Positions 1 through 64,000 of a DNA stretch of 64,000 nt are shown piece after piece. This DNA comes from a plasmid, in the sequence record NZ_CP049149.1, one strand, 5' to 3'. The position numbers were made by a program, and so were the translations under genes. The notes below the pieces were generated by a model. The model worked only from the letters and a program-made list of their open reading frames with translations, was not told where the DNA came from and ran no database searches. Within the stretch, counting starts at the first letter, position 1, and each line of letters begins with the position of its first letter.

Positions 1-441
1 TAAAAAGCTGTAGCTCCGAATCGTTCCGTCAGGGTCTCTTTCCGTATAGGACTCCAGTTTTTTCGGATCAGCGTTCCTGCGGCGCGCTTCTTTCAGTCTG
101 TATTGTGCCTTGTACATCTCCTTGTAGGCTTGTTCTGTGCGCTTCATCTTGATCTCATATGCCTCTTTACTGCCGAGATAAGCGGCCATTTCGAGGTCAC
201 AGTTGAAGCTAATTTTTGGATCTGGTGAGGCATATTTGCCCAGCACTTCCTTTAAGTCATTGTCGTTAGAGACAAAGTAGGCATGGCTTCCACACAATTT
301 GTCGGCTCTGTCCTGGGCAATGGCGACGCTTGAAGTGGAATAAATATCGACATTGCCACCAATGTACTTCTGATCTTTCGGTGGTGTGGACGCGCACCCA
401 GCCAACCCGATTGCCAGTGTCGCCAAAATCACGCGTTTCAT
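1..441 (-). CDS. lipoprotein, partial (C-terminal part lies beyond window start)
   Basis: ATG at 441-439 on minus strand preceded by AAGGAGA SD; N-terminus MKRVILATLAIGLAGC is a signal peptide with lipobox; frame open to position 1 (no stop in window, so absent from ORF track). Confidence 0.5.
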   Translation of the reverse strand, partial: MKRVILATLAIGLAGCASTPPKDQKYIGGNVDIYSTSSVAIAQDRADKLCGSHAYFVSNDNDLKEVLGKYASPDPKISFNCDLEMAAYLGSKEAYEIKMKRTEQAYKEMYKAQYRLKEARRRNADPKKLESYTERDPDGTIRSYSFL

Positions 442-666
442 TGTTCTTCTCCTTGTTTCCATCAGCTTTGCTGAATGGCTGCGATTATAGAGTGCGCTTT
501 AACGGATATGAATGTTTGATACCATGTAAAAATAGGTATGTAATTACTTATATCTTTTGCGATAATCATGCGCCTATACATTTCCTTATGTGCCGTGCTG
601 ACCAGATTGTTCGCCTCTCAAGCACGCTTAGAATTTGTATCAAAACAACCACAAAGGAAAAGACAC

Positions 667-1752
667 ATGACTGTTCCATACGGGGTGATTTCAGATCCCC
701 ATTATCATCGTTGGGATGCTTTTGCGACAACTAACTCTGACGGTCTGAACTCCAGACTGGAGATTCAACTCGACGCAACCAAAGAAGCGGCGAGAGCCAT
801 GAAAGCGGCAGGATGCCAGTACATGCTGGTGGCTGGCGACACGTTCCATGTACGAGGCGCAGTATCACCTTCCGTTCTGCACTTTGTCACAGAAACCTAC
901 GAGTGGATCATCAAAGAGCTTGGCCTTGAAGTGGCTATGCTGGCCGGGAACCACGACCTCGAAACTAACGACTCTGTCTACAGCGCCAACGCTGCGGCGT
1001 CGTTGCGCTCGATTGGCGTGGAGATCGTCTGCGGCAAGCGTGCCCACTCCATCAAAATGGGTGACGTTACCGTTCATATGATGAGCTGGCGCAACAACCA
1101 CGCGGAGCTTATCAGCGACCTCAAGACACTGCGTTCCGGGCTGTCTGGCGACAAGCATGACGTTGTAGTGCATACCTCGATCAACAAAGCAATCCCAACG
1201 ATGCCAGATGTGGGCATCGATGCGCAGGAGCTGAAAGACATTGGCTTCCGCCTGCTCTTGTCTGGCCATTACCACAATCACAAAGAAGTGCTGCCGGGTG
1301 TGGTGAGCATCGGCGCTCTGACACATCAGAATTGGGGCGATGTGGGGTCGCTGGCCGGTTTCATGATCGTGAACCCAGACGGCACTTTCACCCACCACGA
1401 AACCTCGGCGCCCAAGTTCGTGAACCTGGAAGACGACGTCGACGATTCGCTGATCCGCGGCAACTACGTGCGCTTCCGCGCCGTCGTCGAAAGTGATGAA
1501 GAAGGCATCAAAATCCAGAACGTCCTTAAAACGATGGGAGCCAAAGGCGTCGTATGCAACTTCATCCGCAAGGCCTCAATGATGGAAGGCACTGCCAGCA
1601 CCGCAGAGACCAGCAAGATTGACAGCCTGGGCGAGTCCGTTGCGGCCTACTGCAAGATCGTCCACGACACAGACGGCGGCTTCGACCTGAGCAAACTGGA
1701 CATGTTGTGTCAGGAAATCCTGACCGAAGCAGAGAGTGCGGAGGCAGTGTGA
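667..1752 (+). CDS. sbcD: SbcD/Mre11-family nuclease subunit (calcineurin-like phosphoesterase)
   Basis: phosphoesterase motifs ISDPHYH, VAGDTFH, GNHD, GHYH; ATG 667 with AGGAAAAG SD; followed by Rad50/SbcC-like ATPase. Confidence 0.7.
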   Translation: MTVPYGVISDPHYHRWDAFATTNSDGLNSRLEIQLDATKEAARAMKAAGCQYMLVAGDTFHVRGAVSPSVLHFVTETYEWIIKELGLEVAMLAGNHDLETNDSVYSANAAASLRSIGVEIVCGKRAHSIKMGDVTVHMMSWRNNHAELISDLKTLRSGLSGDKHDVVVHTSINKAIPTMPDVGIDAQELKDIGFRLLLSGHYHNHKEVLPGVVSIGALTHQNWGDVGSLAGFMIVNPDGTFTHHETSAPKFVNLEDDVDDSLIRGNYVRFRAVVESDEEGIKIQNVLKTMGAKGVVCNFIRKASMMEGTASTAETSKIDSLGESVAAYCKIVHDTDGGFDLSKLDMLCQEILTEAESAEAV

Positions 1753-1985
1753 TGACGACCGGTTCTGCGGGCTTTTACGACTATGCGAGCGCAATGGAGA
1801 GGCTTGCTCGTGGGCAGACCGTGATGGTTCACAAGCCCTACCCGTCTGGTGGGAATCCCCTGGCGTTTTATCTGGGAAGACTGACAGAACAAGGTGTGTT
1901 GAAGCGCCAGTCTTTTCCGGCTCACACAGAGTTCAGATTACAAAAAGGTCAAAAACTGACGCGTAAGATCAGAGGCGTTAAATGA
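1752..1985 (+). CDS. small hypothetical protein (77 aa)
   Basis: ATG overlaps sbcD stop (TGATG) and its stop overlaps sbcC start (ATGA): translational coupling between the two nuclease subunits. Confidence 0.4.
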   Translation: MTTGSAGFYDYASAMERLARGQTVMVHKPYPSGGNPLAFYLGRLTEQGVLKRQSFPAHTEFRLQKGQKLTRKIRGVK

Positions 1986-3898
1986 AATTTTTAAAGCTCA
2001 CCGTTGAGAATTTTATGGCGCTGGCCATCGCCGAAGTCGAACTGGATCAGCGCGGGCTGGTGCTCATCCAGGGCGTTAACAGCGGCGACTCTTCCGCAGC
2101 CAGCAATGGCGCGGGCAAATCGACCCTGATGAACAGCTTGATGTGGTGTCTTTATGGCGAAACAGCGCATGGCGTAAAGGGTGACGATGTGCTGTCGACG
2201 GGGCATGAGAAAAACTGTCGAGTCATGGTCACAATCGAAGACGAGGGTAAGCGTTACGCCATCATTCGTCATCGCAAACACAAAGAGTTCAAAAACCGGC
2301 TGATCGTGCGTGGCGAAGACGGCGACATGACCAAAGGCAAGGATACGCTGACGCAGGAGTTTGTAGAGCGTCTGATTGGCGCGTCAAAAGAGGTCTTCAT
2401 GGCTTCCATATACGCCAGTCAGGAAGCCATGCCAGATCTGCCAGGCATGTCCGATAAAAACCTCAAAACCATCGTGGAGGAAGCTGCTGGTGTCGACCGC
2501 CTGACTCGGGCCTATGCCATCGCTCGCGAACGTGCCAACGCGGCCGCAGCGCGCATGGACGTCACCAAATCCAAAATGGATGCCTGTCTCACACTTATTG
2601 AGACGGCGCAGGCGGAAATTGAATCTGCCAAAACCTCATCTGAAAGCTGGGAGCGTGAGCGTGGCGAACGTCTGGATAAGGCTCGCGTCGACTTGGCCGG
2701 TGCGGAAGTCACGCTGGCCGAGGTCGTGATGGAAATGCGCACGCTGCCAGAGCAAATTCGCGATACAGAAAACGCTATCGCCACCGAACGAGAGAAGCTG
2801 GCCTCTAAAGAAGAGCATGATGCGAAGCTACTGAAGGTGCGTGGCGCTGTCACTGAGATCCGCGCCAATATCCGCACAGCAGAGGCCGCACAAAATGACG
2901 CCATGAGTCGTGCTCGTGCATTCAAAACCAAAGCGGAGGAGGTTAACACCAAAGTTGGAGCGCCCTGCTCTACGTGTGGCAAACCTTACTGCGAAGAAGA
3001 TTTATCAACCGTGAAGGAGGGGTTAATTGAACAGGCTCGCAATGAGATCAGCCAGGCGCAGGCATTTGCAACGGCAGTGGCTCAACACAAAACGCGTCTT
3101 GAAAAGGCGCTCGGAATCGAATCCGCTCTTGTCGCAGCAACCCCCGACGTGTCTGCCATCATTGCCAAAATCGAACGACTGACAAATGAGCTGAGTGCAT
3201 TACGCCATCGCGAACGCGAACTGTCGGCTGTTGAAGCGCTGGTCGCGAGAGCGCGCAATGAGGTCAATCGCATTATCGCTGAAGCCAACCCATTCATTGC
3301 GGTCATTAAACGCCATGAAGAGAACCTGGCTGCCAATAAATCTAATTATGCAGTACTTAAAACTGAGTTAAATAATATTCAGGAGCAGGCTTTGCTGTTA
3401 GAGAAAGCTCGCCAGGTTTACTCACCAGCTGGCGTTCGCTCTCACATCCTGACCTCCGTCACGCCTTTCCTGAACGTCAGGACAGCGGAATACCTCAACA
3501 CGCTTTCAGACGGCAATATCGTGGCTGAATGGTCAACGATGGAGACAACCAAGAAAGGTGAATATCGCGACAAGTTCAATATCAGCGTGACGAAAACAGG
3601 TTCCAGCAAATCCTTCCAGACACTATCAGGTGGCGAAAAACGTAAGGTGCGCATTGCGTGCTCGCTGGCTCTGCAAGATCTGGTTGCCAGTCGCGCGAGC
3701 AAGAGCATAGAGCTGTTTATCGGCGACGAGATCGACGACGCGCTCGATACAGCGGGGCTGGAGCGTCTCATGGGGATTCTGGAGTCCAAAGCGCGCGAGC
3801 GCGGCACAGTCATGATTATCTCGCACAAAGAGATGAAGTCCTGGTTCCGGGAAACCATTACTGTCGAAGTGAAAGAGGGGCGCAGCTATGTCGTTTAA
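1982..3898 (+). CDS. sbcC: SbcC/Rad50-like SMC ATPase
   Basis: N-terminal Walker A NGAGKSTLMNSL, long central coiled coil with CxxC hook-like (CSTCGKPYC), C-terminal signature LSGGEKRKV and Walker B LFIGDEID. Confidence 0.75.
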   Translation: MKFLKLTVENFMALAIAEVELDQRGLVLIQGVNSGDSSAASNGAGKSTLMNSLMWCLYGETAHGVKGDDVLSTGHEKNCRVMVTIEDEGKRYAIIRHRKHKEFKNRLIVRGEDGDMTKGKDTLTQEFVERLIGASKEVFMASIYASQEAMPDLPGMSDKNLKTIVEEAAGVDRLTRAYAIARERANAAAARMDVTKSKMDACLTLIETAQAEIESAKTSSESWERERGERLDKARVDLAGAEVTLAEVVMEMRTLPEQIRDTENAIATEREKLASKEEHDAKLLKVRGAVTEIRANIRTAEAAQNDAMSRARAFKTKAEEVNTKVGAPCSTCGKPYCEEDLSTVKEGLIEQARNEISQAQAFATAVAQHKTRLEKALGIESALVAATPDVSAIIAKIERLTNELSALRHRERELSAVEALVARARNEVNRIIAEANPFIAVIKRHEENLAANKSNYAVLKTELNNIQEQALLLEKARQVYSPAGVRSHILTSVTPFLNVRTAEYLNTLSDGNIVAEWSTMETTKKGEYRDKFNISVTKTGSSKSFQTLSGGEKRKVRIACSLALQDLVASRASKSIELFIGDEIDDALDTAGLERLMGILESKARERGTVMIISHKEMKSWFRETITVEVKEGRSYVV

Positions 3899-4634
3899 TC
3901 TGAGCCGCTCGCAGTTCCTGCAAATGTTCGCTGTGATGCAGTCGATTAAGCTGATAAACAGCCACACCGCGATAAACAGGCCGCTGGGGCTTTGCTGGCA
4001 AAACAGCAATATCAGTGAAGAGCAGTTCTCGGCACTGGTAGATCTGCTGTCGAGAACGCCGGTGATGCCAAATCTTGATGAGCTGCCGTCAGGAAGCACA
4101 GCCCCAATCCTCATCAACCCATTCGCGGAAGGTGGATACCTTCCGCACACAGGGCCAGGTTTTGTGGTTATCCCTGAAACTGATGGTCTGAACATCACAG
4201 AGAATGCGCTCTTCGGGGCGATAGCGGCGCACATTAGCACTGCCTTCGCCAACATGACACGTTACGTCAATATGCGCGCAACGCACATCACCATGCCTGG
4301 TGAGGCGTTTTCCAGCTTCGACATTGAGCTGGACACCTCTCACCCTGTAGTGGGGAGCGCCAGGCTATGTTTTGGCTGTGAGGATGGCAGTGTCGCAGCG
4401 GTGGAAGTTGTGCTGCCCTATGTGTTTCAAGCGAACAAAGAGGATGCGCGCCAGCTCATCGATATCATGCGCCATTTTATCGGGCAGAGCATGATCGACT
4501 CTGATATTGCTGCCGGTGTGCTGACCAGTGACAGCGTTAGTGTGATGGGTGGTGTTTATGAGCCTGTTCGTCGTGAACCGGTAAAGACTCTTGAGCAGAA
4601 GTTAATGGAATGCCCTATGTGGGCAACATGGTAA
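3888..4634 (+). CDS. hypothetical protein (248 aa)
   Basis: ORF overlapping sbcC stop, co-directional in operon; no recognisable motif. Confidence 0.45.
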   Translation: MSFNLSRSQFLQMFAVMQSIKLINSHTAINRPLGLCWQNSNISEEQFSALVDLLSRTPVMPNLDELPSGSTAPILINPFAEGGYLPHTGPGFVVIPETDGLNITENALFGAIAAHISTAFANMTRYVNMRATHITMPGEAFSSFDIELDTSHPVVGSARLCFGCEDGSVAAVEVVLPYVFQANKEDARQLIDIMRHFIGQSMIDSDIAAGVLTSDSVSVMGGVYEPVRREPVKTLEQKLMECPMWATW

Positions 4635-4643
4635 GGAGACTAA

Positions 4644-5213
4644 ATGAGTAAAGTGATTCGCGTGGTCGGTGTCGACCCGTCAATGAGCAACTTCGGCCTG
4701 GCGGTTGGCACGCTGGATCTGGAAACAGACAAGCTCAACATTCACGGCCTGACGCTGGTAGAAACCAAAGCTGGCGGCAACAAAAAGACCGTTCGCGTTA
4801 ACAGTGACGATCTGCGCCGCGCCAATGAAATCTGGCGCACAGCCAAGCCCATCATTGAGCAGGCGCATATGGTGTTCTGTGAGCTGCCGGTTGGCAGTCA
4901 ATCCTCGCGCGCCCAGACCTCATACGGTGTCTGTATTGGCGTGCTGGCGTGCGTGGATAAGCCGCTGATTCAGGTTACGCCAAACGAGATCAAGCACTAC
5001 GTGGGCAACAAGCTGACCACGTCTAAAGAGGAAATCATTCAGTGGGCGGTTCAGCAGCAGCCAGACGCCCCGTGGCTCCGCAGAAAGCAATCTGGCAGGG
5101 ATGTCATGGTCGCCAAAAACGAACATCTTGCGGATGCCGTCGCTGCGATCTACACCGGTATGCAGACCGATCAGTTTCGTCAGGTTCGTGATGTTCTCTC
5201 CGGCATTTTATAA
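4644..5213 (+). CDS. RuvC-like Holliday junction resolvase
   Basis: VVGVDPS..G N-terminal Asp motif, FCELP, C-terminal HLADAVAAIYTG resembling RuvC catalytic residues; SD AAGGAGA before ATG. Confidence 0.6.
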   Translation: MSKVIRVVGVDPSMSNFGLAVGTLDLETDKLNIHGLTLVETKAGGNKKTVRVNSDDLRRANEIWRTAKPIIEQAHMVFCELPVGSQSSRAQTSYGVCIGVLACVDKPLIQVTPNEIKHYVGNKLTTSKEEIIQWAVQQQPDAPWLRRKQSGRDVMVAKNEHLADAVAAIYTGMQTDQFRQVRDVLSGIL

Positions 5214-5252
5214 GTCCGATATTGATAGATAAGTGCTTATCTAATAACATTA

Positions 5253-5281
5253 AGCCACTACATATAGTGGCTTTTTTTTTT
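5253..5281 (+). terminator. rho-independent terminator
   Basis: hairpin AGCCACTACATATAGTGGCT followed by T10 run, between resolvase gene and nrdA. Confidence 0.65.
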
Positions 5282-5290
5282 GGAGGACAC

Positions 5291-7639
5291 ATGATAACCA
5301 TCGTTAAACGTAACGGTTCAACTGAGCCGCTGTCAGAGGAAAAATATAATCGCGTTGTGATGTGGGGCGTAGAGAACATTCGCAACGTTAGCGCGTCTGC
5401 CATCGCTATGGGCGCAGCCGCAAGCATTTTTGATGGTATGACCACCAGCCAGCTGCATGAGGCTCTGGTGAAGTCAGCTGCCGATTTAATCTCTAAAGAG
5501 ACTCCGAACTATTCCCAGGTTGCGGCGCGTCTGAGCCTGTTCAAGATCCGCAAAGATGCGTTCGGCCAGTACGCTTACCCACACTTCTATCACCACATTG
5601 TGAGCAACGTTAGCCGCAGTGTTTATGATGAAGAGCTGCTGAAATCCTACACTCGTGAGGAAATCGACGAGCTGGGTGCCTACATCAAGCCTATGCGCGA
5701 CGAGTTTTTCAGCTATGCCGCCACCGTTCAGCTGGCCAGCAAGTACCTTGTTCAGAACCGCGTTACTGGTCAGGTTTATGAGGCGCCGCAGCAGCTCTAT
5801 ATGCTGGTGGCCATGTGCCTGTTCCAGAATTGGGAAGATGGCTGTGCGGGCAAATCTCGACTGGAGATGGTCAAAGGCTTCTATGACGTCACCAGTACCT
5901 TCAAACTCTCTCTGCCAACACCCATCATGGCCGGTGCTCGTACTCCGACTCGCCAGTTCTCCAGCTGTGTGCTGATTGAGGCAGAAGACAGCCTGAAAGG
6001 GGTTAGCGCTGCATCTGCTGCGATTATTGACTATGTATCGCGCCGTGCAGGTATTGGCATCGGCTTTGGTCGTCTGCGTGCGCTGGGCAGTGAGATCCGC
6101 AATGGCGAAGCTATCCACACTGGCGTTATCCCGTTCCTGAAACATTTCCAGACCGCAGTGAAGTCTTGCTCCCAGGGCGGCGTTCGTGGCGGCGCGGCGA
6201 CAGCGTACTACCCAATCTGGCACCTCGAAGTTGAGAGCCTTTTGGTAGTGAAAAACAACCGGGGTGTTGAGGAAAACCGCGTCCGTCACCTGGACTATGG
6301 CGTGATGATAAACCGTCTGATGTATCGCCGTCTGGTACGCAACGAAAACATCACTCTTTTCAGCCCACATGATGTACCGGACCTGTACGATGCGTTTTTT
6401 GCCGATCAGGACAAATTTGAAGAGCTGTATGCACAGTACGAAGCAGATGAGAGCATTCGTAAGAAGTCGATTCCGGCTGTGGAACTGTTCTCTACGCTGT
6501 TGCAGGAACGTGCTTCTACTGGCCGCGTGTATATCGCCAACGTTGACCATATGAACGAGCACGGGTCTTTCGATCCGGAAGTTGCGCCGGTTCGCCAGTC
6601 CAACCTCTGCGCGGAGATCACGCTGCCAACCAAACCGCTGGCTTACACTGACGATCCGAATGGTGAAATCGCGCTTTGCACCCTGTCTGCCTTTAACCTC
6701 GGGGCAATCGACTCTCTGGACAGCCTGAAAGATGTCGCGTTCTATGCGGTTGCGGCTCTGGATTCACTGCTGGACTATCAGGACTACCCGCTGGCTGCTG
6801 CCGAAGTTCCGGCAAAAGCACGTCGTAGCCTCGGCATCGGCGTAACCAACTTCGCCTACTATCTGGCCAAGAACGGCTTCAACTACTCCGACGCCGCTGG
6901 CAACCAGCTGGTGCATGAGACGTTTGAAGCGATCCAGTATTACCTCCTCGATGCAAGCTGCCGCCTGGCTGAAGCCAAAGGCGCGTGTGAGTGGTTCTCC
7001 CACACCAAGTATGCGAAGGGGCTGCTGCCTGTAGACCATTACCGCAAGACGCTGGACGCCAATCCAGAAACGTCCTTCGAACTGAAAATGCCGTGGGAAG
7101 AGCTGCGTGGCCGCATTCTCAAGCATGGTCTGCGTAACTCGACGCTGTCTGCCCAGATGCCTTGCGAGACTTCCAGCCAGATCACCAACTCCACCAATGG
7201 CATCGAGCCGCCGCGCGGTCCGGTTTCCGTCAAGTCTTCAAAAGACGGCATTGTGAAGATGGTTGTTCCGGATTTCGAGCAGCTGAAAGACCAGTACGAG
7301 TACCTCTGGGATATGCCGGACAACCACGGCTATCTGACGAAGGTGGCAATCATCCAGAAGTTCTTCGATCAGTCTATCTCGGCCAACACCAACTATGACC
7401 CGACTCGCTTCCCTGGCGACAAGGTTCCAATGATGAAGCTGCTTGAAGACTTGCTCTACGCGTACCAGCAGGGCGTCAAGTCCCTCTACTACCACAATAC
7501 GCGTGATGGCGCTGGCAAGCGCGACGATGAAGAGTCTGCCTCTCCGGAGCCGACTGTGGTGGTCAAGCCCGAACCAGTGGCTGAACCAGAACCCGTTGTT
7601 GAGCGAGAAGAAGAATACGACTGCGGTTGCAAGATCTGA
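5291..7639 (+). CDS. nrdA: ribonucleoside-diphosphate reductase alpha subunit (class Ia)
   Basis: colinear with enterobacterial NrdA: ATP-cone N-terminus, TPTRQFSSCVLIE, CSQGGVRGGAAT, PVRQSNLCAEI, SETSSQITNSTNGIEPPRG, C-terminal CGCKI; ATG 5291 after GGAGGACAC SD. Confidence 0.95.
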   Translation: MITIVKRNGSTEPLSEEKYNRVVMWGVENIRNVSASAIAMGAAASIFDGMTTSQLHEALVKSAADLISKETPNYSQVAARLSLFKIRKDAFGQYAYPHFYHHIVSNVSRSVYDEELLKSYTREEIDELGAYIKPMRDEFFSYAATVQLASKYLVQNRVTGQVYEAPQQLYMLVAMCLFQNWEDGCAGKSRLEMVKGFYDVTSTFKLSLPTPIMAGARTPTRQFSSCVLIEAEDSLKGVSAASAAIIDYVSRRAGIGIGFGRLRALGSEIRNGEAIHTGVIPFLKHFQTAVKSCSQGGVRGGAATAYYPIWHLEVESLLVVKNNRGVEENRVRHLDYGVMINRLMYRRLVRNENITLFSPHDVPDLYDAFFADQDKFEELYAQYEADESIRKKSIPAVELFSTLLQERASTGRVYIANVDHMNEHGSFDPEVAPVRQSNLCAEITLPTKPLAYTDDPNGEIALCTLSAFNLGAIDSLDSLKDVAFYAVAALDSLLDYQDYPLAAAEVPAKARRSLGIGVTNFAYYLAKNGFNYSDAAGNQLVHETFEAIQYYLLDASCRLAEAKGACEWFSHTKYAKGLLPVDHYRKTLDANPETSFELKMPWEELRGRILKHGLRNSTLSAQMPCETSSQITNSTNGIEPPRGPVSVKSSKDGIVKMVVPDFEQLKDQYEYLWDMPDNHGYLTKVAIIQKFFDQSISANTNYDPTRFPGDKVPMMKLLEDLLYAYQQGVKSLYYHNTRDGAGKRDDEESASPEPTVVVKPEPVAEPEPVVEREEEYDCGCKI

Positions 7640-7644
7640 TAAGC

Positions 7645-7667
7645 GTGGGGAGAAATCCCCACTTTTT
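7645..7667 (+). terminator. rho-independent terminator
   Basis: GTGGGGAGAAATCCCCAC hairpin + TTTTT after nrdA stop. Confidence 0.6.
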
Positions 7668-7770
7668 CATTTTGTTGCACGCCTTATTTTCACCAATAAG
7701 ATAACAACTTGTTTTGATAGTCATTAAAACAAATTGTTAAAACCATTCGATAACATTCAAAGGGAAACAC

Positions 7771-8913
7771 ATGAGCTATTCCACTTTCCGTTTGGGCGCT
7801 AACGACGCAACAAAAGAGCCAATGTTCCTCGGGCAGTCCGTGAACGTGGCGCGCTACGATCAGCAGAAATACCGTGACTTCGAAAAGCTGATTGAAAAAC
7901 AGCTCTCTTTCTTCTGGCGTCCTGAAGAGGTCGATATCACCACTGACCGCATCGACTTCAACAATAAGCTGCAAGAGCACGAGCGTCATATTTTTCTGAG
8001 CAACCTGCGTTACCAAACGCTTCTGGACTCCGTTCAGGGTCGCAGCCCAAACGCGACTCTGCTGCCGCTGATCTCCATTCCTGAGCTGGAAACGTGGGTT
8101 GAGACCTGGTCGTTCTCTGAAACTATTCACAGCCGTAGCTATACGCACATCATCCGCGGCATGGTGGACGATCCGAGCACCGTCTTCGATGGCATAGTGG
8201 CTGATGAAGAGATTATCAGCCGGGCTATCAGCATCTCTTCCGAGTATGACAAGCTCTATGACATGACCTGCGCGCGCCAGCATCTCGGCGAGGATGAGTT
8301 CGAGCGCCTGTATGCTGCGGATTTCGACGGAAAGCCCTACCCTCTTCACCGTCAGCTGTTCCGTACACTGGTCTCCATCAATTCGCTTGAGGCGATCCGC
8401 TTCTATGTGAGCTTCGCGTGTACGTTCGCTTTTGGCGAGCGAAAACTGCTGGAAGGTAACACCAAAATCATGCGCTTCATTGCGCGCGATGAGGCACTTC
8501 ACTGTGAAGGTACTGAGCGTATGCTCCGCTTCATGCGCACCGGCCGTGAGGGGCTGCTGTGGAAGCAAATCGCTGCTGAGGAGGAGAATTACATCTATCA
8601 GACCATGATGGATGTGGCAGGACAGGAAATGCGCTGGGCTGACTATCTGTTCAAAGATGGTTCGATGATTGGTCTGAACGCGGAAATCCTCAAGACCTAT
8701 GTAAAATACCGCACCAACCTGGCAATGCGTCGCCTGGGTCTGAACCCACTGTTCCCGGAAATCAAAGACGATCCGCTGGTGTGGATGAACAAATGGCTGT
8801 TCTCCGACACGCTGCAAATTGCCCCGCAGGAAGCAGAGCAAAGCACCTATCTCGTTGGTCAGATTGACTCGACTGTCGACCGCGCAGGTCTGAACCAGTT
8901 CGCTGACCTTTAA
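7771..8913 (+). CDS. nrdB: ribonucleoside-diphosphate reductase beta subunit (class Ia)
   Basis: near-identical blocks to E. coli NrdB ([68 protein letters not shown]) including di-iron ligand motifs. Confidence 0.95.
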
Positions 8914-8994
8914 AATCCGCTCTCATCGTTTTGTGGCCTGGCTGAGCTGGGTCACAATCCATGCATCAAATGAAGTTCTAAGGAAAGAAAAGAC

Positions 8995-9870
8995 ATGACA
9001 TTCACGAATCTGACCGATCATCTTAAGCTTGCTGCCGACAAACTGGTCGGCTTCAAACCTGAGCCTTATGAATTGAATCCGGGCTACGCTATGGCGACAG
9101 AAAGCATCTACAAGATGGTTGACCAGTTCCACGAGCTGTTTCAGCACCCGCGTCGTGCCATGCCGGAGCCGTCGTTACTGCGTCTGCGCGCCAAGCTGAT
9201 CCACGAAGAAGCTGTCACTGAAGGCATCCCAGCTGCCAGGAACGGCGACATGACTGCTCTGCTGGATGCGATGGCTGACTTTCTGTATGTGGGCATCGGC
9301 TCAATGGTGGCGATCAAAGGCGGCATTTCTACCGGGATGAGCTATTACACCCAGGAACAAAGCGTAGATCGCTTCTTCGAAACCATCATGGTTCCGGGCA
9401 ACACCGTCTTTGACGATATGGCCATTCCGTTCCGGGAAGCAGAAGAAGCGGTCGACATGCTGAATGCGCTGGCAGACAGACTGGTAAAAACGAAAGTCAG
9501 TGATGCCGAACTCATTCAGGCGCTGCGCCGCGTAATGAACAAAATTTATGTGGCCTGCATGATGACCTACCGCCTTGCAGACTTTCTGGGTATCGATGTC
9601 GTCGAGCTGGTGGCTGAGATCCACCGTTCAAATATGACGAAGCTGTGGCCAGCTGATGCCGAGGAGCGTCGTGTAGCGGTAGAGAACTGCAAGTACGACA
9701 AAAATGATCTGGGCTTCCGTCATGCAGACGGCACCGAGATGATGATCGGCTTCCGTTTGTCCGATGGGAAGATCCTCAAATCCCCCACCTACAGCGATGT
9801 TGACCTGACTCCCTTCGTTGAAAAGGCAAAAACTTCTGCATTGTACGAAGTGGTTAAAAATCATTTGTAA
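8995..9870 (+). CDS. MazG-like all-alpha nucleoside triphosphate pyrophosphohydrolase (putative)
   Basis: EEAVTE ... DMTALLDAMADFLYV resembles the ExxE...ExxD metal-binding motif of MazG/dimeric dUTPase family; position between nrdB and thyA typical for phage dNTP house-cleaning enzymes. Confidence 0.4.
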   Translation: MTFTNLTDHLKLAADKLVGFKPEPYELNPGYAMATESIYKMVDQFHELFQHPRRAMPEPSLLRLRAKLIHEEAVTEGIPAARNGDMTALLDAMADFLYVGIGSMVAIKGGISTGMSYYTQEQSVDRFFETIMVPGNTVFDDMAIPFREAEEAVDMLNALADRLVKTKVSDAELIQALRRVMNKIYVACMMTYRLADFLGIDVVELVAEIHRSNMTKLWPADAEERRVAVENCKYDKNDLGFRHADGTEMMIGFRLSDGKILKSPTYSDVDLTPFVEKAKTSALYEVVKNHL

Positions 9871-9937
9871 GTACAAGCTTATCAAGTTATATTGACTGGG
9901 CGTGTTTTATTGTCCAAGTTCTTAATATCTTTTCCTG

Positions 9938-9965
9938 TGGTGGCCTCTGTGCCACCATTTTTTTT
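9938..9965 (+). terminator. rho-independent terminator
   Basis: TGGTGGC CTCTGT GCCACCA hairpin followed by T8. Confidence 0.65.
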
Positions 9966-10051
9966 GCCCCAATTTCTAGCGTTGAAGGCTTCTGCCGGAT
10001 AAACTTGCATAAGTAGATATGTATGTACTTACCTATTAATGCGAGGTTGAT

Positions 10052-11155
10052 TTGTCTCTTTTACTGAATCGTGAGCATACCAACGGTCAACTTACCAGTA
10101 CGTCGTATGCCAAAATTGTTGAAACCGTACTCAAAACTGGCGTCCATGCGGGTGATCGCACCGGCACCGGCACGATGAGTGTCTCTTATGTCCCGTCTTA
10201 CTACATGCTGACGGGTGGCTCTGTGCCGCTGATCTCCGGCAAGTCCGTTAATCTCAAACCGCTGCTGGTAGAGCTGGAGTGGTATCTGAAAGGAACCGGC
10301 AACATCCAGTTCCTGAAAGACCACGGTGTAAAAATCTGGGATGCATGGGCTGATGAAAATGGCGATTTAGGCCCGGTGTATGGCAAGCAGTGGCGTCGCT
10401 GGAACGACACCCGCATCGTTGCGCACAGCGACTATCTGCGCCAAATCGACACCTTTCGCGAACGAGGCTACAAGGTTGAGGGCTATCTGGGCGTTGAAGA
10501 AGATCGGGTGGTTTTATCCCGCGAAATTGACCAGCTACAGCGCATTGTCGACAAGCTCCGCACCAACCCTACCGATCGTCGAATCCTGCTGAATGCCTGG
10601 AACGTCGGCGAGCTGGAGGACATGAAGCTTCCACCCTGCCACTTTGTCTTCTCACTATGGAGTCGCGAGCTGGACTTTGAAACCCGTCTGGCAATGGCAA
10701 CCGAGATTGGCGTGCAGCATAACCGTCACGGCCATGAGTCTGTTTACACACAGATGCTCTGCATTCTGGAACAAGATGGCGGCATTACCGAAAGCGTGCT
10801 GGACGCGTTGGGCATCCCGAAACGCATCCTGAACTCTTGTCTGGTGCAGCGCAGCGTGGACACCTTCGTTGGGCTTCCCTTCAACATTGCAGGCTACGGC
10901 ATCCTCACCCATTTCCTCGCGAAGATCACCGGCCATATGGCTGGCGCCTTTGTGCATTTTGGCTTTGACGTTCACCTCTACGACAACCACATGGACGGCG
11001 TTAATGAGCTGATGGGGCGTGAAGTGCCGGCACATTCCGATCCTGTCGTCATTTTCCCGCATGAGTGGGCAGAGCTGGATGATTTTAAGTGGGAAGGGGT
11101 GCAGGTCTGCGGCTATGACCCGCTTCCGTGGATCAAGGTTCCAGTGGCGGTGTGA
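10052..11155 (+). CDS. thyA: thymidylate synthase (ThyA family) with two insertions
   Basis: DRTGTGT, ELEWYLKG, WADENGDLGPVYGKQWR, LPPCH (catalytic Cys), GLPFNIAGY (Asn = uracil specificity), HLYDNH; 367 aa vs 264 aa for E. coli ThyA owing to ~30 and ~45 aa insertions; TTG start with GAGG SD. Confidence 0.8.
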   Translation: MSLLLNREHTNGQLTSTSYAKIVETVLKTGVHAGDRTGTGTMSVSYVPSYYMLTGGSVPLISGKSVNLKPLLVELEWYLKGTGNIQFLKDHGVKIWDAWADENGDLGPVYGKQWRRWNDTRIVAHSDYLRQIDTFRERGYKVEGYLGVEEDRVVLSREIDQLQRIVDKLRTNPTDRRILLNAWNVGELEDMKLPPCHFVFSLWSRELDFETRLAMATEIGVQHNRHGHESVYTQMLCILEQDGGITESVLDALGIPKRILNSCLVQRSVDTFVGLPFNIAGYGILTHFLAKITGHMAGAFVHFGFDVHLYDNHMDGVNELMGREVPAHSDPVVIFPHEWAELDDFKWEGVQVCGYDPLPWIKVPVAV

Positions 11156-11156
11156 T

Positions 11157-11570
11157 ATGGCCAGAGGAATGTATGTGCTGTGTGAAATCGAAGGTGTGCT
11201 GGCGCGGGCCAGCCATCGTGAATCGGTGTCTGATGCAGATGCAGGCGCTCTCATTGCAGGTGACGAACTCATCTTTTCCACCAGCCGCATGTTGCGCGGT
11301 TTTGCTCGCTCCGGCGCTGAAGTGGTGCTTATCAGCAGCCGCCCGGAGACGCTTGAAGAGCCGACCAAACGCTGGTTGATAGATTTTGGGATTGATTACG
11401 ACTGGCTGCACCTGGCTCCGCGGGGTGTCAGCTTCGATACCCACGTCAAACGCACGTTGGCGGCGCACAAAGGCGACTTACTCATCGCCGCGCTGATACA
11501 CGACCCAAGATTGCGTGCCGTTCTGGCAGAGTCCCATCAGCGACCGACGATTTATGAGGTGAGCCAATGA
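11157..11570 (+). CDS. hypothetical protein (138 aa)
   Basis: ATG 2 nt after thyA stop, ends overlapping DHFR start (ATGA); no clear motif. Confidence 0.45.
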   Translation: MARGMYVLCEIEGVLARASHRESVSDADAGALIAGDELIFSTSRMLRGFARSGAEVVLISSRPETLEEPTKRWLIDFGIDYDWLHLAPRGVSFDTHVKRTLAAHKGDLLIAALIHDPRLRAVLAESHQRPTIYEVSQ

Positions 11571-12043
11571 AGATGATTGCAGCTGTCGGCCGCAATTATG
11601 AGATCGGCATTGGCAATGATCTCCCCTGGCGCTGCCCGGCCGATTTGAAGCTGTTCAAACAGCTCACCAGAAACGCCACCGTCGTGATGGGGCGTAAGAC
11701 GATGGAAAGTCTCAAGCGCCCGCTTCCGGAGCGCCACAATCTCGTTTTGACGCGTTCTCGTGGCTATATGCCCAATGGGTTTTACCCCGCGAGCGTGGAG
11801 GATGTGCTGGCGTTGCCAGATCCGGTGTGGGTTATTGGCGGCGGCCAGATTTACTCCGTGATGATGCCGCATGTGGAAGAAATTTGGCTCTCACACATTG
11901 GCGTGGACGTGCCAGAGGCTGACGCGTTCTTCCCGGCGCAGATGATGCGCGCTTTAGGCTTTGTGCCCGTGGATACGGCTTATACCCAACGTGCGAGTGA
12001 GGATGAGCCTGGCTTTTTGCAGATCGTTTACAGAAGGTCGTAA
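11567..12043 (+). CDS. frd: dihydrofolate reductase
   Basis: MIAAVGRNYEIG, LPWRCPADLKLFKQLT, VVMGRKTMESL, VIGGGQIY colinear with FolA. Confidence 0.85.
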   Translation: MKMIAAVGRNYEIGIGNDLPWRCPADLKLFKQLTRNATVVMGRKTMESLKRPLPERHNLVLTRSRGYMPNGFYPASVEDVLALPDPVWVIGGGQIYSVMMPHVEEIWLSHIGVDVPEADAFFPAQMMRALGFVPVDTAYTQRASEDEPGFLQIVYRRS

Positions 12044-12687
12044 TGGATTACCGGATTGGGATCACTGGTGCCCAGGGCAGTGGAAAAACAACCTTGGCCA
12101 ATTTTATCGATCGGCATTACGGCATCCCCTATGTGGATGCCGGTGTCGGCAAGCTGATGAGCGAGCTTGGCGTAAAAGTGGGAGAGCAGCTGCCGCTTTA
12201 CGAACGCCTGCAAGTGCAAATGGAGATTGCCAAACATATCGAGCTGATTACCCGCGGCATGGAAGGCTTCGTGATTGACCGCACACCGCTGGATGTCGTG
12301 GCTTACACGTTAGATCTGGCAGGCCAGACCAATGAAGAGCGCTGCATCGAGCTGGCACTTGAAATCGAGCGGTTTTGCCACCGTGCTGCCGTCAGCAACT
12401 TCAACGCGATTGTCGGGCTTCGACCCGGCGTGGCATTGAGCAATGCCGATCGAAGCCGGGAGCAGCGTGCTTCTCTTGACCGACTCTATGTTGCGCGTAT
12501 CGATGCGCTGATGTGTGGCGAACTCACCAAGATTAACGCCATGCCCAGAATTGGCGACCTGCAAGTCTTCGTCATCTCAGAGAAATGCAAAACGATAGAT
12601 GCTCGGGCCAGGTCTGTTATGCGCGTGCTGGATGGTGCCGTCGAGCGGATCGAGCGCCGTGCTATTGGGCGAGTTACCTATCACTGA
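12043..12687 (+). CDS. P-loop deoxynucleoside monophosphate kinase-like protein
   Basis: N-terminal Walker A ITGAQGSGKTTLANFI; start overlaps frd stop; position with thyA/frd as in T4/T5 dNMP kinase. Confidence 0.55.
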   Translation: MDYRIGITGAQGSGKTTLANFIDRHYGIPYVDAGVGKLMSELGVKVGEQLPLYERLQVQMEIAKHIELITRGMEGFVIDRTPLDVVAYTLDLAGQTNEERCIELALEIERFCHRAAVSNFNAIVGLRPGVALSNADRSREQRASLDRLYVARIDALMCGELTKINAMPRIGDLQVFVISEKCKTIDARARSVMRVLDGAVERIERRAIGRVTYH

Positions 12688-12750
12688 AACTTGCTCGCCT
12701 GTTACGCGATGCGACAATCCACCACGCAGAATCATTTCAGGAAAAACAGC

Positions 12751-13170
12751 ATGATAGATGAACTACCCCTGACTGATGAGTTAGATCGCAAAGTTGTCGA
12801 AGCGCTGATCCGCATTGCGGATGAACAGGATCGCTCACTCATGACAGAGCGCGAAGCGCGGCTGGCAATCCGCGCTATTTTCGAGTCAGCGCAGGGTCTT
12901 GTTGGGGAGGAAGTTGGCGAGGCCATTAACGTGGCCATGTCGCAATTTAACCACGGCACCAAACGCCCGCTCTTTCCTCTGCATCTCCAGTTGGCTGGCG
13001 GATCGGTGCTCTATGTCTCCGTCTGCCTCGAAACGAACCAGATTAACGTCCTCAATACCACGACGGGTGAATGGCGAGCGCCAGTCGTCTGTGAAAGTGG
13101 TGAGGAAGCCTTGAAGAAGGCCGCTCAGTTTGTGCGTGGCGCACTGCTGAAAGGCGCGAAGAAGCTGTAA
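12751..13170 (+). CDS. hypothetical protein (139 aa)
   Basis: ATG 12751 preferred over ORF-track start; no motif. Confidence 0.4.
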   Translation: MIDELPLTDELDRKVVEALIRIADEQDRSLMTEREARLAIRAIFESAQGLVGEEVGEAINVAMSQFNHGTKRPLFPLHLQLAGGSVLYVSVCLETNQINVLNTTTGEWRAPVVCESGEEALKKAAQFVRGALLKGAKKL

Positions 13171-13179
13171 GGAGTAGCA

Positions 13180-13737
13180 ATGACCACGATTGTCGGTGGT
13201 ATCGATATCGAGTCCACAGGGCTGGATTTCACATCCGGCCATAAAATCATTGAAATCGCCATTACGCGTTACGATCTGGACACCCAGACCCACATCGACA
13301 GCCTTGAAATGCGTTTCAATCCACGCCGCAGTATCGACCCAAAAGCCCAGGCGGTGCATGGCATTTCGCTGGAGGCGCTGGCCGCGGAGCCGCTGTTGTC
13401 TGACCATGCCAAAGAGATTGCTGCCTACATGGGCGCGTGCAGTGTATGGGTGGCGCACAACGGCGAAGCTTTCGATATTCCGTTCATCCGCCACGAGTTC
13501 GCCGGGTATGGGGTGACACTGCCAGATGTGCCGCTGGTGGATTCCATGTTATCAGGCCTCTGGGCGACCGAAGACGGCAAACGCCCACGTCTGGAAGAGC
13601 TGGCGTTCTCTCTGGGCTTCGTATATGACCGAGAGAAGGCGCACAGCGCGCTCTACGATACAGAACTCATGATGCAATGCTTCTTCAAAGCGCGTGAAAA
13701 ATACGGCTTCTTTAAACTCCCCTTCGAAAGCGCCTGA
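13180..13737 (+). CDS. DEDDh 3'-5' exonuclease (DnaQ/RNase T-like)
   Basis: Exo I GGIDIESTGLD, Exo II VWVAHNGEAFDIPF, Exo III HSALYDTELM. Confidence 0.7.
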   Translation: MTTIVGGIDIESTGLDFTSGHKIIEIAITRYDLDTQTHIDSLEMRFNPRRSIDPKAQAVHGISLEALAAEPLLSDHAKEIAAYMGACSVWVAHNGEAFDIPFIRHEFAGYGVTLPDVPLVDSMLSGLWATEDGKRPRLEELAFSLGFVYDREKAHSALYDTELMMQCFFKAREKYGFFKLPFESA

Positions 13738-13753
13738 TGGCGCTTTCTTTTTC
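13727..13753 (+). terminator. rho-independent terminator
   Basis: AAAGCGCC TGAT GGCGCTTT hairpin + CTTTTT overlapping stop codon. Confidence 0.55.
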
Positions 13754-13858
13754 CCTCAAGTCATTCTAACTGCCTGCATTTATCTCTTTTCCGCCTAATA
13801 GGTCTTGTCAAAATACGCTCATCAAAACGCAGTACGCGATTAACGAAAGGAGATAAAC

Positions 13859-14662
13859 ATGAGCACTATTAATAACGCAGTTAAGAACGATGACCTGGAC
13901 GAACTGACCGCCATGCTCCAGTCACTGGATGAGCCAGTGGCAAAAGCGGCGAAGTCGAGCGGCAGCGATGACATTGACGATCTGCTGGCTGGTCTGGATG
14001 ACCATATCACTCGTCCGGTTGAAGCTGTTGCGGATGAGGTTATGCATAGCGTGGCAAATGACGACATGAGCAGCGTCTTTGAAGAGCTGGAGGTAGAGCA
14101 CGAGTCCGTAAAGGTTGTTGAGACGGCGCACGATATGGCATCCGAGCCAGCAACTGAAAACGAACCTGTGATTGAAGCGCACAACAATGAGTTTAAAGGG
14201 ACCGATCCAACTCCTGCGCCTGAAGTGCAAACGGCCAAAACAGAGCGGGCGCCAGCCAAGCCTCGCTTCACTCTGGAAGGCAAGGGTGAAGAGTTCTTTA
14301 GCAGTGCGGGTCTGGATCGCGAGGCTTTTACCAGTGCCTTCGAGAAGGCGCCTGTGAAAGCGAAGGATAAGATCTTAAACCTTCTCAACTGGTTCAGTGG
14401 CGGTCCGGAAATTAGCGTTTATACGGTGATTGCTGTGCGCCACATTCTTGAAACCAAGACGGTGACCAGTAACAGCATCAAGCTGGCACTGATGAGCAAT
14501 CCGGAAAAGCCGTATCCGCTGAACACTGCCTCAACACAGGCTGGTCAGATGATGGCGCTGTTTCCTGCTGTCGGCATCGCGACGCGTGATGGTGGAACGC
14601 TGACGCTGAACGAAGCGTCCCCGATCATCAAGAAATTTGTAACGGAGTACACTATTGGATGA
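13859..14662 (+). CDS. acidic hypothetical protein (267 aa)
   Basis: D/E-rich N-terminal half, SD GGAGATAAAC before ATG. Confidence 0.5.
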   Translation: MSTINNAVKNDDLDELTAMLQSLDEPVAKAAKSSGSDDIDDLLAGLDDHITRPVEAVADEVMHSVANDDMSSVFEELEVEHESVKVVETAHDMASEPATENEPVIEAHNNEFKGTDPTPAPEVQTAKTERAPAKPRFTLEGKGEEFFSSAGLDREAFTSAFEKAPVKAKDKILNLLNWFSGGPEISVYTVIAVRHILETKTVTSNSIKLALMSNPEKPYPLNTASTQAGQMMALFPAVGIATRDGGTLTLNEASPIIKKFVTEYTIG

Positions 14663-14716
14663 CCTCTTCCAGCCTAAAGAAGAGTCCTTTCTAAGATTAA
14701 ACTGTATACCGCTGTT

Positions 14717-14749
14717 GATTTGGGCGATTTTAGCCATATCGCCCAAATC
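14717..14749. terminator. bidirectional stem-loop between convergent genes
   Basis: GATTTGGGCGAT ... ATCGCCCAAATC 12-bp inverted repeat. Confidence 0.5.
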
Positions 14750-14782
14750 GTTGTGCAGGCCTGTCTTGGAGTTCACGCGGAT

Positions 14783-15061
14783 TTAGATATTCCGATCCTG
14801 TTTCGCGCTATTCCCCTTCACAAGGTCGGCCGCCCAGGCGACGAGGTAAGCCAGAGCAAAAAAACCGACGAAACCGGCTAGTTTCATCAACCATCCATCG
14901 AGGATAAAAAGGCAACCAAAAGCCGCAAAAGCGCATAGACAGGTTGAAACCGCTTCGACCATATTTGCCGAATAAACCCTCAGGGATTTGAAAATACTAT
15001 TTCGCGAGGAGTTTGCAGATTTCATTTTCAATCCCTTTGCACTGAACCGGATGGCTTTCAA
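14783..15061 (-). CDS. small membrane protein (2 predicted TM helices)
   Basis: hydrophobic stretches CLCAFAAFGCLFILDGWLMKLAGFVGFFALAYLVAWAA; low GC; antisense to flanking operons. Confidence 0.4.
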   Translation of the reverse strand: MKAIRFSAKGLKMKSANSSRNSIFKSLRVYSANMVEAVSTCLCAFAAFGCLFILDGWLMKLAGFVGFFALAYLVAWAADLVKGNSAKQDRNI

Positions 15062-15674
15062 TATACATTAGATAAGGTTCAAGTTCACTTTCAACGAGAA
15101 AGTAAACCATATCCAGATTCATGTAGACGACCTTATAATAGGTAATCGGGTATTTTTGCTGCATACGTCGAGATGCTCTTGCAGCTTCTTCGATCAGGCC
15201 TTGTATCATAACGATGTTGAGAGTAAAGGCTGACGCTACGCGAGTGACACGCATCATGATGTCGCTCATTTTTACCCGATTTATTATACGTTTAGCAATA
15301 TACTGGGAGATGAACGCGTTTGCGCCCATACGGCTGCCCAACTTTGCATCTGAGTAATGAAGCTTATCGTTAATCGCTTTCTTACCCGCATCATCTAGTT
15401 TCTCATAGAAATCACTGATCACCATCGTAACCAGTTTCCTGACCGGTTCTTCATTCGATGCAAGATCTTTGAACGCTCTCATAAATCGCTCGGTTTCATA
15501 CTCATTACGTACTTTCATCTCGCGACCAAAGGCGCCTGACCCTTCAGCCGTTCTTACAATGGTTAAATAAAGCCCTTGTGGAACAGCCGCCAGCCCGTCA
15601 ACAATTCCTTTAGCTACTAGTTTTGCATCCATAAAATCCATCTCACGAAATATGCCGATTTTGTAGGTTATCAA
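14997..15674 (-). CDS. hypothetical protein (225 aa), minus-strand moron
   Basis: long ORF in ~40% GC segment, opposite to surrounding genes, flanked by stem-loops. Confidence 0.5.
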   Translation of the reverse strand: MITYKIGIFREMDFMDAKLVAKGIVDGLAAVPQGLYLTIVRTAEGSGAFGREMKVRNEYETERFMRAFKDLASNEEPVRKLVTMVISDFYEKLDDAGKKAINDKLHYSDAKLGSRMGANAFISQYIAKRIINRVKMSDIMMRVTRVASAFTLNIVMIQGLIEEAARASRRMQQKYPITYYKVVYMNLDMVYFLVESELEPYLMYIESHPVQCKGIENEICKLLAK

Positions 15675-15903
15675 AACTGTATTGCTGAATAGCTAACCAT
15701 CATTCTATTTCAGAAAATTCCCAGATCGTTGAACTAAGCAGTGTAGATTTTAATGACTCTGAGTGTTTAATACGCTACATAAGACCATCCATAACCAGCA
15801 CCCAAAAAACGCGTCAGAATGCATTTCCTTTGCAAATTCTGGCGCGTTTTCTTTTGTTTGCGATTTGCTGTGCCAAATGAAACAATAGGTAAGCAGTTAC
15901 CTA

Positions 15904-16509
15904 ATGGAAAGAGCAATGATTGCAGCTGAAAAAATCAAAAAGCGAGAGCGAGATGCCTCTCTTCGAGACCTTTGGCGCACTCCCAAATGGTTGTTTATCG
16001 CCATCCAACGATATATAGGCGCCGAGTTCGATGTGGACGTCGCCTGCAACAAGGATAACGCGTTACTGCCCAACTACATCGGCGTTGAACGTGATGCCCT
16101 GAAAAGCAGCTGGGGTGAGCCTGGCACCGTGGCATTTCTAAACCCGCCCTACTCCCGGATATCTCCTTGGATCGACGCGGCCATTCGGGAGCAGGCGCGT
16201 GGCGTAACGACAGTCATGCTGATCCCACAGTCCCTCGATACCCAATGGTATGAACGCGCCACTGAGTGCGCCAACGAGACCGTTATTCTGTCTGGCGGCC
16301 GTGTGGCGTTTGTGGAGCCGGATGTCGAGCTGGGGCTGGTGGAGGTCAACGTGAATCCCGGTGGCAGTATGCTGGTCATCTTCCGTGGGTTTTGTCAGGA
16401 AGCTGGGCATGTCATCAGCAAGATACCGCTGGCGGTGATGAAAAAGCTGGGTGGTTATGATCCTGCCAATGTCATCAGAAAGAAAAGACCAGTTAAGAAG
16501 GCAGCTTGA
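15904..16509 (+). CDS. phage-type DNA N6-adenine methyltransferase (Dam-like)
   Basis: LWRTPKWLF, NPPY motif (FLNPPYSRISPW), VTTVMLIP typical of phage Dam MTase family. Confidence 0.8.
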   Translation: MERAMIAAEKIKKRERDASLRDLWRTPKWLFIAIQRYIGAEFDVDVACNKDNALLPNYIGVERDALKSSWGEPGTVAFLNPPYSRISPWIDAAIREQARGVTTVMLIPQSLDTQWYERATECANETVILSGGRVAFVEPDVELGLVEVNVNPGGSMLVIFRGFCQEAGHVISKIPLAVMKKLGGYDPANVIRKKRPVKKAA

Positions 16510-16523
16510 TACCAGTCTGAGAG

Positions 16524-16592
16524 TGTTTCAGAACCTGCTTCCGTATATATAAATAACTAAGTACTAATTATTAATATATACAGAAACAGGCT
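16524..16592. repeat. large imperfect palindrome element, copy 1 (promoter/operator-like)
   Basis: TTCAGAACCTGCTTCCGTATATATAAATA...ATATATACAGAAACAGG; TTCAGA-N16-TATAAA gives sigma70-like spacing; near-identical copy at 44602-44656. Confidence 0.5.
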
Positions 16593-16708
16593 TTTAAAGT
16601 CTGTGTTTCTGAACCCACTCCCAGACCGATTTACACCTCCAGAACTCTCTGGAACCCCTCTCCAGACGCTCTAGAATCGTTTTTAAAGACACAGTAAGGA
16701 AAACTATC

Positions 16709-16939
16709 ATGGCATACCCGACGAACGTCGTAGCGCTCGTTGAGAGCGATTTTCTGGCCAAAGCCCGTGACATGATGAAAGATCGCGAAAAGGCTTTCAG
16801 TCTGTACGAATGGTCACTCAAATGCCTGCACGCAGGCGAGCATCGCGAGTTGCTGGAGCAGCTCTTAGGCGAACTTATCAATGAGGTGTTTGCACTCAAT
16901 GTCCAGCTTCATGGGCGAGATAATAACCAAACAGTTTAA
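16709..16939 (+). CDS. hypothetical protein (76 aa)
   Basis: ATG with AAGGAAAA SD downstream of palindrome element. Confidence 0.4.
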   Translation: MAYPTNVVALVESDFLAKARDMMKDREKAFSLYEWSLKCLHAGEHRELLEQLLGELINEVFALNVQLHGRDNNQTV

Positions 16940-17470
16940 TAGGTAAGTACAAACTATTTTAAGCCGTGATCGCCAGTGATAAAATCTCCGCGCTGGCAGA
17001 TGTATCTGCCAGCTCGACCTGATGGGTGGGGGATAGCGTCACTGGCGTCAGGTTTAAAAAAGCCCACTACCAGCGTAGAACCGGCACCGTTTAGGGGTTG
17101 GGGAAGGGGGAACCAAAGTGGGCAGAGACAAGGGTCACTTTATGATTGTCGAGTCTGGGATGTTTCGAGAGGTTGAATCCAGTACTCCCCTTCATAGAGT
17201 GTGGGAAGATCTCGGTTCTGGGGTGCTGTCATCCATAACTTCCCAAGCCTAAGCTGGCAGTAGACTTAGGTCATAACTTTTCAGGTTATGTAACGACCAG
17301 GTTGGTGAGGAATTTTTGTACTCACCTCCCTGGGAGAGTATTACCTGAAAAGACAACCTCTCACTTCGTTCGAGGTGAACTTCACTCACTTCGTTCGTTC
17401 AGTTCAGGGGATTTAACCCCTGTTCTGGGAAGTAAGTTTTTTTATTAATTTAAATACTTTACACGCACGC
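16940..17470 (+). other. 530-bp non-coding, hairpin-rich region (possible structured RNA/regulatory DNA)
   Basis: no credible ORF; perfect 20-bp palindrome CTGGCAGATGTATCTGCCAG (16993-17012), G-rich tract, direct repeat TCACTTCGTTCG x2, CAGGGGATTTAACCCCTG hairpin, then AT-rich block. Confidence 0.3.
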
Positions 17471-17524
17471 GTGCGCACACGCGCGAGGAAAAAAATCGTC
17501 GCGGCGCGCGTTTCTGGAGCCACC

Positions 17525-18118
17525 ATGACGACGAAGACACCAGCCCGACAAAAAACTGGCTGCCGGCCAAAGTCCAAACGAAACCATCCCCAGACCCGAT
17601 TCAAAACTCCCGCAGTCGACTTCAATCCCCAGCTTAAAACCGTAAAAGTGTTCAGTGACGGCTCCTGCCTCAAAAATCCGGGCGGGCCTGGTGGCTACGG
17701 CATTGTTCTCCAGTATCGCGATGAAGAGCGCGAGCTTTCTGATGGCTTCCACAGCACCACCAACAACCGCATGGAAATGATGGGCGCGCTGATGGCTCTG
17801 GAGCGGCTCAAGTACCCCTGTAACGTCATTCTGTATTCGGACAGCCAGTATCTCAAAAACGGCATGACGCTCTGGATGAAAGGCTGGAAGCGCAACGGCT
17901 GGGTGACGTCAGAGAAGAAGCCAGTGAAGAATGTTGATTTGTGGAAACGACTCGATGCAGCGGCCAGTCGACATAACGTTCGCTGGCAATGGGTCAAAGG
18001 CCATGCCGGACATCGCGAGAATGAGATCTGCGACCGGCTGGCAAAGATAGCTGCTTTCGCCGCAGCGGATACCCCACACAAACGAGATATCGGTTTTTTG
18101 GCTCAAAATGATAAGTAG
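17525..18118 (+). CDS. rnhA: ribonuclease HI
   Basis: ~55-60% identity to E. coli RnhA by eye ([48 protein letters not shown]); ATG 17525 with GGAG SD gives ~45-aa basic N-terminal extension not present in host enzyme. Confidence 0.85.
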
Positions 18119-18261
18119 GTATTTACCTATCATATTAAATCAGGTATCTTATCCATCGTCAGGATGACGAAGCGTCGGTAAGGCGCTGTTCCACGGATGG
18201 AACGCCCAAAGGCGGCTGGCAATGCCAGCCGCAACTCTTTCTGACATTGAATGGATTTCAC

Positions 18262-18738
18262 ATGGCACACCAAACGCCTCTCACTTCTTTCAAAAAGCGC
18301 CCCCGTTCAATACGCCTTGCTTTGGCTGAGTTGTTTAGCGGCCGTGTTTCCGCACGTCTTGCGCAGCTTGAAGAGCGGGTGTTTGACCTGGAGGTGCGGG
18401 CTAATGCCCAGGCCACCACGATTGCCAATCTGGGGACGATTATCGCCGTCGATAAGGCAGGCGATTCCGCCAAATCCCGGAAGCACACAGGGAAAAGCAA
18501 TGGAAAATTTTCAAAGAAAGCGTCTGATGCCAATGGCCTACGCGCTAATTTTGGTTTCTCTGGCCGCGGCAGCAGTTCCAGCCGGTCAGAGCCTGTTGAT
18601 ACCGGATTCAACCACTACCACCACACCATCGTCGACGACACGCCTTCCAGAGAAAGCGTCTGCCACTCTGGATGGGATGTCTCTGGACACGATTCCGGGT
18701 CGTCCTGCGATTTCGGATCTTCCTCCTGCTGCGACTGA
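18262..18738 (+). CDS. hypothetical protein, outer frame of overlapping ORF pair
   Basis: open frame with coiled-coil-like N-terminal half; weak RBS; C-terminal half is low-complexity and fully overlaps 18500-18751. Confidence 0.25.
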   Translation: MAHQTPLTSFKKRPRSIRLALAELFSGRVSARLAQLEERVFDLEVRANAQATTIANLGTIIAVDKAGDSAKSRKHTGKSNGKFSKKASDANGLRANFGFSGRGSSSSRSEPVDTGFNHYHHTIVDDTPSRESVCHSGWDVSGHDSGSSCDFGSSSCCD

Positions 18739-18751
18739 GATGACGGCATGA
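18500..18751 (+). CDS. secreted Thr/Pro-rich small protein (83 aa)
   Basis: AGGGA SD 6 nt before ATG; signal-peptide-like MPMAYALILVSLAAAAVPA; stop overlaps next start (ATGA); codon usage looks coding. Confidence 0.45.
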   Translation: MENFQRKRLMPMAYALILVSLAAAAVPAGQSLLIPDSTTTTTPSSTTRLPEKASATLDGMSLDTIPGRPAISDLPPAATEMTA

Positions 18752-18945
18752 GATTTAGTTTTCAGAAGACTTTCACGCTGATGGTTGGACTTTGTGTCCT
18801 TCTGCTCGGCGGTTGGGTCATGAATCTGTTGAAGCTGATCGCCAGCGGAGATCTGCATTCTCACGCCGGGATAACACTGGCCCGCGTCGTGGGGGTCTTT
18901 CTGGTGCCGGTTGGCGGCATCCTCGGCTTTTTTAACGCTGAATGA
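18748..18945 (+). CDS. small membrane protein (2 TM)
   Basis: LMVGLCVLLLGGWVMNLL and VVGVFLVPVGGILGFF hydrophobic helices; coupled to upstream gene. Confidence 0.45.
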   Translation: MRFSFQKTFTLMVGLCVLLLGGWVMNLLKLIASGDLHSHAGITLARVVGVFLVPVGGILGFFNAE

Positions 18946-18999
18946 TTTTCAGGGTTGCTTAAACAATTTGTTAAATCACTTAACTAATAGGGAAAACAC

Positions 19000-19425
19000 A
19001 TGTTAGGTTTTTTAAAAAAGAAAACGCGTAAAGCGGTTGTTGAAGTGAAAAAGATGGAGAACCGCGACGCTGTAGAGGCGACCGTCTGGGGTGCCTACAT
19101 GATCGCATACGCTGACGGCAACTGTGATGCCAAAGAGATCGCCATTCTTGAAAAAACCATCGCGGCGCTGCCAGCATTCTCTCCGTTCGCAGGCGAAATC
19201 GCGCAGATGAGCAGCAACATTCGCGCGCGTTATGAGGCATCTCCGCGCTCTGCCAATGCCCAGGCTCTGCGTGAGCTGGGTGACGTAGCCGGTACGCCGG
19301 AAGCTGTAGATGTGCTGTGCCTGTGCATCGACATTGCAGATCAGGATGGCATCGGCGAAGAAGAAGAGATTGTGCTTAAGAAAATCGCACAGGCGCTCCA
19401 GCTCTCTCTGGATGCGTACATCTAA
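19000..19425 (+). CDS. TerB-like domain protein (putative)
   Basis: two repeats of the ADG-x-D-x-E-x3-L pattern (YADGNCDAKEIAILEKTI; ADQDGIGEEEEIVLKKIAQAL) reminiscent of TerB; preceded by promoter-like repeat. Confidence 0.4.
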   Translation: MLGFLKKKTRKAVVEVKKMENRDAVEATVWGAYMIAYADGNCDAKEIAILEKTIAALPAFSPFAGEIAQMSSNIRARYEASPRSANAQALRELGDVAGTPEAVDVLCLCIDIADQDGIGEEEEIVLKKIAQALQLSLDAYI

Positions 19426-19580
19426 TGGCAGAGAAATTAAGGCTGGCCGTCGTCGCCATTCTTCTCGTGCTGGTCGTGCTGGTGGACTTCACTGGCAAAC
19501 TGATGTCTATCGCGGCAGATGGCGTGTTGGTTGGATTGGCTATCTACTTTGCCCAACCTCTACTTAAAAAATCGAAGTGA
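19425..19580 (+). CDS. small membrane protein (51 aa)
   Basis: TAATG overlap with upstream gene; LAVVAILLVLVVLV TM segment. Confidence 0.35.
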   Translation: MAEKLRLAVVAILLVLVVLVDFTGKLMSIAADGVLVGLAIYFAQPLLKKSK

Positions 19581-19584
19581 TCGC

Positions 19585-19612
19585 CGAGGGCCACCTGGCC
19601 CTCGATTCTTCT
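19585..19612 (+). terminator. stem-loop terminator candidate
   Basis: CGAGGGCCA CC TGGCCCTCG perfect 9-bp stem followed by T-rich stretch. Confidence 0.45.
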
Positions 19613-19707
19613 GGTTTAACCGTTATGACGCGTTTGCCCCCCTCTTCTGAATTGTCAGAATAAAGCCACCAAGAAAACAAATTATTTTAACAATTAAGGA
19701 AAAACAC

Positions 19708-20286
19708 ATGTGTGATAAATGCACCGCCGCTAACGCTGAAGTAAAGAAGATCATTAATGAAGTCGGGGCTAAAAAACTCGTAGGGATGCTTGATTCTATA
19801 ACTGGTCATGGTGACGCTCATCCGCTGGAACGCATCATGGCCATCGTCCAGGTCATGGACTTATTTGATGAACCAATGAAAATCCTGATGCTTGCTCGTC
19901 ACTTTGGCGGGGCGTATGTGGAAGAGCATGAACGTGCCAATAAACTGCAGGCAACTCTGGACATGATGAGCGAACCAAAATGCGCGCCGGCGCCAGAGCT
20001 CTCCGGAGACAATATGGGCATTGAAAGCAAAGAGCGGGAGATCGCCAGCCTTAAGTCTTCTTTAGGCATGTTAATTACCGCCTTTAAACTAATGGCAACC
20101 CATAACGGTTTCAAAATGCCAGAGCTAACCGGCGATGAACATCCCGCTGCTATTCGCCAGCTACTTGGTGCCATGACGGATAATATGGATGAAGCGAAGA
20201 GCCCTATCGAAGATATGATGCGAGAACTTGCCCACCGCCACGATCTAAATGACCAGCCGCACAAGATGCAGCAAGTCAGCCACTGA
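19708..20286 (+). CDS. hypothetical protein, paralog A of a duplicated cassette (192 aa)
   Basis: ~50% identical over full length to 28346-28915 (N-terminal MCxxC, conserved C-terminus KCAP...FKMPE...DMMRELAHRHDL); preceded by promoter-like repeat. Confidence 0.6.
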   Translation: MCDKCTAANAEVKKIINEVGAKKLVGMLDSITGHGDAHPLERIMAIVQVMDLFDEPMKILMLARHFGGAYVEEHERANKLQATLDMMSEPKCAPAPELSGDNMGIESKEREIASLKSSLGMLITAFKLMATHNGFKMPELTGDEHPAAIRQLLGAMTDNMDEAKSPIEDMMRELAHRHDLNDQPHKMQQVSH

Positions 20287-20298
20287 ACCTGAAATAGC

Positions 20299-20318
20299 AA
20301 GGGGGCGAGAGCCCCCTT
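20299..20318 (+). terminator. GC hairpin after paralog A
   Basis: AAGGGGGC GAGA GCCCCCTT; same structure follows paralog B. Confidence 0.4.
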
Positions 20319-20414
20319 CCCCTCCTCCGTAGCCCTCTGTATAGATCTTTTACGCCTTTTCTTATCTGAGATAATAAAACCAATAGGAAAACAAATTGTT
20401 TATATGGTGGGATT

Positions 20415-20630
20415 ATGAGTGCTGCGCTTTCTGTCCTTGAGTCTTTTGCTTCGAACACCGGTATCGACCACAGCAAAGAGATGAACGTCATCCATGCAAT
20501 CGTGGCCGAGTGCGAGAAAGGGATCGCGTTCATGCACCAGGTTCACGACTTCACTTATGGCGACGAACGTCACTGGAATAAGTGTTTAAGATTTGTACTA
20601 CGTACATTGGAAGTGGAAATTATTTGGTAG
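20415..20630 (+). CDS. small hypothetical protein (71 aa)
   Basis: follows promoter-like repeat; N-terminus homologous to truncated ORF at 29035. Confidence 0.45.
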   Translation: MSAALSVLESFASNTGIDHSKEMNVIHAIVAECEKGIAFMHQVHDFTYGDERHWNKCLRFVLRTLEVEIIW

Positions 20631-20691
20631 GGATATAAGATCATATCCCTAAGCTCTTTTAAGAAAAAATTTCTTAATAACCTAATGTAAT

Positions 20692-23600
20692 TTAAATCCT
20701 TCCTCCAACCCCTTTAAATTTTTCGATAAACGCCCCAATTTTTTGGAATACGGTCTGCTTTTTCGTTTTGTACTGAGGATTCAGTGGACTGAGTTTTGGT
20801 AGCGTCTCATTTAACTCCGTCCCATTTTCGGTAGCATATTCCCGTTTGAGTGATGTACGGATATAGCGCCTTGCCGCCTCTTCATTGAGGTTTTCTTCCT
20901 TAATCAACGCTTCCGCTTCCTGTTGCTGTTCACGCTGAGCATAGGTAAAGAATGCATCAATGATACTGGCCTTATCCGGCATGTCATCAAGGTTAGTTTG
21001 CTGAATAAAGTCAACAATCAGACCTTCTTTGGCACGGTTGCCCAGACTTGACCGGATTAAGCGTCGGACCTCTTCAGTCAGGGCTTCTTTACCCTTTTTC
21101 TGACGGTTGTGGTCAAAAATCAGGCCCAGAATGTAGTCCAGGTTAATCTCTTGCGACTTGAGCAGGTCAATTTCAAACACCACGTCATCCCAGTCCGTGG
21201 TTGATGTATCCCTGTCGTTTGCTGCTTTTTCACGTCGCTGCCAGTCCCGGATATCATTGTAAGCTGAGCGGTAGTCCTGAACTTTACGTTCGGCAGGGAG
21301 GCGAATGGTTTGTAATTCAGCAAATTTTTCATCATCCACGTAGTGCTCTGCTTTAAAGGTTTCTACCGCTTCCGGGTCACTAATATCAACCTTCTGCAGG
21401 GCTTTCAGCGTGGCAAATTCATCGTAGTTTTGCAGGATGTTTTCTGCCCGCAGATATTCACCAAACAGTTTGACGAAGGCTTTTTTCTCTTTTTCACTGT
21501 CGATACTGGCAGGGTCAGGGAAGCGCTGCTCCAGCTCCGAAACAATAGACATAAAACCTCGTTTAGCTTCGCCGGTTGCCGCATCGCTAAAGCCCTGCAT
21601 GTACTCTTCGTAGCTTTTTTCCAGTACCACATTCTTGGTGTTTTTGTCGCCAAAAAGTGTAATGGCATCAATGGTGGGACGCTCCAGGTCCCTGAAAGTC
21701 ACGATATTGCCGAAGGTTTTGGTTGCATCATAGATACGGTTGGTGCGTGAGAATGCCTGCATCAGACCGTGATAACGCAGGTTTTTGTCAACGAACAGAG
21801 TATTGAGAGTCGGAGCATCAAAGCCAGTCAAGAACATTCCCACCACGATGAGAAGGTCAATATCCTGATTTTTCACTCGTTGAGCTAAATCGCGGTAGTA
21901 GTTCTGGAAACCGTTACTGTCGGTGCTGAAATTGGTTTTAAAGTGATTGTTATAGTCATCAATGGCTGAATCCAGGAATTCCTTTGCGCTGCTGTTCATT
22001 GCACTGGTATCAAAACTTTCGTCGGTAATATCACCAATGGCGCTTTGCTCTTCATTAGCAGCAAAAGAGAAGATAGTTGCAACCCGAAGGCGTTTATAGC
22101 TGCCTGATTTTTTTGCTGCTTCTTCCTGTAGTACTTTAAACGTCGAGTAATAAGCTTTTGCCGCTTCCACACTGCTAACTGCTAACATGGCGTTAAAGCC
22201 CTTAGCTCCCGGGAAGGTTCGGTGCGTTTTCTGACGGAAGTTATTGAGAATGTATTGCGTTATTTCCTGGATACGCAGTGGGTGTAAAAATGCCTGTTGG
22301 TTTTCAGCCGCGCTGAGTTTTTTCTCATCAGTTTCCGTTTCAAGAGACTTAAACTGTGGGCGGACATCGTTATAGTCCACCTTAAACTTCAGCACTTTTT
22401 CATCACGAATCGCATCAGTAATGACGTAAGAATGTAATTCACGCCCGAAGACGCTGGCGGTGGTTTCTGCCCCCAGTGCATTTTCCGGGAAAATAGGCGT
22501 ACCAGTAAAACCAAACTGATAAAAGCGTCTGAATTTCTTTTTGAGGTTTTTCTGGGCCTCACCAAACTGGCTGCGGTGACACTCATCAAAGATAAACACC
22601 ACCTGCTGCTGATAGACGGGCAGGTCAGCTTCGGCTTTCATCAGATTATTGAGTTTCTGAATGGTTGTGACGATAATTTTGTTATCGTCCTTATCCAGGT
22701 TTCTTCTGAGGCCTGCTGTATTATCCGAACCATTGACACTGTCCGGAGAGAAGCGCTGATACTCCTTCATGGTCTGGTAATCGAGGTCTTTCCTGTCGAC
22801 CACGAAGAAGACTTTATCGATAAAGTCCAGCTCAGTAGCCAGACGTGCGGCCTTAAAGCTGGTCAGGGTTTTTCCTGACCCTGTGGTATGCCAGATAAAT
22901 CCACCGCTTTCGGGTTTTGACCAGTTCTTCGCTTTAAAAGAGCTGTTGATTTTCCAGAGAATGCGCTCGGTGGCGGCAATCTGATAGGGGCGCATGACGA
23001 GCAGCGTCTGGCTGCTGTCAAACACGCTGTAATTAAACAGAACATTCAGCAGAGTATGCTTCTGGAAGAAAGTGGCGGTAAAGTCCTTCAGGTCCTTAAT
23101 CAGAGTGTTATCCGACTTCGCCCAGTTCATGGTGAAATCAAAGCTGTTTTTATCCCGCTTAGTGGTACTGGCAAAGTACCGGGTATCGGTTCCGTTAGAT
23201 ATCACAAACAGTTGCAGGTATTTAAACAGAGAGTTGTCGCTGTTAAAGCTTTCCTTACTGTAACGGTGTATCTGGTTAAAGGCTTCACGAATCGCCACGC
23301 CGCGCTTTTTGAGTTCGATTTGCACCAGCGGCAGGCCGTTGACCAGAATCGTAACATCATAACGGTTAGCGTGTGAGCCGGTCTGTTCAAACTGCTGAAT
23401 GACCTGCACCTTATTGCGCAGCAGGTTCTTTTTATCTATCAAATAGATGTTTTCCAGACGACCATCATCAAACGTAAAATCACAGATATAGTCGATATGG
23501 ATTTTACGGGTTTTGTCCAGGCTGCTGTCACTGGGGCTGTCCAGATATTGCTCTGCGAAGCGCCGCCATTCACTTTCGTTAAACACCACACCATTAAGAC

Positions 23601-23808
23601 GCTGAAGCTGGTCCCGCACATTCGCCAGCATCGCAGTCGGTGACTTAACGGAGATAAACTCATAACCCTGATTAAGAAGATCCTGAATCAGCGCCCGCTC
23701 AAGGTCCGATTCGCTCTGGTAGCTGTCACCGGTATCCATAACTTTTGTGTATTTATCAAGGACGATAAAGTTATTGGATTCAGCAATAGTGTGTGTTTGA
23801 TGAGTCAT
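20692..23808 (-). CDS. hsdR: type I restriction enzyme R subunit
   Basis: SF2 translocase motifs WHTTGSGKT (Walker A), [10 protein letters not shown] (DEAH/DECH box), TGTPI, C-terminal helical domain; 1038 aa; low GC. Confidence 0.9.
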
Positions 23809-23929
23809 AGCGCATCCTTTGTGCCGCCTGGCAAGGGCCGGAAGGGAGTTAAGAGTGACTTCCGGCGTGTAAAAAATAGTCTATATACTGACCGGGTGTT
23901 AAGGTGGCCCGATCGGTAGCAATGGTCAA

Positions 23930-25198
23930 TTAATTACTGACAGTTTCAGGTTTCGGGAAACTGAAAAGTAAATCACGGTAGTATTCGTATTGTTTCTGGC
24001 GCAACTCGATTTCACGCGGGAGACCTTCAGTGATGGAGTTGGTCAGTGTGTCGAATTTATCCAGAATCCGAACGATTTCAGACTGGATGGCAAGGGATTT
24101 TTCCGGATTGTCCGGGCAGGGGATTGGGATTTTCAGTTTGTTTAAAACGGATTGTGTTTGGCTTGGTACTCCTCCTGCTTGGTTCATTTCGCCAAGGCCA
24201 ACCGTCGTTAAGAAGTAGTAAAGATACTTTGGCCTAATTTGTGCTTCATCAATTTCCGTATAAAAAATGGTGTCAACGGTCCAGAATGGAACATCGATGA
24301 AAAATAAATTACCAAGCGAGCCTTTTCTCGGAATTAAGACTGAAGGCTTATTATAGGCATAGGTATCTACATATCGCATGATTCCACCTGAACCGTAAAC
24401 AGGGAACTCGCCTTCGCTGAGAGATTTATGATCCTTGCCATTTCTGATGCGAGCCAAATCACTCAATGGCAACCACTCAACCTCAACCCCATCCAGCAAT
24501 TTTTCCAGATAAATAGGTTTTTCCTGCTCCTCATCAAAACTCAGCAACTGGTCGCGATAGTAGTTGTACTGCTTTTTGCGCATGGTAAGTTCAGCTGTAA
24601 GTTCAGCTGTAAGTTCAGCTGTAAGTGCAGTAAACTTATCCAGAATCCGGACGATTTCAGACTGGATAGCAAGGGACTTGTCCGGTTTATTCGGACAAGG
24701 TATAGGGATTTTGAATCCTCCCATTACTGCTGAGTTCAAGTTGTTGATGGTTGAGCTATTCAACATTTCATCGAGATATTTTTGAAAAATATCACTTGTT
24801 AAAACGTGAAATAAATAACGCGGATTTAATTTTTCATCGCATCTGACAACACCCATAAATCCGCCAAAGTAGTAGTCAATATCTGATTCAATGTAAGCAA
24901 CTTTTCCAACATGTTCACGGCTACCACTTGCTGCGCTTATCAGTATGTCGTCCTTATATAGTTTTTGCGAATCCTTTACTTTGGTGTCAAACTTCACCAG
25001 TTTGACATCATTTAAATTTAAACAATTACTAGACAAAGTGATATTGTTAGCACGAAGGACCCTGTAACCTTGACCATCTGCGCTTTCATTCGATTTGCTG
25101 TAAGTTAAACCACGTATATATTTCGCGACTTCTCCCAGAGTCTTCCACTCAACAACAACTCCATCTAGCAATTTGTCTAGATAACTCAGCTTGCTCAT
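23930..25198 (-). CDS. hsdS: type I restriction-modification specificity subunit (two TRDs, IC-family central repeat)
   Basis: two target-recognition halves each followed by [15 protein letters not shown]; central [14 protein letters not shown] and conserved [10 protein letters not shown] / [10 protein letters not shown] blocks; start overlaps hsdM stop. Confidence 0.9.
24584..24631 (-). repeat. 12-bp tandem repeat encoding (TAEL)3 in HsdS central spacer
   Basis: GTAAGTTCAGCT x3 plus degenerate 4th unit on plus strand = ACAGCTGAACTT codons on minus strand. Confidence 0.8.
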
Positions 25199-26751
25199 GA
25201 CTGCACCTCACGGCCTTCAATTTCAGCCACAATTACATCGATATCCTTACGTAACTGATCGATTTTGCCGACGGTGATTTTCAGTTCAGTATTCAGTTCG
25301 GAGATATCAATTATTTCTCGGGTATTCATGGCTTCGACGTAGCTGCTGACTGACAGGTTATAGTTATTGGCGGCAACTGTTTCATGAGGGATAGTTTTAG
25401 CGAGGTGGTCAATATCCGCTTTGCTGGCAAAGGCCTGCATAATCTGTTCGATATGACCATCAGTCAGGATATTGTTATTGGTTTCTTTCTTGAACAAACC
25501 GCTGGCATCAATAAACTGAACACTGGTGTCAGTTTTATGTTTAGACAGCACCAGAATGTTAACGGCAATGGTGGTGCCGAAGAACAGGTTTGGCGCGAGT
25601 GAAATCACCGTTTCAACATAGTTGTTGTCGACCAGGTACTGGCGGATTTTCTGCTCTGCACCGCCACGGTAGAAAATACCGGGGAAGCAGACTATTGCTG
25701 CACGTCCTTTAGCAGACAGGTAGTTCAGCGCATGTAGTACAAACGCAAAGTCAGCTTTTGATTTCGGGGCCAGTACGCCAGCTGGAGCAAAGCGCTCATC
25801 GTTAATCAGGGTCGGGTCGTCACTGCCAATCCACTTAACCGAGTACGGAGGGTTAGAGACAATCGCATCGAACGGTTTTTCATCGCCAAAGTGAGGCTCA
25901 GTCAGGGTATTCCCCAGTCTGATATCAAATTTGTCGTAGTTGATGTTATGTAGGAACATGTTCATACGCGCCAGGTTAAAGGTTGTATGATTTATCTCCT
26001 GACCATAAAAACCTTCTTCAATGATATGGTTATCAAAGTGTTTTTTCGCCTGAAGCAGCAGTGAACCGGAGCCAGCTGCAGGGTCATAGATTTTGTTGAC
26101 GTGAGTCTGACCGTGCATCGCAAGCTGAGCAATCAGCTTAGAGACGTGCTGAGGTGTGAAGAACTCCCCGCCAGACTTACCGGCATTTGCCGCATAGTTA
26201 GAAATCAGGAACTCGTAGGCATCACCAAACAGGTCAATCTGGTGCTCGTTAAAATTCCCCAGTTTTAGCCCCTCAACGCCTTTGAGAACGGCGGCAAGAC
26301 GGGTGTTTTTGTCTTTGACTGTGTTACCCAGTCGATTGCTGGTCGTATCGAAATCGGCGAACAGGCCTTTGATGTCGGCCTCCGACGGGTAGCCGTAGGC
26401 AGAGCTTTCTATAGCGACGAAGATACTGTTTAAATCAGCATTTAGCCTGTCGTTGGTGTTCGCTTTAGCGGCAACGTTGCAGAACAGCTGGCTCGGGTAG
26501 ATGAAATAGCCTTTAGTCCTGATGGCATCGTCTTTGATGTCATCGGTAATGATGCTGTCATCAAGTGCTGCATAATGTATGCTCTCATCCCCTGCTTCCA
26601 TGTAGCTGGAAAAATTCTCACTGATGAAGCGGTAGAAAAGGGCACCGAGTACATACTGTTTAAAATCCCATCCATCTACGGAGCCTCTGACATCATTGGC
26701 AATGGCCCAGATTTGGCGGTGTAGCTCTGCACGCTGCTGAAGGCTTGTCAT
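25195..26751 (-). CDS. hsdM: type I R-M N6-adenine DNA methyltransferase subunit
   Basis: N-terminal HsdM domain ([37 protein letters not shown]), AdoMet motif [11 protein letters not shown], motif IV NPPY. Confidence 0.9.
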
Positions 26752-26999
26752 TTTGTATCCTGTTGTATGATTCTTAAGTACTGTTATTGGCCCGATTTTA
26801 TCGCAATTTCATATTGATGACAGGCTTTGTATGTCATACGTTGCACTGAGAGTTCGTTTGCCCGGTTGTGTAGCCAACACTCTTTCAGTCAGGCCAGTAG
26901 AAACGTTGTGCTGACGATAAATACTGAAGCCCCAATACTATCGGGGCTGAACGTTCAGTCGGTGAGAATTTCTTCATCCGTATCCATTGTGGATGGTGA

Positions 27000-28200
27000 T
27001 CAGGGCGAGAGCGTGAACAAATTGTTAAATTGACTTCAATTCAGCCAGCCCTGCGTCCAGTACCTTTTCCAGATATGGGCTGCTCATGCCCGCAAATTGC
27101 TGCTTCTTCCGTAAGCTTGCCTTACGGCTGGTTTCGGCTCGCAGCATGTTTTGCGCCATGTGTCGTGCACAGGCCAATATTTGAGGGGCATCACCTCGAT
27201 ATATCTGGCAGGCATCCTCATTCATCACGACATCCAGTACCCAATGCAGTTGGTTTTCGATGCCCCAATGACTGCGCACCCCGTTGGCAAATTGCTCTTC
27301 GGTTAGTTCAGCCGAGCTGATGTAGTAACGGTACTCTAGCGATTCATGCCCCTTGCTGTCGCACCGATAACCGATGGCAACCCCCAAGCTGGATAAACCT
27401 TTCCAGGCCGGGAACTGCTCGGCTATCGCCCCAACTGGCATGACATGGTACTCACGGATCTCTATTCGCCCCCGTGAGCGCTCTATCTTGGCCTGATGGC
27501 TACCTTCTCGGGCCTGCAGCGCCATGGCCTCACGTACTGCGCGATATAGGGTTTCTTGGTTGCCTTTGACTGCCAGTAGATAGTCGCCTCCCTTATCGAC
27601 TATCTTGGCAGCAATCTCGGTTTGGCAACCCATAGCATCAATGGACACCAAACAACCACGGACATCCAGCAACACCAGTAATTCCGGAATAGCAGTGATT
27701 TCATTGGACTTAGTGTCTGTCTTGACCTGTCCCAGCACCACGCCATTGGCGCTGGCAAACGCGCTGACCATGTGGATGGTGGATTGCCGATCCTCACGGT
27801 TATATGAACTACGTAGAACCTTGCCATCAATAGCAATCAATTCACCACTGACGCGTTTGTGGACGACTTTCATCCATTTGAGGAAACAAGCCTGAAATTC
27901 GTCTGGCGCCAGCCGGGATATCACTCTGGCAATGGTGTCGTGCACAGGAAGTCCGTTGGGAAACAAGCCTTTATCCTGGAGCCAGCGGCAATGGGCCTGA
28001 CCGAAGTCTTCAATATCTTCCCAGCCTTCACATCCACCAATGACGGCGCATACCGTCAGGAACACGATGTCGAACAAGGGGTAAGCAATTTTTGCCGACT
28101 GACGCGGGTCCTGAAGATCAGCAAAAATTTCAGCAAAGGCATCCAGTTGCATTGATGTACTCCCAGAAAAGGAAGTATCAGATCACAACTGATCCCCAGG
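27000..28200 (-). mobile_element. ISAs1-family insertion sequence (boundaries approximate)
   Basis: transposase ORF fills the element; terminal inverted repeats not confidently identified; sits between hsdM promoter region and paralog B promoter repeat. Confidence 0.45.
27025..28152 (-). CDS. ISAs1-family (H-repeat-associated) transposase
   Basis: N-terminus MQLDAFAEIFADLQDPRQSAKIAYPLFDIVFLTVCAVIGGCEGWEDIEDFG characteristic of H-repeat/ISAs1 transposases; DDE region present. Confidence 0.8.
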   Translation of the reverse strand: MQLDAFAEIFADLQDPRQSAKIAYPLFDIVFLTVCAVIGGCEGWEDIEDFGQAHCRWLQDKGLFPNGLPVHDTIARVISRLAPDEFQACFLKWMKVVHKRVSGELIAIDGKVLRSSYNREDRQSTIHMVSAFASANGVVLGQVKTDTKSNEITAIPELLVLLDVRGCLVSIDAMGCQTEIAAKIVDKGGDYLLAVKGNQETLYRAVREAMALQAREGSHQAKIERSRGRIEIREYHVMPVGAIAEQFPAWKGLSSLGVAIGYRCDSKGHESLEYRYYISSAELTEEQFANGVRSHWGIENQLHWVLDVVMNEDACQIYRGDAPQILACARHMAQNMLRAETSRKASLRKKQQFAGMSSPYLEKVLDAGLAELKSI

Positions 28201-28345
28201 TCAAAATGTACTGTGCTCGGTTAAAAAACGTTCATGATCTTGCCCTGCCCTGCTCTCCCTTAAACACAAACTTTCTTGTCATTACGTATAATGTGATAAT
28301 AAGACATATAAGAAAACATTTTGTTTAAACTAATAAGTAAATGAC

Positions 28346-28915
28346 ATGTGTCTGAATTGCAAAGATAAATACGCAGAGATGAATGCAAAATTTGAAGAAA
28401 TGGAAGTCGTGGATCTGGTAAAAATGCTTGGTATAGTGCGCGGCACAGAGCAGTCTTCAGTGCCTGAAAGACTGATTACTGTCGTTAAATTCGCTTCAAT
28501 TTTTGATGACCCAATGGAAATCATTGGCCTGGCGCACCAACTAGGTGTTCACTATCTGGCAGAGAAAGATCGCGCCGATAAAATGCAATCCACACTGAAT
28601 ATGGTCAGCGAGCAGAAATGCGCACCGAGCGCCAGCAAAACTGACGAAACTGTCGCCAGTAAAGACCGCGAAATTGCCGGTCTGAAATCTTCGATGGCCA
28701 TACTTATTTCTGCCTTTAAGTTGATGACCACCCAGACAGGTTTCAAAATGCCTGAGATGAACAATGAAGATCCGATGGCTGTGCGTGAACTGTTGGGCGC
28801 GCTGGCCGACCAGCTGGACACCAAGAAAAGCCGCCTGGAAGACATGATGCGCGAGCTAACCCACCGACACGATCTGACTAAACAGCCGCACAAAGCGCAG
28901 CACGCGAATCACTAA
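28346..28915 (+). CDS. hypothetical protein, paralog B of duplicated cassette (189 aa)
   Basis: homolog of 19708-20286; own promoter-like repeat at 28295-28330. Confidence 0.6.
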   Translation: MCLNCKDKYAEMNAKFEEMEVVDLVKMLGIVRGTEQSSVPERLITVVKFASIFDDPMEIIGLAHQLGVHYLAEKDRADKMQSTLNMVSEQKCAPSASKTDETVASKDREIAGLKSSMAILISAFKLMTTQTGFKMPEMNNEDPMAVRELLGALADQLDTKKSRLEDMMRELTHRHDLTKQPHKAQHANH

Positions 28916-28932
28916 TCGCTTGACTCAATGAC

Positions 28933-28952
28933 GGGGGCGAAGCCCCCTTTTC
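28933..28952 (+). terminator. rho-independent terminator
   Basis: GGGGGC GAA GCCCCC + TTTTC. Confidence 0.5.
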
Positions 28953-29034
28953 ATGCCTGTAAATCCTCCTACTATGCCTTTTGAGCTCTGAAAAATAACA
29001 CCAATAAGAAAACAAATTGTTTAATGCTTTTATT

Positions 29035-29124
29035 ATGAATACAGCCCTTTCTATTGTTGATGACATTAGTCTGAACACTGAAATCGACTATCGGCAGGAG
29101 ATGGGTGTTATGGAGCCAGTCTAG
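29035..29124 (+). pseudogene. truncated copy (29 aa) of the 20415-20630 small gene
   Basis: MNTALSIVDDISLNTEIDYRQEMGVM aligns with MSAALSVLESFASNTGIDHSKEMNVI then terminates; downstream DNA is a lower-GC insertion. Confidence 0.35.
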
Positions 29125-29271
29125 ACGACGATACCATTCTGCTATTCTTCAAACACGGAAACATCCACTTTCTGGTTGGCTCTCAAGCTACTAGGTTATT
29201 CATGTCCGTAGGTGGAAATAAGTGTGCCAACAGATGTTATGGTAAATAAGAGTGATGTGAAGCTATGAATC

Positions 29272-29775
29272 ATGGGGAGAAATACACGGATGGAAGTCGA
29301 GATATGTGGTGTTGCAAATGTGCCGGAACTAGCCCATCTTTTTGTTGAAATGGAGGATTATTACTTCGGTCGCGGCGTTGTCAGCTATGAGGATATGAGC
29401 GCTTATCTTGCTGACAAAGTATTCTCTACTTATTCAGGCGTTACGGTTGTTGGTGCTCGTAAAAAAGGAGAGCTTGTTGGATTTGCCACTTTTTCGCTGA
29501 TGTTCCCCGCGCCGCTTTGTTCCGGTCAGGCATTTATGAAGGAGATCTTTATATCAGAAGCGGTACGAGGCCAAGGTGTCGGTAAATCGCTAATTAGGTT
29601 TATCGCAAACTTTGCCCTCAAACACGGTTGTTCACGCCTTGACTGGACTGCGGAGAAGTCCAATCCGAAAGCCGGAGAGTTTTACTTGTCCATTGGTGCC
29701 ACTCTAATTGAAGAAAAACAGTACTTTAGGCTGGAGGGGAAGGATCTCGAGACGTTTTCTTCACTCGCTGAGTGA
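29272..29775 (+). CDS. GNAT-family N-acetyltransferase
   Basis: acetyl-CoA motif A RGQGVGKSLIRFIANFA; ~45% GC; alternative ATG at 29290 has better SD. Confidence 0.7.
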   Translation: MGRNTRMEVEICGVANVPELAHLFVEMEDYYFGRGVVSYEDMSAYLADKVFSTYSGVTVVGARKKGELVGFATFSLMFPAPLCSGQAFMKEIFISEAVRGQGVGKSLIRFIANFALKHGCSRLDWTAEKSNPKAGEFYLSIGATLIEEKQYFRLEGKDLETFSSLAE

Positions 29776-29866
29776 GTATCAGAATAGGGCGCACTTTTGA
29801 TGTTATGATTATTTCTCGTCAATTTGTTAATAGTTAACGTAAAGATACGGAGAGTGGAATAAACAA

Positions 29867-30271
29867 ATGACAATTTTAGTGACGATACAGAGCCAACTTG
29901 TTGTTGGTGAGGCGCAGGTGATAAAGAGCTTGGCTCCTGAAGGGATGTTGGCAGCCGTTTTCGAGGACGATGGTGAAACCGGGTATTTCTACGCTCTTGA
30001 TGAGTCTGTCGACGGCAACGCCATTCAAGACGCAGTACATATTTACAACGTAGAAGATATTGCGGATGGAGATATCCCTTCTGACGTTAAAATCGGCTGG
30101 TCTCAAGATAGTCAGAAGTGCGTGCTTCTGATCAACGGTTATCCCTACGGGGTGTTCGATTTCGTGGGCAAAAACGGGTATTGCAGAAGTGGCTTTCCTC
30201 CACCGATTAATGATACATGGTCGGCATCCGGTCATGAGTGGAGCGACGCAGTGGATGATTTTTTTCGATGA
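29867..30271 (+). CDS. hypothetical acidic protein (134 aa) downstream of GNAT
   Basis: GGAGAGTGG SD; the fully overlapping minus-strand ORF has no RBS. Confidence 0.5.
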   Translation: MTILVTIQSQLVVGEAQVIKSLAPEGMLAAVFEDDGETGYFYALDESVDGNAIQDAVHIYNVEDIADGDIPSDVKIGWSQDSQKCVLLINGYPYGVFDFVGKNGYCRSGFPPPINDTWSASGHEWSDAVDDFFR

Positions 30272-30524
30272 ATCCAAGCAAGCCTAGCATCTGCCGTTAT
30301 GCTTCTAATATTAAGCACTTATATGGGAGGTCGCTTCTTGCATCGATATATCTATACTGTTTGCGACATTTCGGTTGAGTGTTTGATAAGGTTCCATTGA
30401 TAATAAAACCCAAATGGTAAAGACCGTTCGTAAAGTAAGGCCAATCTTGTGGCCTTAAACAAATTGTTTTCACCCACTAGTTATTATCCCATCATTTAAA
30501 ATTGCCCTTTTCTGAACGCACGGA

Positions 30525-30544
30525 TACTGTTTGTATATACAGTA
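30525..30544. promoter_or_regulatory. LexA (SOS) box candidate
   Basis: TACTGTTTGTATATACAGTA = CTGT-N8-ACAG matching 18/20 of consensus TACTGTATATATATACAGTA, 18 nt upstream of ATG 30562. Confidence 0.5.
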
Positions 30545-30561
30545 TTCAGGGTGGAAAAAAG

Positions 30562-30828
30562 ATGGGCGGCAAAGACAGCAACTACCAGATCGTTTATCGC
30601 GGCGAGACGCTTCAGTGCCTCAAGCCTGGGCAATATGTCTTCTTTCAGCGGCTGAAAGAGTATGGCGGAGGATTCTGGTTGGGAAAAACCTACGAAGATG
30701 GCTTTGAGTTTGTGCTGGAGTGGCCAACCTCTCTGAGTGAGGGGCTGCTGTATCTGATGTCACTTGAGCGCATGGAGGCGAACTATCTTGAGTTTGTTAA
30801 TGACATCGATGATTTTAAGCTGACCTGA
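30562..30828 (+). CDS. small hypothetical protein (88 aa), putatively SOS-regulated
   Basis: ATG 30562 behind LexA-like box. Confidence 0.5.
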   Translation: MGGKDSNYQIVYRGETLQCLKPGQYVFFQRLKEYGGGFWLGKTYEDGFEFVLEWPTSLSEGLLYLMSLERMEANYLEFVNDIDDFKLT

Positions 30829-30910
30829 CAACCTCAGGCATCTTTTTAATGCCGTATGTGATTTGAGATAATAACACACACAAGAAAACAATTTGTTTAA
30901 GGAGGTTCCC

Positions 30911-31147
30911 CTGTTCGGAACCACGGGCGAAATCATTGAGAAGCTGGAGAACTATCCGGAAAACAATTTTCTTCTGATGGTCATGTGGCACAAGTAAGGC
31001 GTAAGCTAGGTTCGACCGGATCTGACAGACGAGCAGTGCGTACAGGTGATGCGTAAAATCAAGGACTTCCATGATGGGAATGTGGGCGTGAATTGGGATG
31101 TTATCGCTAACACGGCCGATATCCTGTTTCTGAAGGAGAAGGCGTGA
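30911..31147 (+). pseudogene. decayed small gene (no ATG start, in-frame TAA and TAG)
   Basis: perfect promoter repeat + AAGGAGG SD at 30855-30903 but first in-frame codon is CTG; frame continues through TAA (30995) and TAG (31007) to TGA 31145 with protein-like sequence on both sides. Confidence 0.3.
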
Positions 31148-31464
31148 TGCTGACATTCAACGAATCCTATAAGACGGCTGTGATCGGCACCGCCCATGTC
31201 ACGGGCAAAGACTTTTAGCTGCTGCCTGTCGTGTGCTTTGACCCATTGACCGATCGCGGACTGAATTGGGTACACGGCACACAGTACGGCTGGATTGTTC
31301 GTGCGGGAATTCGAGGGAATGACTGGAGGGAAGAATTGCATGAGTACGGCATTTCGAAAGAGACGATCTCAAACACACAGACCATACTAGATGCCGGATA
31401 TGACGCGGTACATTTTGACAGTGATGTGGAGCTGGTGGATGGGATACCGGCATGGGATTGGTAA
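31147..31464 (+). pseudogene. small gene interrupted by in-frame amber codon
   Basis: ATG 31147 overlaps previous stop (TGATG); same frame runs to 31464 apart from TAG at 31216-31218. Confidence 0.35.
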
Positions 31465-31477
31465 GGGAGAGAAAAAG

Positions 31478-31672
31478 ATGACGGCAGAAGACGTGATTAA
31501 TGATGTGCTGGTGGAGCTGGGTAAGCTACCTGATCATCTCCTCATAGCCACCGTATTTGACAACATACCTGCTGAGTTAAAGGCCCTGGCCAATGAGTGG
31601 GGATGGATGGATACGGAAGTTAGAGAGCAGCTATATGCGATAGCCTGGCGGATTGTTAACGCGCAACAATAG
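31478..31672 (+). CDS. small hypothetical protein (64 aa)
   Basis: AAGGGAGAG SD before ATG 31478. Confidence 0.45.
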   Translation: MTAEDVINDVLVELGKLPDHLLIATVFDNIPAELKALANEWGWMDTEVREQLYAIAWRIVNAQQ

Positions 31673-31823
31673 CCTGCAACGCGTTGACATTGGTGGTCAC
31701 TAATTGAGGATTTCTATAAGAACTCGTTGATCGCCCTCTTCCCTACTCTCCAACTTCATACACTCCAGGCGCGGCAAGGCTTTTACGCACATAACACCCA
31801 CAAGAAAACAAATAAATAATACA

Positions 31824-32009
31824 TCAATGAAAAGTCAACGCTTTACCCTGATTTGGTCCAAAAAGTTGACGTTTTGCCATGTCACTTCTTATATCCGTTA
31901 AGCAGCGTACCAGAGACCAACACCCTGCGACGAAAACGCCAAAAACGACTCCTGATACCACCACAAAACAGACATGCTCAGAATGGCTCTCGTTGCGTTT
32001 AATGAGCAT
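31824..32009 (-). CDS. small membrane protein candidate (61 aa)
   Basis: minus-strand copy of promoter repeat at 32013-32030 abuts ATG; one TM segment; no SD. Confidence 0.25.
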   Translation of the reverse strand: MLIKRNESHSEHVCFVVVSGVVFGVFVAGCWSLVRCLTDIRSDMAKRQLFGPNQGKALTFH

Positions 32010-32039
32010 ATAAACAAATTGTTTTAGGCATTAAGAAAA

Positions 32040-32640
32040 CAACAAAACAAGATAACGAAGAAAAGGAACTGCCATTACCCACACCCAGGCAATACCCACC
32101 TCTTCCTGCCAGGCTACCGAAAAGACCAACCTCATTGCCCTAGGCTACCGACCCCATGAAGCAAACCTCGAGCACTACCAAAAAGCGACAAGAGAAAGGC
32201 AATTTCTCTGAACGCCATTCCCCCAATACACGGAAGAGATACCCGGGAAGAAACTCCAGACCAGAACAGTCCCCGGCGTCATATCGTTTACCCACTCTTA
32301 CCCCGAAAGATAACGCAAATTCCTGATTAGCAGGGAACGCCATTACTTCACATAAGGAGAACTACAACAGACCAGAAATCACATCACCCACACTTCCACC
32401 TCTCAAGGTAAACGAAAGGAAAAGCGCACACGCCATTACTCCATACACAGAGAAGAACTATCCCCAAAACGAAGAATACAGACCAGAGGAAAACCACAAG
32501 AAAACCATCTCTACAACATCTGCAAAACCACTTACCGGCAGAGAGAAGAAAGTCGCCTTTTCTCCCATACGAATGGTCACCGTATAGAGCGCTAATAAGA
32601 GAGATACGAGTCCCCATAAGAGAGGTTATTCGAGTCAGGA
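32040..32640 (+). other. 600-bp untranslated strongly A+C-rich, G-poor tract with degenerate direct repeats
   Basis: G ~15%, C ~30%, A ~40% on coding strand; recurrent ACGCCATTAC and AGACCAGA units; opposite-strand ORFs encode implausible G/T-codon proteins. Confidence 0.5.
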
Positions 32641-32810
32641 AAGAGCACAGATATAAGAGAGAGGGGATGGCGGGGGATCGCTCCCTTTCCCGTATTTATT
32701 CAAGTCATGATTTTATCCCCCGTAACATCCCTGCGGTCGAACGAGTGAAAGGGCTACCGCGAAAATCAATCGGGAGCGTCCCCGCAGGGGAAAGGCTGGC
32801 TGCCTGAGTG

Positions 32811-32843
32811 GAAACGGCTGGAGGTTTTTCGGGAAACGGCTGG
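32811..32843. repeat. iteron-like direct repeats GGAAACGGCTGG x2
   Basis: two copies 21 bp apart; related triplet at 36167-36232; both loci preceded by CTCCCGCAGGG-like sequence. Confidence 0.4.
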
Positions 32844-33080
32844 GTTCCCGTCATGGAAAGGGGGCGTGTCGGTATAGAGACAAAATGCCGCGGGGACGGC
32901 TGATTCTCTGGCGGTACACCGTTTGGTGCGCGGGTGGCTTTCTTCCCGCTGCGCGCAGCTGCTGATACGTATTCTGCCAGAGCGTTCGAGGGTCACAAGC
33001 TGTTTCAGTAGGTTTTAGGGAAGAGGAAAATACTGCTCACCAGCCCTGCGGTGCGCGTTGAGAAGAATAATGTAAAAAGC

Positions 33081-33131
33081 GCTCCCGATACGCTCCCGGA
33101 TACTCACTACTTTTCCAGTTCTCCCCGATAC
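33081..33131. repeat. direct repeats CTCCC(G)GATAC x3 immediately upstream of a promoter repeat
   Basis: copies at 33083, 33094, 33121. Confidence 0.4.
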
Positions 33132-33209
33132 AAAATGCTTTTTAGCCTATGTCTTATTGCGATAATAACACCAACGAGAAAACAACGTGTTTAGACAATG
33201 GAGAAAAAC

Positions 33210-33428
33210 ATGTACAAGCATTTGAACATCAGCATCACCCTTTGCGGAGAAGAGACATGTACTGACGAACTCCAGATCTCTCTGGATGACGTTATCCGCT
33301 CTGCGGATGTCGCTGGGCGCATTGGTACGTTGATTGGCGAAGGGTATCGCGAGGGCACGTTTGATTTTCATATCGAGGACAACGCAATGTCCGTCGCGTG
33401 GAACTGCACAACGTCAGAGTCCAGATAA
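33210..33428 (+). CDS. small hypothetical protein (72 aa)
   Basis: GGAGA SD 5 nt before ATG 33210; promoter repeat at 33159-33196. Confidence 0.45.
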   Translation: MYKHLNISITLCGEETCTDELQISLDDVIRSADVAGRIGTLIGEGYREGTFDFHIEDNAMSVAWNCTTSESR

Positions 33429-33440
33429 AGGAGGAAGACA

Positions 33441-33653
33441 ATGAATATGCCTGTGATTGTGGAAGTATGGAGCGTGGACTCGCTGGCCGAATGTCTTGAT
33501 GGCGTAGGGCCAGCACTGACCCGTAAATTATGGTCGTTTGTACCAGCTAAGGGAGAGTCACCCAAAGGGAAGGATGTTTGGCACCTGCTGACTGATGAAG
33601 AGAAGCGGGAGCTGGTGGCCGCAGTGAAAGAGGAGTTCCCTGACGAAGATTAA
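33441..33653 (+). CDS. small acidic hypothetical protein (70 aa)
   Basis: AAGGAGGAAGACA SD before ATG. Confidence 0.5.
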   Translation: MNMPVIVEVWSVDSLAECLDGVGPALTRKLWSFVPAKGESPKGKDVWHLLTDEEKRELVAAVKEEFPDED

Positions 33654-33658
33654 CAACG

Positions 33659-33678
33659 GCCACCAGCAGGTGGCTTTT
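33659..33678 (+). terminator. rho-independent terminator
   Basis: GCCACC AGCA GGTGGC + TTTT. Confidence 0.5.
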
Positions 33679-33789
33679 GAGTGATTGTGGCCTGCGGCCA
33701 GCTGAATGCCGGAACGCTTCGCTTGGTGGCCGTTTTCACACTGGTATTATTTACACCAACAAGAAAACAAATTGTTTACGGAGTGTGCA

Positions 33790-34101
33790 ATGAATACCGA
33801 GATGATTTTGAAACTGGATAAGCTCCAGCCTCGCAAAGACAAACCTGCAGTACTCGGTTCGATCACTTTACTGGACATAGTGGCCAACGGCACAGCCATC
33901 CGACTTTTCAAAGAGACCGTTGTCGTCTTCGGCGAAACTTCTCGCAAGCGCATTGTAATGAACGTCCGGCGCTATAGTGCGAAAGGGTGGGTAGCTAAAC
34001 AAGTTATCTGGCCTGAGTCAGATCTGGAGTTGGCTTTACTGGAAGTTAACAAGGTCGCCCAGCAGGAAATTCAACGCGCAACAACCCTCGCCATAGCATA
34101 G
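33790..34101 (+). CDS. small hypothetical protein (103 aa)
   Basis: promoter repeat at 33750-33785 then ATG 33790. Confidence 0.5.
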   Translation: MNTEMILKLDKLQPRKDKPAVLGSITLLDIVANGTAIRLFKETVVVFGETSRKRIVMNVRRYSAKGWVAKQVIWPESDLELALLEVNKVAQQEIQRATTLAIA

Positions 34102-34134
34102 TCATGTGCAACACAGATTAGTCGAATTTACGAC

Positions 34135-34163
34135 AGCCCCGTCGATCCTTCGGGGCTTTTTTG
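34135..34163 (+). terminator. rho-independent terminator
   Basis: AGCCCCG ... CGGGGCT hairpin + TTTTTT. Confidence 0.6.
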
Positions 34164-34220
34164 TATTGTAAGTACTTACCTATGGCGATAGTATTACGAC
34201 GCATTTACATGGAGGTAAAA

Positions 34221-34628
34221 ATGAGTTTGACCAAAGAAGATTTAGTATTTGACCTTTACTACGCATCCAGCACTGACGAAGAAGGCAATAAACTGGCCCA
34301 GCTGACCGTTCAGTTCCGTGATGCATCGGCTGTTCCGCATGTGACTACCCAGCTGGCCCGCACAACTCTTAAGCGTGATCGCTCGAAGGTTTATGCCGTC
34401 GGCGAGCAATCCGTGAAAAATGGTTCGGACACTCTGCTGGCCGCCATTGAAGCCTATTATCGAACAGACCCGAAGACCATTTTCGAAAACCTGATGGCAC
34501 AGGTTCAGGATATGATCGAGGGCAACCTGGGCGCCAACAATACCTGGGTTGGTTCATACGGCATAACCATTGTGTCTGGCGGCTCTCTGGAAGAGTATCT
34601 GCCTGAGTCCGTCTACAACGTCCAGTAA
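34221..34628 (+). CDS. hypothetical protein (135 aa)
   Basis: GGAGGTAAAA SD before ATG 34221; preceded by palindrome GTAAGTACTTACCTAT. Confidence 0.55.
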   Translation: MSLTKEDLVFDLYYASSTDEEGNKLAQLTVQFRDASAVPHVTTQLARTTLKRDRSKVYAVGEQSVKNGSDTLLAAIEAYYRTDPKTIFENLMAQVQDMIEGNLGANNTWVGSYGITIVSGGSLEEYLPESVYNVQ

Positions 34629-34636
34629 ACCAGCCA

Positions 34637-34662
34637 ATGGCGCGTAACCCGCGCCATTTTTC
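34637..34662 (+). terminator. rho-independent terminator
   Basis: ATGGCGCG TAACC CGCGCCAT + TTTTT. Confidence 0.6.
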
Positions 34663-34756
34663 CCCAACCCGTAAACAAGTTGTTTTATACCTTTTCTGAG
34701 TTGCGATAATAACACCAATAAGAAAACAAGTTATTAACGAAGTGGAGGAAATGTTC

Positions 34757-35131
34757 ATGGGACTTGATATCTATATTGAGACGCAGCCAAAAAACGATCT
34801 GAATAACGAGGCATCCAGAAAGCAAGTTGGCTACTTCCGTAAGTTCAATGCTCTCGTTGGGTGGATGAACCGTAACGTAGGTGAAGTTGTAAATTGTGAA
34901 CTTTTAGAAGTTACGATGAATGATATTTGTGCTCTCAAGGCTGATTTGATTCGTCTAAACGAAAGCAATTGTGAAGAGTATCTGCCTACCCAGGAAGGGT
35001 TTTTCTTCGGTAGTCAGGAGTACGATGAAGGGTACTGGAATGACGTGGAAGAGCTGAAAGAGCTTGTGGATGAGCTGATTAAAAATCACGACTTCTACAA
35101 TAACAGACTGACATTTTGCGCCTGGTGGTAA
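34757..35131 (+). CDS. hypothetical protein (124 aa)
   Basis: promoter repeat at 34700-34735, GGAGG SD 8 nt before ATG 34757. Confidence 0.5.
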   Translation: MGLDIYIETQPKNDLNNEASRKQVGYFRKFNALVGWMNRNVGEVVNCELLEVTMNDICALKADLIRLNESNCEEYLPTQEGFFFGSQEYDEGYWNDVEELKELVDELIKNHDFYNNRLTFCAWW

Positions 35132-35133
35132 AT

Positions 35134-35415
35134 ATGACTGATTTCACCATCTCCCCGAAAGCAGAAAACGTATGGCTGGAATCCTGGCTTGACCTGTCGC
35201 CGGCCGAGCAAAAAGAAATGGATTACGTCGAACCGGACGAACAAACCAGCTCCCGCTTCTTCCATTATCAGGATAGCGTTTATGACATTGCCGATTTCAT
35301 GCGCGATGACCGCTTCCCGGAATGGCACGCCGGCTATCCACTGAATGCCTTCGCTATGCTGATGATCCGCGTGACAGATTCAGACGACACCATCGACATC
35401 GGATTACTTCATTGA
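35134..35415 (+). CDS. acidic hypothetical protein (93 aa)
   Basis: ATG 2 nt after previous stop. Confidence 0.5.
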   Translation: MTDFTISPKAENVWLESWLDLSPAEQKEMDYVEPDEQTSSRFFHYQDSVYDIADFMRDDRFPEWHAGYPLNAFAMLMIRVTDSDDTIDIGLLH

Positions 35416-35619
35416 GAGAGGAGAGTCACCGATGCTGGTGGCTCTTAATTACCACCTACTTTCCCCAGGCTAAAAACACCCACCTCTTACCGCCAGGCTA
35501 CCGAACCACCCACCGACTTCCCGACGGCCACCAGCTGCCGAAACAGAACGCTTGGACGCCTCACACCCACTGCGATAATTAAACCAACGAGAAAACAAGT
35601 TGTTTAAAGGATTATCACA

Positions 35620-36102
35620 ATGAACTATATCGCCACTGTAAACACTCCCGCGCATGGCACCATCTCTGTCACATACTCCGACATTGAAAAGAACATCCTG
35701 GGCGCCTGGCGCGAAGAAGAGACCATCCAGCTGTCCGGGAAAGAGAAGCAGCAGATCGCCAAAGACATCATTTGCAACCGTCGATTCACGCGGGTATTTG
35801 AGAAAGCGTATGTGGTAAATTCTGGGTTTGGAACATTTGTCTTCCCGGTGCGCTCCGGGAGATTCTGTCAGTCCAAGCTGACTGAGTTTGCCTCGCAGAT
35901 CGCTATCTGGATTAAGACTCAATCGTCGTTCGATTTTAGCGATGATGAAGCAATAGCGCAGGGTATGCGGATCGCCAACAATGCAATTAAATACAAAAAC
36001 ATCACGTATGCCGCTGGCGTTGACTCATGGAAACTGTTTTGCGCTAACTTTATGCTGAATGTATTCGCCAGCAATCGGATTCACATACTGGCTGGCAAGT
36101 AA
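35620..36102 (+). CDS. hypothetical protein (160 aa)
   Basis: promoter repeat at 35570-35605, AAGGA SD. Confidence 0.55.
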   Translation: MNYIATVNTPAHGTISVTYSDIEKNILGAWREEETIQLSGKEKQQIAKDIICNRRFTRVFEKAYVVNSGFGTFVFPVRSGRFCQSKLTEFASQIAIWIKTQSSFDFSDDEAIAQGMRIANNAIKYKNITYAAGVDSWKLFCANFMLNVFASNRIHILAGK

Positions 36103-36166
36103 GAGGGGAGGGGGCTGGAAATGCCCCTTTCTTTCCGTCCACCAGCTCCCGCAGGGAAGATTTTCA

Positions 36167-36232
36167 GAAACGGCCAGAAGTCCATCAGGACAACCGAAGG
36201 AAACGGCCAGGGAATTTTAGGGAAACGGCTGG
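36167..36232. repeat. iteron-like direct repeats GAAACGGCCAG / GGAAACGGCCAG / GGGAAACGGCTGG
   Basis: three copies spaced 32 and 21 bp in a non-coding region; homologous to 32811-32843 locus. Confidence 0.4.
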
Positions 36233-36690
36233 GGTCGCCTTCAGGTAGAAACAGAGCGGGAGATGCCCAGAATCGTATCAGCCATCACGCGGAAAGAATC
36301 AGCGGAAGCTGGTGGGCGCTTTAACCCCTGAGCCATACAGACAGCTTTCGCTACGTGATTATGTGCATCAGTGGGTAAGCCACCGCCAGCGCGCAGACGT
36401 CGCGCCAACGTGATAATCATATGCCAGCGCCAGCACGTCATGCCAGTATTGCCGACACGCCCCGAAAGAAAGCGCATCGCCACCAGCAGACACCAGCAGC
36501 ACCCATCACCAGACAATCACATCCACAACCACACCAGAAAAGCCATGCGCTAAAACGCAACACCTCGCACTGTGAGCGCTCGTTATTGTGGGTAATGTGT
36601 ATGTATTGGGAAGGAATAAAACGCGTCACAGTGGCGCTTTTTAATGGGTTTATTTTCGTGATAGCTGGTGGAGAAAAGACAATAAAAAAT

Positions 36691-36750
36691 GCGCCATTAT
36701 GGCGCGCTTGATGTGATAAGCAGAAACAAAAAAGCGCCCATAGTGGGCGC
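36691..36750 (-). terminator. two tandem minus-strand rho-independent terminators
   Basis: GCGCCAT T ATGGCGC and GCGCCCA TAG TGGGCGC hairpins, each followed by T-run on minus strand, downstream of 36762-37412. Confidence 0.5.
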
Positions 36751-36761
36751 TCCTTCGTTAG

Positions 36762-37412
36762 TTATGCTTTGAATGCTTCAGCAAGGTAGTTGTAGAAATC
36801 ATTTTTGATAAAGCGATATTGCTGTGATCCGTTTTTCGCTGCGCCCATTCCTTTAATCTTCTCAACCAGTCCGAGACGTTCACACAGGTTGATAAGCTGG
36901 TTGGCTTGCGTATAGCCAGCGTCTGGTTTCAGCTCGTTAACTTTTTTCGCTTCGTTCATCAAATCGTATACAGCACCATTTGTGAACGTGTCGATCTCAT
37001 CATTAATCATTTCAATAAGAGCAAACACGCGAGAGCCAGACATATCTGCAACACTGTAAACGCATTTGCCAGACTTGATAGACTTCACCAGGTAGACAAG
37101 TTTTTCCAATGAATAGCTGTTAGCCATTGCTTCGCGGAAAAAGACTTCTGGCGCTTGTTTGCTTGCTTTAATAGCGTAGTAGAACACACCAGCTAATTTC
37201 TCATCGTTTACAGCGTTCAGCACGTTGTTGGTGAAGTATGCAAGCTTAGTAGTAGCAGCCAACATGTTAGCTTTATCTGCTTTGGTGTGGGTGCCATTCT
37301 GATAATGATTGTTATAAGTCTGTGTAGCGTTATCAGCGTTAATCTGTAATTCGTTAGCGATAACTACAGCAGCGTCGATGATAGCTTTTTTAGAGATAGA
37401 TACGTTAGACAT
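36762..37412 (-). CDS. hypothetical protein (216 aa), AT-rich island
   Basis: minus-strand ORF in low-GC DNA with very AT-rich upstream region 37413-37720. Confidence 0.55.
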   Translation of the reverse strand: MSNVSISKKAIIDAAVVIANELQINADNATQTYNNHYQNGTHTKADKANMLAATTKLAYFTNNVLNAVNDEKLAGVFYYAIKASKQAPEVFFREAMANSYSLEKLVYLVKSIKSGKCVYSVADMSGSRVFALIEMINDEIDTFTNGAVYDLMNEAKKVNELKPDAGYTQANQLINLCERLGLVEKIKGMGAAKNGSQQYRFIKNDFYNYLAEAFKA

Positions 37413-37682
37413 GATTTTAATCCTTATGTAATATTGAAAACTTAATTATTTATTTATCGTTAGCGTGTTTGCTTTCGATGGGTGTAATTATCGATATTCG
37501 GTTTTTTAATGCAAGTACTTTTTCAAAAAAATATAAAAAATTTTCTTCAATAAAAATCAAAGTCTTAGAAATAAATCGCATTTGGTCGAAGGTGTTCCCT
37601 AAATAAATTCCCTGTTCGGTGTTTCGCCCTTATATATTTAATCGGGATGCGGGAAATAAATATAAAGGGGAGTGACACATAA

Positions 37683-37710
37683 AATAATAACCGGACTTAG
37701 CCGGTTATTA
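37683..37710 (-). terminator. minus-strand rho-independent terminator
   Basis: ATAACCGG ACTTAG CCGGTTAT + T-rich on minus strand. Confidence 0.45.
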
Positions 37711-37721
37711 CCCTTATAGAT

Positions 37722-38282
37722 TTAAAACGGGATAATGCGTTCGACCCAATCGAACATAACGACCATCTTCCGACCGCCGCCAATGTTGAGCGTGACCTGA
37801 CAAGCGTCAACGCCTGACGACACACCTTCAATTTCACGGCCGTCCGCCATGTAGACCCTTATAGATTTCTGCGCTTCATGAGCCTGACGACAAATCTTGA
37901 AGAAGTCACGGCGGGATGGCCGATTGTCCACATAGTCCGGGTGTACAGCGATGCGACCGGTGAAGTCGTGCGCTATGCCTTCTGTCACACCTGATTCAAT
38001 GGTACTGATTCGCTCAAGTGGCAGCCTTATACGATTTTCTTTGTCGAACGGGGCAGGGCAAAGGTCGACTTTATTGCGAGACGACATTAACCCCTGAACG
38101 TACATGCAGAACACCTGACCATCATCCAGAGTGACCCTTACAGGAATAAGGGATTTGCGCCAGAACATCAGCGCTTTCTCCACGAAGGAGTAATCGCGTG
38201 GCCAGACCTCTGCGGGTATTCCATATGTGATGTCTGTAACCATAGCCTTCTGCTTATTAATTACTGGTGCCTTATTATACAA
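37722..38282 (-). CDS. hypothetical protein (186 aa) with internal sequence duplication
   Basis: two related segments VRVTLDDGQVF...IRLPLERISTI and IRVYMADGREI...MVVMFDWVERIIP. Confidence 0.5.
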   Translation of the reverse strand: MYNKAPVINKQKAMVTDITYGIPAEVWPRDYSFVEKALMFWRKSLIPVRVTLDDGQVFCMYVQGLMSSRNKVDLCPAPFDKENRIRLPLERISTIESGVTEGIAHDFTGRIAVHPDYVDNRPSRRDFFKICRQAHEAQKSIRVYMADGREIEGVSSGVDACQVTLNIGGGRKMVVMFDWVERIIPF

Positions 38283-38385
38283 ACCTGGCAGTCTTTTTCA
38301 CTTGAAGGGACAGGCAAAAGCCTCATATTTGGCGGTCTTGACACAAAAATAGCGATAAGAATAATAGCACGCGCCAGGAGGGGAT

Positions 38386-39165
38386 ATGAATAAAAAATAT
38401 ACATTACCGCTACTAATTATCGCATCACTTTTATCTGGCTGTAAGCCCAATGAAGAAAAGGCCATTGAGGCCATTAAGAAAGACATACGCACAAGCTTAA
38501 TAGATCCGGAGTCTGCCAGATTTTCCAATATCCGAGCCTTAAGATTAGGCGAGGGCAGCGCCAGTTATATGGTGTGCGGTGAGGTAAACGGCAAAAATGC
38601 GTTAGGGGCATATACGGGAGCAACGCGCTTTAATGGTTTGATATTAGATATCGACCATATCGTTCCCATCGTATATATGGATGTTCCCAACTCAAGCTTG
38701 GATGAAAAGCTCGGCTTTAAAGAGCAGAACATCGCCTGTGGACCCGATGGCGTGTCGCGATATTTGCAGCGAAAGTCCATGAGGAACAGCATCCATAAAA
38801 AGGTTTCTGAGCTTGAACAAACCGCGTTAGGGAAGGCAGTTGTTGCGGCCGCCAGCGAGCTGACGTATATGTCGCGTGAGATGGGCGATGACGCCGAGGT
38901 GAAGGATGTCTACGCTCGGGAGACCGACGATTACGCGTTTGTGAGCGTCGGTGGCGAATACAGAAAGACGCAGTATTACAAGTTCAGGAAAAACGGGAAG
39001 GGCGAACTGGAGCCGGTCAGGGGGCTATCCTATAACCAACTGCCCGAGGCTGTTTATGAATGTTATTCAGGAAACAGGGATGAAACCTGTATTACGAAGC
39101 TGGAAATTGCAGAGCTAAGAAAAAGAGAAAACAAAATAGACGACTTTGTCGTACCTGCCCGCTGA
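38386..39165 (+). CDS. lipoprotein (259 aa)
   Basis: signal peptide MNKKYTLPLLIIASLLSGC with lipobox LSGC; AGGAGGGGA SD. Confidence 0.6.
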   Translation: MNKKYTLPLLIIASLLSGCKPNEEKAIEAIKKDIRTSLIDPESARFSNIRALRLGEGSASYMVCGEVNGKNALGAYTGATRFNGLILDIDHIVPIVYMDVPNSSLDEKLGFKEQNIACGPDGVSRYLQRKSMRNSIHKKVSELEQTALGKAVVAAASELTYMSREMGDDAEVKDVYARETDDYAFVSVGGEYRKTQYYKFRKNGKGELEPVRGLSYNQLPEAVYECYSGNRDETCITKLEIAELRKRENKIDDFVVPAR

Positions 39166-39169
39166 AGCT

Positions 39170-39248
39170 GCAATGAGAGAGTGACCTCTCTCATTGCACA
39201 GCTAGCAACCGCACAGCGTGCTCATGATTCTAATCAGAGCACGCTGTG
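39170..39248. terminator. two stem-loops between convergent genes (bidirectional terminators)
   Basis: GCAATGAGAGAG...CTCTCTCATTGC and CACAGCGTGCTC...GAGCACGCTGTG 11-12-bp perfect stems. Confidence 0.5.
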
Positions 39249-39250
39249 GT

Positions 39251-39529
39251 TCACGGTAACCGTTTAAGGATATCTTCCAAATCCTCTTTGGTCATGCCCG
39301 AGTTTTCATAAATCTTCATGACTTTTTCGCGCGCTTTTGCTGACGCTTCAAGCGCCGTTGCGCTCTTGTCGAAATCGGCCATCGTCATGTTGCTCAACAC
39401 CAGATTAATGATGTCGGCCTTTGACAGCCTTATGTTGCGATCTCGCAGACGTCCCTGAAAAGACTCCAGTTTGTCGTTCGCCTTCTCGGTCAGTTGAACC
39501 TGACAGTGTATAGCGCGTTTGTCACCCAT
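39251..39529 (-). CDS. ribbon-helix-helix-like small DNA-binding protein (putative)
   Basis: N-terminal KRAIHCQVQLTEKANDKL beta-strand-then-helix pattern typical of Arc/MetJ/CopG; directly downstream of helicase. Confidence 0.4.
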   Translation of the reverse strand: MGDKRAIHCQVQLTEKANDKLESFQGRLRDRNIRLSKADIINLVLSNMTMADFDKSATALEASAKAREKVMKIYENSGMTKEDLEDILKRLP

Positions 39530-39531
39530 GC

Positions 39532-41091
39532 TTAATCTCTATTCAAAACAGTAAAATCAAAATTGCCACCTACCGGCAACACCCCCTCAGCGAATCCGGG
39601 CGTTGTGTCTATTATGTTCTTCCGCTCATAGGAGTGTGACATAAGATATTTATTACTTATATCAATGAAGTCGGTAATGAAACACACATTTGCCTTATTT
39701 TTCTTGGCTCGAAGACCACGCCCAACCCGCTGACGCATTTCGACTTCGGCCTTGCCGCCTCCAGCCAAAATGACAGCACCCACGCTCGGAACGTCTACGC
39801 CGACGTCCAGTATGGTTGAGCCGATGAGGACATCTATCTTGCCCGTGGCCAGACTGTTTAACTTAGTCTGTCTGGTAGCCTGGTTGGACTCACCATAGAT
39901 GAAATCGACTTGCAGACCGCTCTCTTTCATCATCTCCATCAGGATCTGCCCATGCCGTTTCAGACGCACCAGCGTCATGCAATTCAGCCCGTGACGTTTA
40001 TACATGAGAGCCTCACGTACTATTGCTTCATTGCGTGCCAAATTGTAAACGATGCCCAGCTGATAGGCTTTCTGGTACGACGTACCCATGCCGACCCGGA
40101 AGTTCAGATGTTTGGATGCAAGCTCCGACCGGATACGGACATTGTCCGGAGTGTAAGCGATTTTATGATACAGGAAGTAAGGTTTCGCAAGGATGCCTCG
40201 ATCAATGAGATATTTCTCCGTGACTTTGATCTCTATTCTGCCCGCAACGGCCATCAGGCGCATGTTGGCTTCGGTCGAGTCTTTCATGAAAGGCGTGGCT
40301 GTCAGCGCAAGACGATAGTCGGCGTTTACGCAGAGGCGGGCGATATCGTAGAAGTTCGAGCCGGACGATTCATGCGCCTCTTCCAGAATGAGTAGCGAGA
40401 CACTGGAAAGGAATCGTTTTACCAGCTCCCGGCGCTTGAGATGGTGGTTCTTCTTCTCAGGCGTTGCGTCCCGCGGCGGCTCTTCGAGAAAACTGGCCAG
40501 TGTCTGCACGGTTGCCACGTTGATGTGGCGCGAGACCTGAAATTCACCCGAACCGATAACGCCCACCTTCTGACCTTTCAGCCACGGCTCTCCATTTTCA
40601 GCGCGGTAGTCGATGGATTTCTGGAAATTCTCCGCCATCTGGAACATCAGGACGGAACGTGTGGTTAAAAACAGCGTCATCCGACCAATTCGGGCAGCTG
40701 CCTTGCACGCGACGTTGGATTTCCCGCCGCCAGTGGCAATCTGCGCAATCATCATCCCTTCGCGCACCAGCGTTTCCACTGTCTGATCCTGATATGCGTA
40801 GTCCGGGTTGTACGGAAATGGGTTAACTACCGGATTGGGTTTGCCAAGCGCCGGCACTTTATCCTTGCGTACATGCACGCATTTAATGCCCGCTTTGTTC
40901 AGGTTTGCAGCCACTGGCTTTGCGAATCCTGCTGGGAACGCATTTTTGCTCCAGTTGAACATCGTACTGGTGCCTTTCCAGTCACCTGCCTCCACTTCGT
41001 AGCTCAACATCTCCTGAACAAGTCGTTTTACATTGTCATCAGCGCCAGAAATAAGCGCATTGACCGCATTCGATACAATCCGAACTGTCAT
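39532..41091 (-). CDS. SF2 DEAD/DEAH-box family helicase (ResIII-like)
   Basis: Walker A TGGGKS, DEAH-like LLILEEAHE, SAT-like LTATP, C-terminal helicase domain with QRVGRGLR arginine finger. Confidence 0.7.
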   Translation of the reverse strand: MTVRIVSNAVNALISGADDNVKRLVQEMLSYEVEAGDWKGTSTMFNWSKNAFPAGFAKPVAANLNKAGIKCVHVRKDKVPALGKPNPVVNPFPYNPDYAYQDQTVETLVREGMMIAQIATGGGKSNVACKAAARIGRMTLFLTTRSVLMFQMAENFQKSIDYRAENGEPWLKGQKVGVIGSGEFQVSRHINVATVQTLASFLEEPPRDATPEKKNHHLKRRELVKRFLSSVSLLILEEAHESSGSNFYDIARLCVNADYRLALTATPFMKDSTEANMRLMAVAGRIEIKVTEKYLIDRGILAKPYFLYHKIAYTPDNVRIRSELASKHLNFRVGMGTSYQKAYQLGIVYNLARNEAIVREALMYKRHGLNCMTLVRLKRHGQILMEMMKESGLQVDFIYGESNQATRQTKLNSLATGKIDVLIGSTILDVGVDVPSVGAVILAGGGKAEVEMRQRVGRGLRAKKNKANVCFITDFIDISNKYLMSHSYERKNIIDTTPGFAEGVLPVGGNFDFTVLNRD

Positions 41092-41155
41092 AAAGCTCTT
41101 TCCTTCGTGCCTTTTGTATGTTAATTGGCTATTATAGTAAGTAATTACTTATGCA

Positions 41156-41854
41156 ATGGATTGTATCAGAAATATGGATGTGAAAATTACCATTATGCAG
41201 GTGGAAGTCGCCAACCTGCGTCCGAATCCCTGGAATACCAACTCTGTTGGGGCGCAAAACTTCGAAAAACTGAAAGGCTCTATCGAGAAATTGGGCTTTT
41301 TTAAGCCAATTCTCGCGCGGGAGCTGGACGGCGGCTTTTTTGAGATCCTCGGCGGCGAACACCGCTGGCGGGCAGCGATGGAACAGGGCATTTCAACGGT
41401 TCCCGTCATCTCCGTGGGCAAAATTAACGACCTGGTGGCCAAACAGATGTCCCTCGTCGATAACGAGCGCTACGGCGAAGACGATCAGGTCGCTTTGCAG
41501 CGCTTAATCGAAGAAATCCAGTCTGAAATCGACTACCGGTTGTCCGATATCGCCCCGTATGACGACGAAATGGCGGCAACACTCGCCAAAGCGTCCGTTA
41601 TCGATCTTGAAGCGCTGGAAGCGCTCTCCCGTGGCGATGACGAGCCGGTCGATGAGGACAAACGCGAGAAAACCGAGCGAGTCGGCGCTGAACACCAGAC
41701 GATGCGCTTCAAGGTGACGTTTGATGCGTCAGATCGCGTCGCCGACACCATCAAAACCATCATCAAAGAGCAGGGAATCAATACCGGTAACGAAATGGAG
41801 AACGCCGGGGAAGCCCTGGTGTGGCTGGTCGACTACTACAAGGAGCGTATGTAA
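41156..41854 (+). CDS. ParB/Srx-like N-terminal domain protein 1
   Basis: ParB box ILGGEHRWRAA; start uncertain (ATGs at 41156, 41174, 41195). Confidence 0.6.
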   Translation: MDCIRNMDVKITIMQVEVANLRPNPWNTNSVGAQNFEKLKGSIEKLGFFKPILARELDGGFFEILGGEHRWRAAMEQGISTVPVISVGKINDLVAKQMSLVDNERYGEDDQVALQRLIEEIQSEIDYRLSDIAPYDDEMAATLAKASVIDLEALEALSRGDDEPVDEDKREKTERVGAEHQTMRFKVTFDASDRVADTIKTIIKEQGINTGNEMENAGEALVWLVDYYKERM

Positions 41855-42522
41855 TGACCAAAAACTTTGAAATCGTCTATCGAAACCCGGCAGAACTCAT
41901 CCCGTATGAGATGAACGCCAAAAAACATGACGAACAGCAGATCCGCGATCTGGCGGCCGCCATCAAAAAGCGCGGTTTTGACCAGCCGATCACGGTCGAC
42001 AAGCACGACGTCATCATTACTGGCCACGGTCGTCGCGAGGCGGCACTTCTGGCTGGTCTGGAGCGTGTGCCGGTCATCGTTCGCGACGATCTGAGCGAAG
42101 AAGAAGTAAAGGCGAAGCGTCTGGAAGACAACCGCCTGGCCAGTATTGACTACGACGCCATCAAATTGCAGCAGGAACTGGAATCCCTGGTGCTGGGCGA
42201 CGTCGAGGTCTTCGGTTTTGAAGAGCGCGAGCTGAACGTGCTTGTCGGCAGCATGACCGAAGAGATGGAAACCGGCTCTCTGGTGCTCAATCTGGGCGAA
42301 GAGACGGAACGCCAGAAAGAAGAGCACACCGAGATCAGTCGCGAAGTGGCCGCTGAAGAAGTCCGCGTCATCGACGTATTGGGCTTTAAAACGCTCCCTG
42401 CTGGCTCTGCCATTGTGGTTGGGGATTTGCTTGCCCACATGGAAGAAATCACGGGAGAGAGCGGGGTAGACGCTTTCGTGGCGTATGCGGAGAAAGTTTC
42501 TTCTGGGGAGCTGGCTGCATGA
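41854..42522 (+). CDS. ParB/Srx-like N-terminal domain protein 2
   Basis: ITGHGRREAALLAG ParB motif; TAATG overlap with upstream gene. Confidence 0.6.
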   Translation: MTKNFEIVYRNPAELIPYEMNAKKHDEQQIRDLAAAIKKRGFDQPITVDKHDVIITGHGRREAALLAGLERVPVIVRDDLSEEEVKAKRLEDNRLASIDYDAIKLQQELESLVLGDVEVFGFEERELNVLVGSMTEEMETGSLVLNLGEETERQKEEHTEISREVAAEEVRVIDVLGFKTLPAGSAIVVGDLLAHMEEITGESGVDAFVAYAEKVSSGELAA

Positions 42523-43157
42523 GCAAATACACCATCAACGTATCGTTTCAGACCCGCGTGAACAAAACCACGCGCACGCTGGAGATTGCCGAATCGTTCG
42601 GTCTTGGCCTGGACGAAAAAGAGTGGACGCTTTACGACAATCTGGAGCTGGAAGTGAAGCAGGGCGATGTGGTGTACATCACCGGCCAATCCGGTTCCGG
42701 TAAATCCGTTGTGCTGCGCGAGCTGCAACGCCAGATGAAGGATGAAGGGCTTTCTGTAGCCTCCATCGATGACTTTACCTTCGACAATGAGGTTAACGTC
42801 ATTGACCAGCTGGGCAAAACCACCAGCGAAGCGCTGGGGCTGCTGTCTATGGCGGGATTGAATGACGCCTATCTCTTTGTGCGTAAGCCATCCGAGATGT
42901 CTGACGGTCAGAAATACCGTCTCAAGATCGCCAAGCTGATCGAGTCAGGCGCCAAAGTCTGGGCAGCCGACGAATTTGGCGCTGTTCTCGACCGCGTAAC
43001 CGCCCAGGTTGTGGCGTCGAACCTCCAGCGTGCCGCCCGAAAGGTTGGCGCGACGGTAATGGTGGCGACGACCCACGAAGACCTGAAGAACGCGCTGCGC
43101 CCGGATATGCAGATCACCAAGCACTACAAAGAACGCGTGAAGGTGGAATATGCCTGA
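42519..43157 (+). CDS. single-domain ABC-type ATPase
   Basis: Walker A GQSGSGKS, signature-like MSDGQKYRL, Walker B VWAADEFGAVLD, H-loop TTHE; ATGA overlap upstream. Confidence 0.65.
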   Translation: MSKYTINVSFQTRVNKTTRTLEIAESFGLGLDEKEWTLYDNLELEVKQGDVVYITGQSGSGKSVVLRELQRQMKDEGLSVASIDDFTFDNEVNVIDQLGKTTSEALGLLSMAGLNDAYLFVRKPSEMSDGQKYRLKIAKLIESGAKVWAADEFGAVLDRVTAQVVASNLQRAARKVGATVMVATTHEDLKNALRPDMQITKHYKERVKVEYA

Positions 43158-43404
43158 TTTGAAGATCGTAGAGCTGAAGCCATCGAAAGAGGCTGACAAC
43201 AACAACGTTGAAGTCATCCGCCTGCTGGAAGAAGCACTCCAGTACGCCAGAGAAGGCAAAAGCCAGAGCCTGGCACTGCTGATGATCAACAACGACGGCA
43301 GTGTGCTGGATTGCTGGCATAACGGTGGGCGTCCATACGTCATGGTTGGGGCGATGGAATCGCTTCGCCTGGACTTCATCAATGCCAATATCGAGCGTAG
43401 GTGA
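43150..43404 (+). CDS. small hypothetical protein (84 aa)
   Basis: overlaps ATPase stop; part of coupled operon. Confidence 0.45.
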   Translation: MPDLKIVELKPSKEADNNNVEVIRLLEEALQYAREGKSQSLALLMINNDGSVLDCWHNGGRPYVMVGAMESLRLDFINANIERR

Positions 43405-43409
43405 TCGAC

Positions 43410-44300
43410 ATGACAGGCATCATCATCAAACGCTACCGCCCGGAAGAGTTCCCGCGTCATCTGGACTTTCTGGAGCGTATGACCGTAACCAAAGGCACGG
43501 TTGAAGACTGGCACGCGCTGAAGTCGCTGCACTACAAGACGGATGGTAAGCCGTTCGCGCCAACGTATTACCGCTGCGAACTGGACGACCGGCTGGTGGG
43601 CGTCGTGGTTATGGCTTACCCGAAACTGCTGCTGGCGCCTCGCCATCGCATGTTTCCTAAGCTGAAGCCAACCACCAATACCACCGTGGCCAACCAGTAT
43701 TGGGGCCGGTACGTGAACAACAACTTTGCGGTGATCAGCCGTTCCGTTGTTGACACTCAGTACCGCGGTGTCGGCGTCTCCTATCGAATGATTAATCTGG
43801 TTAGCAGGATGCACGACCGGCCAATCATCGAGATCCAGTCGTCGATGAGCAAATACAACCCGTTCGCCATGAAAGCAGGGTTCCAGTTCATCCGTCCGGA
43901 GCGTCCGAAGAGCTATGAGAGTGCGTTGCGCGTCTTCCAGCGTCATTTCCGTTCTGACCCTGGCGACAACGAAGCGATCGTCAAAGAGCTGTTCGCCATG
44001 AGTGAGTCTCGCCGTCGTCGTGCGCTGCGCGATCTGGTCGCTGACTACCACAAGAACAGTTCCCTGGCCAAAGCCGGGCGTAATCGTGGCACGACGATTC
44101 AGGACATTGCCGACAGCCTGGTGGACGAGGCCAGCATCGTGAAGCTGCTCAAGGACATTCACAACCTGAGCTTCACGTCTCCGCTGTATGGCGTGTACCG
44201 AAACCCGGACTTTGGTCGTCAGCTGCCGGACACGCTGCCACTGCTGGCATTCGACAAACAGCCTTTGAATAAACCTCTTGAAATTGCATTACCGGCATAA
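43410..44300 (+). CDS. hypothetical protein with GNAT-fold-like N-terminal region (299 aa)
   Basis: VVDTQYRGVGVSYRMINLV resembles acyl-CoA binding motif A of GNAT fold; GTG 43401 overlapping upstream stop is alternative start. Confidence 0.5.
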   Translation: MTGIIIKRYRPEEFPRHLDFLERMTVTKGTVEDWHALKSLHYKTDGKPFAPTYYRCELDDRLVGVVVMAYPKLLLAPRHRMFPKLKPTTNTTVANQYWGRYVNNNFAVISRSVVDTQYRGVGVSYRMINLVSRMHDRPIIEIQSSMSKYNPFAMKAGFQFIRPERPKSYESALRVFQRHFRSDPGDNEAIVKELFAMSESRRRRALRDLVADYHKNSSLAKAGRNRGTTIQDIADSLVDEASIVKLLKDIHNLSFTSPLYGVYRNPDFGRQLPDTLPLLAFDKQPLNKPLEIALPA

Positions 44301-44309
44301 GGATTTGCC

Positions 44310-44576
44310 ATGACGTTGACCGACAAACAAAAAGACATCATCAAAACCATCAATTTAGGCCATGAGCGTGGGCATCTGCTCGATCTGGACGAGCTACTGG
44401 AAGTGCTGCCGTACAAAACGACCAAACAGAGTATGCAGTTCTCGATCCGCGCACTGGTGAAGAAGGGGCTGGTGGAGAAAGGAATGTGCCGCCAGCGCGG
44501 TGATTCCGGCTACCACCGTCGCACGCTGGGACTGACCACGTTAGGTCGTGCCAGAGCCAAATTACTGGTGATGTAA
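44310..44576 (+). CDS. winged-helix-like small protein (88 aa)
   Basis: helix-turn-helix-like segment SMQFSIRALVKKGLVEKG; basic C-terminus. Confidence 0.4.
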   Translation: MTLTDKQKDIIKTINLGHERGHLLDLDELLEVLPYKTTKQSMQFSIRALVKKGLVEKGMCRQRGDSGYHRRTLGLTTLGRARAKLLVM

Positions 44577-44601
44577 GTCGGTCTGGGAGCCAGTTTGAGA
44601 G

Positions 44602-44656
44602 CCTGCTTCCGTATATATAAATACTAAGTGACTTATTAAATATATACGGAAGCAGG
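44602..44656. repeat. large palindrome element, copy 2 (promoter/operator-like) upstream of terminase
   Basis: perfect 16-bp arms CCTGCTTCCGTATATA / TATATACGGAAGCAGG with 23-nt AT-rich loop; flanked by TTGAGA and TCTGAA; copy 1 at 16524-16592. Confidence 0.5.
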
Positions 44657-44771
44657 TTCTGAATACTCCCCAGCCCGGTTTTAAACACCCAGAAAACAAA
44701 TTGGTTAGGCACTGAATTAAACAAGTTGTTTAGGAGCGCAAGGATGCGCTCTGAGTGTTTTAGAGGGATCT

Positions 44772-45413
44772 ATGACTGTAGAAAAAGACGAGAGCAAAAC
44801 TCGCCTGACACCAGCTGAGTGGGCAGAAGCCGAAGCGAAGTGGACTTCCGGTGAATACACACTCTCCAAGCTGGAGGAAGAGTACGGCATTCGTCGTGAA
44901 ACGCTCTCCAGACATTTCAAAAAGCGTGGATTAGAGAAAGGCGCGGACTCCGTTGGGAAGATGGTGCGCGAGTCGCTTAAATCCGACGCAGAGCTGCGTG
45001 CGAAGGCGCGTGCAGAGAAAATCGAAGAGCGCCGGACTCGTTACGACGATTGGGCGTTCGCACTCGGTCGTATGGTGATGCATGAGGTGGCCACAGCTAA
45101 GAAGGACGGCAGGCCACTGGCAGCCATCGAAGATGACCTGAAGAGTCTCCAGCGTGCCAGCGGCACACTCGCTAAGTGCTTCGAAATATCCTCGAAAGCA
45201 CTTGGTATGGATCGCGTGGAGAACGAGGACGACGAAATCCCGAGCCTGGTATTTGGCGAACTTACGCCTTCCCAGGTGGCGCAGCTGCGTAAGGAAGATG
45301 ATGAGCCGGATCTGATTGATGACGATCTGCTTGAGTCACTCGAAGAGGAAGCACTGAGCGAAGCTGAGGGCGATTCTGACGCGTCTGGTGATGAAAGTGA
45401 TGGGAGCGTCTAA
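44772..45413 (+). CDS. terminase small subunit (putative)
   Basis: immediately upstream of TerL with stop/start 2 nt apart; HTH-like N-terminus; acidic C-terminus. Confidence 0.5.
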   Translation: MTVEKDESKTRLTPAEWAEAEAKWTSGEYTLSKLEEEYGIRRETLSRHFKKRGLEKGADSVGKMVRESLKSDAELRAKARAEKIEERRTRYDDWAFALGRMVMHEVATAKKDGRPLAAIEDDLKSLQRASGTLAKCFEISSKALGMDRVENEDDEIPSLVFGELTPSQVAQLRKEDDEPDLIDDDLLESLEEEALSEAEGDSDASGDESDGSV

Positions 45414-45415
45414 CT

Positions 45416-46672
45416 ATGGCCATCCCGTCGTCTCTGAGTCTCGTACAGCTGCATTCTGGGCAGATGCAAGTCTTCCAGTCGCCACATCGTTTCAAAGTGG
45501 TGTGTGCGGGTCGACGCTGGGGTAAATCCCGGTTGTCGATCTCCACCATCATCCGCGCGGCAGCCAAAGAGAAGAAGCAACGTGTCTGGTACGTCGCACC
45601 GACGTACCAGATGGCTCGCCAGATCTTGTGGGATGACCTGCAGGAAGTTCTGCCGCGTAAATGGGTTCGTAAGAAAAACGACACCACGATGACCATCGTG
45701 CTGAAGAACGGCTCTGAAATCGCGCTGAAAGGTGCGGATAAGCCCGATACGCTTCGTGGTGTGGCACTGCACTTTGTGGTGCTCGATGAATTTCAGGATA
45801 TGAAGCCGGACACCTGGTACAAGGTACTGCGTCCGACACTGTCCTCTACCCGTGGCGGTGCGCTGATCATCGGTACGCCAAAAGGCTTCTCCGAGTTCCA
45901 CAAGCTGTGGACTATCGGTCAGAACAAAGATTTGCAACGCAAGGGGCAGTGGAAGAGCTGGCAGTTCGTTACGGCTGATTCTCCGTTCGTACCGAGCGCG
46001 GAAATCGAAGCAGCGAAGAACGATATGGACCCTAAATCGTTCGCACAGGAATACCTGGCCAGCTTCGAGAACATGTCCGGGCGCGTCTACTATCCGTTCG
46101 ACCGCAACGTGCATGTTAAGCCGCTCCAGTTCAATCCGAAGCTGCCGATCTGGGTGGGGCAGGACTTTAACATCGACCCAATGTCCTCGGTCATCCTCCA
46201 GCCACAGCCAAACGGCGAACTCTGGGCTGTCGATGAGCTGGTGCTGTTTTCATCCAACACCGCGGAAGTGTGTGACGAACTGGAGCGCCGTTACTGGCGC
46301 TGGAAGTCACAGGTCACGATCTTCCCTGACCCGGCTGGCGCCTACCGCCAGCACGCGCGCGGTGAATCGGACGTGGACATCTTCAAGGAAAAGGGCTTCC
46401 TGCGCGTCGATTATCCGAAGAAGCACCCGCCCATTGCAGACCGTGTGAACGCTGTGAACCGTATGCTGATGAGCGCTTCTGGTGAAACCCGACTGTATAT
46501 CGACCCGAAGTGCAAACACCTGATCGACTCGCTTGAGAAGGTTATCTATAAACCCGGCTCCCGCGATATGGATAAGACGGGTGGCATCGAGCACAGCGCA
46601 GACGCATTGGGTTATCCAGTTCATCGTAGGTATCCGGTGAAAAATCGTGTTATTCTTGGCGGTTCAAGGTAA
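45416..46672 (+). CDS. terminase large subunit
   Basis: Walker A VVCAGRRWGKS, Walker B HFVVLDE, C-terminal RNase H-like nuclease region. Confidence 0.85.
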   Translation: MAIPSSLSLVQLHSGQMQVFQSPHRFKVVCAGRRWGKSRLSISTIIRAAAKEKKQRVWYVAPTYQMARQILWDDLQEVLPRKWVRKKNDTTMTIVLKNGSEIALKGADKPDTLRGVALHFVVLDEFQDMKPDTWYKVLRPTLSSTRGGALIIGTPKGFSEFHKLWTIGQNKDLQRKGQWKSWQFVTADSPFVPSAEIEAAKNDMDPKSFAQEYLASFENMSGRVYYPFDRNVHVKPLQFNPKLPIWVGQDFNIDPMSSVILQPQPNGELWAVDELVLFSSNTAEVCDELERRYWRWKSQVTIFPDPAGAYRQHARGESDVDIFKEKGFLRVDYPKKHPPIADRVNAVNRMLMSASGETRLYIDPKCKHLIDSLEKVIYKPGSRDMDKTGGIEHSADALGYPVHRRYPVKNRVILGGSR

Positions 46673-46704
46673 GTAAGTGCATACCTATAAATGGAATTTA
46701 GCAA

Positions 46705-48279
46705 ATGGAATTGACTGACAAGCAAATCAAAGACCTAGTGGAGCGACGCCACCCGGAATACTTGAAGAAAAAAGAACATTGGGATTTCCTCGCCAGCACT
46801 TACGCTGGCGGGCGTGCCTGGTTCACCGACAACATCTTCCGCTACTTCAAAGAGGGCGATCAGGAGTTCAAGGAGCGTCTGGAGCGCGCCTACCGCTTCA
46901 ATCATACCCGCGAAGTGGTCAACCTCATCAACAAGTATCTGTTCAAAGAGGACATTCATCGCAACACCGATGAGGCACCGGAGCAGATCCGCCATTTCTG
47001 GAGGCGAGCCACACGCCAGAATGCTTCAATTGACGCATTCATGGCGGCTATCGATCTCCAGTCGTCAATTTATGGCCGTATCTGGGTTGTCGTTGACAGC
47101 ACCATGAATGGCGATGTGGAGTCCGTTGCTGACGAGAAAAACAAGGACGCGCGTGCCTACGCCTACTGGATTTCTCCGCAGCAGATGCTCGATGTCGCCT
47201 GGGATGACGATGGGAACATGCTTTGGGCGCTGATTGTGGAAGTGGCGCGTGACGATGCCGATCCGTTCACCTCAACCGGTCAGGAGTATCAGCGTTACCG
47301 CCTGTGGACACAGAACGAATGGTATCTCTTCCGTGAGGAAGTCAAAAGGGGATCTGGTGGCGCAGGCCGTCGCCAGTCAAAGGTCGTGCTGGAGGATTCT
47401 GGCGAGCATAAATTGGGCATGGTGCCGGTCTTCCCGGTTGATTGCATTGGTGAAAGCGAATCGCCTTATTTCAGCCCATCTCTCATCGACGATATCGCCT
47501 ATCTCGATCGTGCTGTTGCCAACTACCTGTCGAACCTTGATGCCATTATTCAGGATCAGACGTTCAGCCAGCTGGCCATTCCGGTGCAGTCACTGCTGCC
47601 AGGCGATGAAAACCATACCAAAGTCCTTGAAATGGGCACCAAGCGCGTCTTTACCTTCGATTCCGAGAGTGGCAACCAGCCGTTCTACCTGTCGCCAGAC
47701 CCGAAACAGGCACAGATGATCATCACCACCATTAAGACGGTGATTAACGAGATCTACCATTCCGTTGGGGTGGCTGGTGAGCGCACCAAACAGGACAACG
47801 CCCAGGGTATCGACAACTCTTCCGGCGCAGCCAAGATGTATGACTTCCAGCGCGTTAACAGTCTGCTGGTGACAAAAGCGGAACGTCTCGAAAGGGCGGA
47901 GCGCCAGATGATGCAGTTGGTAGCGAAATGGATGGGGATCAGTCTGGATGAAGATAACTCTCTCATCTCCTACCCGGAAAGCTTTGATATTCGTGGTCTG
48001 ACAGACGAATTTGCGGTTGCTGAAAAACTCGCGCTTCTGCAAGCGCCTGATTCTGTACGTCGGCACCAGATGGAAATGCTCATTGAGAAGGTGTTCCCGA
48101 ACATTTCCGAGGCGATGAAAAAGGAATTTGATAAAGACCTCTTGAATTTTCCGCCAAAAAATGATCTAAACACCCTTGAAAATAAGTCAGTACTTACTTA
48201 TGATCGAGGGGCAGCCCAAGCAAGCGGGCAAGATCAACCCCGAGGGAATGGGGACTCATCTACTCAAGAGACCGAGTGA
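46705..48279 (+). CDS. portal protein (putative)
   Basis: 524-aa ORF directly after TerL in virion module. Confidence 0.6.
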   Translation: MELTDKQIKDLVERRHPEYLKKKEHWDFLASTYAGGRAWFTDNIFRYFKEGDQEFKERLERAYRFNHTREVVNLINKYLFKEDIHRNTDEAPEQIRHFWRRATRQNASIDAFMAAIDLQSSIYGRIWVVVDSTMNGDVESVADEKNKDARAYAYWISPQQMLDVAWDDDGNMLWALIVEVARDDADPFTSTGQEYQRYRLWTQNEWYLFREEVKRGSGGAGRRQSKVVLEDSGEHKLGMVPVFPVDCIGESESPYFSPSLIDDIAYLDRAVANYLSNLDAIIQDQTFSQLAIPVQSLLPGDENHTKVLEMGTKRVFTFDSESGNQPFYLSPDPKQAQMIITTIKTVINEIYHSVGVAGERTKQDNAQGIDNSSGAAKMYDFQRVNSLLVTKAERLERAERQMMQLVAKWMGISLDEDNSLISYPESFDIRGLTDEFAVAEKLALLQAPDSVRRHQMEMLIEKVFPNISEAMKKEFDKDLLNFPPKNDLNTLENKSVLTYDRGAAQASGQDQPRGNGDSSTQETE

Positions 48280-48301
48280 TAAGTAACGAAAAGGAATTTC
48301 T

Positions 48302-49195
48302 ATGAATCTGTGGCAAATGCTAATGGCCCGACGCGGGCTGATGGATGTAGCTGAAGGGCATGAGCGCGGTGGCGCTGGTGGCGGTGCTCCTGCTGATCAA
48401 GAAGAGCATGGTGCGCAAGACCCAGGCAGTCAGGGCGAGCAGAAAGATCAGCCCAAAGGTGACGACGAGTTTGCAGGCATGACTCAAGAAGAGCTGCTGG
48501 CAGAACTCCGCAAGTCCCGGAAGACCAGCGCTGACCTGCTGAAAGAGAACATGAAGCGCAAGGAGAAAGAGCGCTCTCTGGCCGATCAGCTGGCGCAGTA
48601 TGGTGACATTGATCCGGCGCGCGCACGTCAGCTTCTGGAAGCTGAACAGGCCGCAGAAGAGGAACGCCGTAAGGCGGAGCAGGCTGAACTGGAACGTCGT
48701 GGCGAGTTCGACGCTGTGAAAAAACAGATGATCGAAGCTCACCAGGCTGAACTCGCGAAGCGTGACGAACGCTACTCCGCACTGGAGAGCGAAAACGCGG
48801 CGCTGCGAGCGCAGCTGGTTGAAATGACGGTCGGCGCTTCATTCAGCGGCTCTGCCTTCCTGCGTGAAAAAGTTCTGATGACTCCGGCTAAGGCTCGCGT
48901 TATCTACGGCTCTCATTTCGAAGTGGGTGAAGACGGTAGCGTTGTTGGTTATGACAAGCCGGTAGGTCAGAAGGAACGTGCTGTTCTGGTTGACGGCGAG
49001 GGCAAGCCGTTACCGTTCGAATCCGCGATTGAACGCATTCTGCGTGCAGATCCGGAAGCTGACGCACTGTTGCGCAGCGAAGCCAAGCAGGGTGCAGGTT
49101 CAAACAGCAAACCGACCCACAAAGTAAACCAGCCGAAGAGCAAGTCGACTATGGATAAGTTGACCTCCGGTCTGGGGAAAATTGGACTCAAGTAA
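48302..49195 (+). CDS. scaffolding-like coiled-coil protein (putative)
   Basis: Gly/acidic N-terminus, extended charged coiled coil, between portal and capsid genes. Confidence 0.45.
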   Translation: MNLWQMLMARRGLMDVAEGHERGGAGGGAPADQEEHGAQDPGSQGEQKDQPKGDDEFAGMTQEELLAELRKSRKTSADLLKENMKRKEKERSLADQLAQYGDIDPARARQLLEAEQAAEEERRKAEQAELERRGEFDAVKKQMIEAHQAELAKRDERYSALESENAALRAQLVEMTVGASFSGSAFLREKVLMTPAKARVIYGSHFEVGEDGSVVGYDKPVGQKERAVLVDGEGKPLPFESAIERILRADPEADALLRSEAKQGAGSNSKPTHKVNQPKSKSTMDKLTSGLGKIGLK

Positions 49196-49220
49196 CATCT
49201 TAATCATAGGGAAATGAAAG

Positions 49221-50102
49221 ATGCCGTTACTCCGTGACGAAGCTGAAAAGCTGTCTAACAACGAACTTGAGCAGGGTGTGATCGAGACAATTATCGATCG
49301 CGACGACCTGTTCGCTGTCCTGCCGTTCATGAAGATCGACTCCAAAGCGTATCTTTACAACCGTGAAGCTACCCTGAGCGAAGCGACCTTCATTGATGTG
49401 AACGACACCATCACCGAAGGTGCGGCAACCTTCACCGAGCACGTTGCGAAGCTGCGTATCCTGGCAGGCGACGTAGATGTCGACAAATTCCTGGCGACCA
49501 CTATGTCTGACACCAACAACCAGCTGGCAATCCAGGTTCGTCAGAAGGTTAAAGGTCTGGCGCGCGCATTCCGCCGCAACCTGATTCTGGGTGACTCCAC
49601 CACCAACAGCAAAGCCTTTGACGGCATTCCGAAGCTGATGCACAAAGACCAGAATGTTGACATTGCGAAGGCAGCGATGACCTTCTCTATGTTCGACGAG
49701 CTGGTCGACGCAGTGAAAGATCTGGGCGCTGACTGCATCATGATGCGTTCCGAGCACCTGCGTGCTTACCGCGCGCTGCTGCGCACCGTAAACATCGGCC
49801 CGTCTGAAATCATGATGGAAAACTTCGGCCGTCCGATGCTGTGCCATAACGGCGTTCCGTTCATCGTTAACGACTTCATTCCGAAGAACGATGGCGACGA
49901 CTCCGCAAATATCTACTGTCTGCACCTGTCTGAAGAGAACGGTGTTACCGGTCTGTACGGTGGCGAAAACGCGGGTATCGTGGTGGAAAACATCGGTACT
50001 GTTCAGAACAAAGATGCAACTCGTACCCGCGTGAAGTGGTACTGCTCTCTGGCGAACAAGCACGATAAAGCTATCGCGGCGCTGACCAACGTCAAAATTT
50101 AA
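49221..50102 (+). CDS. major capsid protein (putative)
   Basis: 293-aa ORF after scaffold, strong SD GGGAAATGAAAG, followed by palindrome motif. Confidence 0.6.
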   Translation: MPLLRDEAEKLSNNELEQGVIETIIDRDDLFAVLPFMKIDSKAYLYNREATLSEATFIDVNDTITEGAATFTEHVAKLRILAGDVDVDKFLATTMSDTNNQLAIQVRQKVKGLARAFRRNLILGDSTTNSKAFDGIPKLMHKDQNVDIAKAAMTFSMFDELVDAVKDLGADCIMMRSEHLRAYRALLRTVNIGPSEIMMENFGRPMLCHNGVPFIVNDFIPKNDGDDSANIYCLHLSEENGVTGLYGGENAGIVVENIGTVQNKDATRTRVKWYCSLANKHDKAIAALTNVKI

Positions 50103-50177
50103 CAATTTTTGTAGGTAATAACTTACCTATGTGTTAAGGGTGGGCTATACGCCCACCTTTTTTGTAGGAGCAAGAGT

Positions 50178-50612
50178 ATGAAACCAGCGAAGATTCGCAT
50201 CCTTGAACCGCAATTTTCTGCTTACACGGGTCTGCTTTGCGGCGTCCTTTTCGAAAATGGCGTGTCTGTTGCGGAGCTGCCATTTATCGATCAGCAGCGT
50301 ATTTGTGCCTCCATGCGTGCGACCACGATTGATGGCGAGAACGTCTCACCCTCTGCCGCTTATGCTTTACGTGGCAATCTGGTTGCAGACCAGATCGTAG
50401 AGCCTGAAGCTCCAGAAATCGTGCCCATGAAGCGCGGCGTCGAGGAGAAGGAACCAGCTCCGGTTCAACGTTTTACGCGTGAAGAGCTTGAGTCCATTGC
50501 GGATAGCGAAGGCATCGCAGGCCTGCGTCAAATTGGTAAGCCGTTAGGGTTGAAAGCCAAAGGCATCGTAGAAATGATCGAAGGCATCCTGAAAGCACAG
50601 GGCGGTGAGTAA
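50178..50612 (+). CDS. head-associated hypothetical protein (144 aa)
   Basis: position in head module, SD GGAGCAAGAG. Confidence 0.45.
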   Translation: MKPAKIRILEPQFSAYTGLLCGVLFENGVSVAELPFIDQQRICASMRATTIDGENVSPSAAYALRGNLVADQIVEPEAPEIVPMKRGVEEKEPAPVQRFTREELESIADSEGIAGLRQIGKPLGLKAKGIVEMIEGILKAQGGE

Positions 50613-51445
50613 TGACACAACTCGACACGTACCGTAGTGGGGAATCCGTTTCCCTCTCTTTTGTATTTAACGTGCTGGATATCGAGTCGGCCACTTTTAC
50701 CGTTAAAGACAGTGCCGGGGCGATTCTCGTTAGTGATGAGCCGCTGGAAATCAGCGAGGGTCAGATGTCCATTCCGGTTGTCGTGTCGGCCGAGCATAAC
50801 CAGCTCGTCGAAAAGCAGCGAGATCTCCGCTACGTCATCGTCAAAGCCACAGCTGCGGGACTGACCCATGAAGAGCGGAAGATGTATGTCCTGCTTAACA
50901 GCTTTGAACTGGCCATCCCTGCTCAGTCGTTTGCCACCGTCGCAGACGCCCAGATGCAAGCTATCGATATGCTGAACGGCGACACTCTGCTGGCTGATGG
51001 CGAAGGGCTGATGCGCAAGCGTCTTATCGAAGCCACCAGACGCGTCAAAACGCTGCCATTTTCGATTCGCAAAATCCTGCGAATCGATTTTGACCGTTAT
51101 GACCGTCCCCAGAACATGCTCAACGTATATGACCTGCCGTGGGGCGCAGATGGGGCTTACCGTCATGACCTGGTCGATTGGGAGAAAATGACGCAGGAGC
51201 GCTTTGAAGAGTTTCCGGACTATTTCAAAGAGGCTCTGATGCTGGCCGTGGTTAACGAAGCCTGTGAAATCGCAAACGGCAATGATGTGGCGGCAGCTCG
51301 CGAGGACGGCATTCTGTCGGAGTCCATTGGTGAGACCACCAACATGTACCGTACCGGTAAAGCGGCCAATGTGCATGTTGCCCGGAGCACCTGGCGGCTG
51401 CTGGTGAGTTACATCAACAATCGAATGATTGTTCGCCGTGCGTAA
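50612..51445 (+). CDS. head-tail connector/head completion protein (putative, 277 aa)
   Basis: overlapping start (ATGA) with upstream gene. Confidence 0.4.
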   Translation: MTQLDTYRSGESVSLSFVFNVLDIESATFTVKDSAGAILVSDEPLEISEGQMSIPVVVSAEHNQLVEKQRDLRYVIVKATAAGLTHEERKMYVLLNSFELAIPAQSFATVADAQMQAIDMLNGDTLLADGEGLMRKRLIEATRRVKTLPFSIRKILRIDFDRYDRPQNMLNVYDLPWGADGAYRHDLVDWEKMTQERFEEFPDYFKEALMLAVVNEACEIANGNDVAAAREDGILSESIGETTNMYRTGKAANVHVARSTWRLLVSYINNRMIVRRA

Positions 51446-51542
51446 TGCCCGTCGCACCCTTTACTTCTGGTCGAAAGGCTCAAGACGAGTAATCGCGCCT
51501 TCGCCTGGTAACGGGCGCGACGTTTGTCACGAGGGAGTGTGG

Positions 51543-51887
51543 ATGAATATTTCATGGCAAGCAGAGATCGCCATCTACCGTTTTGGCGCGAAAAACGTCT
51601 ACGGGGAGGCGCAGTTGCAGTTCGTCAGGAAGACGAATGTCGGTGTCGTTAAGTTCGAACAAAGCAATGAGAGATCGTCAGTGCGCGCAGACAGCTCGGG
51701 GAGCCGCGGTAAGGCAAATCTGGAGTTATTTGACGCCGTTCTGGTGATTCCCCTTGAAGCAGCAGTTCAGCTTGATGATGTGCTGATCATGGAGGGGCAA
51801 AAGCTGAAGGTATCCAGTGTTCATCGTCGCTGGGGGCTTCGCGGACGGCCTGGGCACCTTGAGGTTGGAGCTAACATATGGGTCTGA
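51543..51887 (+). CDS. head-tail joining protein (putative, 114 aa)
   Basis: GAGGGAG SD 5 nt before ATG 51543. Confidence 0.4.
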   Translation: MNISWQAEIAIYRFGAKNVYGEAQLQFVRKTNVGVVKFEQSNERSSVRADSSGSRGKANLELFDAVLVIPLEAAVQLDDVLIMEGQKLKVSSVHRRWGLRGRPGHLEVGANIWV

Positions 51888-52351
51888 AATACGACGCGCA
51901 CCAGTTTAAGCGTGCTGGTGAAAGACTCAATAACAGCCAGAAAGCCTTTAAACGCTATCTCATTCGGGATATGGAAAAGCTGGCGCGTCTGGTTGAGCGC
52001 CTGGCAAGGGCAATGGCTCCGTTGGAAACCGGCTCTTTGGAAAGCGCGATATTTGCCCGCGTCGTTAAGGAGGGATATTCAGGCTTACGCATTGAGCTAT
52101 CCGTCTCTGGCGCAAAGCCGCGTGAAGGGCACCCTAACGTGGAAGTGGGCGATTACGCCGAATACATGGAGTTGGGCAAATATCGACTTGGCTACTTGTC
52201 CAGATTGAAAAGTGTCACTAACCCGCCTGTCGCTGGTGTTAAGCCCCGTGTTGGGCCTAACTTCCTCGAAAGAGCAGCGCAGATCAGCGAGAAACAATTC
52301 TCGCAGACAGTGGTTGAGGCAGCGCGGAAAGCTGGTTTTACGAGAGGTTAA
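51878..52351 (+). CDS. neck/tail completion protein (putative, 157 aa)
   Basis: overlaps upstream stop; position before tail terminator-like gene. Confidence 0.4.
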   Translation: MGLKYDAHQFKRAGERLNNSQKAFKRYLIRDMEKLARLVERLARAMAPLETGSLESAIFARVVKEGYSGLRIELSVSGAKPREGHPNVEVGDYAEYMELGKYRLGYLSRLKSVTNPPVAGVKPRVGPNFLERAAQISEKQFSQTVVEAARKAGFTRG

Positions 52352-52352
52352 T

Positions 52353-52736
52353 GTGTTTATAGAAGCGTTTGCGAGCCTGATGCAAAAAGCCAAAGTTGGC
52401 ACGGTGGGTACGGACATATTTTGTCATTACATGCCATCTAACGTGAAATCCGGCGTGCTCCTGATTAACCCAAATACCGGCATCAAGATTGATCATGAGT
52501 TGCAGGACTTCTACTTCGACGCTTTCACTATCGTTGTGCGAAGCGCGACGATCACAAAGACGATGGAGAAGGCCAATAAAATCATGTCGATGTTCCCGGT
52601 TGAGGAAACGCAGACAGGTGGTGTCTATTTCCGCATGGCTCGCCCGATGACAATGCCGATCACCTATCCCAAAAACGACGGAGCGCTGATTGAAGCCGGT
52701 ATTCCGATTGAATTTGCTGGCTATTTGTTGAATTGA
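52353..52736 (+). CDS. tail terminator-like protein (putative, 127 aa)
   Basis: GTG start 5 nt after GAGAGG SD, 1 nt after upstream stop. Confidence 0.4.
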   Translation: MFIEAFASLMQKAKVGTVGTDIFCHYMPSNVKSGVLLINPNTGIKIDHELQDFYFDAFTIVVRSATITKTMEKANKIMSMFPVEETQTGGVYFRMARPMTMPITYPKNDGALIEAGIPIEFAGYLLN

Positions 52737-52810
52737 ATAAATAGGTAAATATATACTTACTATTGGCACAGTGAGAGTGCTGTTTTATCGGAAAAAGGAG
52801 TTTTCCAATA

Positions 52811-53557
52811 ATGTCTAATACCCATGTAAAAAACATCAAACTCGGCGCGTGCAAAGTGTCGTTTGGTGGCGTGGATCTGGGTTACACCAAAGGTGGCGTG
52901 CAGGTTGAGGTCGCAACCGAAACCATGAAAGTCACCGTTGACCAGCTGGGTCAGACCACGATCTCCGAGCTGGTGCAGGGTCGTAATATCACGATTACCG
53001 CACCGCTGGCCGAGTCCGTGCTGAAGAACATGGTTGATTTGATGCCTGGCTCTACCCTGAGCGAAGACTCAAACACCGTGACCATCACTTCCGCGCAGGG
53101 CGTAAACCTGATCGACGTGGCCAAAGAACTGGTTCTGACGCCGCAGGATACCACCGACTACGTTCTGACCATCCCCAAAGCAGCGACTGCGGGCAACTTC
53201 ACCATGACCTACCAGTCTGATGATGTTCGCGTTTTCTCCGTTCAGTTCACTGCTTATCCGGATGACAACGGCACGCTGGGGAGAATGAGCGGCCCAAAGC
53301 CGGTTGAGTCCGTCAAGATCACGCCGGAATCTCCGGAAGTGAAGGCGGGCGAAAACGTTCAGCTGACGGCTGAAATCACTCCAGCAGATGCAAGCGATAA
53401 ATCCGGTGTCTGGGAATCGGATGCCCAGGGCACAGCAACTGTCGACCAGACTGGTCTGGTTCATGGTGTAGCTGAAGGTACGGCAAACATTACCTTCACC
53501 AGCACCAGTGGTGGCAAAAAAGCGACCAAATCCGTGACGGTTAATGCAGCCGAATAA
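52811..53557 (+). CDS. major tail protein with C-terminal Ig-like (Big_2) domain
   Basis: C-terminal VKITPESPEVKAGENVQLTAEITPADASDKSGVWESDAQGTATVDQTGLVHGVAEGTANITFTS like lambda gpV; precedes chaperone and tape measure genes. Confidence 0.7.
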   Translation: MSNTHVKNIKLGACKVSFGGVDLGYTKGGVQVEVATETMKVTVDQLGQTTISELVQGRNITITAPLAESVLKNMVDLMPGSTLSEDSNTVTITSAQGVNLIDVAKELVLTPQDTTDYVLTIPKAATAGNFTMTYQSDDVRVFSVQFTAYPDDNGTLGRMSGPKPVESVKITPESPEVKAGENVQLTAEITPADASDKSGVWESDAQGTATVDQTGLVHGVAEGTANITFTSTSGGKKATKSVTVNAAE

Positions 53558-53617
53558 TCGTAGCGTTAAGTAAGCAGAGGCTCAGGCAGAGCCTCTTTTT
53601 TAAAAGGACTTAAACCA

Positions 53618-53935
53618 ATGACTAAATTACTCGACCTCGACGCCATTCTGCCCCCGAAGAAAAGCATCAAGTTCGGCGGTCAGGAATACCCCATCGTTGA
53701 AATGACTGTTGGCCTTTTCGTCTCCATCAAACAGATGGAGGGCAAAGATCTCCAGAACATGTCCCCGGTCGACCAGGTGACTGCTTATGCCGATCTGGTT
53801 CGCAAGGTAATCCCATCGGTGCCGGACGCTGTGCTGGAAAAACTCACTGTCCCGCAGCTTCAGCAAATCTTCACCTTCGCTATGGAAGTGATTGATGAAG
53901 AAAACGAAAAAGCGGCTGGTGAAGGGGCAAAGTAA
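53618..53935 (+). CDS. tail assembly chaperone (gpG-like)
   Basis: small acidic protein immediately upstream of tape measure. Confidence 0.55.
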   Translation: MTKLLDLDAILPPKKSIKFGGQEYPIVEMTVGLFVSIKQMEGKDLQNMSPVDQVTAYADLVRKVIPSVPDAVLEKLTVPQLQQIFTFAMEVIDEENEKAAGEGAK

Positions 53936-54285
53936 TTTCCCGCGATGAGTCCGGGGTAAAGACCGTTTCGATAGACCTCGGATTCTATTTCAGTCGTGTA
54001 GTTGCTCACTACGCCGTGTCGCCAATGGAGCTGCTGGGCATCCCTCTGACGATGTTCTGGATGCTCAGTCGCAATATCGACCGTCTGCGCGCGGAAGAGG
54101 ATATCCGCAACCTGCAAGTCGCTCGCGCTGCCCAGGCGGATGGCGAGGGCGTTAAGGCGTTCATGGAGGGTTTGCAACTCAGGATTGGAAGACCAGTCGT
54201 AACCGATAAAGTCTACGATCCGCGCAAGGACAAGGCAGACCCTGACGCCAAAGAGCAGCTGATGCAAATTTTTGGCAGAGGATGA
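53923..54285 (+). CDS. gpT-like frameshift extension of tail chaperone (putative G-T fusion segment)
   Basis: -1 frame relative to 53618-53935 is open from 53923 to 54285 and overlaps the last 4 codons of the G-like ORF. Confidence 0.3.
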   Translation, partial: RGKVISRDESGVKTVSIDLGFYFSRVVAHYAVSPMELLGIPLTMFWMLSRNIDRLRAEEDIRNLQVARAAQADGEGVKAFMEGLQLRIGRPVVTDKVYDPRKDKADPDAKEQLMQIFGRG

Positions 54286-57200
54286 CAAGGGAATGTCACA
54301 AAACGTAGAGTTTATCCTGTCGCTGGAAGACAAGCAGTTTACAGCGTCAATCGACCGGGCGGGTAAGTTACTTACCAGATTCGGTGAGCAGGCCACCAAG
54401 CCAGCTCAGAAAATTAACAGCCTGGAACGCTCGTTGGGTTCGGTCTCCCGCATCATCGGCGTTCTGGAATCCAGGCTCGATGCCACGGCAGACAAACTAC
54501 AGGACGTAGCTGCTGGCTTCGAGCTTGTTTCCGATGCTTCGCGTAAAGCGCGTGGCAACATCACCAGTCTCAATGCGGGGTTGAAAGCCCTCGTTGAGCG
54601 CGTCGACTCCACCACTTCATCCGTTAACAAGCTTACTACTTCACTGCGCAAGGTTCAGTCAGAGCTAAACGAGTTCTCTGATTGGGCGACGTTTGCGAGC
54701 AAGAGCGCCAGCCGCTTTGGCATGGAAGTCAAAGAGACCTCTTCGGCCATTGGCGGCATGAATACGCGTTTGGGAGCCACGAGCAAAAAACTCAGCAATT
54801 GGGGTGTGACGACCAGTCAGGCCGCCGAAGGGCTGAAAAAAGTGCGCGATCAGATGGACGCGGTTATTGGTCGCCAGCAGCTCATTGGCAAGCCTGTACG
54901 CGTGCGCACAGTAGGAAATGGTGACGGCTCGGGACATGGCGGCAACGGTCGACGCGATGGATTTGCTGGTCATGGCGGGAGAAGCAGTGAAGGGAGCATG
55001 TTCTCCGGTCTGCGCGGCAACATTTTCCTTCTGGGTGAGGTCGGTGATGCCGCCAGAACAGTGACCGATATCCTGTTCGGCTGGCAAAAACCCATCGTCG
55101 AAGCCTCCGCACAGATGGAACGTATGCGCGTCATGCTGCGCGGCTTGAACAAAGACAAAGCCAATCCGGCACAAGCGGCCGCAGATGACATGCAGTACAT
55201 CGTGGGTATGGCTCAAAACGCGCCATTCGCGATGGAGGCATTAACAGATGCTTTCGTGAAATTCCGTTCCGCTGGTCTCGATCCGACTGATGGCTCTATG
55301 AAGTCATTGGTGGACTCTGTCGCCCGCTTCGGTGGTGACAGTGTGCTGCTTAAGCGCGCGGCAGTGGCTGTACAACAGATGTCTGGTAAGGGCGTCGTGT
55401 CGATGGAAGAGCTGCGCCAGCAATTAGGTGAAGCTGTGCCAAACGCGATGCAAGCAATGGCGGATGCTGCCGGTATCACGATGGGCGAGCTGACCAAAGC
55501 GGTTGCGAGCGGTACGGTCGAGGCGAAACAGGCGCTTTCGTTGATGTTCGTTGGTCTGCGTGCTGAAAACCAGAATGCAGCCAAAGACATGATGCAAACC
55601 TATACCGGTGCGCTGGCACAGCTGCAAACCTCCTTCACGCTCTTTGCTGATCGCGTCGGTCAGGCGGGCTATCTCGATTCTCTCTCCAAAGGGATGAAAG
55701 AGCTGGCGTCCATCATGAACAGCGCAGAGGGCATTTCGTTCGCTAACTCTCTTGGCTCCGGTCTCAACTCAGCAATTGACTCGCTACGTGATCTGGCGCA
55801 GTGGCTGGCAAGAAATCAGGAGTTAGTCACCAGCCTGGGCGAAGCGGTCGCAGCAATGGTGGCGTTTAAAATAATGCGCGCTGGCATCATGGGTGTGGTT
55901 GGCACTGCGGGCGAGATGGTCAATGCGTTTGCGAAGATGTCCACCGCGATACAGGCGCCGTTCAACATGGGTGCGACCGCAGTGACGCGTTTTAATCGCG
56001 CTGCGCGGATGGGGCTGGGGCCGATACCATCGCTGATCTTCTCTATTCGAGGCGCGATAGCGGGGCTTCAGGGGGCGTTTGCTGGTCTGACTGCGTTCAT
56101 GGCAGCAAACCCGATTGGCGCAGCGTTTACCGTGGCCACTGTCGCCATCGCTGGGCTGATAACGTACATGACCATGCTCCGCAGCGAGACGTCCAAAGTC
56201 GTTGACGAGATCCGCAAAATCCCGGAAGCGATGACGGCCGCCAAGCGCGCGCAGATGGTTGAGTACAAAGAGCGCCTCGATCGTCAGATTTCCCAGAAGC
56301 AGCAGGAACTCAACTCTGGCGAAAAGGTGATTTATGGCCCCGGTATGGCTGGCACCACCGTCAAAGTAGATCGGCAGAAGGTGGAGTCCGAGCTTAAAGA
56401 CCTGCTCGCCGAACGCGAGCGTCTGGGCGGAGCCATCTCGATGGGGGATGCGGCGGTCGCCAAGCGGCAGGCTAAAGAAGCTGCCGAAACGCAGATTGAG
56501 AAAATCCGCGCCGACAACCAGGTTTTCTCAGCTTCGTTTGTGAAAGCGCGTCAGGAAGCACTGGAGAAGATCCAGAAAATCACTGACGACAAATCGCTGT
56601 CCGATGACGAGAAAAACAAACTGCTCGCGCCGCTCCGTGAGACGGTAAACAACTCCTACATGAAGCCAGCGCAAAATCTGGTGGAGGCGCTTTCTAAGCG
56701 TAAGACGGCGACGGAAAAGGAGATTGCCCATTACAGCGATCTGCTTGAGAAAGCGAAGAAGGAGGGGAATACCGAGCAAATCCAGAAGCTGGAAGGCAGC
56801 ATTCGTGGCTATCAGGAGCATCTGGAAGCTGTTGCTCAGGAGCTGACGCAGGCCGAGTTTGAGCGCGACAGCGCGTCGAAAACCGGTAAAGGCGTCGTGT
56901 CCAACCAGGGCACCGTTTTGGGTCTGGGAACAAACGATAAGGCGTCGCAGAAAGCGCTGGCGCAGTTCATGCGAAACCAGATGGACTCGGCCAGATACCA
57001 GCGCACCATGCCGGACGGTACGCCGATGCTGGACTTCGAAGGCAAGCCTATCGTTGGACCTAAACAGCTCAAGACGCAGTTGAGCCTGCAAAAAGCCTCC
57101 AGCGCAAACTCTCTGGAAAAGATGAGCGATGAAGAGCGTACAGCTGCCATTGCTGCATTGACCAAAGCGCGTGAACTGGATGCCGCAGCAGCAGAGAAAG

Positions 57201-58801
57201 CTTCTCAGCGTGCTGCCAACGCATCCCAGCGCGCCGCGAAGAAAGAAGAGAATGCGCAACGCAGGCTGGCGGCTGGCTACCAGAAAGCGCTGGACAGAGC
57301 CGATCAGCTGATGGGGCAGATGGGTGAAAGCTCAAAGGCTACGGTCTCGTTTGACCAGTCTCTTCGCGATACGACCAAATCGCTGACTGACCTGGCCAAC
57401 GCTGTTCCGAATGAGTTCATTACTCAGGAGATGATCGACAAGGCCAAAGCCCGGCTGGCAGATCTGGCTGGTGCGAGTGCCGAATATCGCGAGATGTTTA
57501 ACCGTCGCAACGTCGAGCAGATGATCTCCACCTGGGCGCCCGAATCCAGCTCAATCATCAACGCTGGCTACACGCAGTCTCGTGAAGAGCGGGTGGCGGA
57601 GTTTAACGACACGTACAACCGCAATCTCAAGGCACTGATGGAGCTGCGGGACAAGGCCTCAGATCCGAAAATTGTGGCGCTCTTTAACAAGCAAATCAAA
57701 CGGCTTGTTGCTGCGGGCAATACCGCGCTCATTAAAGAGACCGGTACGGCGACGCAGAAGATGGCGCTGGAGTTTGAGAATCTGGCCGAGCAGATCGAAA
57801 ACAGCTGGAGCAATCTCTTTAGCAACCTGACCGAGACGCTGACTGACTTTGTCATGAAGGGGAAACTGGACTTCTCCAGCCTGGCAGAATCTATCCTCCG
57901 GGATATCACCAACATGGTCGTAAAGACGCAAATTACCTTGCCTCTTATGAATATGTTGGGGATGGGAACGACGGCAGCAGGCAATGGCCAGAGTGGAAAC
58001 CTGATGAACGGTGTCGCTTCTGCAATTGCCAATCAGGGGGTGTCGCTTGGTTCCGCAGGCGGCGCGGTGGCAAACGGCGATAAGACGGTAGGCGAAGCCA
58101 CCAAAGAGACAGCCTCCGGGGTCGACTCAATGGGGCAGGCATCCCAGAACGCAGCAAATGGCTTAAGCCAGGCTGTATCTGGTGTCTGGGACTGGACAAA
58201 ATCCCTGTTTACCGGCACCGACGCGACCAAAGACCAGACTAAGGCGGTGAACAGCAGCATCCTCAGCATGAGCAACCTTTCTACGGTGGCTTCCGGGCTG
58301 GCTGCCACGTTCGCAATGATTGGCGCGAACTCTTCCAGCTCTTCAAGTCGCTGGTTGAACTTCGGTATGTCTCTGGCGAGTACTGCGGTTGCTGCCTGGG
58401 CTGGCTCTTCTTCCTCGGCGAACGTGAAAGCGCACGCAAATGGCGGCATCTTCGGTAAGAACGGCGCGGTCCCGTTGCGCGCATACCAGACGGGGGGTAT
58501 CGCAACCTCGCCGCAACTGGCGTTGTTCGGGGAAGGTTCTATGAACGAGGCCTACGTCCCGCTTCCGGACGGCAAGACCATTCCGGTGACGCTGTCTGGT
58601 GATGTGGGCGGAGGCAAAGTCATGGCACCGGTATCCATCAGCATCAACGTCACGAAAGAGGGCGGTTCCGAGAGCAGCTCTGGCGACGAAAAAGGCGCAT
58701 GGACTGGCGCAGCCAAGCAGATAAAAGCGATTGTGCTCGACACCATCGCGCAGGAGAAACGCTCGGGCGGTTCACTCAACAAGTATACCGCGCGAGGGTG
58801 A
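54272..58801 (+). CDS. tail tape measure protein
   Basis: 1509 aa, extended alpha-helical, Gly/Ser/Ala-rich C-terminal region. Confidence 0.85.
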   Translation: MAEDDKGMSQNVEFILSLEDKQFTASIDRAGKLLTRFGEQATKPAQKINSLERSLGSVSRIIGVLESRLDATADKLQDVAAGFELVSDASRKARGNITSLNAGLKALVERVDSTTSSVNKLTTSLRKVQSELNEFSDWATFASKSASRFGMEVKETSSAIGGMNTRLGATSKKLSNWGVTTSQAAEGLKKVRDQMDAVIGRQQLIGKPVRVRTVGNGDGSGHGGNGRRDGFAGHGGRSSEGSMFSGLRGNIFLLGEVGDAARTVTDILFGWQKPIVEASAQMERMRVMLRGLNKDKANPAQAAADDMQYIVGMAQNAPFAMEALTDAFVKFRSAGLDPTDGSMKSLVDSVARFGGDSVLLKRAAVAVQQMSGKGVVSMEELRQQLGEAVPNAMQAMADAAGITMGELTKAVASGTVEAKQALSLMFVGLRAENQNAAKDMMQTYTGALAQLQTSFTLFADRVGQAGYLDSLSKGMKELASIMNSAEGISFANSLGSGLNSAIDSLRDLAQWLARNQELVTSLGEAVAAMVAFKIMRAGIMGVVGTAGEMVNAFAKMSTAIQAPFNMGATAVTRFNRAARMGLGPIPSLIFSIRGAIAGLQGAFAGLTAFMAANPIGAAFTVATVAIAGLITYMTMLRSETSKVVDEIRKIPEAMTAAKRAQMVEYKERLDRQISQKQQELNSGEKVIYGPGMAGTTVKVDRQKVESELKDLLAERERLGGAISMGDAAVAKRQAKEAAETQIEKIRADNQVFSASFVKARQEALEKIQKITDDKSLSDDEKNKLLAPLRETVNNSYMKPAQNLVEALSKRKTATEKEIAHYSDLLEKAKKEGNTEQIQKLEGSIRGYQEHLEAVAQELTQAEFERDSASKTGKGVVSNQGTVLGLGTNDKASQKALAQFMRNQMDSARYQRTMPDGTPMLDFEGKPIVGPKQLKTQLSLQKASSANSLEKMSDEERTAAIAALTKARELDAAAAEKASQRAANASQRAAKKEENAQRRLAAGYQKALDRADQLMGQMGESSKATVSFDQSLRDTTKSLTDLANAVPNEFITQEMIDKAKARLADLAGASAEYREMFNRRNVEQMISTWAPESSSIINAGYTQSREERVAEFNDTYNRNLKALMELRDKASDPKIVALFNKQIKRLVAAGNTALIKETGTATQKMALEFENLAEQIENSWSNLFSNLTETLTDFVMKGKLDFSSLAESILRDITNMVVKTQITLPLMNMLGMGTTAAGNGQSGNLMNGVASAIANQGVSLGSAGGAVANGDKTVGEATKETASGVDSMGQASQNAANGLSQAVSGVWDWTKSLFTGTDATKDQTKAVNSSILSMSNLSTVASGLAATFAMIGANSSSSSSRWLNFGMSLASTAVAAWAGSSSSANVKAHANGGIFGKNGAVPLRAYQTGGIATSPQLALFGEGSMNEAYVPLPDGKTIPVTLSGDVGGGKVMAPVSISINVTKEGGSESSSGDEKGAWTGAAKQIKAIVLDTIAQEKRSGGSLNKYTARG

Positions 58802-58844
58802 TTAACCCGGCCGCTCTTCGGGGCGGCCATCACAAGGATGTGAG

Positions 58845-59180
58845 ATGACAAGGAAAACTTTTACCTGGTATCCGGATTATGAGTCCGAGAAAACGGTTAA
58901 GCCCAATGTAACGATCCTGAGCTACGGCGATGACTATGAGCAGCGCCAGTCGCAGGGGCTTAATCGCATTAAAGAAGAGTGGTCTCTGACCTTTACACGC
59001 TCCTACGACATCATCAATGCCGTAGACGACTTCCTCACCGAGCGCGGCGCGGTTGAGTCCTTTTACTGGACGAACCCGCGAGGGAAGAAGATCGTGGTGG
59101 TCTGCGACAGCCATACTGTTAAACGCTACGAGGGCTATCAGGTGTTGACCGCAACCTTCCGGCAAGTGTTCGAGGCTTAG
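58845..59180 (+). CDS. minor tail protein (lambda gpM-like)
   Basis: YGDDYEQRQSQGLNRIKEEWSLTF aligns with lambda M FGDGYSQRAPAGLNANLKTYSVTL. Confidence 0.6.
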   Translation: MTRKTFTWYPDYESEKTVKPNVTILSYGDDYEQRQSQGLNRIKEEWSLTFTRSYDIINAVDDFLTERGAVESFYWTNPRGKKIVVVCDSHTVKRYEGYQVLTATFRQVFEA

Positions 59181-59268
59181 TTTCTCTTGCTGGATAGGTA
59201 AGCACTTATTTACTATTATTAAGGGGCGCTGACAGGATGTTGGCGCTCGTTGTTTCAAGGATGAAATC

Positions 59269-59970
59269 ATGGGTATTAAAGCAGATATTCAGAGCTTGTC
59301 GCCCTCTGCGCTCATTGAGCTGTTCGTGCTGGATATGTCCAACACGACGTCCGGAGGTAAGCGATATTTTCATGCTGGCACCAATGAACTGAGCCAGCCA
59401 ATCATATGGCAGGGGATCAGTTACGAGCCGTGGCCAATTGTCGCATCTGGTTTTGACAAATCAGGTCAGGGAACGCTGCCGCGTCCAAAAATTCAGGTTT
59501 CGAACTTTGGCGGCACGGTCTCTGCTGAAGTTCAGGCGAATGACGATCTGGTTGGGTGCAAAATCACGCGAAAACTGACCCTCGCGCGTTTTCTCGATGC
59601 CGCCAATTTCGAAGATGGAAACCCTACAGCAGATCCGAACCAGCATTTCCCGGATGAAATGTGGTTTATCGAACAGAAGACGCTGGAGACACACCAGGTT
59701 GTCGAGTTCGAGCTGTCCAGCGTGTTCGACCTGATGGGGGTGCAGCTGCCGTACCGGCAGATCATCAAAAACACCTGCCCGTGGAAATATCGCGGCGCAG
59801 AGTGTGGCTACACCGGCCCCTATTTTGACAAGAACAACAGGCAGACAACGCTTGCCGCCGCGGATTACTGCACCAAGCGCTATGACGCCTGCACAGCCAG
59901 AAAGAACTTTTTCGCCAATGGCGTTATTCACTTTGGCGGGTTTATCGGGGCGACGCGCTATGAGTCATAA
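59269..59970 (+). CDS. minor tail protein (lambda gpL-like)
   Basis: GKRYFHAG, IIWQGISYEPWPI, NTCPWKYRGAECGY, HFGGF blocks as in lambda L. Confidence 0.65.
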   Translation: MGIKADIQSLSPSALIELFVLDMSNTTSGGKRYFHAGTNELSQPIIWQGISYEPWPIVASGFDKSGQGTLPRPKIQVSNFGGTVSAEVQANDDLVGCKITRKLTLARFLDAANFEDGNPTADPNQHFPDEMWFIEQKTLETHQVVEFELSSVFDLMGVQLPYRQIIKNTCPWKYRGAECGYTGPYFDKNNRQTTLAAADYCTKRYDACTARKNFFANGVIHFGGFIGATRYES

Positions 59971-60757
59971 ATCGCTCCCTGCGCTGTCTTCTGACGTGAT
60001 GCAGCAAATCTATCTCTGCGCCATCAATCGCTACCCAAATGAAGCGTGTGGCTTTCTGGTGCGTACCCGTGGCGAAAAGTATCGCTTCATGGAAGCGAGA
60101 AACGTGTCGGAAGACCCGCGGAATACGTTTGTCATGCACGCCGAAGACATCATCGCGGCCGAGGATGCCGGAGAGGTGGTTGCCATCTGGCACTCTCACG
60201 TCGACCAGTCTGCGGAAGCGTCCGATGCAGATCGCGCCGGGTGTGAGGTAACAGAAATTCCGTGGCTGATCCTCGCGATTCGAAAGAGTGTGGATGCTGA
60301 AGCGCCATACCACTTTAGCGAAATGAACGTAATCACCCCAGAGGGATTTGAGATGCCCTATCTGGGGCGCCCCTATGTGTTCGGTGTATTCGACTGCTGG
60401 ATGCTTTGCCGCGATTACCTCAAGCGCGAGTTTAACGTTGAGCTGAACGCCAATGCGCACCTGCATATCCCATCCTGGTATACCGGTGACGACGATATTC
60501 TCGACCAGAACTACCGCAATGAGGGGTTGGTTCGCCTTGCCCCCGGCACGGAGCCGCGGCGAGGCGATATCTTCTTCATCCAGTACGGAAAAATGCCCGA
60601 CCACTGCGCGGTCTACATCGGTGACGGCATGATTTTGCATCACCAGATCGACCGTCTGAGCTGCCGTACCTATTACGGCGGCATGTACCAAAAACACACG
60701 ACGCATCATTTGCGTCACAGAGACTTACTCAAGGGAGATGAGACGTGTCTGAGTTAG
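59960..60757 (+). CDS. tail assembly protein (lambda gpK-like; MPN/JAB + NlpC/P60)
   Basis: JAMM-like HSHVDQSAEASDAD motif plus NlpC/P60-like FDCWMLCRDY...H; ATG 59960 overlaps gpL-like stop. Confidence 0.7.
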   Translation: MSHKSLPALSSDVMQQIYLCAINRYPNEACGFLVRTRGEKYRFMEARNVSEDPRNTFVMHAEDIIAAEDAGEVVAIWHSHVDQSAEASDADRAGCEVTEIPWLILAIRKSVDAEAPYHFSEMNVITPEGFEMPYLGRPYVFGVFDCWMLCRDYLKREFNVELNANAHLHIPSWYTGDDDILDQNYRNEGLVRLAPGTEPRRGDIFFIQYGKMPDHCAVYIGDGMILHHQIDRLSCRTYYGGMYQKHTTHHLRHRDLLKGDETCLS

Positions 60758-61356
60758 TGCATGTGCAACTTGGCGGCGCTATGGCAAAGCACTTTGGTCG
60801 CCACTGGCATCTGAAGGTACGCAATACCAAACAGGCCATTGATCTGATTGAGGCGAACCGCCCAGGGTTCAAAGCGTGGATCAAGCGCAACATGAACACC
60901 TACGACAAGTACCACATTCAGATTACCAATAAGCAGGGTCATAAGTGGTCAATGGACGAGACCGAATACCAGATGATGGGGGAGTCGGACAACATCTCCA
61001 GAATCCGCATTACCCCCGTTCCCCGTGGTAGCGGTGGCTCCGGCTTCGGGTGGTTTCAGACGCTTGTCGGGGCTGCAATGGTTGTCGTGGGCGCATTCAC
61101 TTCCGTTGTGACTGGCGGCGCGGCGTCGGCGTTAGTGGCTGGTGGTCTGTCGCTAATGATGGGGGGTATTTCCATGCTGCTTTCGCCACAGGCTGCAAAC
61201 AGCTCTGTGAGGCAGGCGGATAACACCGAATCGTTCTATTTCGATGGACCGCAGAACACCACAAACCAGGGCAACCCGGTACAGCTTATTTACGGAGAAG
61301 AAGTGTTGGTTGGTTCGCAGGTCGTGAGTTCCTCCATCACCATCGACCAAATTTAA
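60745..61356 (+). CDS. tail assembly protein (lambda gpI-like)
   Basis: size, position and Gly-rich hydrophobic C-terminal half like lambda I. Confidence 0.6.
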   Translation: MSELVHVQLGGAMAKHFGRHWHLKVRNTKQAIDLIEANRPGFKAWIKRNMNTYDKYHIQITNKQGHKWSMDETEYQMMGESDNISRIRITPVPRGSGGSGFGWFQTLVGAAMVVVGAFTSVVTGGAASALVAGGLSLMMGGISMLLSPQAANSSVRQADNTESFYFDGPQNTTNQGNPVQLIYGEEVLVGSQVVSSSITIDQI

Positions 61357-61377
61357 TCACAAGGGAATTTTTGAACA

Positions 61378-64000
61378 TGGATCAGTTCAAGAAGAAAAAA
61401 TTGCCGCTCCTGATTGCCGGGGCGGGTGGTAAGAAGAAAGGCGGTGGCTCCAGCCGCACACCAGTTGAAGCCAATGACACCGTTAATTCGCGTGCGATGG
61501 CATCCATCCTCGATCTGCTCGGAGAAGGTGTCATCGGCGGGCTTGTGGACGGCGCAAAATCGATCTTCATTGATAACCTGCCGATTATCAACGAGGACGG
61601 CTCCTCAAACTTCAGCGGGATTACCTGGGAGTTCCGCGACGGCTCGCAAGACCAGACTCCAATGGCCGGGTTCGACTTCGTCGAAACGCCGAAATCAGTC
61701 AACATCCAGCTGAAGAGAACGCACCCTGTTACTGTGGCCATCGACAACGATGATGCCGACCGGGTTCGTGTCATCATGAAGTTCCCGTCGCTTCGTAGCA
61801 TCAGCAAAAAAACTGGCGATACCAACGGTACGACGGTTCAGTACAGGTTCCAAATCGCGAATGGCGATGACACATTCAGAGATGCGATCCCGGAAGGAGA
61901 GAAAAGCGCAGAAATCACGCTGACTGCTAAAAAGTCTGGCGTGTACTACCGCAGCTACGAGCTGAAGCTGCCGAAGCCAGGTCGTTCGTACAAAATCCGT
62001 GTAACCAGACTGACGGATGACAGCACCTCGTCGTACCTCTTCAACGATACCTGGGTCGACTCCCTCGGTGAAATTGTCGATACCCCGATGAACTACCCGA
62101 ACTCGGTTCTTTGCGGCCTGAAAGTTAACTCTGAACAGTTCGGCGGCACCATGCCAGCACGTTCGTATCTGGTCAGAGGGTTAAAGATCCGTGTGCCGGC
62201 GAATTACAACGAGACCTCAAATACCTATGTTGGCGTCTGGGATGGCACCTTTAAGCTGCTGTCGTCCTCGAACCCAGCCTGGATTCTCTTCGACCTGCTT
62301 ACCAATACTCGCTATGGCCTGGGTCAGTTTGTCTCGGAATCCATGATCGACCTCGGCCAGCTGTACCAGATTGGCCGCTATTGCGACGAAGAAGTTAACG
62401 ATGGCTTCGGCGGCAAAGAGAAGCGCTTTGCCATCAATACGCAGATCACCAGTCGCCAGGACGCCTATCGTCTGATTCAGGACATCGCTGGGGCATTCCG
62501 GGGCATGGTCTTCTGGGCTGGCGGTATGGTGAACATCATGCAAGACAGCCCGTCAGATCCGGTCATGATGTTCACCAACGCGAACGTCAAAGACGGCATG
62601 TTCACCTACAAAGGCTCTGCACGAAAAGACCGTCCTTCTGTTGCGCTGATTACCTACAACAACAAAGAGGATGGGTATAAGCAGAACGTTGAATATGTCG
62701 AAGATCAGGAAGCGATGGCTCGCTATGGGGAGCGTAAGACCGAGTCTGTGGCATTCGGATGCACTAGTCGAGGACAGGCTCACCGTGTAGGGCTTTGGCT
62801 GCTCTATACCGCGCGTATGGAGTCGGACATGATCACTTTCACCGCGGGGCTTGATGCTTCCTTCCTGATGCCCGGCGAGACCGTGCTTATTCAAAATAAG
62901 TATCGTGCCGGTAAGCGAAACTCCGGTCGTATCATGGCGTTCGACCGGAACAGCATCACTCTGGATGCGCCCGTCAAGCTCATGAAAAGCGGCAGCTTCA
63001 TCCGGATCTTGAATCAGGATGCGGAAATCGTTGAACGCGACATTCTGGAAACTGGCGAGGACATCACGAAAGTGACCTTTACGAAGGCGCTCGCCCCCAA
63101 TGAAATGCCTGTGCTGAACGGTGTCTGGACGATCACCGAGCCAGACCTGGAGCCAATGCGCGTGCGCATCATCAGCATCGCACAAGGCGAAACTGCCGGG
63201 TCATTTGACATTACCGCAGTAGAAAACAACCCGACCAAGTATGAAGCGATAGATAACGGGGCAACACTGATTGCGCAGAATACGACTGTGCTCGATCCCA
63301 CGTACTCCAAACCCTCTAACCTGCAAATTTCCGAGGGAACGTACATCTCAAGCCCCGGCAACCTGTCCGTGAAGTTGATCGCGACGTGGGAGGGCAAGTC
63401 GCCAGAATACTGGATCAGCTGGCGTCGCTCCGACGAAAACCATGTGTCCAACTGGCAGTCTGCGCGCGTCACCGAAGAGCAGTACGAAATCGCCAATGTT
63501 GCTGAGAATGGCCAGTACGACTTTCAGCTTTACGCGGTGTCGTTCAGCGGCAAAAAGACTGAAGTCATCAGCACCGTTTACAAGGTTCTGGGAACGATGA
63601 CGCCGCCATCTGCACCTAGTGGCCTGACTGCCGTTGGCGACTATCGCAATGTGATCCTGAATTGGGTTAACCCTGACTCCGTTGACCTCGATCACATCAA
63701 TGTTTACGCATCCAGAATTAATGACCTGAGCACCGCAAAACTGGTCGCGGAAGCTGCCAGCACCACCTTTACCCACGCTGGGTTGGGGGACAGCGAAACC
63801 TGGTTCTATTGGGTGCGCGCGGTAAACAAACGCGGCATGTTGAGTCCGCCGAACTCAAATCTTGGCACCGAAGCGATGACCAGAGACGTGCTCTCGTTCC
63901 TGACCGGGAAAATCACTTCTTCAGAGCTGGGGCAGGAGCTGCTGGAAGAGATCGACACCAAAGTCTCGCAGGAGGCGGTGGACGCCATTTATCAGCAAAT
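61378..64000 (+). CDS. central tail fibre / host specificity protein (lambda gpJ-like), partial at window end
   Basis: blocks GVWDGTFK, DGFGGKEKRF, FGCTSRGQAHRVGLWL, fibronectin-III-like repeats; frame open to position 64000. Confidence 0.85.

Follow-up and report, generated by a model that had tools for sequence, protein, structure and literature searches.

A 20-bp palindrome is found almost solely at the heads of transcription units in a phage-plasmid of the SSU5/pHCM2/pMT1 type. We put at roughly 55% the probability that this palindrome is the operator of a dimeric helix-turn-helix (HTH) global prophage repressor encoded by the phage-plasmid itself, most likely a small XRE protein. The window we analyzed is a 64,000-nucleotide stretch of plasmid record NZ_CP049149.1.

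A symmetric repeat at transcription-unit heads

The consensus of the palindrome is ATARGTAAGT/ACTTACYTAT, two inverted half-sites whose centers lie ~10 bp (about one helical turn) apart. Its information content is symmetric, with peaks at T2, A3, G5, T6, A7 and the mirror positions. We called 14 copies strong in the window (the one at 9863-9882 among them is weak), compared with ~0.2 in shuffled sequences. Allowing up to 5 mismatches to the consensus gave 12 sites (0.25 in shuffles), and allowing up to 3 gave 10 (0.01 expected). Copies were scored in bits with a position weight matrix (PWM), and 17 window positions reached at least 16 bits against 0.1 in shuffles. The 14 copies, none of which is assigned to a strand, are listed here with adjoining predicted promoters and the positions of orthologous copies in related elements.

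532-551: palindrome copy ATAGGTATGTAATTACTTAT, 27.7 bits; divergent gap with the SbcD-like gene on one side and a minus-strand gene, which ends at 441, on the other; adjoined by the minus-strand promoter-like TTCATA-17-TATAAT at 512-484; orthologs SSU5 63080, Cyrano 63199.
5225-5244: palindrome copy ATAGATAAGTGCTTATCTAA, 23.3 bits; precedes nrdA and forms the spacer of TTGATA (5222-5227)-17-TAACAT (5245-5250), a predicted promoter with the same register in SSU5 67775 and Cyrano 67883; followed by a hairpin and T8 at 5252-5283.
9863-9882: weak copy ATTTGTAAGTACAAGCTTAT, 15.4 bits; left half provides the -35 of the predicted promoter TTGTAA (9865-9870)-17-TATATT (9888-9893); orthologs SSU5 72357, Cyrano 72458.
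10017-10036: palindrome copy ATATGTATGTACTTACCTAT, 27.4 bits; thymidylate synthase start 15 nt downstream; orthologs SSU5 72511, Cyrano 72599.
15885-15904: palindrome copy ATAGGTAAGCAGTTACCTAA, 22.8 bits; divergent gap, 11 nt upstream of the Dam methylase ATG at 15916; orthologs SSU5 77651, Cyrano 77436.
16939-16958: copy with only the left half good, ATAGGTAAGTACAAACTATT, 20.0 bits; orthologs SSU5 78709, Cyrano 78477 (upstream of CYRAN_81).
18111-18130: palindrome copy ATAAGTAGGTATTTACCTAT, 26.8 bits; right half provides the -35 of the predicted promoter TTTACC (18122-18127)-17-TATCTT (18145-18150), same register in SSU5 79904 and Cyrano 79651.
34164-34183: palindrome copy TATTGTAAGTACTTACCTAT, 20.3 bits; directly 3' of a terminator; left half provides the -35 of the predicted promoter TTGTAA (34166-34171)-17-TAGTAT (34189-34194), same register in SSU5 93165 and Cyrano 96686.
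41133-41152: palindrome copy TATAGTAAGTAATTACTTAT, 20.7 bits; helicase/ParB-like divergent gap; TATTAT at 41130-41135 faces the ParB-like operon, and a perfect TATAAT adjoins the copy on the other strand; orthologs Cyrano 105107, Acinetobacter 31166.
46669-46688: palindrome copy GTAAGTAAGTGCATACCTAT, 25.2 bits; portal start 16 nt downstream; forms the spacer of TTCAAG (46663-46668)-17-TATAAA (46686-46691), a predicted promoter; orthologs SSU5 2031, Cyrano 2020, Acinetobacter 37808.
48182-48201: palindrome copy ATAAGTCAGTACTTACTTAT, 27.8 bits; within the 3' end of the portal gene; spacer of the near-consensus predicted promoter TTGAAA (48176-48181)-17-TATGAT (48199-48204), identical arrangement in SSU5 3544 and Cyrano 3527.
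50111-50130: palindrome copy GTAGGTAATAACTTACCTAT, 22.1 bits; follows the major capsid gene and is itself followed, 5 nt downstream, by a strong GC hairpin with a T-run; orthologs SSU5 5471, Cyrano 5443, Acinetobacter 41518.
52741-52760: palindrome copy ATAGGTAAATATATACTTAC, 23.2 bits; precedes the Ig-domain tail gene; right half contains the predicted -10 TATACT (52752-52757) of TTGAAT-18-TATACT, same register in SSU5 9067 and Cyrano 9018.
59194-59213: palindrome copy ATAGGTAAGCACTTATTTAC, 25.8 bits; separates the tape-measure-side gene from the minor tail genes and is followed by a GC hairpin; orthologs SSU5 15589, Cyrano 15529, Acinetobacter 51724.

An earlier note on this DNA had proposed a motif scan for intergenic enrichment. 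That enrichment is present: 13 of the 14 copies are intergenic in a window that is ~14% non-coding (binomial p = 1.4e-10), and the exception, at 48182, lies within the last 100 nt of the portal gene. Each of the 11 places listed in the note holds a copy or variant of the palindrome, with several coordinates off by 2-10 nt; the strong copies at 532-551 and 48182-48201 and the weak one at 9863-9882 had been missed. The note correctly assigned the repeat to both early and virion modules, the early genes behind it including nrdA, thyX, dam, SSB, SbcD and replication genes. Its distance of 20-70 bp upstream of operon starts was too narrow, the range being 11-115 nt. A position just after a terminator, described as frequent, applies to 34164 only; the copies at 5225, 50111 and 59194 instead precede a GC-rich hairpin by 5-7 nt. 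The palindrome is also distinct, as had been claimed, from the other repeat family, AACAAnTTGTT: the two motifs have no intergenic gap in common in the window, Cyrano or the Cronobacter plasmid, and one in SSU5.

Conservation in related phage-plasmids

The palindrome recurs at the same junctions in SSU5, Cyrano and the Cronobacter plasmid, with 25-27 copies in each, and elements from Salmonella, Escherichia, Klebsiella and Cronobacter have one consensus in common. In a distantly related Acinetobacter phage-plasmid, orthologous junctions carry the version ATCAGTCAsTACTGACTGAT, with 31 copies against 0.7 expected. This version differs from the window consensus in a mirror-symmetric manner, at positions 3/18, 4/17 and 7/14. 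A third lineage has the version TTAAGTAAGTACTTACTTAA. The idea of a transcription-factor site is well supported, in that a symmetric, protein-type site at transcription-unit heads is kept at orthologous junctions in all relatives examined.

A consensus that spans elements from four enterobacterial genera might reflect a host transcription factor common to Enterobacterales, and the GTAAG/CTTAC half-site appears similar to boxes of NarL/UvrY-type regulators. We consider a host factor very improbable. A scan of 185,579 species genomes found no match to the perfect 20-mer; among the matches listed for the palindrome there was one per locus, in unrelated taxa, and its 18-mer occurred only as single copies in other viral contigs. 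Furthermore, the symmetric change of the motif in Acinetobacter elements accompanies a change in their own XRE protein.

A protein-binding site rather than a hairpin

A perfect 20-nt palindrome could fold, and several copies adjoin terminator-like hairpins or ribosome-binding sites. The phage-plasmid also encodes an FljA-like protein of a family (PF03614) described as acting on mRNA. The repeat might therefore work as an RNA or single-stranded DNA hairpin, whether a processing site, a terminator/antiterminator, a REP-like element or an N4-type hairpin promoter. We disfavor this explanation and give it hardly any weight. Watson-Crick pairs between mirrored positions were as frequent as expected from shuffling in three genomes (p = 0.30, 0.95 and 0.82). 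At pair 4/17 we counted G-C 17, A-T 14, A-C 12 and G-T 12, so that A·C mismatches were as frequent as compensated pairs. Mirrored mismatches overall were roughly equally of the G·T type (57) and the A·C type (47), with no G·U strand bias. Because mirrored positions do not covary, we conclude that the palindrome is not a hairpin. Both arms keep their sequence beyond mere pairing, an Rfam search of the window returned no match, and the FljA-like gene is missing from Acinetobacter, where the motif family persists. It consists of two half-sites that evolve independently of each other, which is what a dimeric protein binding double-stranded DNA would be expected to recognize.

Overlap with predicted promoters

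Sigma-70-like promoters predicted near the sites scored higher toward the gene than in the mirrored direction (6.88 versus 5.69 bits, p = 3e-4). They use the palindrome as spacer, as -35 or as -10/start region, with the predicted -10 beginning at palindrome position 12, 18, 21, 26 or 35, and each of these registers is common to the window, SSU5 and Cyrano orthologs. Registers were similarly heterogeneous in Acinetobacter. These promoters are predictions in AT-rich DNA, and most sites lack a recognizable -35 and are A-rich just upstream. In the enterobacterial genomes we detected no -35 preference at a fixed register to the palindrome. The -10-like TAT(c)AT at its right end is equally mirrored at its left end (3.72 versus 3.65 matches; A2 and T6 in 31 versus 34 sites). 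The variable registers (at least five), none of them both strand-specific and fixed, fit an operator superimposed on ordinary promoters and not a new kind of promoter. In the strict sense, then, the promoter class suggested earlier is not supported, as no -35/-10 stands in a fixed, strand-specific register with the palindrome. Simple promoter occlusion does not explain some sites, because they end 1-17 nt before a start codon or lie upstream of a terminator-like hairpin.

The main rival to a repressor operator is an activator-dependent class of lytic promoters, in which a phage-encoded dimeric activator would bind the palindrome and recruit RNA polymerase, as at P1 late promoters. We judge this unlikely, and equally so the architecture it implies, with the palindrome centered ~20 bp upstream of the start and only a -10-like TAT(c)AT, no -35. 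It would fit the A-rich, -35-less upstream DNA and the TATCAT-like hexamers formed by the right end, and transcription units do start at the sites. Seven Acinetobacter sites carry TATACT for the right end on the gene-facing strand only (offset 17: 7 versus 0 mirrored; -10 match p = 0.005), and a distant lineage has TAAGAT on one side of the palindrome only. The many virion-module copies recall the multiple P1 late promoters, and P1 boxes in NC_005856 (AAGTTACTT, ATGTGACTT) have AAGT/ACTT half-sites like the palindrome core AAGTACTT. Against this model, the -10-like hexamer is as good on the mirrored side and no -35 register is preferred in enterobacterial genomes. An activator could not serve all of the promoters, because their registers differ by up to 23 bp. 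Sites stand before early and late genes alike, and at the repressor's own promoter one copy covers the start region, a position from which a bound protein should repress. The stronger induction of genes behind weaker sites, described below, is the opposite of simple activation. A tblastn search of four genomes with P1 Lpa gave nothing better than E = 1, though distant homologs may lie beyond its reach.

Expression in the Cyrano lysogen

We compared the palindrome sites with published RNA-seq of the Cyrano lysogen (PMC9928086), where induction was only partial. Of 23 genes just behind a site, 21 showed only background expression in the lysogen, and CYRAN_81 was one of the two expressed genes. 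Expression falls on crossing a site (-1.31 versus +0.33 log2, p = 4e-4), and genes behind sites were preferentially induced in macrophages (+1.92 versus +1.00, p = 0.001). The gene divergent from XRE rose by +4.7 in macrophages, and Cyrano gene 12, behind the ortholog of 52741-52760, was strongly induced under stress. Genes with weaker sites were induced most (site score versus induction, rho = -0.49, p = 0.018, n = 23), a modest correlation that was not significant for one of three induction measures and came from several tests. These data show that transcription units begin at palindrome sites and are off in the lysogen.

An XRE protein as candidate binder

Our candidate binder is a family-specific XRE protein of 128 aa (CYRAN_45 in Cyrano, QXL99506 in the closest Cronobacter plasmid), whose gene lies outside the 64-kb window. 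The family is confined to SSU5-type and related phage-plasmids, where it is distributed together with the motif. Sequence searches against Pfam, NCBIfam and the PDB gave no match, and the protein matches PHROG 8 'transcriptional regulator' (E = 2.5e-9). A structural model (pLDDT 84-89 over residues 11-70) predicts a five-helix HTH DNA-binding domain that resembles C-proteins such as C.AhdI (TM 0.81, rmsd 2.1 A), P22 c2 (TM 0.80, rmsd 1.5 A) and the 434 repressor. There is no S24 peptidase domain, so induction presumably acts via another factor. Elements with a constant motif have an almost unchanged recognition helix, whereas in Acinetobacter both helix and motif differ. From sequence comparison and the model, we infer that the XRE protein is probably the binder and that palindrome and binder seem to have co-evolved across enterobacterial and Acinetobacter elements.

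Sites also occur at the XRE gene itself. In Cyrano and the Cronobacter plasmid, TTTACA-16-TAATAT upstream of the gene is followed directly by the core GGTAAGTGCTTACC, and an E. coli lineage has a full palindrome there. The gap between XRE and its divergent gene holds 3 sites in Acinetobacter, and 2-3 are present in pPAU1, a remnant of 29 kb. In four lineages a copy covers the XRE promoter; alone, such a site is weak evidence for autoregulation because nearly every operon head carries one. SSU5 lacks the XRE gene and yet has 25 good sites, which could reflect a recent loss in a virulent derivative or binding by another protein.

The retention of sites in SSU5 would also suit a different phage-plasmid protein. 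The palindrome might be a binding or loading site for one of the two ParB-N proteins encoded at 41156-42522 or for the 88-aa winged-helix protein at 44310-44576, acting in DNA organization or as a KorB-like spreading silencer and not as a classical repressor. The ParB_N domains were confirmed, site 41133 heads the ParB-like operon, and SSU5 and the Cronobacter plasmid have winged-helix proteins that are 100% identical. When candidate regulators were searched against Acinetobacter by tblastn, only XRE and the winged-helix protein matched, and the annotation there includes two ParB-N proteins, so both kinds of protein occur where the motif family persists. Global plasmid repressors with multiple operators, such as RP4 KorA, offer a precedent (PMC2665229). 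We nevertheless think this assignment improbable. Nothing ties these proteins to the motif beyond any other conserved gene, and pPAU1 keeps sites around XRE while its annotation table lists no ParB-like or winged-helix gene. In Cyrano, the corresponding genes (CYRAN_119-123) belong to lytic operons under the motif's control and show only background expression in the lysogen, so their products cannot maintain silencing there.

Proposed mechanism

In the repressor model, each genome would have ~25 operators that cover the core promoters of almost all lytic units, those for DNA metabolism and replication as well as those for virion and lysis genes. In the plasmid state, bound repressor would occlude RNA polymerase at each operator, and a lower-affinity copy over the repressor's own promoter would provide negative autoregulation. 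A drop in repressor activity, as might follow DNA damage or stress inside the cell, would release first the promoters whose operators are weakest. Here we infer repression by binding, the exact promoters and the transcription start sites.

Direct repressor control of late virion operons is unusual. We offer only tentatively the stronger proposal that one small XRE-type repressor directly locks all lytic units of a 100-kb phage-plasmid, even those for late virion and lysis genes, through ~25-30 dispersed operators and without an early-to-late activator cascade, the pair having co-evolved as a unit from Enterobacterales (SSU5, pHCM2, pMT1 and pKpn types) to Acinetobacter phage-plasmids. If this were true, derepression order would be set by operator strengths, and motif scores alone would predict the lytic timetable.

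Comparison with known systems

We compared the palindrome with other multi-site regulatory systems. T4-type phages carry PeSLs, repeated cassettes of an early sigma-70 promoter with a stem-loop. Like the palindrome, these are short regulatory cassettes at many gene-block boundaries, often beside terminator hairpins; unlike it, they combine promoter and stem-loop and are not symmetric protein sites. The AACAAnTTGTT cassette of the window resembles PeSLs more than the palindrome does. The IncP plasmids RK2/RP4 silence modules coordinately through plasmid-encoded repressors with palindromic operators at many promoters, and KorB is such a global repressor with 12 sites. KorA of RP4 likewise has many palindromic operators (PMC2665229). 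KorA and KorB differ from the system described here in protein family, operator sequence and length, and their targets are conjugation and maintenance genes instead of a phage lytic program.

Phage P1 also lives as a plasmid. Its C1 repressor controls early expression and the lysis-lysogeny decision, and its 11 late promoters each contain a 9-bp inverted repeat (PMC10695390). As proposed for the palindrome, a single repressor acts through many operators (Olpa and Oc1a-e as annotated in NC_005856) along a genome of ~95 kb, placed at the promoters of individual lytic operons and of the repressor gene itself. However, C1 operators are asymmetric 17-mers, and tblastn found no C1 homolog in the phage-plasmid. 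Late virion operons of P1 are under the activator Lpa and not C1, whereas the symmetric 20-bp palindrome precedes early, virion and lysis operons alike and its candidate binder is a small Cro/CI-fold protein. The P1 late promoters share with our sites a multi-copy short inverted repeat with AAGT/ACTT half-sites, just upstream of a -10-like hexamer without a -35 and often among virion genes. The Lpa box spans 9 bp around a central base, keeps a directional register and stands before late genes only; the palindrome is symmetric including its flanks, varies in register and serves early genes too, and no Lpa homolog was detected by tblastn.

Operators of lambdoid phages (lambda, 434, P22) are palindromes of 14-20 bp with half-sites one helical turn apart, located between the repressor gene and a divergent lytic gene, and they are bound by dimers with the fold predicted for XRE. 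Lambdoid phages have few operators, clustered at the immunity region, and express late genes via antitermination, in contrast to ~25 operators dispersed over 100 kb and an XRE protein that lacks the S24 domain. In the literature searched we found no description of the palindrome.

Implications for SSU5-type elements

The SSU5 type counts Salmonella Typhi pHCM2 and Yersinia pestis pMT1 among its members, together with hundreds of plasmids from Klebsiella, E. coli and Enterobacter. Related elements of Acinetobacter are often found in clinical isolates, and some members of the group carry resistance genes. The literature we searched held no account of how SSU5-type elements silence ~100 kb of phage genes. 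An operator, a candidate repressor and a map of ~25 putatively controlled promoters make this silencing directly testable. The mirror-symmetric change in the site between enterobacterial and Acinetobacter elements provides a natural data set on repressor-operator co-evolution. Knowledge of the operator and its repressor would improve transcription-unit annotation and may give handles to induce or cure these plasmids.

A recurrent intergenic palindrome

The window (64 kb, 51% G+C) belongs to a phage-plasmid of the SSU5/pHCM2/pMT1 type. Its virion half is 97.8% identical to the Cronobacter sakazakii plasmid pGK1025B_1 (CP078107.1), and at 80-90% identity it matches phages SSU5 and Cyrano as well as hundreds of plasmids from Klebsiella, Escherichia, Enterobacter, Yersinia and Salmonella. 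We compared four whole genomes: SSU5, Cyrano, the Cronobacter plasmid and an Acinetobacter baumannii phage-plasmid. A minus-strand block of large genes in the window (20692-28152) matches type I restriction-modification genes (HsdR, S, M) of other phage records. SSU5 has no DNA matching this block, which appears to be an accessory insertion.

All the places at which the earlier note listed a 20-bp palindrome hold the palindrome or a variant, at slightly shifted coordinates. Twelve window sites lie within five mismatches of ATAGGTAAGTACTTACCTAT (0.25 in shuffles), and a separate pattern test found 10 matches at three mismatches or fewer against 0.01 expected. Strong copies at 532-551 and 48182-48201 were absent from the earlier list. 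We derived an iterated, symmetrised weight matrix (22 bits; consensus ATARGTAAGT/ACTTACYTAT, slash at the centre) and used it to list true sites with scores of 14 bits or more. This gave 14 sites in the window, 25 in SSU5, 26 in Cyrano and 26 in the Cronobacter plasmid, with 0.2-0.5 in shuffled sequence under the same matrix. What looked like a 4-nt central insertion at 52741 (9067 in SSU5) proved to be a normal site with the usual register.

The intergenic placement claimed for the palindrome held up: 13 of the 14 window sites are intergenic, with non-coding DNA making up about 14% of the sequence (p = 1.4e-10). Across whole genomes, gaps account for 12-18% of the DNA and hold 23 of the 25-27 sites. 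Counterparts occur at the same gene junction for 14/14 window sites in Cyrano and 13/14 in SSU5. The sites had also been described as often following terminators, which is true of 34164 alone in the window and not of the rest. GC-rich hairpins lie within 5-7 nt downstream of sites 5225, 50111 and 59194.

The hairpin AAGCCACTACATATAGTGGCTT, followed by T8, occupies 5252-5283, between a palindrome and the nrdA start codon. SSU5 and Cyrano keep it, as does Acinetobacter in the corresponding position, and it looks like a terminator or attenuator. It may also resemble an NrdR box.

Exact-pattern scans of viral and genome collections listed, besides SSU5-like contigs, single and unrelated (GTAA)n-type palindromes. 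These scans indicate that multi-copy use of the palindrome is specific to the SSU5-type group. Among the matches listed are lone copies of the 18-mer TARGTAAGTACTTACYTA in many unrelated genomes, notably MAGs of Terriglobia and other Acidobacteriota; these copies could be (GTAA)n-type palindromes that arose by chance, or a conserved element of another kind.

Protein site or hairpin

Over 65 sites, Watson-Crick mirrored pairs occurred as expected for independent columns (p = 0.30, 0.95, 0.82). The variable pair 4/17 was G-C in 17 cases, A-T in 14, A-C in 12 and G-T in 12, and G·T-type mismatches (57) were as common as A·C-type mismatches (47). An Rfam search of the window gave no match. On the absent covariation, the lack of G·U bias and the Rfam result we rejected a hairpin or RNA element, a function that we consider highly improbable for the palindrome. 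Because the pairs do not covary, the two halves evolve independently toward one consensus. Independent half-sites one helical turn apart are the signature expected of a homodimer on double-stranded DNA. Left and right half-sites did not differ significantly in the enterobacterial set (p = 0.32), and their asymmetry in Acinetobacter was borderline (p = 0.059).

Relation to promoters

The right end of the palindrome together with its flank often reads TATCAT, and the left end mirrors this hexamer (mean -10 matches, 3.72 versus 3.65 mirrored; A2 with T6 in 31 versus 34 sites). No -35 stood out in a search across fixed offsets from the palindrome. With the -35 inconsistent and the -10-like hexamer mirrored, we rejected a fixed-register sigma-70 promoter. 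The earlier suggestion of a promoter class, if taken strictly, lacks support on the same point, since palindrome and promoter elements share no fixed register.

We also took the best sigma-70-like promoter within 50 nt of each site in any register. Predicted promoters scored 6.88 bits toward the downstream gene versus 5.69 on the mirrored strand (Wilcoxon p = 3e-4). The predicted -10 begins at motif position 12, 18, 21, 26 or 35, so the part of the promoter under the palindrome would vary among -10, spacer and -35 from site to site. In every case the orthologous sites of the window, SSU5 and Cyrano share the arrangement.

Predicted promoters at window sites (same arrangement in orthologs in each case)
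5222-5250, TTGATA-17-TAACAT
18122-18150, TTTACC-17-TATCTT
34166-34194, TTGTAA-17-TAGTAT
48176-48204, TTGAAA-17-TATGAT

If these predicted positions, which differ by up to two helical turns, are right, an activator could not work from all of them; a repressor, which need only obstruct, could.

Expression in the Cyrano lysogen

We re-analysed the per-gene RNA-seq table of the Cyrano lysogen (PMC9928086, supplementary file 2). In LB, 21 of the 23 genes directly behind a site are at background (median 8.6 versus 9.8 for all genes), and crossing a site lowers expression (mean log2 step -1.31 versus +0.33 at other genes; p = 4e-4). In macrophages at 6 h relative to medium, site-linked genes gain +1.92 versus +1.00 log2 (p = 0.001), and the step at sites rises by 1.23 versus -0.38 at other genes (p = 8e-5). 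The gene divergent from that of the XRE protein, a candidate prophage repressor, gains +4.7 log2 in the same comparison. Background level, step and induction together indicate that transcription units begin at the sites and are silent during lysogeny.

Poorer consensus matches went with higher induction (rho = -0.49, p = 0.018 for the macrophage versus LB change; rho = -0.45, p = 0.03 for the level), suggesting that the weakest sites leak first; for the macrophage versus medium change the correlation was not significant (rho = -0.32). This pattern is predicted by a repressor and not by a simple activator. It bears on the idea that the palindrome marks activator-type promoters like those served by Lpa, the late-gene activator of phage P1. 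Seven Acinetobacter sites carry a one-sided TATACT, which counts in favour of such promoters; the predicted registers shift by up to two helical turns, and the greater induction of weaker sites is contrary to simple activation. We regard this alternative as unlikely.

A 44-codon "ORF" at 17118-17249 is a homolog of CYRAN_81; few Cyrano genes are active in the lysogen, and this is one of them (117 counts versus 9.8 background). Its protein identity is 95-98% among genomes only ~80% identical in DNA, and an Rfam search of the locus was without match. It could encode a small regulatory RNA or a peptide.

Candidate binding proteins

By tblastn we found no homologs of P1 Lpa or of the P1 repressor C1. 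A LuxR-type regulator was rejected as binder, being present only in the Cronobacter plasmid and absent from the window, SSU5 and Cyrano. Regulators kept across the enterobacterial genomes include an FljA-like protein (PF03614), an 88-aa winged-helix protein, a HicB/excisionase-like protein and two ParB-N proteins, among others.

The Acinetobacter plasmid CP137931.1 is syntenic with SSU5-type elements and carries 31 copies of ATCAGTCAsTACTGACTGAT against 0.7 expected. Copies stand on the virion side before portal, after capsid, before major tail and after the tape-measure gene, and at other shared junctions before thyX, before nrdA and in the helicase/ParB gap. The divergent gap at the XRE gene holds three more. 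The motif family thus persists in an element in which the FljA-like, phrog_1513, phrog_2620 and phrog_4054 proteins were undetected, and we rejected these four as binders. When candidate regulators were compared with Acinetobacter by tblastn, only the XRE and winged-helix proteins matched; ParB-N proteins are also annotated there. The Acinetobacter consensus differs from that of the window in mirror symmetry, A:T becoming C:G at 3/18 and 7/14 and R:Y becoming A:T at 4/17. The XRE recognition helix is a nearly invariant YKNxNNLSLIKSGK in enterobacterial elements, with variants such as YKYQNQVSF, and FKRPNVLSMIKSGE in Acinetobacter.

The gene of the 128-aa XRE protein (CYRAN_45 in Cyrano, QXL99506.1 in the Cronobacter plasmid) adjoins an integrase gene and runs opposite to the rest of the genome. 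The authors of the Cyrano study marked its product, which is expressed in the lysogen, as the master repressor. In the Cronobacter plasmid the gene lies beyond the part covered by the window, and it is missing from SSU5. Upstream of it, a predicted TTTACA-16-TAATAT is followed immediately by GGTAAGTGCTTACC, the palindrome core minus its outer triplets, over the predicted start; an E. coli lineage has a full palindrome site there, ATAGGTAAATACTTACCAAT. At 60% identity or above, the family occurs only in SSU5-type plasmids; about 820 enterobacterial plasmids encode the XRE homolog, and ~150 Acinetobacter plasmids of ~108 kb have one at 39-48% identity. We found no distant homologs outside phage-plasmids, and P0050, considered as a divergent homolog, was merely a frameshifted copy. 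The modelled N-terminal domain has a Cro/CI fold, with C.AhdI, P22 c2 and the 434 repressor at TM ~0.8 and rmsd 1.5-2.1 Å.

Photorhabdus asymbiotica pPAU1 (29 kb) keeps the XRE gene with 2-3 palindrome sites in its regulatory gap, and its annotation table lists no ParB-like or winged-helix genes. The binder is probably the XRE protein. Binding by another DNA-binding protein of the phage-plasmid, for which the winged-helix and ParB-N proteins would be candidates, we judge improbable, and a host-factor site very improbable indeed.

Besides the XRE repressor, pPAU1 has kept RepB, an integrase, a block of tail genes and several copies of the palindrome, and it looks like a decayed SSU5-type phage-plasmid.

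Two loci of the window encode regulators named here. The operon at 41156-44576, directly before terS, has a conserved gene order (two ParB-N proteins, an ABC-type ATPase, a small ORF, a 299-aa protein and the 88-aa winged-helix protein) that is also present in the Acinetobacter element; the winged-helix protein of SSU5 is 100% identical to that of the Cronobacter plasmid. A full-length homolog of FljA, the Salmonella phase-1 flagellin repressor, is encoded at 37725-38243 on the minus strand (PF03614, E = 1e-92). Every enterobacterial relative has it and the Acinetobacter element lacks it; it could allow the phage-plasmid to shut down host flagellin.

Other repeat families

The window's other repeat, AACAAnTTGTT, is part of a longer cassette, GATAAT-N14-AACAAnTTGTT-TAAGGAG-ATG, with ~14 nt between GATAAT and AACAAnTTGTT and the ATG 13-20 nt after TAAGGAG.

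AACAAnTTGTT cassettes in the window
7703-7738, 18962, 19676, 20390, 27016, 28315, 29011
30458, 30887, 32013, 33766, 34674, 35594, 44695-44730

The AACAAnTTGTT sites are sometimes paired, 25 or 51 bp apart, and the cassette heads accessory genes, nrdB, parA (in SSU5) and terS. Per genome (n = 4), ~21-22 gaps hold the palindrome alone, 10-14 the cassette alone and 0-1 both; no intergenic gap of the window holds both. This near-exclusive use bears out the earlier view that the two families are distinct.

A third family, at 16526-16598 and 44595-44663, is a long inverted repeat with an AT-rich centre and arms CCTGCTTCCGTATATAT ... ATATATACGGAAGCAGG. It occurs twice in SSU5 (~33469, ~78319) and twice in Cyrano (~31179, ~78099) and has the look of a terminator acting in both directions. 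Weak, spurious matches to the palindrome matrix arise in its AT-rich loop.

A predicted prophage operator

We predict, with a probability of roughly 0.55, that the palindrome is the operator of a global prophage repressor of the phage-plasmid. The palindrome would lie over ~25 lytic promoters, and a weaker copy would autoregulate the repressor gene. Within this reading, which protein binds, whether it represses and where transcription actually starts are inferred. Against it, SSU5 keeps the sites without the XRE gene, a believable -35 is missing at many sites, some copies run up to start codons or stand ahead of terminator-like hairpins, seven Acinetobacter sites have the one-sided TATACT, and the expression correlations are modest.

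The logic of the palindrome is like that of the dispersed P1 C1 operators or of the KorA/KorB regulons of IncP plasmids, and its chemistry is like that of the lambdoid operators to which Cro/CI-fold dimers bind. The palindrome shares copy number and an AAGT/ACTT half-site with P1 late promoters but fails three of their defining features: a fixed-distance -10, an Lpa-family activator and restriction to late genes. Full-text literature searches returned nothing on either core sequence, nor regulatory work on SSU5, pHCM2 or pMT1. If the repressor reading is true, the palindrome set would be a hitherto undescribed regulon of repressor and operators, in phage-plasmids of a group that is widespread in the clinic.

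Follow-up and report, generated by a model that had tools for sequence, protein, structure and literature searches.

Two large palindromes in the window (the whole 64-kb stretch of plasmid DNA that was analysed) are two of the three copies of a lineage-specific boundary element of the SSU5/pHCM2/pMT1-type phage-plasmids. The element is strongly non-random and family-specific, and we tentatively favour its interpretation as an insulator hairpin, resembling an intrinsic terminator, at the end of each major gene block. Support for this interpretation is good for copy 3, which lies outside the window, and reasonable for copy 1; for copy 2 of the window's lineage the interpretation is doubtful. The main rival is that the palindrome is a DNA site recognised by a protein in one form or another, whether regulatory, centromere-like, origin or pac, a possibility to be taken seriously even though we consider it unlikely.

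Anatomy and family of the palindromes

The initial annotation was right that a large palindrome is present in two copies. The half-site CCTGCTTCCGTATATAT has four matches in the window, forming two inverted pairs: 16534-16550(+) with 16574-16590(-, 2 mismatches), and 44602-44618(+) with 44640-44656(-). Four matches compare with 0.07 expected by chance, and none of 100 shuffles reaches four. In the core of copy 1 (16534..16590, + strand) the right arm reads ATATATACAGAAACAGG and the centre (16551-16573) is AT-rich. The arms of the copy 2 core (44602..44656, + strand) are perfect, as had been claimed, and are 17 bp long rather than 16 bp; with their flanks they extend to 24 nt at 92%. The centre of copy 2, AAATACTAAGTGACTTATTAA, includes the mini-palindrome TAAGTgACTTA and is not symmetric. 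Both copies fold far better than shuffled sequences, with z = -5.2 to -9.7 as RNA and z = -6.2 and -8.1 as DNA.

The motifs TTCAGA/TTGAGA and TCTGAA had been described as flanking both copies. On the left they do adjoin the arms directly, as TTCAGAA (16527-16533) in copy 1 and TTGAGAG (44595-44601) in copy 2. On the right, TTCTGAA abuts the arm in copy 2 only (44657-44663); in copy 1 the motif is 17 nt more distant (16607-16613). A further inverted repeat on the outside, of the general form GTCTGRGAG ... CTCCCAGAC, had been missed. It pairs GTCTGAGAG (16515-16523) with CTCCCAGAC (16618-16626) at copy 1 and GTCTGGGAG (44581-44589) with CTCCCCAGCC (44666-44675) at copy 2, so that each element is about 100 bp long. 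The extended copy 1 (16515..16626, + strand) thus runs from the outer repeat through TTCAGAA, the core, CTTTT (16591-16595), a 17-nt lineage-specific spacer and TTCTGAA to the second outer repeat; the extended copy 2 (44581..44675, + strand) has the outer repeats, TTGAGAG, the core and TTCTGAA. A known RNA family was rejected as the identity of the element, since Rfam gave no match above the gathering threshold anywhere in the window, the generic hairpin matches all being far below it.

By BLAST, both flanks are found in SSU5-like phage-plasmids only (Salmonella phage SSU5, E. coli phage Cyrano/pLF82 and Klebsiella phage-plasmids), and the window is itself from an SSU5-like phage-plasmid. The copy 1 region matches 796 plasmids in PLSDB, from Klebsiella, Escherichia, Enterobacter, Yersinia (pMT1), Salmonella (pHCM2-like), Citrobacter and Cronobacter, the best match being a Cronobacter sakazakii plasmid with 99.7% identity. 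The relatives carry a third palindrome per genome, ahead of the DnaB/primase block and outside the 64-kb window; in SSU5 the three copies are at 78304-78360 (after dam), 103263..18 (before terS) and 33458-33513 (before the DnaB/primase block). Matches are present in 260 of 5426 complete E. coli genomes (~5%), with a median of 6 places per matching genome, that is, 3 palindromes read on both strands. Because 1335 of the 1339 E. coli places are plasmid-borne and there are three copies per genome, a host repeat of the REP, ERIC or MITE type was rejected. Matches to the palindrome alone, in pMT1 and two large E. coli plasmids, were traced to copy 2 or copy 3 in its ordinary context, and the matches listed for the patterns GTATATATN{15,30}ATATATAC (viral contigs) and CCTGNNTCNGTATATAT (genome contigs) include chance matches. 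Also rejected was a protelomerase target of the N15 type (telRL), as the relatives are circular plasmids with three copies and the centre of the palindrome is asymmetric. We found no description of the element in the accessible literature on phage-plasmids and SSU5.

The three sites were gathered from IMG/VR by way of their neighbouring genes. The palindrome is present at 73 of 75 terS-linked, 70 of 80 dam-linked and 78 of 80 copy 3 loci, and 48 (copy 1), 39 (copy 2) and 50 (copy 3) distinct sequences were compared. The outer 14 nt of the arms (CCTGCTTCYGTATA / TATACRGAAGCAGG) are almost invariant, and the element is ~95% identical across Escherichia, Salmonella, Klebsiella, Enterobacter, Cronobacter and Yersinia. 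The AT-rich centre is variable in sequence and, through TA slippage, in length, giving a main-clade core of 49-57 nt. The tightest constraint is on copy 2 (55 nt in 32 of the 39 distinct sequences), which is also the best conserved and most persistent copy, being retained in Y. pestis pMT1. To the left of copy 3 the genomes have unrelated sequence, and conservation begins exactly at the element. In two distant clades the palindromes are perfect but have other arms, GCCTTGCTCCCATA...TATGGGAGCAAGGC and GCCTAGCTCCCATA...TATGGGAGCTAGGC, separated by spacers of ~49 and ~90 nt. An exact-arm scan for the divergent palindrome matched its own source contig alone, and megablast of the divergent-palindrome locus against plasmids gave no match. 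A recombination breakpoint between the window and SSU5 was rejected, as their identity shows no step at either copy in the window. In the relatives, copy 3 is located at a mosaic junction.

Transcription at the ends of gene blocks

The gene blocks flanking all copies are on the + strand. Ahead of copy 1 is a gene for a Dam-type N6-adenine methyltransferase (15904..16509, + strand; Pfam Dam PF05869, 7e-38), the last of the replication/nucleotide-metabolism block, whose stop codon is 24 nt before the left arm. Copy 1 had been placed between the Dam gene and a non-coding region before rnhA; Pfam bears out both Dam and RNase H (17471-18118), but the intervening region is not non-coding, as the first gene after copy 1 is a conserved 76-aa ORF (16709..16939, + strand; phrog_5343, 4e-50), a homologue of SSU5_089. 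A candidate promoter for this next block, TGGAAC-N16-TAGAAT (16650..16677, + strand), is suggested by the sequence and by its conservation in the separate alignments of copies 1 and 3, and falls below the threshold of a consensus promoter scan. The regions downstream of these two copies have in common the motif TCTCCAG(A/T)CGCT..TA(G/T)(A/G)AT, and the downstream blocks may thus be served by promoters 70-80 nt past copies 1 and 3, with the motif TCTCCAGWCGCT..TAGAAT/TATGAT.

Copy 2 is preceded by the gene for a conserved small protein of 88 aa (44310..44576, + strand; phrog_900), annotated as DNA-binding in Cyrano, with its stop codon 25 nt before the left arm. Pfam and PHROGs gave no functional lead on the small proteins beside the elements. 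The earlier placement of copy 2 upstream of the terminase small subunit holds: it is 116 nt before the gene that is annotated TerS in phage Cyrano (terS, 44772-45413, + strand). With terL (45416-46672, + strand, identified by Pfam), terS starts the structural/late gene block (44772..46672). The interval between copy 2 and terS (44694..44762, + strand) contains two AAACAAnTTGkTT boxes (44694-44706 and 44719-44731), of a family found at early promoters, and a small GC hairpin with GAGTGTTTTA (44733-44762).

The position of the element relative to the upstream gene is closely kept. The left arm follows the stop codon by 23-27 nt in every one of the 39 distinct sequences of copy 2 and in 46 of the 48 of copy 1, and at copy 3 a + strand ORF ends 6-30 nt upstream in 24 of 50, although the upstream gene differs between genomes. 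The transcribed strand forms a stable hairpin with a GC-rich base (z = -5 to -9.7, Cyrano copy 3 included). Directly 3' of it at copy 1 is the U-tract CTTTTAAAG (16591..16599, + strand), and for these two copies together 84 of 98 distinct sequences have at least 4 consecutive T within 10 nt after the right arm (copy 1, 42 of 48; copy 3, 42 of 50). There are no comparable A-runs before the left arm, most being no longer than 3, and the signal thus points rightward alone. Of the functions suggested earlier, the strong terminator or RNase III hairpin is the one that the evidence favours, but the T-runs on the right side alone speak against action in both directions.

A transcript boundary is seen at the orthologous copy 3. 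In RNA-seq data for LF82 (PMC9928086, S1 Table), expression falls from log2 10.42/10.15 at CYRAN_30 to 2.56/2.65 at CYRAN_31, a drop of >100-fold, and in other conditions from 8.61/8.97 to 2.90/2.91. The two genes are both on the + strand and 193 nt apart, and the interval holds the copy 3 palindrome (-41.5 kcal/mol, z = -9.4) followed by TCTTTT; a scan of this interval found no further terminator-like or promoter-like signal. We infer that the hairpin itself causes this boundary and that copies 1 and 2 behave likewise. The same table (PMC9928086) gives just a 3-4-fold drop at copy 2, with low expression, and at copy 1 the upstream gene is silent, hence there is no readable step.

The fall at copy 3 also bears on the idea that the palindrome contains a divergent sigma-70 promoter-operator, which had been proposed because TTGAGA/TTCAGA and TATAAA-like hexamers occur on both strands. 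The hexamers are indeed present, but a promoter role is very improbable. The spacer from TTGAGA to TATAAA is 15 nt, and a consensus scan allowing 16-18 nt found no promoter in either palindrome nor at Cyrano copy 3. The -35-like flank is not conserved in the relatives: copy 2 has TTTAAAGA, ATTAACAG or GTTTATAG at this place, and the sequence beside copy 3 is unrelated. No copy has a leftward gene to serve on the - strand, and expression across copy 3 falls where a promoter should raise it.

Each copy is on the transcribed strand, just past the last gene of a large rightward block and 70-120 nt before the next. In the mechanism that we propose, it would be transcribed by host RNA polymerase exiting the upstream block. 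The RNA is predicted to form a long hairpin: CCUGCUUCCG would pair with CGGAAGCAGG in a GC-rich base, above which come an AU-rich stem and, at the apex, a small stem-loop. At copies 1 and 3 the U-tract directly after the hairpin would then cause the transcription complex to terminate. The next block, with its own promoter, would be insulated from read-through, an effect that may carry the greatest weight in the plasmid (lysogenic) state. Copy 2 of the window's lineage, which has the best hairpin and no U-tract, may pause or block polymerase or may be cut by RNase III, and the small canonical terminator beside terS may complete the stop.

The last point is the centre of another proposal, in which RNase III cuts the ~21-bp perfect duplex (~100 nt with the outer repeat) and there is no true termination. 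Cutting would part the messages of the two blocks or leave a hairpin that protects the 3' end, by analogy with the sites in the T7 early region. As RNA, copy 2 has ~21 contiguous base pairs plus outer pairing, the size of an RNase III substrate, and lacks a U-tract, and the outer inverted repeat lengthens the helix past what a terminator needs. Nevertheless, we think a role confined to processing improbable, since there are U-tracts at copies 1 and 3, copy 1 of the window is mismatched on the + strand, and the size of the drop at copy 3 exceeds the usual effect of processing alone.

The strand asymmetry of wobble pairs is mixed. G·U wobbles, counted for the + and - strands, number 55 vs 2 at copy 3, 20 vs 4 at copy 2 and 17 vs 24 at copy 1, figures that represent few independent events. 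In the + strand RNA of copy 1 of the window, two C·A mismatches weaken the hairpin (-33.5 kcal/mol, against -50.5 kcal/mol for the - strand), and in 29 of the 48 copy 1 sequences it is the - strand that folds better. This preference at copy 1 tells against the terminator reading. So does copy 2, the best conserved copy, in which no T-run of at least 4 follows the element in any of the 39 distinct main-clade sequences, the window included.

A divergent Klebsiella lineage shows the reverse arrangement. Its copy 2 is followed by runs of T5-T8 and the small hairpin beside terS is without a T-run, whilst at its copy 1 a compact GC hairpin and then CTTTTGT stand directly behind a remnant of the palindrome. 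The position thus seems to need a terminator, and the palindrome is able to supply one. The freedom in arm spacing, both within the main clade and in the distant clades, is likewise better suited to a hairpin than to a site for a rigid dimer.

The arms as a possible protein site

Strict conservation of the arms is less easily explained by a hairpin. In the main clade the arms do not covary (score 0.103 vs 0.107 in shuffles, with 337 of 500 shuffles as high); 5 of the 15 arm pairs never vary, and arm positions 5, 6, 8 and 9 vary independently in both arms. The arms therefore behave as conserved sequence and not as structure alone, and this absence of covariation weighs against the terminator reading. 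Ordinary terminators, to our knowledge, are not normally kept at ~95% identity across such genera, and identity of this order across six genera argues against a plain terminator.

The copies also evolve together within genomes. Homogenisation is seen in individual genomes such as 2880329822 and 2600255169, and there are lineages in which the three copies have the same centre, peculiar to that lineage. In the divergent lineage of Klebsiella, the right arm has changed in concert at all three sites, from GAAGCAGG to GAGCCAGG (GAGCA/CAGG in a sub-lineage), and copy 1 has lost its left arm and kept a lone right arm. Such changes imply either recognition of the arm sequence or gene conversion, and the co-evolution fits conversion among the copies as well as co-evolution with a factor that reads the arms. 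The phage-plasmid encodes an exonuclease/recombinase pair, which could drive conversion.

If the arms are duplex or cruciform DNA recognition sites for a phage-plasmid protein, which we regard as unlikely but far from negligible, the candidate readers are those encoded near copy 2: the 88-aa protein, two ParB_N-domain proteins with an ABC-type ATPase alongside, and TerS. The ParB_N-domain proteins are encoded directly upstream of copy 2, and TerS is the most diverged neighbour (53% identity, vs 90% for TerL) in the lineage with the diverged arms. A (TA)n-rich centre, such as this element has, favours cruciform extrusion. By analogy with KorB at OB, the three sites might form a small cis network that silences or activates three operons at a distance; alternatively they might be centromere-like sites, as are the dispersed sopC sites of N15, or lytic origins built like HSV oriS. 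We consider it rather unlikely that the palindromes are a dedicated cis network, read by a protein encoded near copy 2 and controlling three operons, lytic replication or the start of packaging, although such a network would account for the conservation of the arms, their concerted change across loci and the retention of half-sites.

Several features fit poorly with a protein site. The distance from arm to arm varies from 21 to ~90 nt and drifts by TA slippage, so that helical phasing is lost and a rigid dimer contacting both arms is unlikely. Known parS and OB sites are short contiguous palindromes, unlike these arms split by a variable spacer. Candidate promoters are found at different distances from one copy to another and from genome to genome, none of the encoded proteins can be singled out as the binder, and conversion by the phage-plasmid's own recombination enzymes could explain the concerted evolution equally well. 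A protein site also leaves the T-runs and the fixed position after the stop codon unexplained, features that the terminator reading takes in directly.

An origin hairpin or an association with packaging had also been suggested. In the packaging reading, the terminase would recognise and cut copy 2, just upstream of terS, as a pac site, cos site or terminal-repeat boundary, copies 1 and 3 being relics or secondary sites. Besides its position and its persistence, including in pMT1, copy 2 has in its favour that the GenBank records of SSU5 and Cyrano are both linearised at its loop/right-arm boundary. However, this is exactly where assemblers break inverted repeats, and two IMG/VR contigs (L446 and L463) start inside copy 3; the Cyrano record, moreover, is a re-annotated plasmid and not virion-end data. 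The record cuts are therefore not evidence for a packaging end, and no end-mapping data were found in the literature on SSU5 ends and packaging; the LF82 virome ERR8973296 covers Cyrano only ~41x. A cos mechanism cannot be reconciled with three near-identical copies in one genome, and a cos site was rejected on this ground, an argument that does not touch headful pac sites. The nearest characterised relatives of TerL (25-30% identity) are from Jersey-like, Kagunavirus and T5-like phages rather than from lambda- or P2-type cos phages. A packaging role is, on balance, quite improbable.

Known systems and the place of the element among them

The element shares with intrinsic terminators a hairpin that is GC-rich at its base and follows a stop codon on the transcribed strand, a U-tract after copies 1 and 3, and the transcript boundary at the orthologous copy 3. 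It differs in being much longer, with a stem of 17-21 bp plus an apical stem and the outer repeat, in its conservation across genera, in the co-evolution of its copies and in the lack of a U-tract at copy 2. The bacterial intergenic repeats REP/BIME, ERIC and the Correia/NEMIS elements of Neisseria are palindromes of ~50-150 bp that fold in mRNA, where they can act as terminators, make the message more stable or be a target of RNase III or RNase E. The present element is an intergenic palindrome of the same kind; however, those are repeats of host chromosomes in tens to hundreds of copies, whereas this one belongs to one phage-plasmid family and has about three copies at fixed syntenic positions. 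The RNase III sites of T7 are likewise phage-encoded long hairpins between gene blocks of polycistronic transcripts, but they number about ten and have characteristic internal loops, in contrast to three sites with perfect duplexes and U-tracts at two, at which cleavage is putative.

Likenesses to DNA sites can also be drawn. The OB sites of RK2 KorB and the sopC sites of N15 are similarly a few palindromes at the regulatory junctions of plasmid-like replicons with genes for ParB-family proteins, but they are contiguous palindromes of 13-16 bp, whereas the present element, for which protein binding is putative, has two arms of 14-17 bp around an AT-rich spacer of 21-90 nt. HSV oriS and oriL have inverted arms around an AT-rich centre and several intergenic copies per genome; unlike them, the present element has no initiator linked to it, and T-runs and a position after a stop codon are not features of origins.

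If the element is a terminator only, it provides useful annotation and nothing further. If instead a protein reads the arms, the element would count as a new site of regulation or replication, KorB-like or oriS-like, that is specific to the SSU5/pHCM2/pMT1 phage-plasmids. Phage-plasmids of the SSU5/pHCM2/pMT1/pKpn type are common in clinical Enterobacterales and carry resistance and defence cargo, and their regulation is almost unstudied. A three-copy boundary element that parts the plasmid-state genes from the replication, early and late blocks offers a handle on the silence of the plasmid state and on the switch to lytic growth. In practical terms, short-read assemblies break at the palindromes, and reference records owe their arbitrary start to them.

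Probable early promoters and the region before terS

About 12 repeats of one family are spread over 19634-35625, 7687-7722 and 44679-44714 of the window. Its units share one order, running from a sigma-70-like promoter (TTxxxx-N16/17-TGnGATAAT) through AACACC to a palindromic box, GAAAACAAaTTGTTT, which sits directly 5' of the SD/ATG of small genes on the + strand. Exact GAAAACAAaTTGTTT boxes are found at 20389, 29010, 30457, 30886, 32012, 33765, 34673 and 35593. The family probably represents a set of early promoters with one common operator. Two other sets of repeats are iteron-like: short repeats, GGGAAACGGCTGG, with 22-nt spacing at 32788-32847 and a distant copy at 36199-36236, and a 31-nt family at 32091-32152 and 35475-35505.

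Two boxes of the putative operator family lie between the copy 2 palindrome and the terminase small subunit gene, terS, at 44694-44706 and 44719-44731. They are followed on their 3' side by a small GC hairpin, GGAGCGCAAGGATGCGCTCT, and then GAGTGTTTTA (44733-44762), directly 5' of the terS ribosome-binding site; the hairpin is kept in relatives. By analogy, the layout of operator boxes and hairpin recalls a promoter-proximal terminator that might be open to antiterminator control.

Surroundings of the conserved palindromes

Directly 5' of copy 2 is a conserved six-gene block (41156-44576), also present in Y. pestis pMT1, which encodes in order two ParB_N-domain proteins, an ABC-type ATPase and proteins of 84, 299 and 88 aa. 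A factor that binds the palindrome might be encoded in this block.

In the Cyrano phage-plasmid of E. coli LF82, the copy 3 interval (7136-7328 of the Cyrano region L513, Cyrano 31135-31327) separates genes of very different expression. In LF82 lysogens, the operon of parA, a RelE-ParE-like gene and CYRAN_30, 5' of copy 3, is expressed 6-9-fold over prophage background, and the replication block directly 3' of copy 3 is silent (RNA-seq table, PMC9928086).

The palindromes are assembly breakpoints: the SSU5 record (ends L001/L002) and the Cyrano record (ends L003/L004) are both cut within copy 2, and the IMG/VR contigs L446 and L463 begin within copy 3. Record starts in the SSU5-like family are therefore not to be taken for virion ends.

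A possible cargo segment

A type I restriction-modification system, HsdR, HsdS and HsdM (20692-26751, - strand), adjoins a DDE_Tnp_1 transposase (27025-28152, - strand), and the entire 20.6-28.5 kb segment has no counterpart in SSU5. Because paralogous ORFs (19708-20286 and 28346-28915, sharing a 99-nt repeat of 73% identity) bracket the segment, it may be cargo that entered at a duplicated gene. HsdR carries an EcoR124_C domain, and a tandem repeat with a 12-bp unit in mid-HsdS (24585-24630) codes for three copies of TAEL; in EcoR124-type enzymes, the TAEL-type repeat determines how long the spacer in the recognition site is. An 80-nt repeat pair (24054-24133 and 24633-24712) matches the two conserved hsdS halves.

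Elsewhere, the phage-plasmid encodes a protein (37722-38282, - strand) with a full-length Pfam match to Flag1_repress (4e-93), the FljA-like repressor of phase-1 flagellin.

Follow-up and report, generated by a model that had tools for sequence, protein, structure and literature searches.

A dispersed promoter-operator repeat in an SSU5-type phage-plasmid, predicted to be controlled by an element-encoded repressor

The window analyzed here (64,000 nucleotides of the plasmid record NZ_CP049149.1) is of the SSU5/pKpn phage-plasmid type and carries a dispersed family of repeats of roughly 35 bases, in which probably a host-sigma70 promoter with an extended -10 box is combined at a fixed distance with a 13-bp operator, bound by a symmetric repressor encoded by the element itself. 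Each copy would join TGnGATAAT to the palindrome AAACAA-N-TTGTTT, with the operator centred approximately 14 bp 3' of the predicted start site of transcription and, at some promoters additionally or instead, approximately 38 bp 5' of it. The DNA-binding protein on these operators would keep about 15 transcription units in the window (about 20 per genome) shut in the plasmid-prophage state, i.e., small accessory genes, nrdB and terS, and in relatives also parA, a helicase gene and cobT. Pairs of sites 25 or 51 bp apart might allow cooperative binding. This model is based on architecture, statistics and conservation of the sequence, from which promoter activity and repression are predicted. The repeat system of SSU5-type elements appears to be previously undescribed, and the kind of system is already known.

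The palindrome is found nine times exactly and 16 times with at most one mismatch in the 64 kb (about 0.004 exact copies expected by chance), and 16/16 of the latter sites are intergenic. With up to two mismatches the core AAACAAATTGTTT gives 34 strand-matches, corresponding to about 18 sites, whereas 2.06 are expected and none of 100 dinucleotide shuffles exceeded 6. The repeat family described in the initial annotation is therefore real and the motif is not equally frequent in shuffled sequence; chance could account for the two-mismatch matches at 27015, 30961, 33997, and 41016. Most of the copies listed there were verified (Table 1), while the one given as 31775-31810 is decayed and in its palindrome region (31806-31818, AAACAAATAAATA) the left half-site survives alone. 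The list lacked the upstream auxiliary site at 34673-34685. Its spacing of 10-25 bp before the start was close, as the palindrome ends 12-40 nt, mostly 12-20 nt, from the start codon. With the sites at nrdB and terS the repeat extends beyond both the small accessory genes and the region of 18.9-35.6 kb.

Table 1. Copies of the repeat and candidate regulator genes in the window.
Feature	Position	Strand	Elements	Downstream gene or remark
Double operator before nrdB	7702-7714; 7727-7739	+	TAACAACTTGTTT; AAACAAATTGTTA; palindromes 25 bp apart	ATG 7771
Operator	18961-18973	+	AAACAATTTGTTA	26 nt 5' of ATG 19000, TciA/TerB-like gene
Full cassette	19653-19687 (palindrome 19675-19687)	+	TGTCAGAAT, 13-nt spacer, AAACAAATTATTT	ATG 19708, 192 aa
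Full cassette	20367-20401 (palindrome 20389-20401)	+	TGAGATAAT, 13-nt spacer, AAACAAATTGTTT	ATG 20415
Full cassette	28292-28326 (palindrome 28314-28326)	+	TGTGATAAT, 13-nt spacer, AAACATTTTGTTT	ATG 28346, 189 aa
Cassette, weaker box	28988-29022 (palindrome 29010-29022)	+	CTGAAAAAT, then AAACAAATTGTTT	ATG 29035
Full cassette	30457-30491 (box 30491-30483; palindrome 30469-30457)	-	TGGGATAAT-N13-palindrome	
Full cassette	30864-30898 (palindrome 30886-30898)	+	TGAGATAAT, 13-nt spacer, AAACAATTTGTTT	followed by Shine-Dalgarno AAGGAGG
Decayed copy	31784-31818	+	spacer AACACCCACAAGA and left half-site AAACAA kept	right half-site and -10 box lost
Exact palindrome alone	32012-32024	.		position conserved in Cyrano (94605) and SSU5 (90740)
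Full cassette	33158-33192 (palindrome 33180-33192)	+	TGCGATAAT, 13-nt spacer, AAACAACGTGTTT	ATG 33210, protein MYKHLNISI...
Cassette	33743-33777 (palindrome 33765-33777)	+	GGTATTATT, 13-nt spacer, AAACAAATTGTTT	ATG 33790, 103 aa
Two-operator promoter	34673-34736	+	operators 34673-34685 (~-38) and 34724-34736 (~+14); TGCGATAAT at 34702-34710	ATG 34751
Full cassette	35571-35605 (palindrome 35593-35605)	+	TGCGATAAT, 13-nt spacer, AAACAAGTTGTTT	ATG 35620, 160 aa
Double operator before terS	44694-44706; 44719-44731	+	palindromes 25 bp apart	ATG 44772
Weaker candidate regulator	37722-38282	-	full-length FljA-family protein	Pfam Flag1_repress, E = 4.5e-93
Candidate regulator	39251-39529	-	92 aa, ribbon-helix-helix-like sequence pattern	in uvsW operon
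Candidate regulator	44310-44576	+	88 aa, winged helix-turn-helix-like	directly 5' of the terS double operator

The -10 box is of the extended type (TGnGATAAT) and no good -35 element accompanies it; the T ending the -10 hexamer is present at 38/38 sites. When different arrangements of the half-sites were compared, only the inverted one with a 1-bp gap was enriched, the half-site centres being 7 bp apart. Half-site positions carry 1.4-1.9 bits of information each and the central base 0.03 bits. Since this base is unconstrained and the flanks set the orientation, the two orientations formerly read from AAACAAATT vs. AAACAATTT are meaningless. Of the two copies assigned to the minus strand, 30457-30491 is a genuine full copy, and at 32012-32024 the palindrome stands alone, both canonical offsets lacking a -10 box. 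Full copies are co-directional with a gene that has a Shine-Dalgarno sequence and starts 12-40 nt further 3', and terminator-like hairpins are located 5' of many copies. Relative to the extended -10 box the palindrome takes two positions only, with its centre near +14 or near -38, 51 bp apart: the last T of the box lies at -20 from the dyad centre in 14 cases, at +31 in 10 and elsewhere in 4. Both positions fall within the RNA polymerase footprint, with the operator at +8 to +20 or -44 to -32. The operator does not overlap the -10 box. A promoter with the operator of a dimeric regulator is supported by the dyad symmetry, the fixed distance to the -10 box, the conservation of the palindrome above its flanks and the occurrence throughout the family.

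Between orthologues, identity is 95% in the palindrome, 82% in the -10 box, and 53-65% in the flanks; for paralogous copies, which precede different genes, they are 90%, 75%, and 30-42%. The spacer between -10 box and palindrome is fairly conserved (71-76%). Cassettes head at least 27 unrelated protein families, which could also be explained by a portable promoter that spread by recombination together with gene cassettes and whose palindrome has no regulatory function. Duplicated copies indeed flank the type I R-M island, where the cassette at 20367-20401 forms the left border and the products starting at ATG 20415 and ATG 29035 are a first and a second truncated DUF4942-type N-terminus. Likewise, a decayed copy (31784-31818) and an orphan copy exist, the latter (30457-30491) being classified as such because it leads into a hairpin and no gene follows; its SSU5 counterpart (87941) lies 5' of the minus-strand gene SSU5_102. 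However, we regard a promoter with a functionless palindrome as most improbable: the palindrome is conserved above the rest of the repeat (95% vs. 76-82% between orthologues), occurs at 32012, 7727, and 44719 with no promoter part attached, is quantized in its position, and was retained in pINF102.5 after rearrangement to -38.

The same motif is present in Cyrano, SSU5, and pINF102.5 (18, 20, and 18 sites per genome) at orthologous and at extra positions, and of 119 viral contigs in IMG/VR that contain an exact site, 102 are SSU5-like. The copy at 18961, with a weak -10 box (TGAATGATT, 18939-18947), has its orthologue at Cyrano 80549, and the cassette at 30864-30898, with an apparent CTG start, corresponds to SSU5 88370, where the gene starts with ATG. 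The operator centres of the promoter at 34673-34736 are 51 bp apart, and equal pairs occur in Cyrano (93114/93165) and SSU5 (88319/88370 and 93662/93713). Promoters of the SSU5 group have the +14 site with or without the -38 site, whereas the accessory promoters of pINF102.5 have the -38 site alone. The dispersed motif is absent from the relatives in Moellerella, Acinetobacter, and Aeromonas; several Moellerella promoters have lost the right half-site and kept the A-rich leader AAGAAAACAA. Judged from sequence comparison, the promoter-operator is conserved across the enterobacterial relatives, and one repressor would most likely switch some fifteen genes together.

The absence from these three lineages also bears on host architectural proteins, most plausibly IHF, which could shape the promoters without specific repression. 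AAACAAnTTGTTT agrees on either strand with 7/9 specified positions of what we take to be the IHF consensus of Craig and Nash (WATCAANNNNTTR) and resembles what is presumably the lambda H' core (ATCAATTTGTTG). Nevertheless, IHF is also present in these lineages without the motif, its sites are asymmetric whereas both halves are near-invariant here including the outer AAA/TTT, and two sharp DNA bends are hard to fit to tandem sites 25 bp apart. A role as IHF sites is thus very unlikely.

A transcript starting behind GATAAT would contain the +14 palindrome, with 12-20 nt between the palindrome and the start codon. An RNA-binding translational repressor might then recognize AAGAAAACAAnUUGUUUA just 5' of the ribosome-binding site, possibly the FljA-family protein of the element or a protein acting in the mode of T4 RegA, whose SELEX consensus, which we take to be AAAAUUGUUAUGUAA, has AAAUUGUU in common with the motif. 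That AAGAAAACAA outlasts the right half-site in Moellerella would also fit. Such an element in the mRNA leader is improbable, as a perfect dyad with a free central base is expected of double-stranded DNA and not of single-stranded RNA, a hairpin with a 1-nt loop is impossible, no structure was predicted for the leader RNAs (z -1.0 to +1.2), and an Rfam search gave no match. Moreover, ten sites lie at -38, 5' of the predicted start, and are the only type at the pINF102.5 accessory promoters, where the FljA homologue is merely 26-29% identical despite the unchanged motif. Given the conserved spacer and the leader kept in Moellerella without the right half-site, some portion of the element may also serve another function, perhaps in the RNA.

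Class II activators bind at about -41.5, and a phage protein at the nearby -38 position could recruit RNA polymerase and switch the genes on in lytic growth. At nrdB and terS, activator help is conceivable: neither double operator has a good or recognizable -10 box at the canonical offset, and the winged helix-turn-helix gene that adjoins the terS sites is silent in the lysogen. We consider activation very doubtful, because most copies lie at +14, where any protein on the DNA can act solely as an obstacle to transcription, and the accessory promoters have near-consensus extended -10 boxes, which are normally independent of activators. The palindromes at nrdB and terS may act differently from the others, e.g., as a roadblock or together with a downstream terminator. 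A hairpin with a T-run (44733-44761) follows directly 3' of the terS pair, which is kept in Cyrano (57/82) and SSU5 (56/81), and the nrdB sites have single orthologues in Cyrano (70326) and SSU5 (70219).

For the favoured repressor, the 7-bp spacing of the half-sites and the extended form in pINF102.5 (AAACAAnTTGTTTnnTTGTTT), where additional direct half-sites follow after another 8 bp, would fit a ribbon-helix-helix protein that binds as a dimer of dimers, the mode in which the omega protein of pSM19035 occupies 7-bp subsites at promoters (PMC9499535). No candidate passes every test, and identities are predicted. Ribbon-helix-helix proteins are the leading candidates, namely the ParA partner, whose gene lies beyond the window, and the protein of 39251-39529.

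With the ParA partner (CYRAN_29/SSU5_034) as the bound protein, a special case of the repressor-operator model, the palindromes would be centromere-like partition sites as well as operators; parA would be autoregulated and the other promoters silenced as a by-product of partition-complex assembly. Repression of promoters via parS sites has a precedent among ribbon-helix-helix-type ParB proteins (PMC9499535). The parA promoter carries sites in Cyrano (29259), SSU5 (30449), and pINF102.5 (77555, three subsites), and the partner is expressed in the lysogen (89 reads) and has a ParG/omega-like pattern of a basic tail followed by SRTMSLEDEY...TRSDVIRAAI. Its Pfam match to the ribbon-helix-helix fold is, however, below threshold (E = 0.035), and the Moellerella partner has the same beta-strand (SRTVSMEDEY) although dispersed palindromes are absent there. 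Local repeats of a separate kind, and not the dispersed motif of that lineage, mark the parA promoter of the Acinetobacter relative. ParA activation by omega requires at least four contiguous repeats (PMC9499535), compared with the 2-3 subsites of each site here. Taken together, the dual role of the ParA partner seems rather unlikely, yet worth considering.

For the 39251-39529 protein there is weak support by co-variation: its N-terminal CQVxL(T/S) is kept in all genomes with the motif and differs in those without it. Expression of its orthologue in the Cyrano lysogen (CYRAN_117) amounts to 114 normalized reads; the ribbon-helix-helix fold was not confirmed on checking. For the winged helix-turn-helix protein (44310-44576) the evidence is mostly against such a role. 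It is restricted to enterobacterial SSU5-like elements, is 72% identical in pINF102.5 with the motif intact, and also occurs in Moellerella in spite of the missing motif; in the Cyrano lysogen it is silent at 7.8 reads, and its structure model is of low confidence. The FljA-family protein is likewise found in enterobacterial elements only, and no operator adjoins its gene.

The motif heads nrdB and terS in the window and parA, a dnaB-like helicase gene and cobT in relatives, so that the term early/accessory regulon was too narrow. Expression in the Cyrano lysogen is at background for the first genes after motif promoters (median 7.5 vs. 9.8), with parA (50) as the exception. As the bulk of the prophage is silent in any case, this contrast lacks significance (Mann-Whitney p = 0.25). 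By comparison, the uvsW promoter, which has no operator (TACTATAAT), is expressed there. A second dispersed palindrome, GTAAGnnCTTAC, belongs to a different gene set. With two operator classes in the element, the single co-regulating factor formerly proposed would hold for the gene set of the first motif and account for part of the regulation only.

The core AAACAAATTGTTT of the repeat family was found as 34 strand-matches with up to two mismatches in the window, where 2.06 were expected, and the same search in 100 dinucleotide shuffles gave a maximum of 6 matches. The family described in the initial annotation is thus beyond chance, and the coordinates listed for it proved essentially right. 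It contains a 13-bp palindrome, AAACAA-N-TTGTTT (motif 1), with 9 exact sites and 16 sites with up to one mismatch in the window, the latter (16 of 16) all intergenic. In the flanks a longer repeat is visible (TGnGATAAT-aAcACCAAnAAGA-AAACAAnTTGTTTa), and some copies also have a GCCTTTT block upstream of it. The information content was calculated from 38 promoter-proximal sites of the window and of the related elements Cyrano and SSU5, superimposed at the dyad centre. It amounts to 1.4-1.94 bits at every half-site position and to 0.03 bits at the central base, and AGA at -9 to -7 of the dyad reaches ~1.4 bits. The T ending the GATAAT hexamer (-20 from the dyad) is present in 38 of the 38 sites. 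Inverted half-sites with a 1-bp gap are the uniquely enriched arrangement, which puts the half-site centres 7 bp apart.

Extended -10 boxes were searched around every palindrome in four genomes. The box TG(A/C/T/G)GATAAT accompanies 8 copies in the window, and 24 boxes in the four genomes lie at two canonical offsets: the last T of the box is located either 20 nt upstream of the dyad centre (n = 14) or 31 nt downstream of it (n = 10), with only four scattered exceptions. If transcription begins ~7 nt past the hexamer, as predicted, the operator centre falls at +14 in 14 cases and at -38 in 10, both fixed positions within the RNA polymerase footprint. Where both operators are present their centres are 51 bp apart (see the table). 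The boxes conform to the sigma70 extended -10 pattern (TGn and a hexamer with A2 and T6), except at the nrdB and terS sites, where paired palindromes 25 bp apart were found and no good -10 box at the canonical offset. The palindrome ends 12-40 nt before the start codon, with a Shine-Dalgarno sequence in between, and therefore no space is left for a promoter downstream of it. The core idea of the initial annotation, repeats that combine promoter and operator, is sound.

Several leaders also contain strong hairpin and T-run terminators between the promoter/operator motif and the start codon, of which the terS-leader hairpin is kept in Cyrano and SSU5. As they leave no space for a further promoter, they suggest an antitermination/attenuation layer on the packaging, nrd and structural operons. 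Behind one cassette, i.e., the unit of -10 box, 13-nt spacer and palindrome, the gene has a strong Shine-Dalgarno sequence (AAGGAGG) and then an apparent CTG start, where its SSU5 orthologue has ATG. An orphan cassette on the minus strand consists of TGGGATAAT, the 13-nt spacer and the palindrome, directly followed by a hairpin, with no gene behind. Its SSU5 counterpart drives a ydfZ-like gene, and thus this gene was deleted in the window.

Coordinates of motif-1 cassettes, motif-2 sites, candidate genes and neighbouring features (window unless another record is named)
Feature	Record	Position	Strand	Remarks
Terminator hairpin, nrdA leader	window	5253-5280		hairpin and T-run
Cassettes bracketing the restriction-modification island, with the truncated gene starts behind them	window	20367-20630; 28988-29260		
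Type I restriction-modification island	window	20692-28152	minus	low GC; HsdR/M/S and DUF262 protein
Orphan cassette	window	30437-30491	minus	
Cassette with apparent CTG start	window	30864-30898		Shine-Dalgarno and start at 30899-30915
Double operators, 51 bp apart	window	34673/34724		
Double operators, 51 bp apart	Cyrano	93114/93165		
Double operators, 51 bp apart	SSU5	88319/88370; 93662/93713		
C/A-rich stretch	window	36103-36760		
FljA-family protein	window	37722-38282	minus	full length, Pfam E = 4.5e-93
92-aa protein	window	39251-39529		
Two-mismatch match inside uvsW	window	41016		not conserved
Two ParB_N-domain proteins	window	41156-42522		
88-aa wHTH-like protein	window	44310-44576		
Terminator hairpin, terS leader	window	44733-44761		hairpin and T-run
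Terminator hairpin	window	50138-50163		hairpin and T-run
Motif-2 sites (~12)	window	533, 5226, 10018, 15886, 18112, 34165, 41134, 46670, 48183, 50112, 52742, 59195		
parA promoter region	Acinetobacter plasmid NZ_CP107594	23047-23248		tandem repeats TCTATATAGATT (twice)
Promoters with decayed motif 1	Moellerella pW18-2-b	9401-9567; 10006-10148; 10470-10903		TGnCATAAT box

The window comes from an SSU5-like phage-plasmid in the Klebsiella (pKpn) lineage. Its 18-36 kb region is ~94-95% identical to ~110-kb Klebsiella plasmids, and the 28-36 kb region shows 95-97% identity to Klebsiella phage-plasmids and weaker matches to SSU5, Cyrano and related E. coli elements. Across a span that starts at ~63 kb, continues past the end of the record and stops at ~19 kb, the gene order parallels that of Escherichia phage Cyrano. 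Motif 1 was found with up to one mismatch at 18 sites in Cyrano, 20 in SSU5 and 18 in pINF102.5, a divergent Klebsiella plasmid with 87% identity in TerL. The regulon extends beyond small accessory genes, since orthologous sites precede terS and nrdB and others are located before parA, cobT and the gene of the dnaB-like helicase. Across all loci the cassette heads at least 27 protein families. Among 119 IMG/VR loci with the exact 17-nt site, 102 are SSU5-like and the other 17 are single matches in unrelated AT-rich contigs.

The palindrome is the best preserved part of the cassette. Between orthologous intergenic regions identity is 95% for the palindrome, 82% for the -10 box, 76% for the spacer and 53-65% for the flanks; among copies before different genes the corresponding values are 90%, 75%, 71% and 30-42%. 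In pINF102.5 the accessory promoters carry the palindrome at -38 only, as AAACAAnTTGTTT-N16-TGGGATAAT. Its core genes have the palindrome near the start codon, often together with a third half-site 8 bp away, and the additional half-sites occur as TTGTTT-nn-TTGTTT and AAACAAGAAAACAA. In the Moellerella relative no exact palindrome was found, and a de novo motif search recovered decayed left halves only. Several promoters there retain the -10 box and the AAGAAAACAA leader and have lost the right half-site, and the A-rich transcript start may have a function of its own. From the Acinetobacter and Aeromonas relatives (TerL 60% and 54% identical) motif 1 is absent altogether.

With dyad symmetry around a free centre, a fixed position and a higher conservation than the surrounding non-coding DNA, motif 1 has the properties of an operator. 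As the same protein would bind at +14 and at -38, and the position at +14 excludes activation, the sequence predicts that the binder acts as a repressor from both positions. A structured RNA was considered and rejected: Rfam gave no matches at gathering thresholds in the whole window, the folding energies of the predicted leaders are like those of shuffled sequences (z -1.0 to +1.2) and the two palindrome halves pair inconsistently, a hairpin with a 1-nt loop is impossible, and the -38 sites precede the predicted transcription start. A promoter for a phage-specific RNA polymerase, a reading prompted by the long conserved repeat, was rejected as well, as the large minus-strand ORFs at 20.7-28.2 kb encode a type I restriction-modification system and the annotations contain no polymerase or sigma factor.

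In the transcriptome of the Cyrano lysogen (PMC9928086, supplementary table) the genes directly behind motif-1 promoters show normalised read counts of 5.7-25.5, with parA as an exception (~50 reads). The median of the targets is 7.5 reads vs 9.8 for the whole-element background, a difference without statistical significance (p = 0.25), as the prophage is for the most part silent. The expression levels are compatible with repression and no demonstration of it; the transcriptome was dismissed as proof, as not only the targets but most of the prophage is at background. The operator-free uvsW promoter (TACTATAAT) drives expressed genes in the same lysogen (46 and 114 reads).

A second dispersed palindrome, motif 2, became apparent in the Acinetobacter and Aeromonas relatives, where AGTAAG-NN-CTTACT is located before parB, terS, portal, capsid and tail genes. 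The enterobacterial elements also carry it, as (a)aaaTAG-GTAAGyrCTTAC-CTA (GTAAGnnCTTAC), and a variant TATGTA-NN-TACATA was noted in pINF102.5. Its gene set differs from that of motif 1 and includes nrdA, thyX, a methyltransferase gene, the uvsW/parB divergent region, portal and tail genes. CYRAN_45, an integrase-linked HTH repressor of Cyrano, has a perfect copy in its control region (GGTAAGtgCTTACC), and half-sites resembling it precede the corresponding gene in Acinetobacter. Therefore, motif 2 is probably the operator of a CYRAN_45-type repressor, i.e., the dispersed sites would belong to an integrase-adjacent HTH protein. Motif 1 marks a regulon of its own, which is restricted to the enterobacterial elements. 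CYRAN_45 itself was rejected as its binder, as the control region of this gene carries motif 2 and the gene is absent from SSU5, which keeps motif 1.

Five candidate regulators were weighed and none passes every test. The 88-aa wHTH-like protein adjoins the terS double site and is found solely in enterobacterial elements, with 72% identity in pINF102.5; against it speak its silence in the lysogen (7.8 reads) and a 61%-identical copy in the motif-less Moellerella. The FljA-family protein is confined to enterobacterial elements and conserved in ~830 enterobacterial SSU5-like plasmids, and against it speaks an identity of 26-29% in pINF102.5. Binding to the fliC mRNA leader has been reported for this family. 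A search for an autoregulatory site gave no motif site near the FljA-like gene or the neighbouring minus-strand genes.

The 92-aa protein has a Cyrano orthologue that is expressed in the lysogen (114 reads), and its CQVxL(T/S) sequence is present in four of four motif-1-positive genomes and different in three motif-1-negative lineages; the promoter of its operon has motif 2, not motif 1. The partner of ParA (CYRAN_29/SSU5_034, outside the window) shows a clear ParG/omega-like sequence pattern and 89 reads in the lysogen, and in every motif-1-positive genome its operon has motif 1 at the promoter. Against it, Moellerella shares its beta-strand without the dispersed motif, and different local repeats are located at the Acinetobacter parA promoter. 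These tandem repeats are distinct from the dispersed palindrome of that lineage.

A presence/absence profile, present in SSU5 and pINF102.5 and absent in Moellerella, returned CYRAN_37, 62, 29, 59, 61 and 111, the FljA-like gene and many shadow ORFs, and no unique answer; CYRAN_29, the ParA partner, entered this list through a 50% coverage filter and does occur in Moellerella. RHH matches in Pfam were sub-threshold only (RHH_4, E = 0.025; RHH_1, E = 0.035), a PDB sequence search with the candidates gave no match, and single-sequence structure models of the 92-aa protein (AlphaFold, pLDDT 54) and the 88-aa protein (pLDDT 51) were too poor for a fold search. The list is narrowed to a handful of small proteins. 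The host protein IHF was considered as well, as motif 1 matches 7 of the 9 specified positions of the IHF consensus WATCAANNNNTTR. However, IHF would be an unlikely binder: asymmetric conservation is expected of its sites, whereas that of the motif is symmetric, and the distribution over lineages fits poorly as well. Among the encoded proteins RHH candidates were ranked first, because the 7-bp spacing of half-sites and the extra direct half-sites match the binding geometry of omega-type RHH repressors (PMC9499535). Possibly, the conserved flank AAnAAGA represents a third, degenerate subsite.

A more far-reaching reading, which we consider unlikely, is that the putative RHH partner of ParA binds the ~20 dispersed palindromes. 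The partition system would then also silence promoters of accessory, replication and packaging genes on a global scale, with the operators together forming a scattered centromere. If true, plasmid segregation would be tied directly to the prophage-vs-lytic expression state. The motif does have iterated subsites, direct or inverted, with the 7-8 bp period of RHH operators and parS sites. However, each site comprises 2-3 subsites, and at least four contiguous ones are needed for centromere function (PMC9499535).

The closest functional analogues of motif 1 are the P1 C1 operators, the omega and KorA/KorB regulons and the dispersed SopB sites (centromeres) of the phage-plasmid N15, none of which is homologous. 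Omega (pSM19035) and ParG (TP228) are RHH repressors that bind iterated 7-8 bp subsites overlapping promoters. Like their sites, motif 1 has short subsites with a 7-bp period, inverted and in pINF102.5 also direct, which overlap several promoters including that of the partition operon; dimer-of-dimers binding is plausible here, and the SSU5-type element encodes ParG-like and other RHH-like proteins. In contrast to the arrays of 7-10 subsites in those systems, each site has 2-3, and ~20 sites are spread over ~100 kb, mostly before accessory and replication genes. As in P1, the element is a plasmid-prophage in which one repressor would silence many dispersed lytic/accessory promoters via a short conserved operator at each of them. 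The P1 C1 operators are asymmetric 17-mers (ATTGCTCTAATAAATTT), whereas motif 1 is a 13-bp palindrome at two fixed positions, and no C1 homologue or sequence homology was found among the annotated regulators; assignment to the C1 class was rejected on both grounds. Motif 2 may be a closer functional analogue of the C1 system than motif 1.

With the KorA/KorB sites of the IncP plasmid RK2 and the SopB sites of N15 motif 1 shares palindromes with 6-bp arms around a central base, about a dozen repeats and a distribution over many operons, and in those systems a partition protein doubles as regulator. KorB, an HTH ParB, binds TTTAGC-N-GCTAAA, shows CTP-dependent sliding and acts at a distance, whereas motif-1 sites are strictly promoter-proximal. 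The ParB_N proteins of the window have no demonstrated link to motif 1. T4 PeSL cassettes and lambdoid morons are mobile units of promoter, small gene and terminator. As in these, the small accessory genes here are each equipped with a stereotyped promoter, often with a terminator hairpin bracketing the gene, and copies lie at the borders of variable cassettes and of the restriction-modification island; those cassettes are not homologous either and have no shared operator, which is the most conserved part here. The stoperators of cluster A mycobacteriophages are likewise 13-bp repressor sites that recur in many copies in short intergenic gaps across the genome. However, they are asymmetric, follow the direction of transcription and target elongating polymerase outside promoters, whereas motif-1 sites are palindromic and locked to the -10 box. 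Motif 1 thus lacks the features that define the P1, stoperator and structured-RNA classes.

The principle of a dispersed operator regulon in a plasmid-prophage is already known from P1, RK2 and pSM19035, and the searchable literature contained nothing that mentions the motif or gene regulation in the SSU5 family. With a mechanism inferred from sequence, motif 1 adds a so far undescribed case to a familiar type of regulatory design, here in an element that is widespread in the clinic. Phage-plasmids of the SSU5/pKpn/pHCM2/pMT1 type abound in Klebsiella, E. coli, Salmonella, Enterobacter and Yersinia pestis (searches gave ~800-1000 matching plasmid records) and carry defence systems and sometimes resistance genes. 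The result is a testable regulatory map, with one promoter-operator module before at least 27 gene families, motif 2 on a different gene set and terminators in several leaders, which shows where mutation would de-repress cargo genes. In addition, the motif is a sequence signature for recognizing SSU5-type elements and their cassettes.

Further features of the window were noted. The FljA-family product is described as 'repressor of phase-1 flagellin', and the phage-plasmids may shut off host flagellin synthesis. The C/A-rich stretch (~650 bp, only partly of this composition) has no convincing ORF and is bounded by hairpins. The two adjacent ParB_N-domain proteins are not linked to parA; they are followed by ABC-type ATPases upstream of terS, an arrangement kept in every relative examined, Acinetobacter and Aeromonas included. 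Each of the two cassettes that bracket the restriction-modification island is followed by the truncated N-terminal part of a DUF4942-type gene, in both cases the same one, and SSU5 has this gene intact. This indicates that acquisition of the island duplicated or split this gene at the cassette.
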